Positions 1-41,274 of a stretch of DNA of 41,274 bases are shown here, piece after piece. How positions within the stretch are numbered: the stretch's first letter is position 1; every line of letters starts with the position of its first letter. The DNA comes from Pseudomonadota bacterium (GTDB lineage: Bacteria > Myxococcota > Myxococcia > Myxococcales > Anaeromyxobacteraceae). The translations under genes and the position numbers were made by a program. The DNA lies in the NCBI GenBank assembly GCA_023411405.1, contig JAEYOU010000117.1:1-41274 (forward strand), in the 5' to 3' direction. The notes beneath the pieces were generated by a model. The model was given only the letters and a program-made list of their open reading frames with translations, ran no database searches and was not told the DNA's origin.

Positions 1-1
1 G

Positions 2-55
2 GGGCTGCTCGCGCTCGCGGCCGTGCTGCGGCGGCGCTCGCGGGGAGCGGGGTGA
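2..55 (+). CDS. 3' end of a gene entering from the left; C-terminus GLLALAAVLRRRSRGAG* (hydrophobic helix end + Arg cluster, MYXO-CTERM-like sorting tail)
   Basis: Manual translation of frame +2 to TGA at 53-55; only 17 codons are visible. Confidence 0.5.
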   Translation, partial: GLLALAAVLRRRSRGAG

Positions 56-91
56 CGGCGACGCGGGGACGATAGGGCTGTCGGCTCGGGT

Positions 92-124
92 GGCCCCGCG
101 GGGCGCAGGCGTGGTCGCGGGGCC
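92..124. terminator. GC-rich hairpin between convergent genes, possible terminator
   Basis: GGCCCCGCG (92-100) pairs with CGCGGGGCC (116-124); no clear U-tract. Confidence 0.3.
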
Positions 125-174
125 CCACGACGGCGCGCTCGGCCGCATCCGCGTCCGAGCTCCCGAGGTCGCTC

Positions 175-2625
175 TCAGGGTGCTCGCTCTGCCCAGTAGC
201 GTCGGCGCTGGAACGGATAGGTGGGGAGGGGCACTCGCTGACGCCGGGTGTGTGCCTGGTATGCACCCCAGTTCACGTCTACTCCTCCGCACCAGAGCGC
301 GCCCAGGCTGCCGAGAATGACCTCGGCGTCCGACCTCCCCTGTTCCGGAGGAGCGAGTGAGGTAAGGACCGTGCGCAGGGGGTCGAGTGCTCCGGCCTGC
401 GCCGGCCCGACCTCCAGCACAAGGGCGTCCCGCTCCTGGAGCGCTCGCAGCGCCTGCTGCGTCGACACCGCTACCTTGCGCTGCTGGGCGACCCAGTAGT
501 TCGGATCGATCGCCTGCGACGGGGTGATCCAGTCACCGGTGACGCCGGACAGGAAGCGACGGCTTGGACGGCTGAGCTTCGTTGCCTCGAGCTGCAGGTG
601 GAAGCTCGGCAGCTTCCGCGCCGCACGCTGCAACTCGGAAGCCGCGTGCGGAGCCTCGGGGGACGATGGCACGGGGCTCCATCGAGCGCAGGCCAGCAAC
701 AACGCGTCCTCGAGGGAGAAGACCCCGGCCAGACAGGCCGCCACGTACTCACCGACGCCAGCGCCGATCATGAGCCCAGGTTGGACGCCCCACTCCATCC
801 AGAGCTGCGCCAGCGCATACTCGATCGCGACGAGCGCGGGGCCTCCCAGTCCGCTCTGCCAGAGCTGCTCCGCTCGTCCGTCCGACGCAGCCGGCGGGAA
901 GAGGAGCCGGCGCAGCTCGAGCCCGAGCTGCGACCGAAGGAGGTCCGAGCACTGGTCCACGTGGGCGCGGAAGGTCGGCTCGGTCTCGTAGAGCTCCCGA
1001 GCCGTGGCTTCATGGCGCGTCTCGAGATCCGGGAACAGGAAGACGGTCGTCTGCCGGTCGGACGCCCGCGTCGGCAACGCGGGCGGGCCGCCGCTCTCCA
1101 GCGCAGCGGCCGCGTCCTGCATCTCGCGGCACACGACGCTCCGGCGATGTCCGAACGCCTTTCTGCCGACCTGGAGCGTGTAGGCCACGTCGGCGAGGCG
1201 GAGGTCCGGGTGCTGCCGCAGGTGCCGGGCCAAGGTCGCGCTCGCCGCGTCGAGCGCGTCGCGCGTCATCGCCGACAGGACGAGCAGCTGCGGCTGCCGG
1301 GTGGCCGCTCGCTGCGCGACAGGAACCTCCTCGAGGACCATGAAGACGTTGGTGCCACCCAGCCCGAAGGCGTTGACGCCGGCGCGACGCGGGTGACCAA
1401 TCGCCTCGAAGTCACGAAGGCTCTTGTTGACGAAGAACGGGCTGCCAGCAAAGTCGATCTGCGGGTGGGGACGCTCGAAGTGCAGGCTGGCCGGTATCTT
1501 CCCGCGCTCGAGCGCGAGCGCGGCCTTCACGAGGCTGGTCACGCTGGCGGCGGCGCCCAGGTGTCCGACGTTGGTCTTGACGGAGCCGAGCGCGCAGTAC
1601 TGCCTCCTGTCCGTGTGGGCCCGGAAGGCCCGCGTGAGCGCCGCCACCTCGGTCGGATCGCCCATCGCCGTCGCGACGCCGTGCGCCTCGACGTAGCCGA
1701 TGGTCTCCGGATGGACGCCCGCCGTGGCCAGGCACTCCGCGACGGCCTCAGCCTGCCCATCCACCCCCGGCGTCGCGAAGCCCATCTTCCGGGCGCCGTC
1801 GTTGTTGAGGGCGGAGCCCTTGATGACGGCGTGGATGAAGTCGCCGTCCGCCAGCGCCTCTTCGAGCCGCTTGAGGACCACCAAGCAGACGCCGTTGCCG
1901 CCGGCCACCCCCGCGGCGCGGGCGTCAAAAGCCCGGCAGTGCCCGTCCGGTGGGAAGTACCCGCCCTCCTGGTAGAGGTACCCGCAGGTCTGCGGGAGCA
2001 AGATCGACACGCCACCGGCCAGGGCCATGTCGCACTCCCGGCCGAGGAGGCTCTGATACGCCAGGTGAACGGCCGTCAGCGACGTGCAGCAGGCGGTCTG
2101 GACGTTGACGCTGGGCCCCCTGAGCCCAAGCTTGAAGGAGGCTCGAGCGGGCACATAGTCCGCGTGGTTCCCCACCGCCACCGCGAAGCCCGCCATCGAG
2201 ACGGGGACGCGAGGTCGGGGCAAGTACCTCTCGTACGTGCTGGCACCCGCGCCGGCGAAGACCCCGATCCTCCCCGGGTACTTCTCCGGAACGTACCCAG
2301 CGTCCTCGAGCGCTTCCCAGGCGCACTCCAGGAACACCCGGTGCTGCGGATCCAGGACGGTGGCCTCCTCCGGCGGAATCCCGAAGAACTCGGCGTCGAA
2401 CAGGTCGACGCCCTCGAGCAACCCCCAGGCCTTGACGTAGTGCGGGTCCCGGAGGACCGCCGGGTCCGACACGACGGCCTCCGCGTCGGAGAAGAAGGCG
2501 ATCGACTCCACGCCGTCCACCAGGTTTCGCCAGAGCTGCTCGACGTTCTTCGCTCCGGGGAAGCGCCCCGCCATCCCGACGATCGCAACGTCGCAGAGGT
2601 TGTCCTGCGGCTCGGCCTCGCTCAT
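175..2625 (-). CDS. Stand-alone type I PKS didomain: KS + degenerate AT, no ACP/TE (816 aa)
   Basis: ATG at 2625 overlaps the upstream TGA (TGATG). KS motifs VAIVGMAGRFPGA, QTACCTS, EAHGVAT, KTNVGH. AT active-site GHSxG replaced by GAGVGEY (745-765). Ends right after the post-AT linker LPTYPFQRRRYW. Confidence 0.9.
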   Translation of the reverse strand: MSEAEPQDNLCDVAIVGMAGRFPGAKNVEQLWRNLVDGVESIAFFSDAEAVVSDPAVLRDPHYVKAWGLLEGVDLFDAEFFGIPPEEATVLDPQHRVFLECAWEALEDAGYVPEKYPGRIGVFAGAGASTYERYLPRPRVPVSMAGFAVAVGNHADYVPARASFKLGLRGPSVNVQTACCTSLTAVHLAYQSLLGRECDMALAGGVSILLPQTCGYLYQEGGYFPPDGHCRAFDARAAGVAGGNGVCLVVLKRLEEALADGDFIHAVIKGSALNNDGARKMGFATPGVDGQAEAVAECLATAGVHPETIGYVEAHGVATAMGDPTEVAALTRAFRAHTDRRQYCALGSVKTNVGHLGAAASVTSLVKAALALERGKIPASLHFERPHPQIDFAGSPFFVNKSLRDFEAIGHPRRAGVNAFGLGGTNVFMVLEEVPVAQRAATRQPQLLVLSAMTRDALDAASATLARHLRQHPDLRLADVAYTLQVGRKAFGHRRSVVCREMQDAAAALESGGPPALPTRASDRQTTVFLFPDLETRHEATARELYETEPTFRAHVDQCSDLLRSQLGLELRRLLFPPAASDGRAEQLWQSGLGGPALVAIEYALAQLWMEWGVQPGLMIGAGVGEYVAACLAGVFSLEDALLLACARWSPVPSSPEAPHAASELQRAARKLPSFHLQLEATKLSRPSRRFLSGVTGDWITPSQAIDPNYWVAQQRKVAVSTQQALRALQERDALVLEVGPAQAGALDPLRTVLTSLAPPEQGRSDAEVILGSLGALWCGGVDVNWGAYQAHTRRQRVPLPTYPFQRRRYWAERAP

Positions 2626-5600
2626 CAGGACCTCCGCCGTCGCATCGCTGCCCTGCGTGCGGTACCCCGGCCCATGCTCTCCTCGAAGTTCTGCGACGTC
2701 GGCGCCCGGCCGACGAGCTCCGCCCATCCGCGCACCGTGGGGTTCCTGAAGATGTCGACGATGGGGATCTCCCTCGCGTACGTCTCCTGGAGCTTGCGCT
2801 GGACGCGCACCATCAGCAGCGAGTCACCGCCCACCTCGAAGAAGTTGTCGTGCACGCCCAGGCGAGCGACGTGGAGCAGCTCCTGCGTGAAGCTCGCGAT
2901 CGTCTGCTCCACCTCGTTGCTGGGCGCCACGTACTCCGATCTGGCCTGGTGCAATGCCTTCTGGCCCGGCGAGGGCAAGGCCCGGCGATCCACCTTGCCG
3001 TTGGGGGTGAGCGGCAACTCGTCCAGCACCACGTAGGTCGAGGGCACCATGTGCGCGGGGAGCTTGGCCTTCAGGAACGAGGCCAGCGCGTCCTGCTTGA
3101 ACCGCCGTGCGGTGGGAGGCGCCTGGGCGAGCATCACGTGCTGGCCCAGGCGCGCGGTCGCGTCGCCAGGCTCCGGGAAGGCAGCGAAGCGCGAGAACCC
3201 GCGAGCGAGGAGGAGCCGCTCCCACTCGCCTGGCGGGAGGAAGGGGACGTTTCGCTCCGTCCGCTCGTCGTCGAACGCGCTCATGCCCTCGATGAACCCC
3301 ACCGTCATCATCTGCCAGCGGGCGTAGCGCGTCCCCTCGACCATCAGCAGCACTCCCCCCGGCGCGAGCAGCGAGAGGAGGTTCGGCAGGGTCTGCTGCA
3401 GGCTCCGCGCGTCATGGAGCACGTTGGCGGCCACGATCGCGTCGTAGGCGTGCAGCGCGTAGCCCTGCACCTCCGGACCTTCGTCGATGTTCAGCAGGCC
3501 GTACTCGACGAACGGGTACTCCCGGAACTTCTGCCGGGCCTGATCCGTGAAGAACGTGGATCGATCGGTGTACGTGTAGACGGTCGCATCGGGCGGCAGG
3601 CGCGGCAGCAGCGAGGCCGTCGTCCCGCCGGTGCCGGCGCCAACCTCGAGCACCCGCAACGGCTGCCCGGCCGGCCACCGCCTCGCCAGCCCCTCCATCA
3701 CCCCCGCCGCGATGGCGTTGTAGTACTGCGACACGGGGTTGAACTGGTACAGGCTCTCGGCGGTCTCCCACGAGCCGCCCGGGAAGAAGAGGTCGAGCGG
3801 GTCCGCCTGCCCCCGGAGCATGGCCGTCAGGTGGGCTCCGCTCTCCGTCAAGTACGAGAGGAGCGCCTGCGCTTCCGACCCGACCTCTCCGGCGCCTCGC
3901 TGGAGTCGGTCCCACTCCTCGCGCTGCCTGTCCGGCAGGTCCGTCGGCAGGGGCTCCGGGCAGGCATAGGCCTCCCCTCGGCTCCGGAGCAGGCCCTCCT
4001 CACGAAGCGCCTCGAGCCACTGGCCCACGAGCTTCCGGTAACGGGGCAGGATCTCGAAGCGCGTCAGCAGCTCGTCCAAGGTGTGGGCGGCTCCCGCCTG
4101 TTCGAACGCGCCCAGCTCCCTGAGAGCGCGGCACAGGTATCCGATGCTCAGCCTGTCCAGGGCGTCCATGGCGCGCGCGAGGCCATCGAGGTCGGCGGGA
4201 GCACGCTTCGCCTGCGACCCTCCCGCGTCCACCAGGTGATCCCAGCGGAGCTGCACCTGCGCGGCGTCCGCCGTGTCCGTCTCGAACAGCTCCGCGTCCT
4301 TGCCTGGAGCGGGCACGATGTATGCGACGAGTTGCTTGTCGCCGCGCGGATCGCCTACCGCCTGCACGACCCCGGTACGCAGGCCCGGATGGCGCTCCAG
4401 CGTCGCCTCGATCTCGCCGAGCTCCACCCGGTGCCCGCGGATCTTCACCTGCGAGTCGTCCCGCCCCAGGAACTCGACGTTGCCGTCGGGCAGGTACCGC
4501 CCCCAGTCGCCGGTGCGGTACAGCCGTTCGCCGGTCCGTGGGTGAACGATGAAGCGGGCGCGGGTCTTCTCGTCGTCACGCCAGTACCCCTTCGCCAACC
4601 CGACGCCGCCGATGTAGAGCTCTCCGGGCACCCAGACCGGGCGAAGCTCGAGCCGGGCGTCGAGCACCTCGAGGGTCTGGTTCACCATCGGTCTGCCGTA
4701 CGGGATGCTCTTCCAGCCCGGCTCCACGCGACCGACGGGGTAGAGGATCGACCAGATCGAGGCCTCCGTCGCGCCGCCGAGGCTGACGACGGCGAGCGGC
4801 GCCTCGGCGCGCTCGCGGATGCGGTCGGGAAGCGTCACCGGGATCCAGTCGCCGCTCATCATCACCAGGCGCAGGGATGCGGGCAGCCGCCTCCTCATCC
4901 CCTCGACGTACTCGACGAGCATCTCCATCAGCTCGGGCACCGTGTTCCAGAGCGTGACCTGATGCTCCTCGAGGAGGCGGGCCCAATGCGCTGGATCGCG
5001 ACCCCCTCCCGCAGAGGGGATCACCACCGTCCCGCCGGCCCCCAGGACGCCGAACAGGTCGTAGACCGACAGGTCGAAGCTGAGGGACGAGAGCGCCAGC
5101 ACCCGATCGCGCGGCTGGACCCCGAAGCGCCGATTCACGTCCAGGCAGGTGTTGAGCGCGCCGCGATGGTCGATCATCACTCCCTTGGGCGCTCCCGTGG
5201 ACCCGGAGGTGAAGATGACGTAGGCAAGGTCGTCCGGCGACTGGACCGGCGCCGGGGAGGAGTCGTCCGCGTCCTCCCAGGCACGATCACCGATGACGAC
5301 ACGCCGGATCTCGGCGGGCCAGTCGAAGCTCCTGTCGATCCAGGGCTGCGTGAGGACGACCGACACCCCTCCATTCTCCAGGAGGAAGCGAACCCGCTCC
5401 GGAGGGAGCGCCGGGTCGATCGGGAGGTAGGCGGCTCCTGACGCCAGGACGCCCAACGCCGCCACGACCTGCTCCCAGCCCTTCTCCATCACGATCCCGA
5501 TCAGCTGGTTGGGACGAGCGCCGAGCTGCCGGAGCCGGTTGCCGACCTGGTTGGACCGACGATGGACCTCGCCGTAAGAGAGCGTGCGGAGCGGGGTGAT

Positions 5601-7250
5601 GATGGCCGGGAGGTCGGGGGCGTGCACCGCATGCTGGAGGAACGGCTGGTGGAGCAGGCCGTCCGGCACGGGTTCCCTCGTCGCGCTGATCGCCGCGCGC
5701 TGCTCCAGCTGGGCTTCCGGCACGAGCGTGAAGGACGATCCCCACGCCTGCGGCTCGTCGGCGAGTCGCCGCAGCAGCCGGCAGTAGGCGCCGAACATGT
5801 CGTCCAGCATCCCGGGCGGGAAGAGCTCCTCGACGGCGTCCCAGCTGAGCACCAGCGCACCGCGCTCCTCGAACACCTGGTGATCGAGCCACACCTGAGG
5901 AGTCTGGCTGACGCCAAACACGCTCCTGCCGAGCTCGGTGAAGGAAGAGATCTCCTGGCCCGCATCCTCCAGCGCCAGCGCGCTGGTGAAGACGACGGGC
6001 ATGCCGGACATGGCGGCGTGCCCCTGTGCGCGGGACAGCTCACGCAGGACGCGCACGCCGTTCACCTGGCTGTGCTCGAGGTCCTGCCAGAGCTGCTCGT
6101 GGATGCGCCGCGCATGCGCCTCGAAGCTGTCGGGCGAGCCGTCCACCTCGACCAGGATCGTCGCGGTGAAGTCGCCGACGACTTCGGTCACCTGGGGATG
6201 GAGCGGGAGCCGGTTGAAGTAGGTGAGGTTGAGCGTGAAGCGCGGGCTCTTGCTCCACGAGGCCAGCACCCTCGAGAAGGCCGCGAGGACCACCTCCGAC
6301 GGCGTCAGGTGGGCGCGGGACGCGTTCGCCCGGAGACGTCCCCAGGTCTCGGGGTCGACGGTCTCGCGACGCCGGACGAAGCGCGGCTGGGTCACGGCAG
6401 CAGGCGCCTTGGCCAGCGGCAGCTCGACCGAGCCCGGCATCGTCGCCAGGCGATCTCGCCAGTAGTTCAGATCGCGCTGGTAGCTCTCCGACGTCTCGAG
6501 CGCTGCCTGGGCCAGGACATAGTCGCGGAAGGAGAGCTCCAGGGGAGCGAGCCGCGCCTGGGGATCGCGGTAGAGCTGGAGCAGCTCGGCGAGCACGATC
6601 CGAGAGCTCCAGACGTCTCCCACCAGCAGGTCGAAGCTGATGTGGAGCCGCGTCACCCGATCGTCGAGCCGGCTTGCGCGCACCTCGAACAGCGGCCACT
6701 GGTCGGCGGGCAGCACCTGGTGCGACATGCGCTCGCGGATCGCCTCGAGCTCGCGCGCCTGCTCCTCCGGCGCCCGCCCTCTGAGATCCAGCACCTCGAT
6801 CCGGTAGGGGGGCACCTGCTCCAGGATCCGCTGGTGCCCGTCGGACAGCACGACCGCGCGGAGCATGTCGTGACGCTCCACGACCTTCTGCCAGGCGCAG
6901 CCAAAGCGCTCCAGGTCGAGGTCGTCGTAGTCGTCCTCGGTGTACGAGTGGCAGGCCACATTCCCGAGTTCGAACGCTCCGCTCCGCCCGAGCCAGTAGG
7001 CTCGCTGGATGTCGGTGAGCGGGAACGGCTCGTGGCGCTGCGCCGGCGCGGGCACGAGCGTCGGAGCCGAGCCCCCCTTTCCTCGTCGCTCGCGCAGGAG
7101 GGTGACCAGCTGCGCCTTGTGCGCCGTCAGCCGCTCCCGCAGCCCGGGCGTGAGCGTCCCCTCAGGCGCGCGGTAGCGCAGCCGCTCACCCTCCAGCCAC
7201 AGCTCCACGCCTTGCTTGGTCAGGTCACCCAGCAGCTCGTCCATGCTCAT
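2625..7250 (-). CDS. NRPS: N-terminal docking domain-Cy-A(Cys)-embedded MT-PCP (1541 aa)
   Basis: ATG at 7250 overlaps the upstream stop (ATGA). TubC-N-like start (LLGDLTKQGVELWLEGERLRYRAP); Cy motif DLLVGDVWS and SQTPQVWLD; A motifs YVIFTSGSTGAPKGV, FDLSVYD, GGATEASIWS (hand-read code DLYNMSLIW = Cys); MT VLEVGAGTGG / ANVLH inserted near the A C-terminus; PCP FFEVGGDSL. Confidence 0.93.
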   Translation of the reverse strand: MSMDELLGDLTKQGVELWLEGERLRYRAPEGTLTPGLRERLTAHKAQLVTLLRERRGKGGSAPTLVPAPAQRHEPFPLTDIQRAYWLGRSGAFELGNVACHSYTEDDYDDLDLERFGCAWQKVVERHDMLRAVVLSDGHQRILEQVPPYRIEVLDLRGRAPEEQARELEAIRERMSHQVLPADQWPLFEVRASRLDDRVTRLHISFDLLVGDVWSSRIVLAELLQLYRDPQARLAPLELSFRDYVLAQAALETSESYQRDLNYWRDRLATMPGSVELPLAKAPAAVTQPRFVRRRETVDPETWGRLRANASRAHLTPSEVVLAAFSRVLASWSKSPRFTLNLTYFNRLPLHPQVTEVVGDFTATILVEVDGSPDSFEAHARRIHEQLWQDLEHSQVNGVRVLRELSRAQGHAAMSGMPVVFTSALALEDAGQEISSFTELGRSVFGVSQTPQVWLDHQVFEERGALVLSWDAVEELFPPGMLDDMFGAYCRLLRRLADEPQAWGSSFTLVPEAQLEQRAAISATREPVPDGLLHQPFLQHAVHAPDLPAIITPLRTLSYGEVHRRSNQVGNRLRQLGARPNQLIGIVMEKGWEQVVAALGVLASGAAYLPIDPALPPERVRFLLENGGVSVVLTQPWIDRSFDWPAEIRRVVIGDRAWEDADDSSPAPVQSPDDLAYVIFTSGSTGAPKGVMIDHRGALNTCLDVNRRFGVQPRDRVLALSSLSFDLSVYDLFGVLGAGGTVVIPSAGGGRDPAHWARLLEEHQVTLWNTVPELMEMLVEYVEGMRRRLPASLRLVMMSGDWIPVTLPDRIRERAEAPLAVVSLGGATEASIWSILYPVGRVEPGWKSIPYGRPMVNQTLEVLDARLELRPVWVPGELYIGGVGLAKGYWRDDEKTRARFIVHPRTGERLYRTGDWGRYLPDGNVEFLGRDDSQVKIRGHRVELGEIEATLERHPGLRTGVVQAVGDPRGDKQLVAYIVPAPGKDAELFETDTADAAQVQLRWDHLVDAGGSQAKRAPADLDGLARAMDALDRLSIGYLCRALRELGAFEQAGAAHTLDELLTRFEILPRYRKLVGQWLEALREEGLLRSRGEAYACPEPLPTDLPDRQREEWDRLQRGAGEVGSEAQALLSYLTESGAHLTAMLRGQADPLDLFFPGGSWETAESLYQFNPVSQYYNAIAAGVMEGLARRWPAGQPLRVLEVGAGTGGTTASLLPRLPPDATVYTYTDRSTFFTDQARQKFREYPFVEYGLLNIDEGPEVQGYALHAYDAIVAANVLHDARSLQQTLPNLLSLLAPGGVLLMVEGTRYARWQMMTVGFIEGMSAFDDERTERNVPFLPPGEWERLLLARGFSRFAAFPEPGDATARLGQHVMLAQAPPTARRFKQDALASFLKAKLPAHMVPSTYVVLDELPLTPNGKVDRRALPSPGQKALHQARSEYVAPSNEVEQTIASFTQELLHVARLGVHDNFFEVGGDSLLMVRVQRKLQETYAREIPIVDIFRNPTVRGWAELVGRAPTSQNFEESMGRGTARRAAMRRRRS

Positions 7251-10200
7251 AGCTCGCCCTCCTCCCACCCGATCCGTCCGCCCAGCAGCGTGTGGACATG
7301 GACGTGGCTCTCGTCGAGATCGAAGAGCTGCGCGATCGGCTCGAACTGGATGTTGCCGATCTGACAGAGCCCGATCCGACAAGACGGCGCCGTGCTCTCC
7401 AGGAGCTGCGCCATGAGTCCGGCCTCGACCAGCGCGAAGTCCCGACTCCTCTTGCCGTACAGCGGCGCGATGGCGCCGAGCTGCGCGATGAAGAAGATGG
7501 AGAAGGCCGACTCGTCGAAGATCGTCTGGTTCTCGAAGAAGTGGATCTTGCGGTCGATCCGACCCGTGCCGGACAGCAGCACGAGACCGTTCCCCGCCGG
7601 GTCGTGGTAGTACACGCCCCCGGCGACGCCCTCGACCCGACCCGGCTTGACGAACAGGTACGTCTGGACGGCGTAGGTGGGGCCGGCAGAGCCGTAGAGG
7701 TACTTGGGAAGACCGTCCACGGTGAGCGGGCACAGGCAGCGCAGCAGCCTGCCGAGCTGCTCCAGCGCGATCGGCTGGCGCACGAACCGGCGGTGGCTGC
7801 GCCGCTCTGCGTACAGCCTCCGCATGGCCTCGTCCAGCTCCGGCGCGGGCAGCCCGATTCGCGCGGGCGCCCCGGAGATCGAACGCACGCCGTGCCGCGC
7901 CTTCTTGAACCTCTCTCGCTCCTCGGGATCGAGCAGCACCTTGAACGACGCCAGGATTGGGTCCTCCGACGCTCCCGCCGCTGCGGGCGCCTCGCCCGGG
8001 CCCAGGCGTTGCTCGTAGAACGAGGCGATCCCACCGAGCGTCTGGATGCGGAAGAACTCGGCGAGCTCCGGCCGGGAGCCGAACTCCTTCTCCAGGAGGT
8101 TGGCCATCCGGATCAGGTCGACCGAGGTCGCGCCGAGCTCCAGGAAGTTGGTGCCTCCGTCCACCTTCTGCTTCAGCACCTCCTCCGCGATCGAGACGAC
8201 CTTCGCCGTGACTCCGCTCCCGGCGGCCCGCGCCGGCGAAGCCGCCGTCGCGTCGGGGGCAGGCAGGGCCTTCCGATCCACCTTGCCGTTGGCGGTGAGC
8301 GGCAAGGCGCTCAGGGACACGTAGGTGCCCGGCACCATGTACGCGGGGAGCTTGCGCTCGAGCCACTCGCGGAGGCCGGCGGGAGTGGGCGCCTCGGCCG
8401 CGGCAGAGGGCACCACGTAGGCGACGAGCCGCCGATCGCCGCGCGGATCGCCGATGGCCGCGACGGCGACGGTCCGGACGGCTGGGTGCTGCTCCAGCGC
8501 GGCCTCGATCTCCCCGAGCTCGATCCGGTAACCATGGACCTTGACCTGAAGATCCTCCCGCCCCAGGAACTCGATGTCCCCGTTCGGCAGGTAACGCCCC
8601 AGGTCGCCGGTCGCGTAGAGCCGCTCGCCGGTCCGGGGATGGGTGATGAACCGGGCCCGGGTCTTCTCCTCGTCTCCCCAGTAGCCGCGCGCCAGGCCGA
8701 CGCCGCCGATGTAGAGCTGGCCGGAGACCCAGACCGGACAGGGCTCCAGCAGCGCGTTGAGGACGTGGAACTGCTGGTTCACCATCGGCTTGCCGTACGG
8801 GATGCTCTTCCACTCCGGATCGACGTGGTCGATGGGGTGGAGGATGGACCAGATCGAGGCCTCGGTGGCGCCGCCGAGGGACACGATCTGGACGTCGCGC
8901 CGCGCGAGGCGCCGGATCCGGTCCGGGAGCGCCACCGGGATCCAGTCACCGCTCATCAGCACGACGCGCAGCGACGGCGGGAGGTGGGAACCGCGACCGG
9001 CCTCGTACTCGACCAGCAGCTCCATCAGCGCAGGGACGCTGTTCCAGAGCGTCACTCGCTCGCGCTCCACGAGCGCCGCCCAGTGAGCGGGGTCACGCCG
9101 CTCTTCCCGGGAGGGGAGGACGACGGTGCCGCCGGCGCCCAGCACACCGAACACGTCGTACACGGAGAGATCGAACCAGAGCGCCGACAGGGCCAGCACG
9201 CGGTCGTCCGGGCCCACCGCGAAGCGCTCGTTGACGTCCACGCAGGTGTTGAGCGCGCCGCGATGATCGATCATCACGCCCTTCGGAGCGCCCGTCGATC
9301 CGGAGGTGAAGATCACGTAGGCCAGGTCCTCGGGGGCCTGGACCGAGGCCAGCGGACGGTCGTCCACGCCCACCCACGACGCGTCCTCGACCACCAGGCG
9401 AACGCTCCCCGCCGGCCAGCGCACGGCGTCGCGCAGCTGCGGCTGCGTGAGCACCACCTCGACCTGCCCATTCTCGAGCAGGTAGCGGATCCGTTCCTCG
9501 GGGAGCGATGGATCGATGGGCAGGTAGGCCGCGCCCGAGGACAGCACGCCCATCACCGCGACCACCTGCTCCCACCCCTTCTCCATGACCACGCCGACGA
9601 GCCGATTGGGCTTCGCGCCCAGCTCGCGCAGACGCCGGCCCAGCTGGTCGGCGCGCCGCCGCAGCTCGCCGTACGTCAAGCTGCGCTCCCCGGACACGAC
9701 GGCGATCTGCTCGGGCCGCCGCGCCGCCTGCGCGAGGAAGGGCTCGTGGAGCAGCCCGCTCGGCACCGGCGCCTGGGTCCCGTTCGCGGAGGCGCGCTGT
9801 GCGAGCTGCGCCGCGGGGACGAGCCGTGGAGTGGCCTCCTGCCACGCCTCGTCACCGTCGGCGAGACGCTGAACGAACCCGCGGTAGGCCGCGAGCATGT
9901 CGTCGAGCATCCCCGCCGGGAAAAGCTCTTCCAGCGCGTCCCAGCTCAAGACCAGCTTGCCGTCTTGCTCGAAGACCTGGTGGTCCAGCCAGACCTGCGG
10001 CGTCTGCGAGACGCCATAGACCTGCTTGCCCTCGCCCATGAGGAGGGACTTCGCTCCGCCCCAGGACTCCTGGACGAGCGTGCTCGTGAAGACCACGGGT
10101 ACGGACGCCGTCTGGCTGCTCCGGAGCCGGATGAGCTCGCGCTGAACCTGGACACCGCCGACATAGCGATGCTCCAGATCCTCCCAGAGCCGCTCCTGCA

Positions 10201-20854: not shown

Positions 20855-22072
20855 TCACACGTGCGTCATCGCGGTCACTGGGGACAACCGGGCCGCCTTG
20901 ACCGCGGGATACAGCGAGGCGAACACGCAGACGAGCCACATCGCGCCGATGGCGAGCGCGACGCTCGACGCGACGACCTCGCCGCGCAGCAGCGCGTCGA
21001 ACGCGATGCCGCCGAAGCTGAAGGACGCGTCACCGAAGACGCTCAGGTCGAGCCCATGCACCTGGGTGTACCAGGCGACGCTCACGCCGAGCGCCCCCCC
21101 GACGACGGTGGCCACGAGCCCGAGCAGGAAGGCCTCGGCCGCGATGTCCCCGACGATCCGCCAGGCCGTGGCCCCCAGCGCCTTCATGGTGCCGAACTCC
21201 CGCACGCGGTCGTGCGTGGCCATGAGCATCGTGTTCAGGACGCCCAGGCAGGCCGCCGCGAAGAAGATGAACATGAAGACGAGCGACAGCGCCTCGAAGA
21301 CCTGCACGAGGTTGAAGACGACCGGGAGGAGCTCTCCCCAGGTCTTGAGCTCGAGCCCAGGCGGCAGCGGCCCGAGCGCGGCGCCCAGCGCGGCCGCGGG
21401 GCGATCGCCGAGGCTGAACGCGAGCTCGTGGACCCGTCCCCCCGACACGAAGAGCGCCTCGAAGTCGGCCCGGTGGATCAGCACCGCCCCGCGATCGACC
21501 TCCTCGCTCACGGTCTTCAGGATCCCCGCGACGCGGAAGACCTCCGTGCCGAGTGAGCCGTCCGCCGCCTGCACCACGGCGACGAGCTCGCCACCCACGT
21601 CCAGGTCGAGGCTCCGCGCCAGCTTGCGGCCGATCACGACCTCTCGCGCCGGCGCGTCTCCCAGGAAACGACCCGCCATCACCTCTCCGGGCAGGGCGAA
21701 CGCCGCGCGCTCCGCCCGCGGCTCCACGCCCCAGAGGCTCGCGCCCGCCGACTTCGTCCCCGCCGCGATGAGCCCGTCCCCGTAAGCGCGCGCCACGGCC
21801 TGGATGCCCTGCGCGGACGCGGCCTCGACGATGCGCTCGGGAGAGGGGATCGCGTCGTGGAACCTGTGGGAGCGGAGATAGCCCACCGCGTGGAGCTGGG
21901 CGTCTCCCACGACCAGCCGCGTGGCGTTGTGGACGAGCAGGCGCTGGAACCCGCCGATCAGCCCGAGCGCGACGATCAGGACGGCGGTGTTCAGCCCCAC
22001 CGCGACGATCGTGATCGCGCTCCTTCGCCGGTTCCGAAGGAGGTTGCGCCAGGCGAGCCGGAAGTCGGACAC
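20855..22072 (-). CDS. Second ABC transporter permease, FtsX/LolC-E type (alternative GTG start at 22081)
   Basis: LAWRNLLRNRRRS, MATHDRVREFGTMKALG, SLYPAVKAARLSPV. Confidence 0.9.
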   Translation of the reverse strand: MSDFRLAWRNLLRNRRRSAITIVAVGLNTAVLIVALGLIGGFQRLLVHNATRLVVGDAQLHAVGYLRSHRFHDAIPSPERIVEAASAQGIQAVARAYGDGLIAAGTKSAGASLWGVEPRAERAAFALPGEVMAGRFLGDAPAREVVIGRKLARSLDLDVGGELVAVVQAADGSLGTEVFRVAGILKTVSEEVDRGAVLIHRADFEALFVSGGRVHELAFSLGDRPAAALGAALGPLPPGLELKTWGELLPVVFNLVQVFEALSLVFMFIFFAAACLGVLNTMLMATHDRVREFGTMKALGATAWRIVGDIAAEAFLLGLVATVVGGALGVSVAWYTQVHGLDLSVFGDASFSFGGIAFDALLRGEVVASSVALAIGAMWLVCVFASLYPAVKAARLSPVTAMTHV

Positions 22073-22077
22073 GGCCT

Positions 22078-22854
22078 TCACCGCTCCAGGTTCCGAAGCG
22101 AGAAGAAGTCGTCCGAGAGCGGGATGTCGAAGCGCAGGTCGTCCTGCCGAAGCTCGGTGAGTTCGTTGGGCTTGTCCGTCACGGTGACCCTCATGACGAG
22201 CGGCACGGTGCGCTGTCCGACCCGCTTCGGCTCCTCGAAGACCATCGTGCGCGCGAGCTTCATGTCCTCGCCGAAGAAGAGCTGCCGGAGCGCCAGGCAG
22301 CTCTCTGCGTCGACCTCGACCGCCACCTTCCCCCAGACGATGGCCGCGTCCGGCTTGGGGATGCAGGTCACCTCGACGATGTTCCGGCCGTCCCGCGCGC
22401 CAGTGAAGGTCTTCTCGAACGTGTAGTCCTCGCTCATCCGGCTCTCCTTCACGAGGTCGTCGTTCGTGACGTGGCTCCCCATCCACGAGCTCGTCATCAT
22501 CGAGGCCGGGACCTTGATGGTCCGCCTGACCTTCGGCAGGTAGTTCCAGACGTTCTTCTCGACCATCAGCGTCGCCGTGCCGTGCTCCTTCGCCGGCGCA
22601 ACGATTCGCACCAGCGATCGCCGGACTCCCTTGCTCCAGGCCTCGAGCTTGAGAGTCCGCGTCCAGTGAGCCGTGACCACCTTCATCGTCGCGGTCCGGT
22701 GAGAAGACGTGCCTCGGTACATGTCGTCCACGCGATCGAGGATCTCCTTCGCGTCGAGCTGTGAGCACGACTGCGCCGCAGCCACACGCGGCGCCCCGCC
22801 GAGCGAGACGAGCAGCGGCACCACGATCGCCGAGCGAGAGCAGCGGAATGCCAT
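22078..22854 (-). CDS. Outer-membrane lipoprotein-sorting (LolA-like) periplasmic protein
   Basis: Signal peptide; motifs PAKEHGTATL, WNYLPKVRRT, SWMGSHVTNDDL, DDFFSLRNL typical of the LolA-like family. Confidence 0.85.
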   Translation of the reverse strand: MAFRCSRSAIVVPLLVSLGGAPRVAAAQSCSQLDAKEILDRVDDMYRGTSSHRTATMKVVTAHWTRTLKLEAWSKGVRRSLVRIVAPAKEHGTATLMVEKNVWNYLPKVRRTIKVPASMMTSSWMGSHVTNDDLVKESRMSEDYTFEKTFTGARDGRNIVEVTCIPKPDAAIVWGKVAVEVDAESCLALRQLFFGEDMKLARTMVFEEPKRVGQRTVPLVMRVTVTDKPNELTELRQDDLRFDIPLSDDFFSLRNLER

Positions 22855-22918
22855 GCGTCCTTCCCCTTCTTCGCTCGTCCGCGTACGTCGACGGTCGCTC
22901 CGGGGAGCGCACGAAGAA

Positions 22919-22930
22919 TGATCTAGATCA
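22919..22930. promoter_or_regulatory. Perfect palindrome TGATCTAGATCA, CRP/FNR-family-like operator
   Basis: ATGAT-CTAG-ATCAG vs FNR consensus TTGAT-N4-ATCAA; lies in the divergent intergenic region. Confidence 0.5.
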
Positions 22931-23171
22931 GTATTTCGCTTCAGGAGCAGGCCTTCCCGCCCGGTGAACCCAGTCGTCGTGGCGCCAGAGCCTGCCTTCA
23001 GCTCGAGTCGCGGGGCACGCTATCAGCACTCGGTTCCCCACGCAGCCTAGGACCGCCGGTGTACCCACCATGGGTGCAACCTTGGATGGATGACAGTCTC
23101 CCCATTCGTGTGGTTCCTAATCGTCATACTCTGGGTTGCTGCTACTGACGGTCCGTTGCGGAGGCCATGAG

Positions 23172-23939
23172 GTGACCACAAGCCGCGAGCGAGCGGGGCT
23201 TCTCTGCCTTCCGTACGCGGGTGGGTCCGCGAGGATCTACCGCAGGTGGAGCGAGGAGCTCGGTCCCTCGATCGAGGTCGTTCCGCTTGAACCCGCGGGG
23301 CGCGGTACGCGCTTCGGGGAGCCCTTCCCCACCTCCATCGCCGCGGCGGTGCACGACCTCCAGAGGCGCGCCGCGCCGGCGATCCGCGGCAAGTACGCGC
23401 TCTTTGGCCACAGCATGGGCGCGCTCCTTGCCTGGGAGCTGGCGCGTGCGCTCGTCTCCGCCTCGCTCCCGCCTCCGGAGCAGCTCTTCCTCTCGGGCAA
23501 GCCGCCCCCCCACGTCGTGCCGCGAAGACCTGTCCACGCGCTGCCCGAGGCCGAGTTCTTGCGGAGCGTCGCCGCGATGGGTGGAACGCCGCGCGAGGTG
23601 CTCGAGAACGACGAGCTCATGCAGATCTTCCTGCCCGTCCTCCGCGCGGACTACCGGATGACGGAGACGTACGCTCCGCGGTCCGAGGTCGACCCACTGG
23701 ACTGCGGCATCACCTTCTTCTTCGCCACCGCCGACCCAACGCTCTCGCGCGATCAGGTGGAGGGCTGGCGGCGCTATACGCGGGGGGAGTTCCGGATCCT
23801 CGACCACGAGGGCGGGCACTTCTTCCTGCTCGAGAAGGGACGGGAGCTCGCCAGGGAGATGCGGCACGTCCTCGGTCGACCGGAGAGCACCCGCCCGGCG
23901 CCCATGTTCGTGGAGGCGGGTGACCGCGTCGAGGTCTGA
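23172..23939 (+). CDS. Type II (editing) thioesterase
   Basis: CLPYAGGSA, GHSMG, LPVLRADY, GGHFF; GTG start preceded by GGAGG. Confidence 0.92.
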   Translation: MTTSRERAGLLCLPYAGGSARIYRRWSEELGPSIEVVPLEPAGRGTRFGEPFPTSIAAAVHDLQRRAAPAIRGKYALFGHSMGALLAWELARALVSASLPPPEQLFLSGKPPPHVVPRRPVHALPEAEFLRSVAAMGGTPREVLENDELMQIFLPVLRADYRMTETYAPRSEVDPLDCGITFFFATADPTLSRDQVEGWRRYTRGEFRILDHEGGHFFLLEKGRELAREMRHVLGRPESTRPAPMFVEAGDRVEV

Positions 23940-24007
23940 CTGCGCCAAGAGCAAGCACGCGGCGCCGCGAGCTGCCCGAGCGGCGCGGCGCACGGGAGAG
24001 GTGTGTC

Positions 24008-25339
24008 ATGAGCGGCGAAGCCTCCGTGACGAGGAAGGTACCCAGGGTCGCGGCACGAGCACACGGGACCACGGAGCCTCGCCGGCCGGCGTGGGGCCGC
24101 TTCGACGGAAGCCTCCTCGACGCCTGGCAAGCGCGCGCGGCCGTCCTCGAGGCGGAGGTGCCATCCCCGCACGACCCGGAGTCGCGCGCCTATCTGGAGG
24201 CGATGGCCGCGTCCGACTTCTCCCCGTTCTTTCGGCGCCTCGAGTCCGCTGCGGCCGAGACCGCCGTCATGGACGGCTACCGGGTCGTCATGCTCGGCGC
24301 CAACAACTACCTGGGCCTCACGACGGACCCGCGCGTCACGCGGGCGAGCATCGCTGCAATCGAGCGGTACGGCACGGGCTGCACCGGCTCGCGGTTCATG
24401 AACGGCACGTTGCCGCTGCACCTCGAGCTCGAGAGCCGGATGGCCCGCTTCCTGCGCAAGGAGGCGGCGCTCGTGTTCAGCGCCGGGTTCCTCGCCAACA
24501 TCGGTGTCCTCTCCGTCGTGGCGGGCCGGCACGCTTACCTGTTCTCGGATCGTGCCAACCACGCCAGCATCTGCGACGGCATCTCGGCTTCGAGGGCCGA
24601 GCCCATGCGGTTCGAGCACAACGACCCGGACTCGCTGGCGGAGAAGCTCCGCCGCGCCCCTGCCGCCGCGGTGAAGTGGGTCGTCGTCGAGGGCGTCCAC
24701 AGCATGTTCGGCGACGTGTGCCCTCTGCGTGAGATCATCGCGGTCGCCAGGGCCCACGGAGCGCGGATCATCCTCGACGACGCCCACGGGGTCGGCGTGT
24801 TGGGGGACGCCGGGCGGGGGACGGCGAACCACCTCCAGGTCGAGGACGAGGTGGATCTGATCGTCGGCACGTTCAGCAAGTCCTTCGCCTCCTACGGCGG
24901 TTTCGTCGCGGGCGATCGAGGCACCATCGAGCAGCTGCGCTACGGGACCCGTTCCTTCATCTTCACCGCAGGGCCACCGCCGGCGACGGTCGCGACGGTG
25001 CTCGCTGCGCTCGACGTGCTCGAGCAAGATCCTGCGATCGTGAGCCGGCTGCGGCAGAACACGCTCGAGCTCGCCGGCCGCCTGCGCGCGGCAGGGCTCG
25101 TGGATCGGGATCCGCCCGCCGCGATCATTCCGCTCGTGATCGGGTCCAACGACCGCACGTGGAAGGCATGGAGGCTGCTCTACGAGGGCGGTGTCTACAC
25201 CAACGCGGCCTTCCCCCCTGGGGTTCCGGCGGGCCAGGCGCTCCTTCGCCTCTCGCTGATGGCGACCCTGCGTCCGGAGTCGATCGAGTACGCCGCAAAC
25301 GCCATCACCTCGGCGTTCCGCGTGCTGAGGCTGACGTGA
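24008..25339 (+). CDS. spt: PLP-dependent alpha-oxoamine synthase, serine palmitoyltransferase-like
   Basis: NNYLGL, GTGCTGSRFMNGT (Spt-type), NHASI, DDAHG, GTFSKSF (PLP Lys); adjacent to bCerS-like and CerR-like genes. Confidence 0.8.
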   Translation: MSGEASVTRKVPRVAARAHGTTEPRRPAWGRFDGSLLDAWQARAAVLEAEVPSPHDPESRAYLEAMAASDFSPFFRRLESAAAETAVMDGYRVVMLGANNYLGLTTDPRVTRASIAAIERYGTGCTGSRFMNGTLPLHLELESRMARFLRKEAALVFSAGFLANIGVLSVVAGRHAYLFSDRANHASICDGISASRAEPMRFEHNDPDSLAEKLRRAPAAAVKWVVVEGVHSMFGDVCPLREIIAVARAHGARIILDDAHGVGVLGDAGRGTANHLQVEDEVDLIVGTFSKSFASYGGFVAGDRGTIEQLRYGTRSFIFTAGPPPATVATVLAALDVLEQDPAIVSRLRQNTLELAGRLRAAGLVDRDPPAAIIPLVIGSNDRTWKAWRLLYEGGVYTNAAFPPGVPAGQALLRLSLMATLRPESIEYAANAITSAFRVLRLT

Positions 25340-26499
25340 CCTCGGCCTTCGCGCGGAACGCGCCGATCGTCGGGGGCGGCCCTCTCGAGGTGACACCTGT
25401 CGGCGGGGCCGAAGACCTTCGAGAGTTCGTGGAGCTGCCGGAGCGGCTTTACCAGGGAGTTCGTCACTGGGTGCCGCCGCTCCGCTCCGAGGAGCGGCGC
25501 TTCCTCTCGGAGAGGAACCCCTACGTCGCCGCAAACCCGGTGCGCCTGTTCCTGGCGCGTGAGCGTGGCGTGCCGGTGGGCCGCGTCGCCGCGACCGTGT
25601 GCAGCGCGCACAACGCGTACCACCACGAGCGAACGGGGTTCTTCGGCTTCTTCGAGTGCGATGGACGGGCGGTCACGGCACGCGCGCTGCTAGGCGCCGC
25701 CGCCCAGTACGTCCGCGACCACGGCATGCGGACCCTCCGCGGGCCGTTCAATTTCACGACCAACCACACGTGCGGCGTGCTCGTCGAAGGATTCGAAGGC
25801 CCCCCGATCATCGAGATGCCCTATCACCCGCCACACTACGGCGCGCTCCTCGAGGACGCTGGGCTCCGCAAGGCGAAGGACCTGTTCGCGCTCTGGCACG
25901 ACATCGAACAGGGGAAGCCACAGCGACAAGCGCTCGCGGGGCTCGCGCGCGCCGCGCCCGCCGCGTACGCCGTGCGGGAGCTGCGGCGCTCGGGGCGAGG
26001 CTTCGCGGAGGACATGGACCGCTTCTACGACCTCTATCATCAGGCCTGGCGGGGAAACTGGGGCTTCGTCCCGGTCCCACGCGACGAGTTCGTCTACATC
26101 GGGAGGCGGATGCAGTCTCTCTTGAGGCCCGGGCTCTGCCACGTGGTCACGGTCCGGGGGGAGACGGCCGGGATGGTGATCAACCTCCCCGACTACAGCC
26201 CGGTGCTGTCCGCGCTCCGGGGCCGAGTGACGCCCGGGGGCGCCTTGCGGGCCTGGTGGGCGAGCCGTCGCGTCGACGCGAGCCGCTGCATCCTCGTCGG
26301 CGTGTACGATCGGTTCCGGGGAACGCCGGCCACCACCCTGCTCGTGCACCACCTGCTCGAGGGAGCGGCGCGAGCGGGGTACCGAGGCGTCGAGACCTCG
26401 TGGGTGCTGGAGGACAACGCCGCATGCCTTCGAGGCTTCGGGAAGCACGGGTTCGTGCCGTACCGGCGCTACCGGATCTACGAGCAGCCGGTGGCCTGA
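25336..26499 (+). CDS. GNAT-fold N-acyltransferase, bacterial ceramide synthase (bCerS/YghO)-like (387 aa)
   Basis: GTGA overlap with spt; motifs WVPPL, GRVAA, GFFGFFE, LRGPFN, MPYHPPHY, WRGNWGFVP, SWVLEDN, YRIY. Confidence 0.78.
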   Translation: MTSAFARNAPIVGGGPLEVTPVGGAEDLREFVELPERLYQGVRHWVPPLRSEERRFLSERNPYVAANPVRLFLARERGVPVGRVAATVCSAHNAYHHERTGFFGFFECDGRAVTARALLGAAAQYVRDHGMRTLRGPFNFTTNHTCGVLVEGFEGPPIIEMPYHPPHYGALLEDAGLRKAKDLFALWHDIEQGKPQRQALAGLARAAPAAYAVRELRRSGRGFAEDMDRFYDLYHQAWRGNWGFVPVPRDEFVYIGRRMQSLLRPGLCHVVTVRGETAGMVINLPDYSPVLSALRGRVTPGGALRAWWASRRVDASRCILVGVYDRFRGTPATTLLVHHLLEGAARAGYRGVETSWVLEDNAACLRGFGKHGFVPYRRYRIYEQPVA

Positions 26500-26510
26500 A
26501 GGGGGGCGCC

Positions 26511-27512
26511 ATGTCCGTGCCACGTACAGGCGACGACTCCGTGCTGGTCACCGGCGCCAGCGGCTTCATCGGCCGGGCACTCGTCTCGGAGCTGATGCTC
26601 CAGGGGCGGAACGTCAGCGCACTGGTCCGGCGGCGCGAGCAGGCGATCGCGCTCGGTGCCCGGCCGGTGGTCGGCGATGTCACCGACCCCGACTCGCTCG
26701 TCGGGTTCGGCGCGTTCTCGGAGGTGTACCACCTGGCCGGCACGATCGCGGCGCGGAGCGCCGCCGAGTTCCAGCGCATCAACGCGGACGGGTGCTGCCA
26801 CCTCTACCGCGCGCTGCGGCGCGCCCTCCGCCCTCCCCGGCGCATCGTCCACGTGAGCAGCATCGCGGCTGGTGGGCCGGCCGCAGACGCGACGCCTCGA
26901 CGCGAGGACGATCCGGACGTACCCGTGTCGATTTACGGCCGCACCAAGCACGCCGGCGAGGAGGTCGCGCGCGCCTTCATGGGCGACATTCCACTCGTCA
27001 TCCTCCGGCTGCCCGCCGTGTACGGCCCCGGGGACCGAAACCTGCTCCCCATCTTTCGCATGGCACGGCGCGGGCTCGTTCTGCGCCCGCCGGCGCAGCC
27101 CAAGCTCTTCAGCCTCGCCCACGTCGGCGACGTCGCGCGCATCCTGATCCGCGCCGCGGCGACGGAGTCGATCGTCGGCGGGCTCTACAACGTCGCCACC
27201 GGCTCGCCCGCGAGCTGGGACGAGCTCGTGGCCGAGATCGGCGCCGCCATGGGCCGCCGCCCGCGCCAGCTCTCGCTGGGCCGGCTGCCGTGGGTGGCGG
27301 CGGCCTACGCCAACGCGGGCCGCTGCTGGCTCGAGCGCGGAGCCCGCGTCGAGCTGCTCATCCCGCAGAAGCTCCCCGAGCTCTTCGAGCGCTACTGGCA
27401 CGTGGATGGCGGGCGCCTGCAGTCGGCGCTGGGCCACGTCACGACGACGCCCCTGGCGCAGGGGCTCGCGCAAACGGCGGAGTGGTATCGCCAGCAGGGT
27501 TGGCTGCGATGA
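26511..27512 (+). CDS. Extended SDR / NAD-dependent epimerase-dehydratase family; candidate ceramide (3-keto) reductase
   Basis: VLVTGASGFIG, HVSS, YGRTK, LRLPAVYGP; role inferred from gene context. Confidence 0.8.
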   Translation: MSVPRTGDDSVLVTGASGFIGRALVSELMLQGRNVSALVRRREQAIALGARPVVGDVTDPDSLVGFGAFSEVYHLAGTIAARSAAEFQRINADGCCHLYRALRRALRPPRRIVHVSSIAAGGPAADATPRREDDPDVPVSIYGRTKHAGEEVARAFMGDIPLVILRLPAVYGPGDRNLLPIFRMARRGLVLRPPAQPKLFSLAHVGDVARILIRAAATESIVGGLYNVATGSPASWDELVAEIGAAMGRRPRQLSLGRLPWVAAAYANAGRCWLERGARVELLIPQKLPELFERYWHVDGGRLQSALGHVTTTPLAQGLAQTAEWYRQQGWLR

Positions 27513-28360
27513 GGGCCCCCGTCGAGCCGTTGCCCGCCCCGGACCGCGAGGACTCCCTGGCCGCGCTTGGACGACTGGTCCCCCGTGCCCTGGGACCACT
27601 CTTCCTGGACAAGGCGGGACAGATCCTCCTCTCGACCGTCGTCCTCATCCTGCTCTGGGGCGCTCACGGACGATGCGAGCTCCTTCGCTTGGCGCTCCCA
27701 GGATGGACCGGCCCGGGAAGCGACCCGCGCGCGCGGTCGCGCTTCATCCCGTGGGTGCCGTGGGATCACGAGCTGATCTCGTTCGCGCTCGGCGCGTTGC
27801 TGCTCGTCGTGGTCCCGATGGCGCTCGTGAAGCTCGTCTTCCGCGAGCCCCTCGCAGCCTACGGCCTCGGGCTTCCGCCCGCTGGACGGCGGTGCGCGGC
27901 GCGATGGGTGTTCGCGCTGCTCCTCGTCCTGTCCCTGCCCGCGTTCTGGGCCTTCGCGCACGACCCCGAGTTCCAGCGGGTGTACCCCTTCTATCGCCGC
28001 TTCGCCGGCTGGGGGGAGTTCGCGGCCTACGAGGTGACGTACATCGCATTCTTCGTCGCGATCGAGTTCATCTTCCGGGGCTATCTCCTGTTCGGGCTGG
28101 CCGGGACTCCGCTCGGCCGCGCAGGATCTCGGTTCGCCGGACAGCGCGACCTTCCCGGCTTCGCGCTGCTCATCCAGATGCTTCCCTACACGGCCTGGCA
28201 CCTCGGGAAGCCCACGGCGGAGCTCTGGGGGACGCTGTTCTGGGGGTTCGCGTCGGGCCTGGGCGCCTGGGCGGCGCGCTCGATCTGGCCCGTGGTCGCG
28301 GCCCACTGGCTGCTGAACGTCTTCATGGACGCCTTGATCTGGAGGGCGAATGGCGGGTGA
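27509..28360 (+). CDS. CPBP (Abi/CAAX) family intramembrane glutamic protease-like protein (283 aa)
   Basis: Multi-TM; IEFIFRG, YTAWHLGKP, AAHWLLN motifs; ATGA overlap with upstream gene. Confidence 0.8.
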   Translation: MRAPVEPLPAPDREDSLAALGRLVPRALGPLFLDKAGQILLSTVVLILLWGAHGRCELLRLALPGWTGPGSDPRARSRFIPWVPWDHELISFALGALLLVVVPMALVKLVFREPLAAYGLGLPPAGRRCAARWVFALLLVLSLPAFWAFAHDPEFQRVYPFYRRFAGWGEFAAYEVTYIAFFVAIEFIFRGYLLFGLAGTPLGRAGSRFAGQRDLPGFALLIQMLPYTAWHLGKPTAELWGTLFWGFASGLGAWAARSIWPVVAAHWLLNVFMDALIWRANGG

Positions 28361-29168
28361 GACGCAGCGTCGGGACGAGTCGAGGGGAGCAGCCCTGGTC
28401 GGAGCCGCGCTTCCCTCCGACCAGCACCCGGAGCCTGCCGTGGCGGGCGCGGCGCTGAAGGCGACCGTCATCGTGGGCGTCACCGCGCTCTGCATCGCCG
28501 CGATGCTCGCACTGGGGATGGGGTTCGGGCGCGAGGTCTGGCTCACGCGCGCGTTCGGCGTGACGCTGTTCGGGAGCGACGTCTACCTGGGGACGTGGTT
28601 CCTGTTCATGTGCATGCCCGTGGTCGGCTTCGGCGTGCCGTGCTTGGTGATCCGGCGCGTGTTTCGCGAGAAGCTCGAGGACTACGGTCTCACGCTCGGC
28701 GACTCCCGCCCAGGCGTGGTCGCGCTGCTCGCCGCAGTCCCCGCCCTGGTCACGCTACCGCTCATCTCGAGCGCCATCGGGACCGAGCACTACTACGACT
28801 ACCTCCTCCTTCCGTCGTTCGTCGTCCCCTGGAAGATCGCCTTCCACCTCACGAGCTACGCGGCGTTCATCTTCGGGTACGAGTTCCTCATCCGCGGGTT
28901 CCTCCTCATCGGCCTCGCCCGCGCCTGGGGTGGGGATCGCAGGGCCCGCCTCGCCGCGCTCGCGGTATCGGCCGTGCTCGCGCCGCTGATCTTCATTGGG
29001 ACGCCCCCGCTCGTGTTCGTGCTCTCGTTCGCGATCTTCGCCTGGATCGGCGGTCCCCTCGCGCTCCGCACGCGCAGCATCATGTACTTCGCGTTCATCG
29101 AGTGGACGCTCGGCATCTGGTCCGACGCGTGGGAGATCATCAAGCTCAACGCGCGGTTCCCTGGCTAG
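28350..29168 (+). CDS. Degenerate CPBP-like membrane protein
   Basis: FREKLEDYGL and YEFLIRG resemble the neighbouring CPBP, but the His motifs are replaced (LIFIGTP; FIEWTLG). Confidence 0.65.
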   Translation: MAGETQRRDESRGAALVGAALPSDQHPEPAVAGAALKATVIVGVTALCIAAMLALGMGFGREVWLTRAFGVTLFGSDVYLGTWFLFMCMPVVGFGVPCLVIRRVFREKLEDYGLTLGDSRPGVVALLAAVPALVTLPLISSAIGTEHYYDYLLLPSFVVPWKIAFHLTSYAAFIFGYEFLIRGFLLIGLARAWGGDRRARLAALAVSAVLAPLIFIGTPPLVFVLSFAIFAWIGGPLALRTRSIMYFAFIEWTLGIWSDAWEIIKLNARFPG

Positions 29169-29283
29169 CGACGAGGCCGGGCGGACTGTCCATGCTCGAC
29201 GTCTCTCCTCCCGAGGCGCGCACGACACGGGCGACCGTCCTGGATGTACCGGCGAACACCCAGCCCTCCCCGAACGTCTCACG

Positions 29284-29685
29284 TCACTTCGACCAGGCGG
29301 CCTCGCGCCGGCGCTCCTCGCAGATGGCGGCGATCCCGTCCTCGATGGTCGCGGCCTCGGCCGTCGAGGCGTCGTAGCGGACGCCGCTCGTGTTCACCCA
29401 GAGACGAACCCGGGCGTCGCTGTGGACCCGGTACGAGTGCCGCGTGAAGTTCTTGTGGACCCGGGCTCGGTACTCCCCCCAGCGCGGCGCGACCGCGGGG
29501 TTGAGCCTGAACCCGGTCAGATCGACCACCAGGTCCATCCGCCGGCCGGGGAAGTTCTTCTCGAAGTAGTCGGCCCATACCTGGTACCACGGCTCCAGGT
29601 CGGCCTCGGTCTCGATGTGCCAGCGGGACGTGGCGATGACCACGTCGTTCTCGGCGTCGTACTGGAAGTCGATGGTTCCGCTCAT
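29284..29685 (-). CDS. Small hypothetical protein, possibly STAS/SEC14-like fold (133 aa)
   Basis: GC-biased codons; alpha/beta pattern (DLVVDLTGFRL ... ATIEDGIAAI). Confidence 0.6.
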   Translation of the reverse strand: MSGTIDFQYDAENDVVIATSRWHIETEADLEPWYQVWADYFEKNFPGRRMDLVVDLTGFRLNPAVAPRWGEYRARVHKNFTRHSYRVHSDARVRLWVNTSGVRYDASTAEAATIEDGIAAICEERRREAAWSK

Positions 29686-29739
29686 TGCGCGCTCTTTCTG
29701 TCGCTCGGCGACTCCCTCGTGCACGGGCTCCGTCCACCG

Positions 29740-30153
29740 TCAGCCGCGACCATCGAGCTCCACCAGCCAGGCCATCGCCAGGTCGGGATCGGTGAAGACA
29801 CGAACCTCCACCCCGTTGCTCTTGTGCAGCTGCACGAAGCGACGCATGTTCATCTGCCCGACGACGACCTCGGGGAGCACCACCGCCCAGGACCTCCACC
29901 CCGCTCGCAGCGCCCGATCGCTCCACGCGGTCATGGACCACTCCGAGTCGGCGGCGTTGAGCGCACCGTTGTTCCTGTCGTCGGAGAGCCACTTGGTGGC
30001 TCCGTGCGTCTCCATCAGCTCGACGCCGGCCATCAGCGCCTCGCGGAACCGCTCGCCGTAGATGAACTTCTTGAACCTGTGGTGGACGATCCCGTGCTCG
30101 GGGTGCACCTGAACGGTGGCGAACTCGTTCTCGATGGCGACAATCGTGGGCAT
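29740..30153 (-). CDS. Small hypothetical protein, STAS/SEC14-like (137 aa)
   Basis: KWLSDDR, WAVVLP, FTDPDLAMAWL C-terminus; purine-rich RBS. Confidence 0.7.
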   Translation of the reverse strand: MPTIVAIENEFATVQVHPEHGIVHHRFKKFIYGERFREALMAGVELMETHGATKWLSDDRNNGALNAADSEWSMTAWSDRALRAGWRSWAVVLPEVVVGQMNMRRFVQLHKSNGVEVRVFTDPDLAMAWLVELDGRG

Positions 30154-30555
30154 CCCTTCCCCTCGCTCGCTGGGCGCGGACGCGGCCTCGCAACACCCCG
30201 GCTGCAACGTCCACGCCAGGGCCGCACCAGCGGAGGTGGTTGGATTCCCTCCGTCCTCGGGCAGGTCGAGCACGACCCCAGGTCCCAGCAGGCGGCCCAG
30301 GCTCTGATCGATCCGGCATCGGCCTCGCCACGCTGCACCCCGACACCGGCCTGCGCGCGATGCGCGTCGCCGACGTGGACGGCGTCGTCATCGCCGGGCT
30401 ACGGCGCCGGCGTGGGCTGGGAGGAGAACCCGTCCCGGCGAAGCGGCGATACGCACCTGGCTGCCGTTCGTGGCCCGGGCGCGCGTTTGCGGGAACCGTC
30501 AAGCGCGGCCCTCGGCACCATGCTACTGCTCGCCCGCCGAAGCCGGAGCGGGTTC

Positions 30556-31413
30556 ATGACCACCATCTACGAGCAGATCCAGAACGCCATCGAGCTCGTC
30601 GAGGATCACCTGGGCGGGAGCCTCCGATGCGAGGAGATCGCCTCGATCTGCGGCATGTCCGAGCGGAGCTTCCACAACTACTTCGGCTGCGTCACGGGGT
30701 TCAGCTTCAAGCAGTACCTGATCAAGCGAAGGCTCTCGCGCGCGCTCGAGCTGTTGCTCGACGGGCGACTGCAGGTGGTCGAGATCGCCCTGGAGTCGGG
30801 CTACGAGACCCACGAGTCCTTCACCAGGGCCTTCAGGAAGGAGTTCGGCGTAGCGCCTGTGGACGTCAGGAACGACCCGCGGACGCGGATGGGGCTGCGG
30901 GCCACCGAGAAGCTACAACTGGTCAAGGAGATGTACATGGGAGTCCTCGTGAAGAAGCTGCCGGCCATGCAGGCGCTGTCCTTCAGCGCCTTCGTGCCGA
31001 GTCCAGAAGACACGGCGTTCGCGAAGATGTTCGCGTGGCTGAGCGAGAAGGGGCTCGACGCCGCGCCCCGCCGGGTGTTCGGCCACAACATCGACCGGGA
31101 CGGACACTCGTCGAACGACCCGCAGAACCAGGGCTACAAGGTGCTGCTCTGCCTCGAAGACCTGCGGGGCATCGACACGGCCGGCGCGACGCGCGAGACC
31201 ATCGACGCGGGCAACTTCGTCGTGACGGGCATCGAAGGCACCTGCGAGAACGATCCCTCCGGCGCGTGGATCACGGCCGGCTGGCGCAGGCTGGCCGACA
31301 TGGTGAAAGACAAGAACTACCGGACCAAGCCGTCCGGCCGCTGGTTCGAGGAACACCTGGAGGCCTCGAGGCCCGGCTACATGCGGCTGGACCTGTACTC
31401 GGAGATCGAGTGA
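30556..31413 (+). CDS. AraC-family regulator with N-terminal HTH and C-terminal GyrI-like effector domain
   Basis: IELVEDHL, MSERSFH, YLIKRRLSRA, IALESGYETHESFTRAFRKEFG; GGAG RBS. Confidence 0.9.
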   Translation: MTTIYEQIQNAIELVEDHLGGSLRCEEIASICGMSERSFHNYFGCVTGFSFKQYLIKRRLSRALELLLDGRLQVVEIALESGYETHESFTRAFRKEFGVAPVDVRNDPRTRMGLRATEKLQLVKEMYMGVLVKKLPAMQALSFSAFVPSPEDTAFAKMFAWLSEKGLDAAPRRVFGHNIDRDGHSSNDPQNQGYKVLLCLEDLRGIDTAGATRETIDAGNFVVTGIEGTCENDPSGAWITAGWRRLADMVKDKNYRTKPSGRWFEEHLEASRPGYMRLDLYSEIE

Positions 31414-31579
31414 TCGGGGAGCCCGCCGTCGCCGCGCGGTAGCCTGCTCGTCGGCAGGCCCTGGGAGCCGCATGACCAGCTCGGCTCATCCCCGCCGGCG
31501 GCTCGCACACAGCTCTCGGATTCGCTCGGCCTGCTTCGCGAACGAGCCGTAGATCGCCGGCTCGGCCTCGAAGAGAGCC

Positions 31580-31845
31580 TTGGTTGACCTACAGGTCGAG
31601 GGCGTCAGGGTGGCCGTCTACGATGCCGCGAGAATGGTCGCGGACTGCTTCAAGTTCCGGAACAAGATCGGCCTCGACGTCGCGATCGGGGCGGTCCGCG
31701 AGTTCCGGCGACGGCGGGGGAGCCTCGACCAGCTCTGGGACGCGGTCGGGCACATCGCCCGGTTCGTCCTTCCTCCCCTCCGCGCGGCCGCGACCTCCGG
31801 GGTCTTCGACCTGCACTGGCCGGCAGGAGACCCGTGGGGGAACAC
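31580..31845 (+). pseudogene. Fused remnants of a type IV TA pair: AbiEi-like C-terminal part joined to an AbiEii-like C-terminal tail
   Basis: GVRVAVYDAARMVADCFKFRNKIGLDVA (AbiEi-like) then IARFVLPPL ... HWPAGDPW (AbiEii-like end); both N-termini absent. Confidence 0.65.
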
Positions 31846-31894
31846 CCAGCGAGACGAACTCGGCCGCATCCGCCTCCCGAAGAAGAGCGGTGGC

Positions 31895-32377
31895 ATGACG
31901 ATTCAGACCCACTCGATCGAGCGAGCCGTCGCCGCGGCAGCGTTCTTTCGTCCGCACCTCGGCCCCGAGGTGGTCGCGATCCGGTGCCGCGTCGTGAACC
32001 GGCTCTTCGCGGCCCACGAAGGCGACGCAGAAGATCTCATGAAGGCACTCGACCAGAACGTCACGGTCATCGACCCGCGTGTGGCGGAGGCCGCTTTCGA
32101 TCGCGACTTCGCCGGCGTCCGCACGATGGGGGACGCGGAGCGGGTCGCCGCGGAGAGACTGCGGCGGAGGCTCACGAGCAAGGATGACGTGCCGACGGTC
32201 GAGGACTTCCCGCTCGCGCCGGAGGAGGAGACCCCCGAGTTCCGCGATCTCGCGAACGCGCTCCGGTTCCGCGTCATCCGAGCCTTCGAGCACTGGAACG
32301 GGAACACGGACCTGACCCTGACGGCGATCATCGTCCGTACCGTCCAGCAGGAGCTGGGTCGCGGGTCGGCCTCGTGA
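31895..32377 (+). CDS. Hypothetical protein (160 aa)
   Basis: ATG in frame with the AbiE remnant; GC-biased codons; no recognised motif. Confidence 0.55.
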   Translation: MTIQTHSIERAVAAAAFFRPHLGPEVVAIRCRVVNRLFAAHEGDAEDLMKALDQNVTVIDPRVAEAAFDRDFAGVRTMGDAERVAAERLRRRLTSKDDVPTVEDFPLAPEEETPEFRDLANALRFRVIRAFEHWNGNTDLTLTAIIVRTVQQELGRGSAS

Positions 32378-32420
32378 GTCTGCCCTTCGAGATGCGACCG
32401 CCAGCGGAGCGCGACGCCCG

Positions 32421-35126
32421 ATGAGCTCCGACCGCCGCCTTACGCTTTGCCTGACCCCGCACGGCCGCCTGACGACGATCGCGGCAGACGACGCGCCTAC
32501 GCTCGAGCCGGAGCGCGCCCAGCGCCTCGAGCAGGCCTTCGCGCGAGGCTCCGGCCACGGTCTCCTCCTCCTGGGAGCCGCCGAGGTCGGAACAGTCTTG
32601 CCGCCCGTGTTCGGTTACTGGCGGGAGTTCGGCGCGCGCTTCGTGACGGCCCTCTGCACCAGCCAGGGCGCCGAGGGAACCGAGGAGCTCGCATCTCCTC
32701 CGCTCCCCGCCCCTCAGGAACTCGATGCGCTCGCCTCCGCCGCTCCGCTCATGGTCGGCGCCGAGTATCTCACGCCAGCGACCCTGGAGGTGCTCTGGGG
32801 GGAGCTCGGCGACGCCTTCGCCGAGGAGCGACGCGCGTCGAGAGTCAGCCTTCAGGACTTCCTGAGGAGCTTGAACCCCGCCTGGAACCTCGTCGGCCGC
32901 GTCCACTTCAACCTTGCGGAGAACCGCCACGACGAGGAAGCGCCGTTCGCGTTCCTGGCGACCTACACGAGCCGGCTCTCGGCCCACGGTAAGGCGCAAC
33001 ACCTTCCGCTGGGCCAGGCGCTTCGGGATTACGCCGGGGCCGCCAACAAGTCGCGCCTGCTGTCTCTGCTTCTTCCGGTGCAACGGGCTGCCGAGCGCTG
33101 CGGCTGGCTCAAGCAGATGGTGGACGGCGGCGAGATCTTCCACCCGCTCCGCTGGTCGCCCCAGGAGGCGTTCCGGTTCCTGGGCGACGTCGCTGCCCTC
33201 GAGCATGCCGGTGTCGTGGTCCGCGTGCCTGCCACGTGGCGCGCAGGCCGGCCCTCCCGCCCGATGGTCACGGGCACGGTAGGAGCCGGCGCCCCCTCGG
33301 CGCTCGGGAAGGACGCGCTGCTCGACTTCCGGGCCAGCGTCACCCTCGACGGCGAGGCGCTGACCGCAGCGGAGGTGAAAGCCCTGCTCGCCGGGACCAG
33401 CGGGCTGGCCTTCATCCGCGGCCGGTGGGTCGAGGTCGATCGCGAGCGGATCGACCGATCTCTGCGGCGATTCCAGGAGGCCGAGCGCCTCGCCCGCGAG
33501 GGCGGGCTGAGCTTCGCCGAGGCGATGCGGATGCTCTCCGGTGCCGACATCGCGCCGGCCGGCGAGGCGGCGCGCGTCGATCTCCAGTGGTCGCACGTCA
33601 CCGCCGGGCCCTGGCTCGCGAAGGCGCTCGAGGGGCTGCGCTCGCCGGAGGGGCTCGCGAAGGTGGAGCCCGGCGCGGAGCTGCGCGGGACGCTGCGCCC
33701 CTATCAGCAGGTCGGTCTGCGATGGCTGCACCTCCTCTCGACTCTCGGGCTGGGCGCCTGCCTGGCCGACGACATGGGCCTCGGCAAGACGATCCAGGTG
33801 CTGTCGCTCCTGCTCGCCAGGCGCCGCGCGGGCAAAGACCGCCTGCCGAGTCTCCTCGTGGCGCCGGCCTCCCTCCTCGCCAACTGGACGGCCGAGATCG
33901 AGCGGTTCGCACCGAGCCTGAGAGCGCTCGTCGCCCATCCCTCCGCGACGCCGCCGGCCGAGCTCGAGGCCGTCACCGCCGAGGAGCTCTCGGCGACGGA
34001 CCTCGTCCTCACGAGCTACGGCTCGCTGCTCCGGGTACCCTGGCTCGCGACGACTTCCTGGGACCTCGTGATCCTGGACGAGGCCCAGGCCATCAAGAAC
34101 CCGGGAGCCAAGCAGACCAAGGCCGCCAAGAACCTCGCGGCCCGAAGCCGGATCGCCATGACCGGGACGCCCGTCGAGAACCGGCTTGGCGATCTCTGGT
34201 CGATCTTCGACTTCATCAATCCGGGCCTGCTCGGCTCGGCCAAGGAGTTCACGAGCTACTCCAAGCGGCTCGCCGCGGAGGCCGGCAACCCGTACGCGCC
34301 GCTCCGGGACCTCGTGCGGCCCTACATCCTGCGCCGGCTCAAGACGGACAAGACGGTCATCTCGGACCTCCCGGAGAAGACCGAGATGAAGGCGTTCTGC
34401 CAGCTCAGCCGGAAGCAGGCGGCGCTGTACCAGCAGGCGGTCGAGGAGCTGGCCCGAGATCTCGAGCGGGTGGAGGGCATGAAACGCCGCGGGCTCGTGC
34501 TCGCCTCGCTGATGCGGTTCAAGCAGATCTGCAACCACCCGTCGCAGTGGCTCGGCGACGGTGCCTGGGCCGAGGCGGACAGCGGCAAGTGGGCGCGGCT
34601 CCGCGAGATCGCGGAGGTGATCGCCGAAAGACAGGAGAAGGCGCTCGTCTTCACGCAGTTCCGCGAGGTGACGGCGCCCCTCGCCGCCTTCCTGGGCAGC
34701 GTCTTCGGACGGCCTGGTGTCGTCCTCCACGGCGAGACCGAGGTCAAGAAGCGGAAGGATCTGGTGAAGCAATTTCAGGAGGACGAGTCGGTCCCGTTCT
34801 TCGTGCTGTCCCTCAAGGCCGGCGGCTCGGGCCTCAACCTCACGGCCGCGTCGCACGTCGTGCACTTCGATCGCTGGTGGAACCCGGCGGTCGAGAACCA
34901 GGCCACGGACCGCGCTTTCCGCATTGGGCAGAAGAGGGACGTCCTCGTCCACAAGTTCGTCTGCAGGGGGACGGTCGAGGAGAAGATCGACGCCCTCATC
35001 GAGTCGAAGAAGCAGCTCTCCCGGGATCTGCTAGAAGGAGGCGGCGAGCTGAAGCTGACCGAGATGAAGGACGACGAGTTGCTCGAGCTCGTCTCCCTCG
35101 ACCTCGCCGCGGCGATGAAGGAGTGA
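32421..35126 (+). CDS. SNF2/SWI2-family helicase-like ATPase
   Basis: LRPYQ, LADDMGLGKT, DEAQAIKN, TGTPVEN, LRRLK, LVFTQF, GLNLT, WWNPAVENQATDRAFRIGQ. Confidence 0.95.
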   Translation: MSSDRRLTLCLTPHGRLTTIAADDAPTLEPERAQRLEQAFARGSGHGLLLLGAAEVGTVLPPVFGYWREFGARFVTALCTSQGAEGTEELASPPLPAPQELDALASAAPLMVGAEYLTPATLEVLWGELGDAFAEERRASRVSLQDFLRSLNPAWNLVGRVHFNLAENRHDEEAPFAFLATYTSRLSAHGKAQHLPLGQALRDYAGAANKSRLLSLLLPVQRAAERCGWLKQMVDGGEIFHPLRWSPQEAFRFLGDVAALEHAGVVVRVPATWRAGRPSRPMVTGTVGAGAPSALGKDALLDFRASVTLDGEALTAAEVKALLAGTSGLAFIRGRWVEVDRERIDRSLRRFQEAERLAREGGLSFAEAMRMLSGADIAPAGEAARVDLQWSHVTAGPWLAKALEGLRSPEGLAKVEPGAELRGTLRPYQQVGLRWLHLLSTLGLGACLADDMGLGKTIQVLSLLLARRRAGKDRLPSLLVAPASLLANWTAEIERFAPSLRALVAHPSATPPAELEAVTAEELSATDLVLTSYGSLLRVPWLATTSWDLVILDEAQAIKNPGAKQTKAAKNLAARSRIAMTGTPVENRLGDLWSIFDFINPGLLGSAKEFTSYSKRLAAEAGNPYAPLRDLVRPYILRRLKTDKTVISDLPEKTEMKAFCQLSRKQAALYQQAVEELARDLERVEGMKRRGLVLASLMRFKQICNHPSQWLGDGAWAEADSGKWARLREIAEVIAERQEKALVFTQFREVTAPLAAFLGSVFGRPGVVLHGETEVKKRKDLVKQFQEDESVPFFVLSLKAGGSGLNLTAASHVVHFDRWWNPAVENQATDRAFRIGQKRDVLVHKFVCRGTVEEKIDALIESKKQLSRDLLEGGGELKLTEMKDDELLELVSLDLAAAMKE

Positions 35127-35129
35127 GGC

Positions 35130-36017
35130 ATGTTCTACGATTGGCGGCCCTACGTCACCGCGGCAGAGCGCCGGCGCACGGCCGAGCGGGAGATGCAGCG
35201 GCTGCGGAAGAAGGGGCACCCGGTCTCGCCCGTGGTCGTCGAGGGCCGCACGATCGCTCGAACTTTTTGGGGGAAGTCGTGGTGCGACAACCTCGAACGC
35301 TACAGCGACTTCTCGAATCGCCTGCCGCGCGGGCGCACCTACGTGCGGAACGGCTCCGTGGTGGACCTGCAGGTGAACCCCGGCGATGTCTCGGCGATCG
35401 TCTCGGGCTCGGAGCTGTACCGGGTCGCGGTGAAGGTGGCATCGGTCCCCAAGGACCGCTGGGCTTCGATCCGCCGAGATTGCGCCGGCTCCATCGACTC
35501 GCTCATCGAGCTCCTGCAGGGGCGCTTCTCGAAGGGCGTCATGGAGCGCATCTGCCGGGAGAAGGCCGGTCTCTTCCCCTCCCCGGCCGAGATCGAGTTC
35601 TCGTGCAGCTGCCCCGACTGGGCCTCGATGTGCAAACACGTCGCGGCGGTGCTCTACGGGATCGGTGCGCGGCTCGACGAGAAGCCCGAGCTGCTCTTCA
35701 AGCTACGCGGCGTCGACGAGAAGGACCTGATCACCAAGGCCGGAAGCGGCCTCCCGCTGTCGAAGTCCGGACCGTCGCGGGACCGGGTCCTCGCAGCCGA
35801 GGGACTCTCCGAGCTCTTCGGCCTCGAGCTCGATGCGGGTGAGGATGTGGCAGCACCCAGAACGCGTGCAGCGCCTGAGCGGCGCGCTCGGTCGACCAGG
35901 GCCAACCCTGCCGCCGCGAAGCCCAACCGTGTCACCCGGCGGGCACGGCTCTCCCGCCGCGGCGGATCCAAGCAGCCGAGGGGGAAGAAGCGCGGGGCCC
36001 AGAGGGCCCAGCGCTAG
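35130..36017 (+). CDS. SWIM zinc-finger protein
   Basis: NRLPRGRTYVRNG and CSCPD...CKH; directly follows the SNF2 gene. Confidence 0.9.
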   Translation: MFYDWRPYVTAAERRRTAEREMQRLRKKGHPVSPVVVEGRTIARTFWGKSWCDNLERYSDFSNRLPRGRTYVRNGSVVDLQVNPGDVSAIVSGSELYRVAVKVASVPKDRWASIRRDCAGSIDSLIELLQGRFSKGVMERICREKAGLFPSPAEIEFSCSCPDWASMCKHVAAVLYGIGARLDEKPELLFKLRGVDEKDLITKAGSGLPLSKSGPSRDRVLAAEGLSELFGLELDAGEDVAAPRTRAAPERRARSTRANPAAAKPNRVTRRARLSRRGGSKQPRGKKRGAQRAQR

Positions 36018-36061
36018 GCAACGACCAAGAGAGGCATCACCGCCGCCGGCTCGATGGCCGC

Positions 36062-36394
36062 TCAGGTTCGCCGCCCCGTCTCCACGTGGTCCGCGAGCAC
36101 GGAGCCGACCCGATCGGCGAGGATCATCTCGCAGCCGGGCACCGCCTTCGCGAAGTGGCGCGAGAGGCCGGTGATGGTGCCGCCCGAGCCTACGCCGCAG
36201 ACCATCGCGTCGATCCGGCCCCCGAGCTGCTCGACGATCTCGGGCCCGGTGGTCGCCTCGTGCGCGGCCGGGTTGGCGGGGTTGGCGAACTGGTTGACGT
36301 AGAAGGCGCCCTCGTCGCGGGCGAACCGCTCGGCCAGGTCCTGGTAGTACTCCGGGTGACCCTTCTCCACGTCGGAGCGGGTGATGATGACCTC
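36062..36394 (-). pseudogene. Internal fragment of cystathionine beta-synthase / cysteine synthase family gene
   Basis: EVIITRSDVEKGHPEYYQD, NQFANPAN, TTGPEI, GVGSGGT; the N-terminal PLP-Lys region and the C-terminus are missing. Confidence 0.8.
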
Positions 36395-36502
36395 GCTCGG
36401 ACACCCCTGATGCTCTACCGGATGTTTACAAGATGCGCCGGCACGCCGCGCGGCTGGACGGCGACCGCGGGCCCCGTGTCCCGCGATCGCCGTTCTGGGC
36501 CG

Positions 36503-37858
36503 CTAGAACTGGTGTTTCACGCCGAGGCCGACCGCGAGCGGATCGCCGCCGGCCGGGGTGTTGGGGCCGACCACGGCCTGGGAGCCACCGACCGGGAAGG
36601 TGTAGCGCGCGTTCTCGTCGTTCCAGATCTGCGCGTACTGCAGATACACCTGCGTGCTCTTCGCGAAGAAGTACGCCGCTCCGAGGGCGAGGTTGGAGGC
36701 GCCGTAGTCGTCCGTCTGGCCGTCCGCTCCGCCGACCAGGGTGGCATCGCCGGACTCCGCCTGCGAGTAGCGGGCACGGAGCTCCCACGCCTTGTAGCGG
36801 TGCTTGAGGTTCACCTGCCAGGCGTCGCGCTCGTACTTCTCGACGGCACCGGCCGGCGCGTCGTCCTGTTCCAGGGCGAGCCGCTCGTAGATGGCCCCCA
36901 CGGTCGTTGCACCGGCCGCCCAGTCGAGCTGGTAGCCCGCGCCCACCCGCCAGGCGAAGTCGTTGGAGTGGGCGGCGGCCGTGGCGGTCCCGATGGTGTT
37001 CGCGGCGGTGGCACCGAAGGGGAAGGGGCCGGCCGCGACGCCGTTGATGCCGGCCAGCGCGAAGCCGTCTTTGTGGAGCTCGTAGGCGCCGATGACCGAG
37101 AGGCCGGCGAGATCGTAGGCGACCGAGGCCGAGTAGAGGGTCGGGTCCTGCGTGCCGCTGGCGTTCTTGAACTCGTTCGTGGAGTACTGGAGCTTCAGGG
37201 ACAGGCCGGCGACGACAGGAGAGTGGTAGGCGATGGAGTTGTTCGCCCGGACGTCGAAGCCGGTGACGGGGCTGGACGAACCGGTGGCCCAGCCGCTGCT
37301 GCGGTAATTGAAGCCAGGGCTGGAGAGGACGCCGGCGAAGCCATAGACGTCGGTCACCGTGAAGGGGTCGTCCACCTTGGTGGCGTAGATGGCGGTCTTG
37401 AACGGGGTGTCCCAGTTTCCGTAGAAGAGGGCGCCGTACTTGCCGGAGAAGCCGACGCGGCTGTTGCGGTTGCACAGGCTGGCGTTGTTGATCCCGTCGA
37501 TGCTGGCGCCGGTCTCGCATTGGAACACGACCGCGAACCCGATCGGCAGATCGTACGAGCCGCGCAGGCCGATGTTCGAGGAGTCGATCGAGACCGCTCC
37601 CCGCCCCTTCACGTCGGCGCCGGTTGCCGTCGCCCCCTTGGCCTGCGTGAACTGACCGTTCACGTTGAAGGTGCCGTAGATGGCGAACGACGGCTTCGCC
37701 GGTGCCTCGCCCGTGGCCGGCTTCGGCGGTGGCTCGGTCGCCGCCGGGGTCGAGGGCTCCGCCGTCGAGGCTTGAGCCTCCACGCCGCGCGGCGCGAGGA
37801 GCGCCGCGAGGAGCAACAGCGTGCCGGCGCCGGCAAGGTAGGTAGATCGTCTCGTCAT
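36503..37858 (-). CDS. Gram-negative porin
   Basis: Signal peptide, Pro-rich linker, SSNIGLRGS, NRNSRVGFSG, NSIAYHSP, YFFAKSTQVY, C-terminal LGVKHQF. Confidence 0.85.
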   Translation of the reverse strand: MTRRSTYLAGAGTLLLLAALLAPRGVEAQASTAEPSTPAATEPPPKPATGEAPAKPSFAIYGTFNVNGQFTQAKGATATGADVKGRGAVSIDSSNIGLRGSYDLPIGFAVVFQCETGASIDGINNASLCNRNSRVGFSGKYGALFYGNWDTPFKTAIYATKVDDPFTVTDVYGFAGVLSSPGFNYRSSGWATGSSSPVTGFDVRANNSIAYHSPVVAGLSLKLQYSTNEFKNASGTQDPTLYSASVAYDLAGLSVIGAYELHKDGFALAGINGVAAGPFPFGATAANTIGTATAAAHSNDFAWRVGAGYQLDWAAGATTVGAIYERLALEQDDAPAGAVEKYERDAWQVNLKHRYKAWELRARYSQAESGDATLVGGADGQTDDYGASNLALGAAYFFAKSTQVYLQYAQIWNDENARYTFPVGGSQAVVGPNTPAGGDPLAVGLGVKHQF

Positions 37859-37923
37859 GTCGGGTTCCCTCTTCCCGGCCCGGCGAACGGGCAGCGGGGC
37901 GCTGGAGCGTGTGGCAGACGTAT

Positions 37924-37989
37924 ATCCGTTATGACGGATGCGCCGTCAAGCCCCAGAGGCCGCTTGACGACTCATCCGTTATAACGGAT
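37924..37989. promoter_or_regulatory. Divergent promoter region with two 16-bp palindromic operators flanking back-to-back TTGACG -35-like hexamers
   Basis: ATCCGTTATGACGGAT (37924-37939) and ATCCGTTATAACGGAT (37974-37989); CGTCAA 37944-37949 and TTGACG 37964-37969. Confidence 0.7.
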
Positions 37990-38107
37990 TCTCCGTTCAA
38001 TGAGGCGCACGCGCGTGGGGCGCCGAAGCGCACCGCCTGGTACGAGCGCCACGCCGGCCCGTCCGCTATACCGGACGGGCATCCAGGAACAGAAAGGAAC
38101 CCCATCC

Positions 38108-39163
38108 ATGCACCCTCCCCGCGCCCGTCACCTCCTCAAGAGCCTGCTCCCGCCCGCTCTGCTCGCCGCCGTCATCGTCGGCGGCGCGCTGGTCGGAGGC
38201 GCTGGACCTGCCCGCGCCGCCGACAAGCCGGTCACGCTGCTCAATGTCTCGTACGATCCTACCCGCGAGTTCTACGACGCCGTGAACCCCGCCTTCGCGA
38301 AGGCCTGGAAGGCGAAGACCGGCCAGGACGTGACGTTCCGCCAGAGCCACGGCGGCTCGGGTTCCCAGGCGCGCGCCGTCGCAGACGGGCTCGAGGCCGA
38401 CGTGGTGACGCTCGCCCTCGCATGGGACATCGACGCGCTCGCGGCGAAGGGCTTGGTGGATCCCGGCTGGCAGAAGCGGCTCCCCGACAACGCCGCGCCG
38501 TATACCTCGACCATCGTCTTCCTCGTCCGCAAGGGCAACCCGAAGGGCATCCGCGACTGGGACGACCTCGTGAAGCCAGGCGTCGAGGTCATCACCCCGA
38601 ACCCGAAGACCTCGGGCGGCGCGCGCTGGAACTACCTCGCCGCCTGGGCCCACGCGCTCGCGAAGCCGGGCGGGAACGAAGCCAAGGCCCGCGCCTTCGT
38701 CCAGGAGCTGTACCGCCACGTGCCGGTGCTCGACTCCGGCGCCCGCGGCTCGACCATCAGCTTCGTCGAGCGCAGCATCGGCGACGTGCTCCTCGCCTGG
38801 GAGAACGAGGCGCTCCTCGCGGCGAACAAGCTGGGAAAGGGCAAGTTGGAGATCGTGACGCCCCGCGTATCCATCCTCGCCGAGCCGCCGGTCGCGGTCG
38901 TGGACAAGAACGTGGACCGCCGCGGCACGCGCGCGGTGGCAACCGCGTACCTCGAGTTCCTCTACACGCCCGAGGGCCAGGAGCTCGCGGCGAAGCACTA
39001 CTACCGGCCGCGCGACGCGAAGATCGTGGCGAAGTTCGCGGCGTCGTTCCCGAAGGTGGAGCTGGTCACGGTGGACACGGTGTTCGGCGGGTGGAAGCAG
39101 GCGCAGGCCACCCACTTCGCCGACGGCGGCGTCTTCGATCAGCTCTACCAGCCCGGAAAGTGA
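38108..39163 (+). CDS. sbp: Sulfate/thiosulfate ABC transporter substrate-binding protein
   Basis: [77 protein letters not shown]. Confidence 0.93.
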
Positions 39164-39636
39164 CGCGCGGGGAGCGCGAGGGCGGTCCCGAGGAACACGG
39201 GCCTCGGGATCGCTCTCGCGGCTCCCGCTTCGGTCGAGCTCGATCTCGCCCGGGAGGGGCCTCGGCGAGCTGGTCGCGCCGCGTGGTCCGCGAGCTCGCG
39301 GACGTCCTCGGCGCGGAGCTTCTCGGGGGCGATCGCGGCCCCGACTGCTCGTGCACACGGTCTCGGGGGTCCCCGGGGGACCTCCACCTCCAAGTCACGC
39401 CCCGCTGGGCACGCAAGGACAACGGCCCGGTCACCTCGTGGGCGACCGGGCCGTCGTGATGGTTGCGGGGGCGGGCCTTGGCGGACGGTCCACCTCCTGG
39501 TGGGCTACCGCCGTTCCCCCTGTACAGCTGAGCTTCCGCGTTGCTGTGAATCGACACTCGATGAGAACGACCCTCGGTCAGCCGCACGCGCACACCGAGG
39601 CCCCGAAGCCGGAGGGAGGTAGCGCGGGAGCCCGTC

Positions 39637-40610
39637 CTACAGCTTGCGATCACGCAGGCGACCGATCCACTCGAGGATCGTGCCGCGCTGAGGGCCAGGG
39701 TTCGTCCAGTTGAACATCGCGAAGAGCTCCTCCGCGAGGTCAGCGGCTACCTGCTCCCAGCCCGACGCGAGATCGGTGGTGTGGATGCGCTTCTCGATCT
39801 CGAAGTGATCCTCAACACACTTTCGGTCATCCCGGAACGGAACCCCGGGGTAAACGAGGGCGGCGAGTCGGCGCTCCTTCATCCGGTGCAGCGAGATCTG
39901 GATGAGCACCTCACCCTGATAGCTCACAGCTTGAAGCAGCCGGTGCGCGAAGAGGACAACTTCCCCGAGGGTGAGTATCGCGTTCACGAAGTCAAGAACG
40001 TTGCCGCCCTGTGACAACGACCCTGTCTCCTCCAGGATCACATGGATGTGTCCGAAGAGGAGCGTGCGAAAGAGCATCCACTGTTCTTTGAATCGACCTG
40101 CCTCCACCGACAGTTCTATGCGGTTGCTCGCGTTGACGGCTCGCGCCCCGAGTTCCGTCGGGAAGTCGAGACCGCGCAGCGAGACGCGGGAGCTCTCAAC
40201 CGCAGTATGCAGGGCTGCGAAGTCCCGCGCCTGCGGCTTGGTCGGACCGACCGGCACGACCAAGACACTGAACGTCCCGCCTCCGTTCTTCGCGCGAAAC
40301 GCCTCCTCGGCTTTCTGCCATACCGTCAACTCGGGGGCGAAGAGCGTCCGCCAACCCGGGTTCTCGGGTGGGCGTTCGCCGGCCATGACGCGGCGGATGC
40401 TGTGGAGCAGATCATCGGACTTCTTGGTCACGGCACGCGAGATGATGTCGCCCATCTCCGCCGGCCCAGCCAGTGCGGTAGCGGCCCCGCTCGTTCGGAC
40501 GAAGATCTCGCCCGGCTTGAACATGGACGTCTTCTTCGTCTGGTTTGCGCCCGCCCGCACGCAGATGATGGGCGTGGACTCGAACTCAGCGACCTGGATG
40601 ACGACGACAG
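39637..40610 (-). pseudogene. 5'-truncated gene; remaining start resembles the end of an AlbA_2/Schlafen-like domain followed by an unknown domain
   Basis: Frame continues upstream of the listed start (VVVIQVAEFESTPIICVRA ... GEIFVRT) up to the IS end; visibly less GC-rich than flanks. Confidence 0.55.
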
Positions 40611-41150
40611 GAGGTAGCTTCAGACGGTGTGTAAAGGCAGAAGGCGACGTAACCTTCCGAAGTCCGAAACCAAGGACCGGGTTGCAGCCCGGTCGGAAGG
40701 AGAGTCGCCGTGAGGAAGGATACGTCGGTGGGCGCCGAGGCGTCCATCGTGACCTGGGAGACGTTGGAGTCGTTCGTCAGGGTGAAGGTGCAGGCGTTCG
40801 TACAGGACCTTCTCGAGGAGGAGGTCACGGCGCTGCTGGGGCGCGGGAAGTCGGTGCGGCGTGACGCGGTGGACGCGGCGCCGGGCTACCGCAACGGCCA
40901 CGGCAAGCCGAGGCGAGTCTCGATGCAGGGCGGCACGATCACCGTGCAGCGGCCTCGCGTTCGCGGCCTCGAGGAGCGGTTCGAGAGCCGGGTGCTGCCG
41001 TTGTTCGAGCGGCGTACGAAGGAGGTTGGCGAGATGCTGCCCGAGCTCTACCTGCACGGCCTTGCCGGCGGGGATTTCGAGCTCGCGCTGCGCGGGCTGC
41101 TCGGCGATGGCGCGCCGCTGTCGGCCTCGTCCATCGAGCGGCTCCGCGTG
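40611..41150 (+). mobile_element. Partial IS256-family insertion sequence (left end plus 5' part of transposase)
   Basis: Putative terminal IR beginning GAGGTAGCTTCAGACGGTGTGTAAA at 40611 (end position inferred); transposase similarity stops near 41150. Confidence 0.7.
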
Positions 41151-41252
41151 GAGACGATCCCCGCGGACCGCGGGCTGACGATCGTGGCGAGCGCGGGGAT
41201 GCGCGGGATCTGGGCGCGGCCGGAAACTGGCTCCCGGGTCGCTCCGGCCTGA
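40710..41252 (+). pseudogene. Truncated IS256-family transposase (N-terminal ~147 aa, no DDE domain)
   Basis: LEEEVTALLGR, GYRNGHGKPR, RPRVR, ELYLHGLAGGDF, LSASSIERL, then unrelated sequence to stop; AAGGAG RBS. Confidence 0.85.
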
Positions 41253-41274
41253 GGCTCGCGCTCGCTGGTGGATG

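What the first reader, a model, noticed from the sequence alone, without database searches (positions are those of the whole stretch)
175..29168. Candidate new system: thiazole PKS-NRPS assembly line coupled to a ceramide-type pathway and a Lol-like exporter
Seen: one divergent locus holding FAAL-ACAD-ACP, KS-AT-ACP-Cy-A-PCP-Ox, Cy-A-MT-PCP and KS-AT(dead) with no chain-terminating TE/R/C domain, facing an operon of TEII, Spt-like AOS, bCerS-like GNAT, CerR-like reductase and two CPBP proteins. The type II TE at the head of the plus operon ties it to the megasynthase. Established: bacterial ceramide is made by Spt, GNAT bCerS and CerR (Caulobacter pathway), and AOS enzymes can release polyketide chains (e.g. 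Fum8, SxtA). Inference: the product is a sphingolipid/ceramide analogue in which the long-chain base or the N-acyl chain carries a thiazole-methylthiazoline, a possible outer-membrane or metal-binding lipid. I know of no characterised cluster with this combination, but could not search.
Basis: partly seen in the sequence, partly recalled or inferred. Interest (0 to 1): 0.93.

Follow-up and report, generated by a model that had tools for sequence, protein, structure and literature searches.

The report
Thiazole lipid cluster with ceramide genes
A myxobacterial genome fragment holds a fatty-acid-primed thiazole/methylthiazoline assembly line that lacks a release domain, back to back with a divergent copy of the bacterial ceramide genes and a lipid exporter; together they may make a new kind of membrane lipid, but the link rests on gene order in one contig.

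Summary
The AOS-GNAT-SDR trio is a real but strongly diverged Spt-bCerS-CerR cassette. The same trio or pair stands together in most of 183 other loci from many phyla, including Myxococcus. The AOS matches solved serine palmitoyltransferases best.

The coupling to the PKS-NRPS could not be tested by conservation. I found no homologous composite locus in 40 relatives, 300 genomes of the order, 400 of the phylum, or the contig collections. None of the 183 other cassette loci has a type II thioesterase, Cy-NRPS, CPBP or LolA-like gene within 6 kb.

Points for one pathway:
- The TEII sits in the Spt operon.
- No release domain is present.
- The genus otherwise lacks bCerS.
- Both operons share a composition shift away from the host.

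Cautions:
- The window is a whole MAG contig that ends 174 nt after the last gene.
- The last module is KS plus a gutted AT with no ACP.
- The five-gene exporter is an independent cassette elsewhere.
- FAAL and ACP could feed Spt directly, as in Caulobacter.
- PKS-derived sphingolipids (SgaAB) are already published.

Verdict: a plausible new variant, unproven.

The parts
175..2625 (-). Terminal KS plus degenerate AT (816 aa from the ATG at 2625). There is no ACP and no release domain.
   Evidence: Pfam KS_N/KS_C/linkers, with AT matched only to profile positions 1-116 of 319. KS motifs TACC, EAHGVAT and NVGH are kept; the AT has GAGVG; the protein ends just after the post-AT linker. Its start overlaps the upstream stop as TGATG, behind a GGAGG. 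The best non-self homologue is 55% identical, and the listed hits are ordinary KS-AT, many also with ACP, TE or KR domains.
2625..7244 (-). NRPS module: TubC-type docking domain, Cy, A (Cys-type) with inserted C-methyltransferase, PCP.
   Evidence: Pfam TubC_N, Condensation, AMP-binding, Methyltransf_12, PP-binding. DLLVGD Cy motif. MT region is closest to CurJ C-MT 5THY at 6e-61.
7247..14230 (-). Hybrid PKS-NRPS: KS-AT-ACP-Cy-A(Cys-type)-PCP-Ox.
14238..14540 (-). Stand-alone carrier protein (ACP0), 100 aa.
   Evidence: ORF with a YGMTSI serine motif, lying between the ACAD and the PKS.
14557..15732 (-). Acyl-CoA/ACP dehydrogenase, 391 aa.
   Evidence: Pfam Acyl-CoA_dh N, M and C domains. Start overlaps the FAAL stop.
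15729..17525 (-). Fatty acyl-AMP ligase type adenylating enzyme.
   Evidence: AMP-binding 5.9e-66. NCBIfam FAAL models are on top: PRK05850 at 482 bits, below its cut-off of 775.
17608..18912 (-). Secreted outer-membrane beta-barrel protein of the exporter module.
   Evidence: No Pfam or NCBIfam hit. Signal-peptide-like N-terminus and a C-terminal YF. AF2 mean pLDDT 80.8, all-beta. Foldseek finds MOMP, AlgE and chitoporin at TM about 0.5. The nearest named ESM Atlas cluster is DUF1302.
18912..22081 (-). ABC ATPase (18912-19622) and two FtsX/MacB_PCD permeases (19619-20845, 20855-22081).
   Evidence: Pfam. NCBIfam LolD/DevA and lolCE are the best hits but below cut-off.
22078..22854 (-). Periplasmic LolA-like protein.
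   Evidence: PF17131 at 6.9e-42. Hydrophobic N-terminal stretch read as a signal peptide.
23136..23939 (+). Type II thioesterase, first gene of the plus operon.
   Evidence: PF00975 at 4.3e-42. GHSMG motif.
24008..25339 (+). Spt-like alpha-oxoamine synthase.
   Evidence: Best solved matches are SPT 3A2B/8GUH at 5.7e-97; KBL/BioF reach at best 6e-66. NCBIfam Spt models are on top but below cut-off.
25336..26499 (+). bCerS-like GNAT acyltransferase.
   Evidence: GTGA overlap with the AOS stop. More than 4000 homologues. The homologue lies next to an Spt-like AOS in 128 of 183 other loci.
26511..27512 (+). CerR-like extended SDR.
   Evidence: Epimerase family, 8.2e-30. TGxxGxxG and YxxxK motifs. 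Homologues lie beside the GNAT in 87 of 183 loci.
27509..29168 (+). Two CPBP-type membrane proteins (27509-28360; 28350-29168, degenerate).
   Evidence: Rce1-like 4e-7. NCBIfam MrtA 1.4e-15 and 5.5e-5. Four to five hydrophobic segments each.

Best explanation
The 29-kb locus is one lipid biosynthesis-and-export island. It was probably acquired horizontally by a member of the order Myxococcales.

Proposed pathway:
1. FAAL loads a fatty acid on ACP0, and the ACAD desaturates it.
2. KS-AT-ACP adds one extender unit. No KR is present, so a beta-keto group remains.
3. Cy-A-PCP-Ox adds cysteine as a thiazole.
4. Cy-A(cMT)-PCP adds cysteine as a 4-methylthiazoline.
5. The line has no release domain of its own. 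The diverged ceramide cassette does the release and tailoring.
6. The Spt-like AOS condenses the carrier-bound acyl chain with L-serine, with decarboxylation.
7. The bCerS-like GNAT N-acylates the amine, and the CerR-like SDR reduces the 3-ketone.
8. The result is a ceramide-like lipid whose long-chain base carries a thiazole-methylthiazoline.
9. The LolA-like protein, LolCDE-like transporter and beta-barrel carry it to the outer membrane.
10. TEII keeps the carriers free.

Shown: gene and domain content, operon packing, and family placement.

Inferred: substrate flow, serine as co-substrate, the order of steps, and export of this product. The role of the terminal KS-AT(dead) is not explained. 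It may hand the chain to a trans ACP after one more condensation, as PigJ does for PigH (recalled).
For: - Both operons are tightly packed, with overlapping stops and starts. They face each other across about 280 nt.
- The TEII, an enzyme that acts on carrier proteins, is the first gene of the Spt operon.
- No TE-I, R or terminal C domain is in the window.
- The AOS is SPT-like, and the PLP Lys, His and Asp motifs align.
- The GNAT and SDR belong to the families that flank Spt in 128 and 87 of 183 other loci.
- The bCerS-like GNAT was not found in 23 of 24 other genomes of the genus, nor elsewhere in this MAG. The cassette is therefore not the host's housekeeping copy.
- The window GNAT and its one close relative (P0002, 78%) sit on long branches inside a separate, well-supported clade.
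- The AOS differs at 5 of 52 columns that are at least 95% conserved in 117 cassette AOS. The others have a median of 0 and a 95th percentile of 3.
- All 22 genes measured on the contig, both operons included, have GC3 below the host median: 0.877-0.943 against 0.951.
- Precedents: an AOS with SPT activity works with a PKS in SgaAB (PMC12134224, sections read). Thiazole then Me-thiazoline arises from HC-A-Ox and HC-A-cMT modules in thiamyxin (PMC10100342, passages read).
Against: - There is no independent instance. Zero of 183 other bCerS-type loci carry a TEII, Cy-NRPS, CPBP or LolA-like gene within 6 kb.
- The best non-self AOS is 48% identical in 300 genomes of the order. No GNAT reached E 1e-85 in 400 genomes of the phylum.
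- None of the top 119 TEII hits or top 119 KS-AT hits lies on a contig of the same length as those carrying the nearest GNAT relatives P0002-P0012. This check is indirect.
- The thioester that Spt would attack sits on a quaternary ring carbon, unlike any Spt substrate I know of (recalled).
- The chain should pass from the last PCP to the terminal KS, which has no ACP, so the hand-over to the AOS is undefined.
- FAAL plus ACP0 could feed Spt directly, as AasR and AcpR do in Caulobacter (PMC11324152, passages read).
- The contig ends 174 nt after the last gene.
Confidence: 0.38

Rival explanations
1. Two products from one island. FAAL, ACAD and ACP0 supply acyl or 2-enoyl-ACP both to the Spt cassette and to the PKS-NRPS. 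The cassette then makes an ordinary or 4-unsaturated ceramide. The lipothiazole-methylthiazoline acid of the PKS-NRPS is released by hydrolysis, for example by the TEII. The exporter moves one or both.
For: - In Caulobacter, Spt prefers an acyl-ACP made by a dedicated synthetase, and its sphingolipid region also encodes its own envelope transport genes, LptC2/F2/G2 (PMC11324152, passages read).
- The window holds analogues of all these parts without needing the NRPS.
- The AOS keeps SPT-like catalytic motifs.
- The GNAT and SDR differ from cassette consensus at only 2 of 37 and 1 of 26 conserved columns.
- Stand-alone thioesterases release some products (recalled).
Against: - The Myxococcus cassette locus examined (L075) shows no ACP or ligase beside it. 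Across the other cassette loci I queried only the ligase: a FAAL-like hit lies within 6 kb in 1 of 183 (L080), and ACP was not searched there.
- FAAL-ACAD-ACP0 lie directly in front of the PKS, in its operon.
- The TEII lies in the ceramide operon, not in the NRPS operon.
- The cassette is far more diverged than an ordinary ceramide role would require.
Confidence: 0.25
2. Decayed or incomplete assembly line. The last module lost its ACP and TE and its AT was gutted, or further genes lie beyond the contig end. In that case the missing release domain is an accident of decay or assembly, and the ceramide cassette is only a neighbour.
For: - The nearest relatives of the KS-AT are ordinary modules, many of them KS-AT-ACP-TE.
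- The AT lacks its nucleophile and its small subdomain, and the protein stops 5 residues after the post-AT linker.
- The contig ends 174 nt later.
- Its first 58 nt are identical to an intergenic stretch upstream of a scramblase gene on contig C182, which suggests a rearrangement junction.
- A Mutator transposase and repeat ends lie at the other end of the contig.
Against: - The KS keeps its catalytic triad, and the 816-codon frame is intact with coding-type GC3 of 0.88.
- Its start is translationally coupled to the NRPS behind a GGAGG.
- The AT loss is a clean excision of one subdomain with the linkers kept. That looks like a retained scaffold, not fresh damage.
- The MAG's other PKS/NRPS fragments have a different composition (GC 73-74.5%, GC3 0.95-0.98) and are unlikely continuations.
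Confidence: 0.17
3. Release by the GNAT. Spt makes a normal keto-sphingoid base from acyl-ACP0 and serine. The bCerS-like GNAT uses the PCP-bound lipothiazole-thiazoline chain as acyl donor, so the N-acyl chain of the ceramide carries the heterocycles.
For: - GNATs that take acyl groups from carrier proteins exist. One example is MbtK, which works with the FAAL/ACP/ACAD set MbtM/L/N (recalled). The window's FAAL and ACAD give weak hits to MbtM and MbtN models.
- Aminolysis would explain release without a TE.
- The GNAT clade is strongly diverged.
Against: - There is no direct evidence for this route.
- The GNAT keeps 35 of 37 conserved columns of the cassette family.
- It leaves the terminal KS unexplained as well.
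Confidence: 0.15
4. Assembly or binning artefact: the contig joins DNA of different strains or does not belong to this genome.
For: - The MAG has 733 contigs and 4.2% contamination.
- The contig has 70% GC against a median contig of 73.2%.
- The 58-nt match to C182 is internal to that contig.
Against: - Gene order is continuous, with overlapping stop and start codons across the whole 29 kb.
- The database copy of the window's own GNAT, KS-AT and TEII proteins is recorded on 2 contigs, the longest 41,288 bp.
- The NRPS, docking domain and exporter have their nearest relatives in Myxococcales genomes.
- Mis-binning would not break the locus itself.
Confidence: 0.05

Closest known systems
Bacterial ceramide pathway Spt-bCerS-CerR (Caulobacter; PMC11087976, PMC11324152, PMC11334938, passages read)
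   Same: The same three enzyme families in one operon. The AOS is SPT-like. Dedicated acyl-activating enzyme and carrier protein, and dedicated envelope transport genes, are encoded nearby.
   Different: Identity to cassette members in other genomes is only 27-47% (AOS 39-47%, GNAT 30-41%, SDR 27-39%). The cassette sits on a long branch and shares an operon with a TEII and CPBP genes. It faces a PKS-NRPS. The transport genes are Lol/MacB-like, not Lpt-like.
SgaABC, PKS-derived sphingolipids of Pseudomonas fluorescens MYb115 (PMC12134224, abstract and sections 8-9 read)
   Same: A megasynthase cluster paired with a stand-alone AOS of proven SPT activity and a ketoreductase.
   Different: SgaA is one iterative type I PKS that makes plain alkyl chains. 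SgaC is a KDSR-type reductase, and no bCerS or NRPS is involved. Here the line is modular, has two Cy modules, and comes with a full bCerS/CerR cassette.
Thiamyxin assembly line, modules 7-8 (PMC10100342, passages read)
   Same: Consecutive HC-A-PCP-Ox (thiazole) and HC-A-cMT-PCP (Me-thiazoline) modules in a myxobacterium. A related pair, 49-62% identical, lies in genome G227 next to P450 and TE genes.
   Different: Thiamyxin has 12 modules, starts with a GNAT loading domain and ends with a TE. It has no FAAL, AOS or ceramide genes.
Prodigiosin MBC branch PigA/PigJ/PigH, and AOS release in fumonisin (Fum8) and saxitoxin (SxtA) (recalled; the SgaAB paper cites FUM13 and SphF)
   Same: An ACAD-type oxidase, a KS without its own ACP, and a serine- or amino-acid-condensing AOS act on a carrier-bound chain.
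   Different: In those systems the AOS is fused to, or follows, its own ACP. Here the AOS stands alone, and no ACP follows the last KS.
LolCDE-LolA and MacB-type ABC exporters; DUF1329/DUF1302 pairs (recalled)
   Same: A LolA-fold periplasmic protein, two FtsX-type permeases with MacB periplasmic domains, one ATPase, and an outer-membrane barrel.
   Different: Scores are far below the LolC/E and LolD equivalog cut-offs. The five genes recur as a unit in other Myxococcales genomes. A TetR gene lies upstream in 2 of the 3 complete loci. No biosynthetic genes appear in the flanks held, apart from a SnoaL-like cyclase and short-chain dehydrogenases.

Membership tests
Serine palmitoyltransferase (Spt) clade of alpha-oxoamine synthases | Sequence closer to proven SPTs than to KBL, BioF or ALAS, with the PLP-binding Lys, His and Asp motifs. 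| tested here: met
   SPT 3A2B/8GUH at 5.7e-97 and 2JG2 at 2e-82; the best non-SPT match is 6.1e-66. HASI, DDAH and FSKS align.
Serine palmitoyltransferase (Spt) clade of alpha-oxoamine synthases | Reaches a curated NCBIfam Spt equivalog cut-off. | tested here: not met
   413.5 bits against 640, 385.8 against 500, and 312.4 against 670.
Serine palmitoyltransferase (Spt) clade of alpha-oxoamine synthases | Condenses L-serine with a long-chain acyl thioester. | not testable with these tools
   Needs an enzyme assay.
bCerS (bacterial ceramide synthase, GNAT type) | Member of the roughly 370-aa GNAT family encoded next to Spt and CerR. | tested here: met
   Homologues at 30-43% identity lie within 6 kb of an Spt-like AOS in 128 of 183 other loci, Myxococcus and Sphingobacteriaceae among them. 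The lone GNAT in Cloacimonadota loci matches what PMC11334938 reports for bCerS there.
bCerS (bacterial ceramide synthase, GNAT type) | Direct homology to the characterised Caulobacter enzyme. | not tested
   I held no tool-supplied copy of that sequence. There is no solved structure.
CerR (ceramide reductase, extended SDR) | NAD(P)-binding extended SDR encoded in the cassette. | tested here: met
   Epimerase family, 8.2e-30. TGxxGxxG and YxxxK motifs. Homologues lie next to the GNAT in 87 of 183 loci.
Thiazole-forming NRPS module (Cy-A-PCP-Ox) | Cy domain with DxxxxD, a Cys-type A domain, and an FMN oxidase domain. | tested here: met
Assembly-line C-methyltransferase | Closest to PKS-type C-MT domains rather than N-MT. 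| tested here: met
   CurJ 5THY at 6e-61, then DisA, AprA MT2 and the citrinin PKS C-MT.
Type II thioesterase | Stand-alone PF00975 protein with a GxSxG serine and a catalytic His. | tested here: met
   145 bits. GHSMG and GGHFF motifs.
LolCDE/LolA lipoprotein release system | Reaches the LolC/E and LolD equivalog cut-offs. | tested here: not met
   lolCE 114.8 and 102.3 bits against 362. LolD 200.6 against 307.8, tied with DevA. It works like Lol or MacB but is not a member.
SgaAB-type PKS sphingolipid cluster | Iterative single-module type I PKS next to an SPT-type AOS. | tested here: not met
   The megasynthase here is modular, with two NRPS modules.
Fatty acyl-AMP ligase | Reaches a FAAL model cut-off. 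| tested here: inconclusive
   FAAL models are the best hits but fall below cut-off: 482 against 775, and 435.7 against 922. The FAAL insertion was not examined.

The most novel reading that the evidence does not exclude
A complete bacterial ceramide cassette has been recruited as the release-and-tailoring end of a hybrid PKS-NRPS. A serine palmitoyltransferase homologue would off-load a thiazole-methylthiazoline lipopeptidyl chain. bCerS and CerR homologues would then finish a heterocycle-bearing 'ceramide'. A dedicated LolA/LolCDE-like system with its own barrel would place it in the outer membrane. That would be a new class of bacterial envelope lipid and the first NRPS chain release by an Spt.
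Probability: 0.35. Interest if true: 0.85.

Novelty: new variant of a known kind. Interest (0 to 1): 0.6.

Why it matters
If the two operons make one molecule, three things follow:
- Bacterial sphingolipid enzymes would be shown to accept non-fatty, peptide-derived chains.
- Assembly lines would gain a new off-loading route.
- A sulfur-rich, possibly metal-binding outer-membrane lipid would be predicted in myxobacteria.

It would also give a candidate dedicated transporter for a ceramide-type lipid. The 2024 Caulobacter work says no flippase or lipid transporter has yet been identified for bacterial sphingolipids (PMC11087976, passage read).

If the operons are separate, the locus is still a compact example of a diverged ceramide cassette moving as part of a genomic island.

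Tried and rejected
Corrected.
- Contig collections:
  - Scans with the AOS, the GNAT alignment and P0003 returned only distant cassettes, at most 43% identity.
  - The metagenome scan with P0006 did not return P0006's own contig.
- Matching contig lengths between protein searches gave no shared contig. This check covers only the top 120 hits.
- The look-up of sequencing runs on window:1-6000: none was listed.
- Promoter and terminator scans of 1-400 and 22700-23300 found nothing.
- The DOI look-up for the 2022 ceramide synthesis paper failed because the paper is not held.
- Complex prediction was not sent. A pass for an enzyme-carrier pair would hardly separate the rival explanations.
- I considered that other PKS/NRPS fragments of the MAG (C12, C426, C486, C591, C129) continue the line. 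I rejected this on composition.
- I considered the SDR as a thiazoline reductase. I rejected this because it belongs to the cassette SDR family.
- MIBiG, antiSMASH and cblaster were not available.
- Supplementary files of the papers were not seen. Those of PMC12134224 (the list of 6101 SgaAB-like clusters) and of PMC11334938 could hold related loci.

Full report
**What is there**

The window is the whole of contig C341, the longest contig of a 733-contig MAG that is 87% complete with 4.2% contamination. GC3 frame analysis and ORF lists together with Pfam and NCBIfam scans give two divergent operons.

The minus operon runs from 22854 to 175:
- a LolA_like protein
- two FtsX/MacB_PCD permeases
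- an ABC ATPase
- a 434-aa secreted protein of no known family
- FAAL, ACAD and a 100-aa ACP
- KS-AT-ACP-Cy-A-PCP-Ox
- dock-Cy-A(MT)-PCP
- KS plus a dead AT

The plus operon runs from 23136 to 29168: TEII, AOS, GNAT, extended SDR, a CPBP, and a second degenerate CPBP-like protein.

Most neighbouring genes overlap stop to start. Examples are GTGA, ATGA, and TGATG behind a GGAGG. It has a signal-peptide-like N-terminus and ends in YF. An AF2 model from 12 sequences (mean pLDDT 80.8) is an all-beta barrel that Foldseek matches to MOMP, AlgE and chitoporins at TM about 0.5. The ESM Atlas puts it nearest to unnamed clusters and to a cluster in which 41% of members carry DUF1302.

**The assembly line**
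- Both Cy domains carry DxxxxD.
- Both A domains read as cysteine-type. The specificity code is recalled; the residues were seen.
- Module 2 ends in a nitroreductase-type Ox domain.
- The MT inserted in the second A domain is closest to PKS C-methyltransferases, with CurJ at 6e-61.
- The AT of module 1 is intact (GHSLG, VASH), and no KR is present.

The predicted chain is an alkenoyl-beta-keto unit joined to a thiazole and then a 4-methylthiazoline. This matches thiamyxin modules 7 and 8 (PMC10100342, passages read).

The last protein keeps the KS Cys, His and His. Its AT has GAGVG and has lost its small subdomain, and the protein stops five residues after the post-AT linker. Its nearest relatives, at most 55% identical, are ordinary KS-AT modules, many of them KS-AT-ACP-TE.

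**The ceramide cassette**
- AOS: it matches solved serine palmitoyltransferases far better than KBL or BioF (5.7e-97 against 6e-66). NCBIfam Spt models are its best hits but fall below their cut-offs.
- GNAT: it has more than 4000 homologues of about 370 aa.
- Synteny: I held 185 loci with a GNAT match. Two are the window itself, and a few contigs were fetched twice. Of the other 183, an Spt-like AOS lies within 6 kb in 128 and the SDR in 87.
- Taxa: these loci come from many phyla and include Myxococcus and Sphingobacteriaceae.
- Published support: this is the arrangement published for Spt, bCerS and CerR (PMC11334938, PMC11087976, passages read). The lone GNAT in Cloacimonadota loci agrees with that paper.
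- Gap: I could not compare directly with the Caulobacter enzyme.

**How unusual the copy is**
- Identity to cassette members elsewhere is 27-47% (AOS 39-47%, GNAT 30-41%, SDR 27-39%).
- In a FastTree of 100 GNATs, the window and P0002 (78%) form a pair. That pair lies inside a 12-member clade of metagenome proteins, on branches of 0.47 and 0.74. Both nodes have support 100.
- The AOS departs from consensus at 5 of 52 near-invariant columns, above the 95th percentile of 117 cassette AOS. The GNAT and SDR depart at 2 of 37 and 1 of 26.

**Host and distribution**

The cassettes of same-order relatives are 54-81% identical to named Myxococcus loci, so the host belongs to the order Myxococcales.

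| Query | Genomes searched | Result |
|---|---|---|
| bCerS-like GNAT | 24 other genomes of the genus | found in 1, and weakly (33%) |
| bCerS-like GNAT | 16 genomes of other families in the order | found in 12, 11 of them clearly |
| bCerS-like GNAT | the rest of this MAG | not found |
| AOS | 40 relatives | best non-self 47-48% |
| AOS | 300 genomes of the order | best non-self 48% |
| GNAT | 400 genomes of the phylum | none at E 1e-85 or better |

Composition also sets the contig apart. It has 70% GC against a median contig of 73.2%. All 22 genes measured have GC3 of 0.877-0.943, below the host median of 0.951. The MAG's other PKS/NRPS fragments have GC3 of 0.95-0.98.

The contig's right end carries a Mutator transposase and repeat overlaps with three other contigs. 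Its first 58 nt equal an intergenic stretch upstream of a scramblase gene on contig C182. The simplest reading is an acquired island.

**The exporter**

The five genes LolA-like, permease, permease, ATPase and barrel recur in the same order in three other Myxococcales loci. A fourth contig ends inside the module. Identities are 33-64%. In two of the three loci a TetR gene lies upstream. The flanks held carry no biosynthetic genes apart from a SnoaL-like cyclase and short-chain dehydrogenases. The exporter is therefore a mobile cassette recruited here, not a part peculiar to ceramide or NRPS pathways.

**The NRPS elsewhere**

Cy-A modules 48-57% identical are common in the large-genome family of the order: 79 of 146 genomes, and 82 of 300 overall. 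That tally includes one genome flagged unpublished, G173, on which nothing else rests. Only G227 has the MT-bearing form (49%). There it follows an A-Ox-PCP and precedes a C-A module, with P450 and TE genes nearby, which is thiamyxin-like. None of the three loci examined had cassette genes.

**Is the cassette coupled to the line?**

For coupling:
- operon packing
- a carrier-protein enzyme (the TEII) heading the Spt operon
- no release domain in the window
- a host genus without bCerS
- strong divergence of the cassette
- a composition shift shared by both operons
- the SgaAB precedent, in which an AOS with proven SPT activity works with a PKS (PMC12134224, sections 8-9 read)

Against, or simply open:
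- No second instance exists. Zero of 183 cassette loci have a TEII, Cy-NRPS, CPBP or LolA-like gene nearby.
- The nearest GNAT relatives share no contig length with the best TEII or KS-AT hits. This is indirect.
- FAAL plus ACP could serve Spt directly, as AasR and AcpR do in Caulobacter. That organism's sphingolipid region also has its own transport genes (PMC11324152, passages read).
- The last KS has no ACP, so the hand-over step is unknown.
- The contig ends 174 nt after the last stop codon.

**Verdict**

| Explanation | Confidence |
|---|---|
| Off-loading by the Spt-like AOS | 0.38 |
| Two products from one island | 0.25 |
| A decayed or incomplete line | 0.17 |
| Release by the GNAT | 0.15 |
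| Assembly or binning artefact | 0.05 |

I found no paper describing a Cy-NRPS joined to Spt, bCerS and CerR (full-text searches).

The locus is a new variant of known kinds: a modular thiazole NRPS-PKS and a bacterial ceramide cassette. It is well worth an expression experiment, but it is not yet shown to be a new system.

Noticed in passing
window 1-58, and G000 contig C182 6124-6181 (L094): The first 58 nt of the contig are identical to an internal stretch of C182, just upstream of a scramblase gene. After that the two sequences diverge. This may be an island or rearrangement junction.
   Followed up: partly
window 40710-41252 and the last 126-132 nt: A Mutator-family transposase fragment lies at the right end. 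That end overlaps the ends of contigs C319, C125 and C178, so it is a repeated IS copy.
   Followed up: partly
window 36062-36502 (-): A 146-aa ORF matches only positions 105-199 of the 295-position PALP (cysteine-synthase-type) profile. It is probably a gene fragment, next to a Porin_4 gene.
   Followed up: no
window 29284-31413: Two small high-GC3 ORFs without a family (29284-29724 and 29740-30273, minus strand) lie here. An AraC-type HTH protein with a long C-terminal part (about 30520-31413) follows the plus operon and may be the local regulator.
   Followed up: no
window 32421-36017: An SNF2 helicase with DUF3670 is followed by a SWIM zinc-finger protein. This gene pair is unrelated to the cluster.
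   Followed up: no
L215, L217, L218 (G190:C203, G092:C411, G196:C41): The five-gene module LolA-like/FtsX/FtsX/ABC/barrel is conserved as a unit in other Myxococcales genomes. A TetR gene lies upstream in two of them. Its cargo is unknown.
   Followed up: partly
L075 12234-12845 (Myxococcus dinghuensis record): An MlaC lipid-transport gene lies directly after the ordinary Spt-bCerS-CerR trio. No ACP or acyl-ACP synthetase is seen beside that trio.
   Followed up: no
L096 (G000:C135) 4704-11018: The MAG encodes a 2104-aa multidomain protein: fatty-acyl reductase, AMP-binding, carrier protein and acyltransferase. It is flanked by two epimerase-type SDRs and resembles myxobacterial ether-lipid genes (recalled).
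   Followed up: no
L095 (G000:C157) 10727-11989: A second AOS, 47% identical to the window's, lies next to a DNA ligase and a hybrid histidine kinase. Matches at 44-48% identity, presumably its orthologues, occur in about 9 of 24 genomes of the genus, which lack bCerS. Its role is unknown.
   Followed up: partly
L229 (G227:C202): A thiamyxin-like fragment: A-Ox-PCP, P450, TE, Cy-A(cMT)-PCP, C-A. It holds the only full-length relative (49%) of the window's MT-bearing NRPS among 300 genomes of the order.
   Followed up: partly

Follow-up and report, generated by a model that had tools for sequence, protein, structure and literature searches.

The minus strand of this contig carries a PKS/NRPS operon whose last gene raises a simple question: what does an assembly line do with a final protein that starts like an elongation module and stops before any carrier? 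The window, meaning the whole stretch of 41,274 nt that was analysed, ends this line in a ketosynthase (KS) followed by a dead, shortened acyltransferase (AT), with no carrier and no release domain, as the original prediction described. The roles proposed there, a single elongation in trans or delivery of the chain to CoA or a free ACP, survive only as two among several readings. Our own preference, held tentatively, is a truncated module with a relic AT, in which the KS, no longer elongating, has been kept to unload the upstream carrier PCP2. The features on which the argument depends are given below by position in the window.

2..52, plus strand: 3' end of a convergent ORF, a 17-residue C-terminal tail ending in GLLALAAVLRRRSRGAG before its stop, cut by the contig end
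175..2625, minus strand: terminal gene, encoding KS, linker domain, relic AT (AT0) and post-AT linker (Pfam, motif read-out)
178..255, minus strand: post-AT linker with LPTYPF at 211-228 (translation)
256..1065, minus strand: AT0, residues 521-790 (PF00698, motif read-out, model)
1066..1314, minus strand: KS-AT linker (flanking) domain, residues 438-520 (Pfam PF16197, PF22621, PF22336; pLDDT ~90)
1315..2592, minus strand: KS domain, residues 12-437 (Pfam PF00109/PF02801)
2623..2640, minus strand: translational coupling, GGAGG and then an ATG sharing one base with the TGA of the upstream NRPS gene (TGATG)
2625..7250, minus strand: upstream donor with a TubC-type docking domain, Cy, A with embedded methyltransferase, and PCP2 (GGDSL serine motif near 2834; Pfam, motif scan)
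7247..14230, minus strand: KS-AT-ACP-Cy-A-PCP-Ox protein with the only intact AT of the window (FPGQG, GHSLG)
14238..17738, minus strand: priming genes (Pfam, NCBIfam)
14238-14540, minus strand: free ACP (ACP0), partner of the FAAL, 8 nt upstream of the module-1 KS
about 14557-15747, minus strand: acyl-CoA/ACP dehydrogenase (ACAD)
15729-17738, minus strand: fatty acyl-AMP ligase (FAAL)
23136..27512, plus strand: divergent operon with a type II thioesterase, an Spt-like alpha-oxoamine synthase, a GNAT-like ORF and an SDR

The line is ordered from FAAL, ACAD and ACP0 through KS-AT-ACP-Cy-A-PCP-Ox and Cy-A(MT)-PCP to the terminal KS-AT0. ACP0, ACP1, PCP1 and PCP2 are the only carriers in the window, and the 29 ORFs scanned contained no trans-AT or extender-unit genes, the AT of module 1 being the sole one of active type. 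The divergent operon may take part in release; its Spt-like gene is well supported, an SDR is present and the GNAT match is sub-threshold, and a link of these neighbours to the terminal KS is one that we infer only. No myxobacterial cluster combining thiazole and Spt genes turned up in the literature search. A transposase fragment lies at the other end of the contig.

Judged from its sequence, 175..2625 is a real, expressed last gene of this fatty-acyl-primed operon. The minus-strand ORF spans 175..2727, and the ATG at 2625-2623, with its GGAGG Shine-Dalgarno 5 nt before it, is the start that matches the N-termini of homologs. The product of 816 aa, which ends at a TGA at 175-177 on the minus strand, is identical to P0004 of the protein collection. 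Homology occupies one frame only, over all 816 codons, with no frameshift or stop within 2.45 kb; such integrity is weak evidence, because open frames are cheap in DNA of 70% GC. The AF2 model reached a mean pLDDT of 85.9 and a pTM of 0.87, with the KS mostly above 90, and the Atlas model a pTM of 0.89. The best solved-structure matches were KS-AT didomains of hybrid lines, namely ClbI (TMq 0.85-0.86) and CurL, and the protein groups with the KS-AT didomains of hybrid NRPS-PKS lines by sequence as well as by fold.

The KS N and C domains scored 241.3 and 132.3 bits against a Pfam cut-off of 20.8. The translation bears out the predicted Cys-His-His: Cys179 stands in QTACCTS (2089-2091, minus strand), His315 in EAHGVAT (1681-1683) with Val317, and His355 in NVGHLG (1561-1563). 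Lys350 and the gating Phe420 are also retained, which gives the full Cys179/His315/Lys350/His355/Phe420 set, while residues next to the motifs are altered (S180C, T317V, S418N, H428F). HGVAT is unusual as predicted, T317 being at least 90% conserved among relatives. For the cysteine motif the earlier comparison with TACSSS did not stand, as the clade consensus is QTACSTS, and therefore S180C alone is unusual in QTACCTS.

The AT is damaged in each of the ways that had been proposed. GAGVG (residues 621-625; 751-765, minus strand) replaces GHSxG, so that the nucleophile Ser is absent, and FPDLE (1021-1035, minus strand) stands in place of the GQG loop. Acyl_transf_1 (PF00698) matched with 55.7 bits over profile positions 1-116 of 319. 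The spacing from Arg648 to Ser693 is 46 residues, against a median of 104 (range 104-110) in 110 full-length ATs of relatives; the 58 residues that are gone comprise the small ferredoxin-like subdomain and the HAFH His, and nothing of the HAFH type remains. Where the subdomain was deleted, a filler of 44 residues stands at 550-681 (minus strand), and the deletion junction, residues 652-661, is the sole part of the AF2 model with a pLDDT below 50. A tblastn search for frameshifts that compensate one another, or for traces of the small subdomain or of an ACP in another frame, found none. Residues 515-816 of the Atlas model aligned to AT models with a TM of 0.77-0.86 by query. AT0 survives as a scaffold alone, made of the large subdomain and two linkers wrapping the KS. 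The protein does end after LPTYPF as predicted, 11 residues beyond it, with QRRRYWAERAP and the stop.

Comparison with relatives separates the lesion in the AT from the missing carrier. Short, mostly Ser-less ATs occurred in 10 of 206 non-window homologs, Ser being kept at the nucleophile position in 196. Giant multimodular PKSs dominated the representative search that supplied the long relatives; of the 239 AT-like sites in these, 14 were short and 10 of those 14 lacked Ser. In a KS-only tree the terminal protein has as its sister P0005 (support 0.97), a protein whose AT is short too and carries GHGLG. The tree and the motifs indicate that the dead AT is inherited and is not a recent decay. 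Conservation of the degeneration in homologues had been suggested as a check; since the AT lesion is shared with P0005 and recurs across the clade, it is not specific to the terminal gene and is uninformative on any special role. A genome scan with the relic-AT alignment listed at least 79 loci, all of them with full-length ATs, as gaps of 62-109 residues in tblastn showed, and there was no relic-AT context among the matches listed.

The end of the protein is another matter. The relic AT is followed by an ACP in P0009, P0027, P0031, P0032, P0130 and P0195, by a KR in P0005, by a second AT in P0124, P0126 and P0201, and by KR-ACP-KS-AT in all seven long relatives scanned, so that every one of the 17 relic-AT relatives with downstream sequence examined extends into an ACP, KR-ACP, KR or second AT. 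The terminal protein has no PP-binding match, and it stops 16 residues past the start of the PTYPF match, whereas the other short-AT proteins run at least 119 residues further. Its carrier-less end is unique among the relic-AT proteins examined. As relatives with the same relic AT carry an ACP or KR-ACP, the carrier was lost on this lineage. The original prediction took homologs with a full module at this position as a sign of recent decay; relic-AT relatives do carry ACP or KR-ACP, but the loss is not recent, because the branch is the longest of 123 and holds ~100 lineage-specific substitutions. The protein collection, searched at near and longer lengths, contained no ortholog above 58% identity.

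We suggest that an ancestral KS-AT0-(KR-)ACP module lost everything beyond the post-AT linker in this lineage. The KS fold stayed under purifying selection, though ~12% of its near-invariant sites changed, and the relic AT began to drift. The KS would no longer elongate. PCP2 would pass its lipo-thiazolyl-(methyl)thiazolinyl chain to Cys179, and the resulting acyl-enzyme would be resolved in the absence of a cognate carrier by water, by an amine or other nucleophile from the Spt-like/GNAT-like pathway, or by back-transfer to free ACP0. The KS would then be an unloading or hand-over catalyst, like carrier-less terminal KS enzymes.

Two such enzymes offer a comparison. SalC and LctC, of salinosporamide and lactacystin, are described as a carrier-less KS with a flanking domain that takes a PCP-bound chain on its Cys and releases it (PMC11730586). 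TAS1, the fungal C-A-PCP-KS protein of tenuazonic acid, has a terminal KS that lacks AT and ACP, is fused to the NRPS and is required to release the PCP-bound chain, by Dieckmann cyclisation of an acetoacetyl-amino acid with a Cys-His-Asn triad; that paper places the C-A-PCP-KS layout in fungi only (PMC4640141). By architecture and gene order our locus has the layout of an off-loading KS, without active AT or ACP after a PCP, and yet no specific sequence kinship to the SalC/LctC or TAS1 clade was found. The triad is Cys-His-His and not Cys-His-Asn. SalC (7s2x) is homologous over query residues 9-515 (E 2e-107), but at 364 bits it is no closer than ordinary KS-ATs at 634 bits, which speaks against an unloader. 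SalC/LctC also have no AT relic, and their beta-keto/aldehyde acyl-aminoacyl thioester is suited to aldol/lactone chemistry; it counts against our reading that the predicted thiazoline-carbonyl substrate would, by reasoning, offer no obvious aldol or Dieckmann route. Dieckmann or aldol release like that of TAS1 or SalC was set aside, as the only activated methylene would close an 8-membered ring. No system matching a KS-AT protein that is terminal or lacks an ACP came out of the literature search.

The substitution pattern bears both on the unloader and on its strongest rival, a somewhat unlikely one in our judgement, by which the KR-ACP and anything after it was deleted or rearranged away and the stump is translated with no catalytic role. 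The chain would then leave straight off PCP2, released by the type II thioesterase or taken as the PCP thioester by the Spt-like oxoamine synthase; both enzymes are encoded nearby. Such a remnant fits the KR or KR-ACP found after the relic AT in the sister and the seven long relatives, and the end of the protein exactly at a domain boundary. It also fits the KS branch, the longest of 123 relatives (0.545 against a median of 0.181), and the 15 deviations, S180C, T317V and H428F among them, at 128 columns at least 95% conserved (~12%; median 2). The long branch, the lost downstream domains and the missing ortholog weigh against an unloader, since they also fit a decaying remnant. AT0 behaves as a remnant would: its 43 specific substitutions (9 in P0005) had a mean BLOSUM62 of -0.49 against -0.63 for neutral change, a value reached in 28% of simulations, its GC3 fell to 0.824, and it drifts near-neutrally.

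The KS does not follow AT0. Its 61 specific substitutions, against 16 in P0005 (p=2e-7), had a mean BLOSUM62 of +0.51, where a neutral simulation gave -0.44 and reached the observed value in 0 of 5000 runs; the neutral expectation is crude, being built from single-nucleotide changes of GC-ending codons. They are about as conservative as those of the functional sister (+0.44), and the difference from AT0 is clear (Mann-Whitney p=0.0007). KS GC3, 0.909, equals that of the NRPS genes (0.909-0.919). Conservative substitutions with normal GC3 indicate that the KS is still under selection, which, together with the intact coupling and Shine-Dalgarno, the confidently predicted fold and the frame still open after ~100 lineage-specific substitutions, argues against a mere stump. 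The excess of KS change is partly compositional: no other member of the set exceeds the GARP fraction of the terminal KS (0.37), and deviations correlated with GARP (rho 0.30). Composition as the sole cause was rejected, because other high-GARP relatives show 1-3 deviations.

A second alternative, which we consider unlikely, keeps the KS elongating once: it would join the chain on PCP2 to a malonyl-type unit borne by a carrier from another gene, either free ACP0 or an off-contig ACP. This carrier would receive its unit from FabD, a trans-AT or the AT of module 1, and the beta-ketoacyl-carrier would feed the thioesterase or the Spt-like enzyme. The complete Cys-His-Lys-His set speaks for it. 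The His of HGTGT is usually lost in non-elongating KS0 domains, according to one report (bioRxiv 10.1101/2020.01.28.923383); His315 is kept, so the protein lacks this mark of the KS0 domains of trans-AT PKSs, and an elongating KS fits as well as an unloader or better. Retention of the four residues also speaks for an unloader, but it is weak evidence: at 12% change in the conserved sites, the chance of finding all four intact is ~60% by arithmetic.

Relatives and colibactin give this alternative further support. Relic-AT modules elsewhere in this KS clade (KS-AT0-ACP; KS-AT0-KR-ACP-KS-AT-KR-ACP; 50-56% identity) share the lesion, with Ser lost, the small subdomain gone (17-48 residues against 104 in full ATs) and a Pfam AT match confined to the first 116-140 profile positions. 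Unlike the terminal protein, all of them extend into a carrier or further domains, and those carriers are presumably loaded in trans. ClbO and ClbK_PKS of colibactin are KS-AT*-ACP modules whose ATs are called an "ancestral inactive relic" and which receive a pre-formed extender (bioRxiv 10.1101/530204). Like them, the terminal protein has an AT-shaped inactive relic behind its KS and a place late in a hybrid line, behind Cy-A-PCP modules that form thiazoles (bioRxiv 10.1101/530204). Unlike ClbO and ClbK, which have their own ACP in a cluster that makes aminomalonyl extender units, it has no ACP after the relic and no trans-AT or extender genes in the window. Its model superposes on colibactin KS-ATs (ClbI, TMq 0.85; ClbC, 0.76), and its sequence kinship is to ClbI (634 bits), whose AT is live (GHSLG), rather than to ClbK (360 bits) or ClbC (417 bits) in particular.

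One elongation is further weakened by what surrounds the gene. The window offers no carrier to spare, as ACP0 serves the FAAL beside module 1, and the next visible gene is convergent; on the other side, the contig ends only 174 nt downstream, where partner genes may lie unseen, a point that also counts against an unloader. Among the seven relic-AT relatives checked, five had 0-3 KS deviations and P0130 had 7 (15-22 in the KS-AT0-AT group), so most carrier-bearing relatives keep a near-normal KS next to the 15 changed sites here. The constraint on AT0 was lost in the terminal protein and not in P0005, which fits the loss of whatever used the scaffold.

In the monensin line a KS-like protein performs the chain transfer to ACPX. 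The finished chain is moved there from the last module to this discrete ACP before release, and this hand-over is a precedent for the transacylase idea (PMC3943991). Monensin has a dedicated ACPX, whereas the only free ACP of our window is the priming ACP0. A more far-reaching version, which we regard as improbable, makes the carrier-less KS a bridge from the NRPS/PKS line to a bacterial ceramide-type pathway. The KS would take the lipo-thiazolyl-thiazolinyl chain from PCP2 and either load it on free ACP0, so that the Spt-like synthase is offered an acyl-ACP, or place it without a carrier on an amine of a sphingoid intermediate; the hybrid thiazole-sphingolipid would be exported through the adjacent LolA-like, MacB-like and outer-membrane-barrel genes. 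C-N bond formation is proposed for the KS domains of ClbK and ClbO in the colibactin report (bioRxiv 10.1101/530204).

The sequence behind the stop gives no sign of a continuing gene. No ACP or KR remnant was found there in any frame, and tblastn with ACP- or KR-bearing relatives aligned from 2625 to 187 only, the ACPs of these queries matching upstream PCP2 alone. The consensus scan for a terminator gave 0 sites, and the 125-nt segment 53-177, stop codon and intergenic region, folded no better than its shuffles (z = -0.39). The 17-residue tail at 2-52, which may be MYXO-CTERM-like, agrees with the predicted convergent neighbour, but the contig end limits this check; likewise no KR/ACP remnant is visible, but with only 174 nt of contig beyond the stop the predicted lack of a downstream module cannot be claimed. 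That the end is an artefact of a contig break or misassembly and the gene continues is very improbable: the 41,288-nt source contig nearly equals the window and has a transposase fragment at its opposite end, but the TGA lies 174 nt inside it, no frame of the following 122 nt resembles KR or ACP, the convergent tail comes next and homology ends exactly at a domain boundary.

Neither relic ATs nor stand-alone off-loading KS enzymes are new in themselves. If the unloader reading is true, a relic-AT module without a carrier but with a selected KS would be an intermediate between an elongation module and a release or transfer enzyme, and it would illustrate how an assembly line becomes shorter and acquires a new end. 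Short, Ser-less ATs recur in this KS clade at ~5% of AT positions, and automated cluster annotation labels them "AT". Should the KS indeed connect this line with the Spt-type genes next to it, the compound made would represent a new class of lipid.

The 816-aa protein encoded at 175-2625 on the minus strand retains the ketosynthase (KS) motifs QTACCTS (Cys179), EAHGVAT (His315) and NVGHLG (His355), together with Lys350 and Phe420. In its acyltransferase (AT), FPGQG is replaced by FPDLE and GHSxG by GAGVG, and only eleven residues follow LPTYPF. Pfam recovered the full KS and KS-AT linker families, and the AT profile was matched at positions 1-116 of 319 only. The interval from Arg648 to Ser693 contains 46 residues versus a median of 104 (range 104-110) in the full-length ATs of relatives (n = 110), and this relic AT (AT0) has lost its small subdomain along with the histidine of the HAFH motif. 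The motifs, the partial profile match and the shortened interval agreed with the original prediction of a terminal KS with a dead, shortened AT and no carrier. The Cys motif TACCTS had been compared with TACSSS; because the clade's own motif is QTACSTS, there is a single change. Both structure models were confident (Atlas, pTM 0.89; AF2, pLDDT 85.9 and pTM 0.87) with disorder confined to the deletion junction at 652-661, and the closest solved structures are the KS-AT didomains of ClbI and CurL.

No homolog of more than 58% identity was found in a collection of 5.8 billion protein clusters searched at similar and longer lengths. Among 206 other homologs in which both the nucleophile elbow and the post-AT motif could be recognised, 10 had a shortened AT (elbow-to-PTYPF distance of 160-192 versus 240-259), most of them without the serine (GHGLG, GHGIG, GLDVG, GEGIG, GQGVG, GQHKG), and two further homologs had a Ser-less AT of full length. 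Of 239 AT-like sites in long relatives with several modules, 14 were short, 10 of these lacking Ser, and GAGVG was seen again at one of them. A tree built on the KS and linker, leaving out the AT columns, placed P0005, a short-AT homolog with GHGLG, as the sister of the window protein (support 0.97), and P0052 and P0006, whose ATs are full-length with GHS, branch next outside this pair. From this topology, the dead AT of the window is older than the split from P0005, and neither recent nor unique. The remaining short-AT lineages are dispersed over the tree and the residual AT segment varies among short-AT lineages from 17 to 48 residues, which argues that relic ATs arise or spread repeatedly within this KS clade. 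The degeneration, whose conservation in homologues was a check named with the original prediction, does recur.

P0124, P0126, P0127, P0143 and P0201 (about 1400 aa) form a tight clade (support 1.0), in which a KS with 15-22 deviations at conserved columns precedes a short relic AT; a further linker of the KS-AT type and a full AT come next, so that the dead AT stands before the live one. P0304, P0268, P0292, P0302, P0324, P0341 and P0333 (2468-3082 aa) are recurrent bimodular KS-AT0-KR-ACP-KS-AT-KR-ACP proteins; their live AT is in the second module only, which suggests that one AT serves two carriers.

The downstream sequence was inspected in 17 other relic-AT proteins. All 17 extend beyond the relic AT, and the window protein is the sole one ending at the post-AT linker. 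The relic AT is followed by an ACP in P0009, P0027, P0031, P0032, P0130 and P0195, by a KR in P0005 (possibly truncated at a contig end), by a second linker and full AT in P0124, P0126 and P0201, and by KR-ACP-KS-AT-KR-ACP in 7 of 7 long proteins scanned. In tblastn with relic-AT relatives, a single continuous frame ran from 2625 to 187 with no out-of-frame remnants, and the 174 nt beyond the gene showed no similarity to a KR or an ACP. Judged from these comparisons, the carrier was lost on the window's own lineage. The next gene had been called convergent; a 17-residue ORF tail at 2-52 on the plus strand agrees with this, but no more is visible, as the source contig extends only 14 nt beyond the window. 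This C-terminal tail, ...GLLALAAVLRRRSRGAG followed by the stop, is cut off at the contig end and resembles a MYXO-CTERM sorting tail.

The minus-strand operon, in a window of about 70% G+C, was delimited by a frame-specific GC3 scan with Pfam and NCBIfam scans:

15729-17738, minus strand, fatty acyl-AMP ligase (FAAL)
about 14557-15747, minus strand, acyl-CoA/ACP dehydrogenase
14238-14540, minus strand, free ACP (ACP0)
7247-14230, minus strand, KS-AT-ACP-Cy-A-PCP-Ox protein
2625-7250, minus strand, TubC-dock-Cy-A(MT)-PCP protein
175-2625, minus strand, KS-AT0 gene under study

Its gene junctions overlap by 4 nt (ATGA) and 1 nt (TGATG), and GGAGG lies 5 nt upstream of the ATG of the last gene. 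The code read from the translations of both A domains is DLYNLSLIWK, presumably a cysteine code, and since both carry it, the chain arriving at PCP2, the carrier of the 2625-7250 protein, is probably a beta-ketoacyl-derived lipo-thiazole-(methyl)thiazoline. The 2625-7250 protein has an N-terminal TubC-type docking domain, which pairs it with its upstream partner, and a methyltransferase domain (residues 1185-1352) embedded in its A domain, the second of the cysteine type, towards the C-terminus. At its phosphopantetheine site ACP0 reads GMTSI where GxDS is usual, and in NCBIfam it is similar to the Pks13 N-terminal ACP (43 bits).

The divergent operon (23136-29168, plus strand) encodes, in order, a type II TE, a Spt-like AONS, a GNAT-like ORF, an SDR and two CPBP-type membrane proteases. 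The closest solved relatives of the TE are RifR, RedJ-type and YbtT, and those of the Spt-like synthase are bacterial serine palmitoyltransferases (328 bits). PMC11087976 names Spt, an acyltransferase and a reductase as the core trio of enzymes in bacterial ceramide synthesis, and the spt/bcerS/cerR order is matched by the Spt-like, GNAT-like and SDR genes here. The Spt/bCerS-type identities originally proposed are thus supported as gene types, the GNAT-like match being sub-threshold (E 0.002-0.003). Upstream of FAAL, 17608-22854 (minus strand) carries a family-less 430-aa ORF ending ...STFYF, which is outer-membrane-barrel-like, two FtsX/MacB-type permeases and a LolA-like protein, which together look like lipid export; 18912-19593 is Arg-rich in the translated frame, which is probably wrong, and hence is unannotated. 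Two further stretches look like gene remnants: a 102-aa PLP-dependent (PALP) enzyme fragment at 36062-36370 (minus strand; profile positions 115-200 of 295 only) and, where the contig ends, a piece of a Mutator-family transposase (40710-41252, plus strand).

We tentatively favour a role of the window KS in unloading, in which it would take the chain from PCP2 onto Cys179 and the chain would leave without a cognate carrier. Precedents are the carrier-less KS enzymes SalC/LctC (PMC11730586) and the TAS1 KS (PMC4640141), and the monensin system, in which the chain is handed over to a free ACP (PMC3943991). It is somewhat less probable that the KS-AT0 stump is inert and that the type II TE or the Spt-like synthase releases the chain from PCP2. 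Against such a vestige, the KS is still selected. Its substitutions had a mean BLOSUM62 of +0.51 versus +0.44 in the sister P0005, while a crude neutral simulation gave -0.44 and 0 of 5000 simulations reached +0.51. The AT0 substitutions averaged -0.49 versus a neutral -0.63, which 28% of simulations reached, and the two domains differed in substitution character (p = 0.0007). GC3 agrees in separating the KS (0.909; 0.909-0.919 in the two NRPS genes) from AT0 (0.824).

We consider continued elongation by the KS, on a carrier whose gene lies elsewhere, rather unlikely. Relic-AT modules such as ClbO and ClbK_PKS elongate with their own ACP (bioRxiv 10.1101/530204). The retained His residues fit elongation or a base-catalysed unloader, but their chance survival is about 60%. 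Elongation is opposed by the lack of any spare carrier or AT source, the altered conserved KS sites and the drift of the AT0 scaffold. The terminal branch of the window KS is the longest of 123 (0.545 versus a median of 0.181; P0005, 0.181), and it has 15 substitutions at the 128 columns at least 95% conserved (Y164F, S180C, V184T, S225P, G247C, A285T, A298C, T317V, G361S, G364S, I366V, N387H, W406F, S418N, H428F) versus a median of 2, a level matched or surpassed by the KS-AT0-AT group alone. When P0052 and P0006 served as outgroups, the substitutions specific to the window lineage and to P0005 numbered 61 and 16 in the KS (p = 2e-7), 12 and 7 in the linker (not significant), and 43 and 9 in the drifting AT0 scaffold (p = 2e-6). 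Composition accounts for part of the excess, as no other member of the set has a GARP fraction as high as that of the window KS, but other high-GARP relatives show only 1-3 conserved-column deviations. That the gene is an assembly artefact is very improbable.

Taken together, in our reading the KS fold of this lineage is still selected with shifted constraints, and the attached scaffold has been left without most of its constraint.

Follow-up and report, generated by a model that had tools for sequence, protein, structure and literature searches.

The window, i.e., the whole 41,274-nt stretch of Pseudomonadota DNA analysed here, carries two divergent operons that share an intergenic region of 281 nt. 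The order of the plus-strand operon is type II thioesterase, Spt, bCerS, CerR and two CPBP genes:

23136..23939, plus strand: type II thioesterase (Pfam Thioesterase, E 4.3e-42), first gene of the operon
24008..25339, plus strand: Spt-like alpha-oxoamine synthase (AOS), 443 aa, with an N-terminal extension of ~60 aa
25336..26499, plus strand: bCerS-like tandem-GNAT N-acyltransferase, 387 aa
26511..27512, plus strand: CerR-like extended SDR, 333 aa
27509..28360, plus strand: CPBP/Rce1-like intramembrane protease family protein (Pfam Rce1-like, E 1.3e-7; NCBIfam MrtA-like, 58 bits, under the cut-off)
28350..29168, plus strand: another CPBP-like protein, more divergent than the first (no more than 23.5 bits to NCBIfam MrtA-like; no Pfam match; GC3 0.92), last gene of the operon

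The three genes of the trio are intact on the plus strand, and third-position GC tracks exactly their three frames. GGGAGAGG precedes the Spt ATG (24008). The TGA stop of the Spt gene (25337-25339) overlaps the GTG start of the bCerS gene at 25336 (GTGA); 11 nt lie between the bCerS stop (26497-26499) and the SDR ATG at 26511; and the SDR stop (27510-27512) overlaps the ATG (27509) of the fourth gene, counted from Spt (ATGA). This direct reading of the junctions confirms the tight linkage of the trio described in the original prediction, with its GTGA overlap and 11-nt gap. Upstream, the thioesterase and Spt genes are separated by 69 nt devoid of any terminator-like site, which speaks for coupling between the trio and the assembly line encoded on the other strand. 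The named relatives of the thioesterase are called "thioesterase II family" or "surfactin synthase thioesterase subunit".

The divergent operon encodes an exporter, a fatty acyl-AMP ligase (FAAL) with its neighbours and a PKS-NRPS assembly line:

22078..22854, minus strand: LolA-like periplasmic lipid/lipoprotein carrier (Pfam LolA_like, E 4e-42), first gene of the operon
18912..22051, minus strand: MacB-type ABC exporter (FtsX/MacB_PCD permeases at 20855-22051 and 19619-20845, ATPase at 18912-19625)
17608..18888, minus strand: secreted protein whose N-terminus resembles a signal peptide and whose last residue is Phe, without Pfam family; read by eye, possibly an outer-membrane barrel
14238..17528, minus strand: FAAL (15729-17528), acyl-CoA/ACP dehydrogenase (ACAD, 14557-15750) and stand-alone ACP (14238-14540)
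7247..14230, minus strand: PKS-NRPS, KS-AT-ACP-Cy-A-PCP-Ox
2625..7250, minus strand: NRPS with a TubC-type docking domain, Cy-A(embedded methyltransferase)-PCP (Pfam)
175..2625, minus strand: PKS fragment, KS and AT-like domain, without ACP

The assembly line thus holds two cysteine heterocyclisation modules, the second with the Cy motif DLLVGDVWS in a protein whose start (MSMDELL) overlaps the upstream gene stop; the window yielded no DH, ER or KR domain. The original prediction had placed the trio inside a secondary-metabolite cluster, and PKS/NRPS, FAAL, ACP and thioesterase genes are indeed present on the same contig. The FAAL is 34% identical to AasR of E. coli BL21 (E 4e-89). The stand-alone ACP shows no similarity to AcpR (E 0.07). 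Its stop and the PKS start are 7 nt apart, and a place so close ahead of the first KS suggests that it serves a starter unit and does not act like AcpR.

The first protein of the trio is supported as a predicted bacterial Spt, closer to the characterised Spt enzymes than to BioF, Kbl or ALAS. It matches Pfam Aminotran_1_2 (E 2.6e-55) and, in the PDB, bacterial SPT structures fill the first ten places (328.5 and 273-281 bits), while BioF/KBL reach at most 226 bits and ALAS at most 194 bits. By BLASTP, it is 41 % identical (E 5e-91) to the Spt of E. coli BL21, which is enzymatically active (PMC9386255). The PLP-lysine motif GTFSKS occupies residues 288-293; NHASI, DDAHG and LLRLS align with SHASI, DEAHS and LLRCS of BL21 Spt; and 68 of the 76 columns conserved in the family are retained. 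Among NCBIfam models, those for Spt score best (413 and 386 bits; bioF, 345), and the protein falls below all three Spt equivalog cut-offs (413.5 for 640, 385.8 for 500 and 312.4 for 670), these models being clade-specific (CFB, Beta- and Alphaproteobacteria). For the phylogenetic check called for by the original prediction, a maximum-likelihood tree was built with E. coli Spt, BioF and Kbl added for reference; the AOS is nested among Spt-like AOS proteins encoded next to a GNAT (local SH-aLRT 96-98), but the AU test does not reject its placement with BioF/Kbl (dlnL 16.8, p 0.20). Among 1.84 billion proteins, its best representative match is an AOS naturally fused to a bCerS (P0361). The resident paralog C157 likewise scores under the NCBIfam Spt cut-offs.

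The second protein can be assigned to the bCerS (YghO/CC_1154) family. Its Pfam match is weak (Acetyltransf_6, 20 bits for a cut-off of 22); by BLASTP, it is 29 % identical to BL21 YghO (gene aca) over 376 of its 387 aa (E 2e-61), and it also matches a Pseudomonas veronii plasmid gene annotated yghO (E 9e-43). YghO is a homolog of CC_1154 (PMC9386255), and bCerS enzymes are described as N-acyltransferases (PMC11087976, PMC9386255). The predicted fold is a tandem GNAT (pLDDT 83, Foldseek TM 0.56-0.58 to tandem GNATs), 50 of 55 family-conserved columns are kept, and the protein sits in a 12-member sub-clade with 100% support. The third protein is, by the same kind of comparison, a predicted CerR family member: it matches Pfam Epimerase (E 1.7e-30), keeps 31/36 family-conserved columns with the motifs GASGFIG (at 15) and YGRTK (at 142), and aligns with BL21 ECD_02852 (epi), a CC_1164 homolog (PMC9386255), at 31 % over 231 aa (E 3e-28), its C-terminal third being unaligned. 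Its N-terminus extends only 14 residues before the Rossmann motif, with no signal-peptide-like stretch by eye; CerR of Caulobacter is periplasmic (PMC11087976). PDB and BLASTP comparisons, together with the AOS tree, agree with the Spt, bCerS and CerR families first proposed, and family membership is shown at this level for the three predicted proteins. An AOS clustering with BioF/Kbl next to a GNAT outside the bCerS clade, one case that had been named against the proposal, is not what is observed: the AOS groups with Spt-like proteins encoded beside a GNAT, and the GNAT is homologous to YghO/CC_1154 over its full length.

The gene order was compared in 167 fetched loci, from many phyla, which hold a homolog of the GNAT. 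An AOS homolog is present in 91 of them, an SDR homolog in 65 and all three genes in 61, where they are mostly contiguous and in the same order; this order is beyond chance. These 61 loci are mostly without PKS/NRPS genes, and since order and tight spacing in the window are the same, the trio needs no assembly line for its function: the module is complete, of the ordinary type and sufficient in itself. Similar trios are found on Streptomyces and Rubrobacter plasmids, so that such modules are mobile. This gives weight to a serious rival to coupling, namely that an ordinary (dihydro)ceramide pathway travels as a passenger, that the PKS-NRPS makes a separate thiazole product, and that only a shared island transfer links the two. 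The acyl donors would then be cellular acyl-CoA or acyl-ACP, or the FAAL/ACP pair would act like AasR/AcpR; indeed, the BL21 cluster also has an ACP and a fatty acyl-AMP ligase, the one to which the FAAL of the window is 34% identical. Moreover, the contig with the nearest larger member of the GNAT sub-clade (P0003, 58%) measures 108,531 nt, and the best 120 thioesterase and the best 120 PKS-NRPS relatives include no protein from a contig of this length, so that the sub-clade probably occurs without the assembly line of the window. Several features speak against the passenger reading, the first of them also for coupling. No thioesterase or CPBP homolog was found near any of the 167 other GNAT loci, whereas the operon of the window opens with a type II thioesterase gene and has two CPBP genes in translational coupling with the SDR gene. 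The ACP that directly precedes the KS gene is not AcpR-like, and each of the three enzymes lies on a long branch or in a separate small sub-clade. Metagenomic orthologs of the thioesterase (71%), of the GNAT (78%) and of the PKS-NRPS (71%, same architecture) also count for coupling. On balance, we give the passenger reading a substantial, though clearly minority, share of our belief.

The distribution in the host genus bears on the same question. Among 36 congeners, no trio ortholog was found and the best AOS match does not exceed 48%; a GNAT homolog appears in 1 of 24 congeners, as a weak and partial match. The DNA of the island (14238-29200) has only short generic matches in congeners, whereas the right flank of the contig aligns with them at 68-84% DNA identity over kilobases. 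The trio is thus, as judged from these genomes, part of a horizontally acquired island, missing as a whole from the 36 congeners, and not of the housekeeping lipid metabolism of the genus; the mean GC3 of the contig, below the genome median, points the same way. As the genus is otherwise without bCerS, a role in envelope ceramide would be new to the lineage, which weighs against an ordinary ceramide pathway. The adjacency of trio and PKS-NRPS could also be an assembly or binning artefact joining different genomes or producing a chimeric contig. The genome is a metagenome-assembled one, in 733 contigs with 4.2% estimated contamination; mean GC3 of the contig (0.89) is under the genome median (0.94); and the adjacency comes from one metagenomic assembly, for which the only public run containing the sequence gave pieces of 151-270 nt bridging no junction. 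On the other hand, GC3 is uniform across the biosynthetic cluster and the trio (0.86-0.93) with no composition break at the junction, which is a normal divergent intergenic region between coding-dense operons; identical short pieces from both halves occur in the same run at similar low depth; and the right flank that resembles the congeners belongs to the same contig. An artefact is thus very improbable.

Compared with the canonical pathway (Caulobacter CC_1162/CC_1154/CC_1164; E. coli BL21 ECD_02850-02854), the window has the same three families and shares their catalytic motifs, and BL21 likewise has a fatty acyl-AMP ligase and an ACP nearby. Identity to the BL21 trio is only 29-41%, however, and the operon of the window differs by the type II thioesterase at its head and the two CPBP genes at its end. 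The BL21 cluster is flanked by LptF/G paralogs, whereas the window has a MacB/LolA-like system and an ACP that is not AcpR-like, in a genus otherwise lacking bCerS.

Closer parallels exist for the use of an AOS in secondary metabolism. In PfSgaAB of Pseudomonas fluorescens MYb115, as presented in the available part of its description (PMC12134224), a cluster-encoded Spt-type AOS takes a type I PKS chain and a cluster reductase follows. The same source presents PfSgaA as a single iterative PKS making a plain fatty chain, the reductase as KDSR-like and not CerR-like, and the system, within that part, without bCerS. In the window, a full bCerS/CerR pair accompanies a modular PKS-NRPS that contains two Cy modules. 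Its AOS is not paired with an iterative type I PKS as sole chain supplier, the neighbours being KS-AT-ACP-Cy-A-PCP-Ox, Cy-A(MT)-PCP and KS-AT0 proteins. In the fungal fumonisin (Fum8/Fum13) and sphingofungin (SphA/SphF) systems, an AOS frees the PKS-bound chain by condensing it with an amino acid and the 3-keto product is then reduced (cited in PMC12134224). SphA is among the PDB relatives of our AOS (87 bits), but these systems are eukaryotic, far more distant than bacterial Spt, and without bCerS-type N-acylation or NRPS heterocycles. A metagenomic locus (L032, from a Deltaproteobacteria MAG) combines a bCerS-like GNAT (35%), an Spt-like AOS (42%, E 3e-82), a type I PKS and a MacB-type ABC exporter. 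Its PKS, located between the GNAT and an SDR weakly like ours (E 4e-10), is one highly reducing iterative-type module (KS-AT-DH-ER-KR-ACP), and L032 differs from the window in having no NRPS, Cy domain or type II thioesterase.

In mycobactin synthesis, which proceeds without Spt, the FAAL, acyl-ACP dehydrogenase, ACP and GNAT of the mbt-2 cluster (MbtK-N) together provide an amine of the NRPS-PKS product with an unsaturated fatty chain. The same four kinds of protein are present in the window, beside a Cy-containing NRPS-PKS. The window proteins score far under the NCBIfam cut-offs, however (MbtM, 222 bits for 621; MbtN, 47 bits for 700), and the GNAT of the window, unlike that of mycobactin, belongs to the YghO/bCerS family.

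A coupling through the amine can also be considered. Spt would make an ordinary long-chain base, and the GNAT, or the terminal ACP-less KS acting as in CalA3, would join the assembly-line chain to it. N-acyl transfer is the known activity of bCerS enzymes, and the last PKS protein has the outline of CalA3: it lacks an ACP, and its KS keeps Cys-His-His while the AT-like domain has GAGVG in place of GHSxG, the active-site Ser being Gly. CalA3 frees its chain by amidation (PMC10006239). Several points weaken this version. The fold search with the GNAT matched CoA-dependent tandem GNATs only and gave no pointer to a carrier-protein donor; we know of no bCerS that uses carrier-bound acyl donors. 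The PDB chains of 1719-1738 aa, which we take to be CalA3, rank low for the PKS fragment (~258 bits, against 698 for the best match), the DH/KR scaffold of CalA3 is absent from it, and a separate ACP could lie past the contig end. We hold such a coupling to be improbable.

Our preferred reading, to which we give about even odds (a probability of roughly 0.5), is that an intact Spt/bCerS/CerR module lies in an acquired lipid-natural-product island and takes as substrates acyl chains assembled by the island itself and bound to its carrier proteins. From the operon features given above and from precedents, we infer that trio and assembly line are coupled: FAAL-ACP-AOS or PKS-AOS fusions are found in 5 of the 16 top AOS homologs scanned, and AcpR/AasR (PMC9386255), PfSgaAB (PMC12134224) and locus L032 are further precedents for an Spt-like enzyme working on a carrier-bound chain. 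Counted against it are the absence of a docking or carrier domain from the Spt-like protein, the last visible module (KS and inactive AT, without ACP), and the PKS fragment gene ending 174 nt from the contig end, where the assembly line runs off the contig. The position of the ACP and its dissimilarity to AcpR, the occurrence of like trios and probably of the GNAT sub-clade without such an assembly line, the AU result and the NCBIfam scores of the AOS, and the reliance of the adjacency on one assembly weigh on the same side. Most likely, the first step would be the condensation by the Spt-like enzyme of serine with a carrier-bound acyl thioester, either a fatty chain loaded through FAAL and ACP, in which the ACAD may have introduced a 2,3 double bond, or a later PKS-NRPS chain. 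This would free the chain as a 3-keto amino alcohol, which the tandem-GNAT enzyme would then N-acylate and whose 3-keto group the SDR would reduce, and the MacB/LolA-like system may carry the lipid to the envelope.

The release chemistry originally predicted as unusual is less novel than stated: PfSgaAB and fungal Fum8/SphA are earlier examples of an AOS freeing a chain from its carrier, and fusions of PKS and AOS are common in nature. What the association of the trio with a thiazole-forming assembly line still hints at is an unusual hybrid lipid. In its most specific form, which we consider rather unlikely, Spt would off-load the thiazole/(methyl)thiazoline PKS-NRPS chain from its last carrier onto serine in a decarboxylative condensation, bCerS and CerR would finish a heterocycle-containing ceramide analogue, and the MacB/LolA-like system would bring it to the outer membrane. 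If true, a hybrid assembly line would here be terminated in the manner of sphingolipid synthesis, all three ceramide enzymes having been recruited to secondary metabolism.

The contig that the window covers entirely (C341; 41,274 nt, 70% G+C) belongs to a bin of 733 contigs and 4.84 Mb, with an estimated completeness of 87% and a contamination of 4.2%. Two divergent operons, delimited from third-position GC and ORFs, flank a 281-nt intergenic region (22855-23135).

Genes of the two divergent operons
23136-23939, plus strand: type II thioesterase, heading the operon
24008-25339, plus strand: alpha-oxoamine synthase (AOS), gene 2
25336-26499, plus strand: GNAT protein, gene 3
26511-27512, plus strand: SDR protein, gene 4
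27509-28360, plus strand: CPBP/Rce1-like protein, gene 5
28350-29168, plus strand: second CPBP-like protein (weaker match), gene 6
Minus strand, gene 1: LolA-like protein
Minus strand, next: two FtsX/MacB permeases and an ABC ATPase
Minus strand, next: secreted protein with a C-terminal Phe
Minus strand, next: fatty acyl-AMP ligase (FAAL), acyl-CoA/ACP dehydrogenase (ACAD) and stand-alone ACP
Minus strand, next: KS-AT-ACP-Cy-A-PCP-Ox protein, 2327 aa
Minus strand, next: TubC-dock-Cy-A(MT)-PCP protein
175-2625, minus strand: KS-AT0 protein (AT0, inactive AT), last visible gene

Reading the junctions directly, we recovered the arrangement announced in the original prediction, i.e., a GTGA overlap between the AOS and GNAT genes followed by an 11-nt gap before the SDR gene; the latter shares an ATGA overlap with the CPBP/Rce1-like gene. 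A promoter and terminator scan of positions 22700-29500 returned no promoter-like site and a single terminator-like site, located within the last gene, with no excess over shuffles. The RNA fold of the gap between the thioesterase and AOS genes is unremarkable (z 0.19), and no tRNA was found in the window.

The three linked proteins had been assigned to the Spt, bCerS and CerR families, and BLASTP matches to E. coli BL21, the PDB ranking, conserved residues and synteny all agree with this assignment. Bacterial serine palmitoyltransferases take the first ten places among the PDB relatives of the AOS (328.5 and 273-281 bits), BioF and KBL coming next with at most 226 bits. Its NCBIfam scores are 413, 386 and 312 bits for Spt models and 345 bits for bioF, each of the three Spt scores lying below the clade-specific cut-off of its model. 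In BL21, PMC9386255 describes a cluster made of spt (ECD_02854), acpR, epi (ECD_02852, a CC_1164 homolog), aasR and aca (i.e., yghO, ECD_02850, a CC_1154 homolog), and reports Spt activity. The window AOS is 41% identical to BL21 Spt over 391 aa (E 5e-91), the GNAT 29% identical to YghO over 376 of 387 aa (E 2e-61), and the SDR 31% identical to epi over 231 aa (E 3e-28), its C-terminal third giving no alignment to epi. In the AOS, the GTFSKS lysine motif is intact, as are 68 of the 76 columns that are at least 90% conserved among 82 GNAT-adjacent AOS, while the Kbl-like paralog of the bin keeps 54 of them; 50/55 family-conserved columns are kept in the GNAT and 31/36 in the SDR, plus GASGFIG and YGRTK. 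The structure model of the GNAT (pLDDT 83, pTM 0.82) is a tandem GNAT, and Foldseek places CoA-dependent N-acyltransferases of the tandem GNAT type first (TM 0.56-0.58). A sequence search of the PDB with the GNAT found nothing, and the protein atlas gave only generic GNAT clusters. Matches of the AOS to Spt references and NCBIfam models begin at residues 55-72, and its N-terminal extension of about 60 residues (24008-24190) aligns with none of them.

The maximum-likelihood tree of the AOS held 49 sequences, among them the E. coli reference proteins Spt, BioF and Kbl and 30 GNAT-adjacent rows drawn at random from the 81 available. The window AOS is nested deep among GNAT-adjacent AOS, beside a trio-linked metagenomic sequence (SH-aLRT 96-98), and BioF, Kbl and the Kbl-like paralog of the bin fall outside. 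However, its branch is long (0.69-0.83), and holding it with BioF/Kbl, 16.8 log-likelihood units worse, was not rejected by the AU test (p 0.20). The membership of all three proteins in their families is well supported, subject to two caveats, the outcome of the AU test and the Spt scores below the NCBIfam cut-offs.

Whether the genome also holds a separate housekeeping spt and bcerS had been raised together with the prediction. A second Spt-like AOS (C157 10766-11989, L001; also L175-L177) is 47-48% identical to the window AOS and scores 430 and 422 bits with Spt models against 382 with bioF. In the bin its neighbours are a histidine kinase and a DNA ligase, and neither there nor in congeners does it adjoin a bCerS-like gene; the Kbl-like AOS lies on C207, and the bin contains no second bCerS-like gene. 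The best AOS match does not exceed 48% in any of the 36 congeners searched, the 44-48% matches found in 15 of them being of the C157 type. The GNAT gave one weak partial match (33%, E 6e-22) among 24 congeners (first draw of relatives), whereas 12 of the 16 genomes from other families of the same order hold a homolog (28-38% identity). At the DNA level, the right flank matches congeners at 68-84% identity over up to 3.4 kb, in an SNF2 helicase/SWIM region (32.4-35.8 kb) and in porin and solute-binding protein genes (36.5-39.2 kb). By contrast, matches within 14238-29200 are confined to stretches of about 0.15-0.86 kb (65-79%) in generic genes, namely the ABC ATPase, the C157-type AOS core, the ACAD and the FAAL. 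The mean GC3 of the contig (long ORFs) is 0.89 versus a bin median of 0.94, 91 of 668 contigs being as low or lower. The simplest reading of these comparisons is a horizontally acquired island adjoining genus-typical DNA. Mis-binning is unlikely, since the right flank matches congeners. We consider a chimeric join of the assembly, which would bring the two kinds of DNA together artificially, a minor alternative. One soil-metagenome run contains 7% of the sampled sequence words of the window; its reads gave fragments of 151-270 nt, identical to the window near 14.7, 21.2, 25.1, 27.0 and 28.9 kb (depth 3-4), which bridge no junction.

Two other elements lie to the right. A 102-aa ORF (36062-36370, minus strand) is probably a gene remnant, since its match to the PALP profile (PLP-dependent enzymes, 295 positions) is limited to positions 115-200, and positions 40710-41252 hold a Mutator-family transposase fragment. 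A repeated IS probably broke the assembly at the contig end, because the last ~130 nt recur at 98-100% on three other contigs of the bin (C319, C178 and C125).

Concerning the assembly line, the heterocyclisation motif DxxxxDxxS is present in each of the two condensation-type domains, and both A domains have the residues FDLSVYD...LWN(S/T)VP...SLGGATEASIW, which we take to be a cysteine signature. The last PKS protein (KS-AT0) keeps the Cys-His-His of its KS and has GAGVG in its AT where GHSxG is expected; it ends in a post-AT linker (YPFQRRRYW), without an ACP, and its gene stops 174 nt from the contig end. The line is therefore incomplete in these data. PKS/NRPS pieces are found on five other contigs of the bin (C12, C129, C426, C486 and C591), and we did not take them as the missing end because their GC3 (0.93-0.98) exceeds that of the PKS/NRPS genes of the window (0.86-0.91). 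The KS-AT0 protein has the same outline as CalA3, an amide-forming release module, but the PDB ranking shows no specific kinship between them, and an N-acyl coupling performed by such a KS, or by bCerS itself, is in our view a minor alternative. At the other end of the line, the FAAL-ACAD-ACP set presumably resembles a Jam-type (JamABC) or Mbt-type (MbtK-N) starter set. The stand-alone ACP is PKS-like, unlike AcpR, and lies 7 nt ahead of the first KS, features that fit a starter role better than that of a feeder for Spt and speak against a tie between the trio and the line.

We give about even odds to the reading in which a specialised lipid of the ceramide type is the product of the island. 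Spt would take an acyl chain made by the island and bound to a carrier and release it as a 3-keto amino alcohol, bCerS would N-acylate this product, CerR would reduce it, and the MacB/LolA-like system would export the finished lipid, substrates presumably being channelled within the island. Speculatively, a 2-enoyl-ACP made by the ACAD, if accepted by Spt, could yield a 4,5-double bond like that of sphingosine. The main rival, an ordinary ceramide pathway merely travelling with the cluster, is somewhat less probable and deserves serious weight. Against it, and for a tie with the assembly line, a type II thioesterase heads the operon of the trio, 69 nt upstream of the spt gene and with no terminator-like signal between them, and the two CPBP genes are translationally coupled to the SDR gene. 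On the other hand, the trio is canonical and self-sufficient, the end of the assembly line is absent from the contig, and a 108,531-nt contig, the size of that carrying the GNAT relative P0003, has no protein among the best 120 thioesterase or the best 120 PKS-NRPS relatives. More generally, the sizes of the contigs of the GNAT sub-clade are unmatched among these relatives, a weak negative. For the tie, in turn, there is the sub-clade itself, which is well supported and has 12 members, P0002 being 78% and ten others 53-59% identical to the GNAT, before a drop to at most 45%; a scan of metagenome contigs with its alignment gave, among the matches listed, identities of at most 42%. The thioesterase and the PKS-NRPS (searched with residues 1980-2327) also have relatives at a distance like that of P0002, on separate short contigs: P0122 is 71% identical to the thioesterase, and P0242, a protein of 2328 aa with the same Pfam architecture as the PKS-NRPS, is 71% identical to it over the PCP-Ox region. 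The contig of P0242 measures 14.8 kb and that of P0002 17.5 kb. Likewise for the tie, homologs of the thioesterase, CPBP, LolA-like and Phe-terminal proteins were found near none of the 167 other GNAT loci (E 1e-8), many of which are short.

The action of Spt-like enzymes on carrier-bound chains is well precedented. Acyl-AcpR, made by the FAAL-type AasR, is such a substrate according to PMC9386255 and PMC11324152, as is a carrier-bound chain for PfSgaAB according to PMC12134224. We count as further precedents the FAAL/PKS-AOS fusions and locus L032 (1729-13581, a Deltaproteobacteria MAG contig), where an Spt-like AOS is divergent from an operon with a bCerS-like GNAT, a highly reducing PKS (KS-AT-DH-ER-KR-ACP) and an SDR, after which come the ATPase and the permease of a MacB-type ABC exporter; this locus looks like a PfSgaAB-type cluster that additionally has a ceramide synthase. 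Among the 16 long AOS homologs scanned, we found two FAAL-ACP-AOS, one ACP-KS-...-AOS, one FAAL-ACP-monooxygenase-AOS (luciferase-like) and one FAAL-ACP-KS-DH-ER-KR-ACP-AOS (2963 aa) fusions (P0396, P0402, P0485, P0387 and P0469). The top AOS match among 1.84 billion cluster representatives, P0361, is a natural Spt-bCerS fusion of 777 aa, whose C-terminal half is 34% identical to the window GNAT (BLASTP, E 2e-64); P0373 (780 aa) resembles it in length and Pfam pattern. These fusions and the bCerS-PKS operon of L032 suggest that ceramide enzymes are recurrently recruited into specialised metabolism.

AOS and SDR homologs accompany the GNAT homolog in 61 of the 167 loci, mostly contiguously, and PMC11334938 describes the three ceramide genes as often clustered. 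These 61 loci come from Gemmatimonadota, Dehalococcoidia, Planctomycetota, Fibrobacteres, relatives in the host order and metagenomes. Plasmid trios with overlapping stops and starts occur in Streptomyces sp. NBC_01001 (L180, 10763-15289) and Rubrobacter radiotolerans (L181, 8749-14341), followed by a stand-alone NRPS-type condensation-domain protein in the former and an LTA-synthase-family protein in the latter. In 34 of the 165 loci kept in the GNAT tree, the GNAT has no such partner although both flanks extend for 3 kb or more, and the family evidently serves in lipid clusters of other kinds as well. In the metagenome contig L146 (3-12086), a bCerS-like GNAT with no AOS within 12 kb adjoins a FAAL (52% identical to that of the window) and type II FAS-like KS, FabG-like and FabA-like genes. 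As for export, LptG and LptF paralogs (L179 9920-12066) follow yghO, a FAAL, an epimerase-family gene, an ACP and spt in BL21, and the MacB/LolA-like system occupies the corresponding position in the window; the title of a 2026 bioRxiv preprint places LPS-transport paralogs in Caulobacter sphingolipid transport.

All the parts are known, since the literature already covers the canonical trio, chain release by an AOS, and sphingolipids derived from a PKS, the last reported in 2025. In the text of the open-access papers searched, we found no case of Spt, bCerS and CerR together linked to a modular PKS-NRPS that forms heterocycles. Bacterial ceramide synthesis by Spt, bCerS and CerR was recently defined and is regarded as envelope lipid metabolism. 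Here a complete trio lies on a mobile island whose other genes encode a type II thioesterase, the FAAL, ACAD and ACP of a starter set, a PKS-NRPS with two heterocycles and a dedicated envelope exporter, and it would offer a concrete test case of whether Spt or bCerS enzymes accept carrier-bound, non-fatty acyl chains. If the preferred reading is true, the idea of PKS-derived sphingolipids, which concerns plain fatty chains, would be extended to modular assembly lines; if the trio makes ordinary ceramide, the island would still document the horizontal gain of sphingolipid synthesis by a genus without it.
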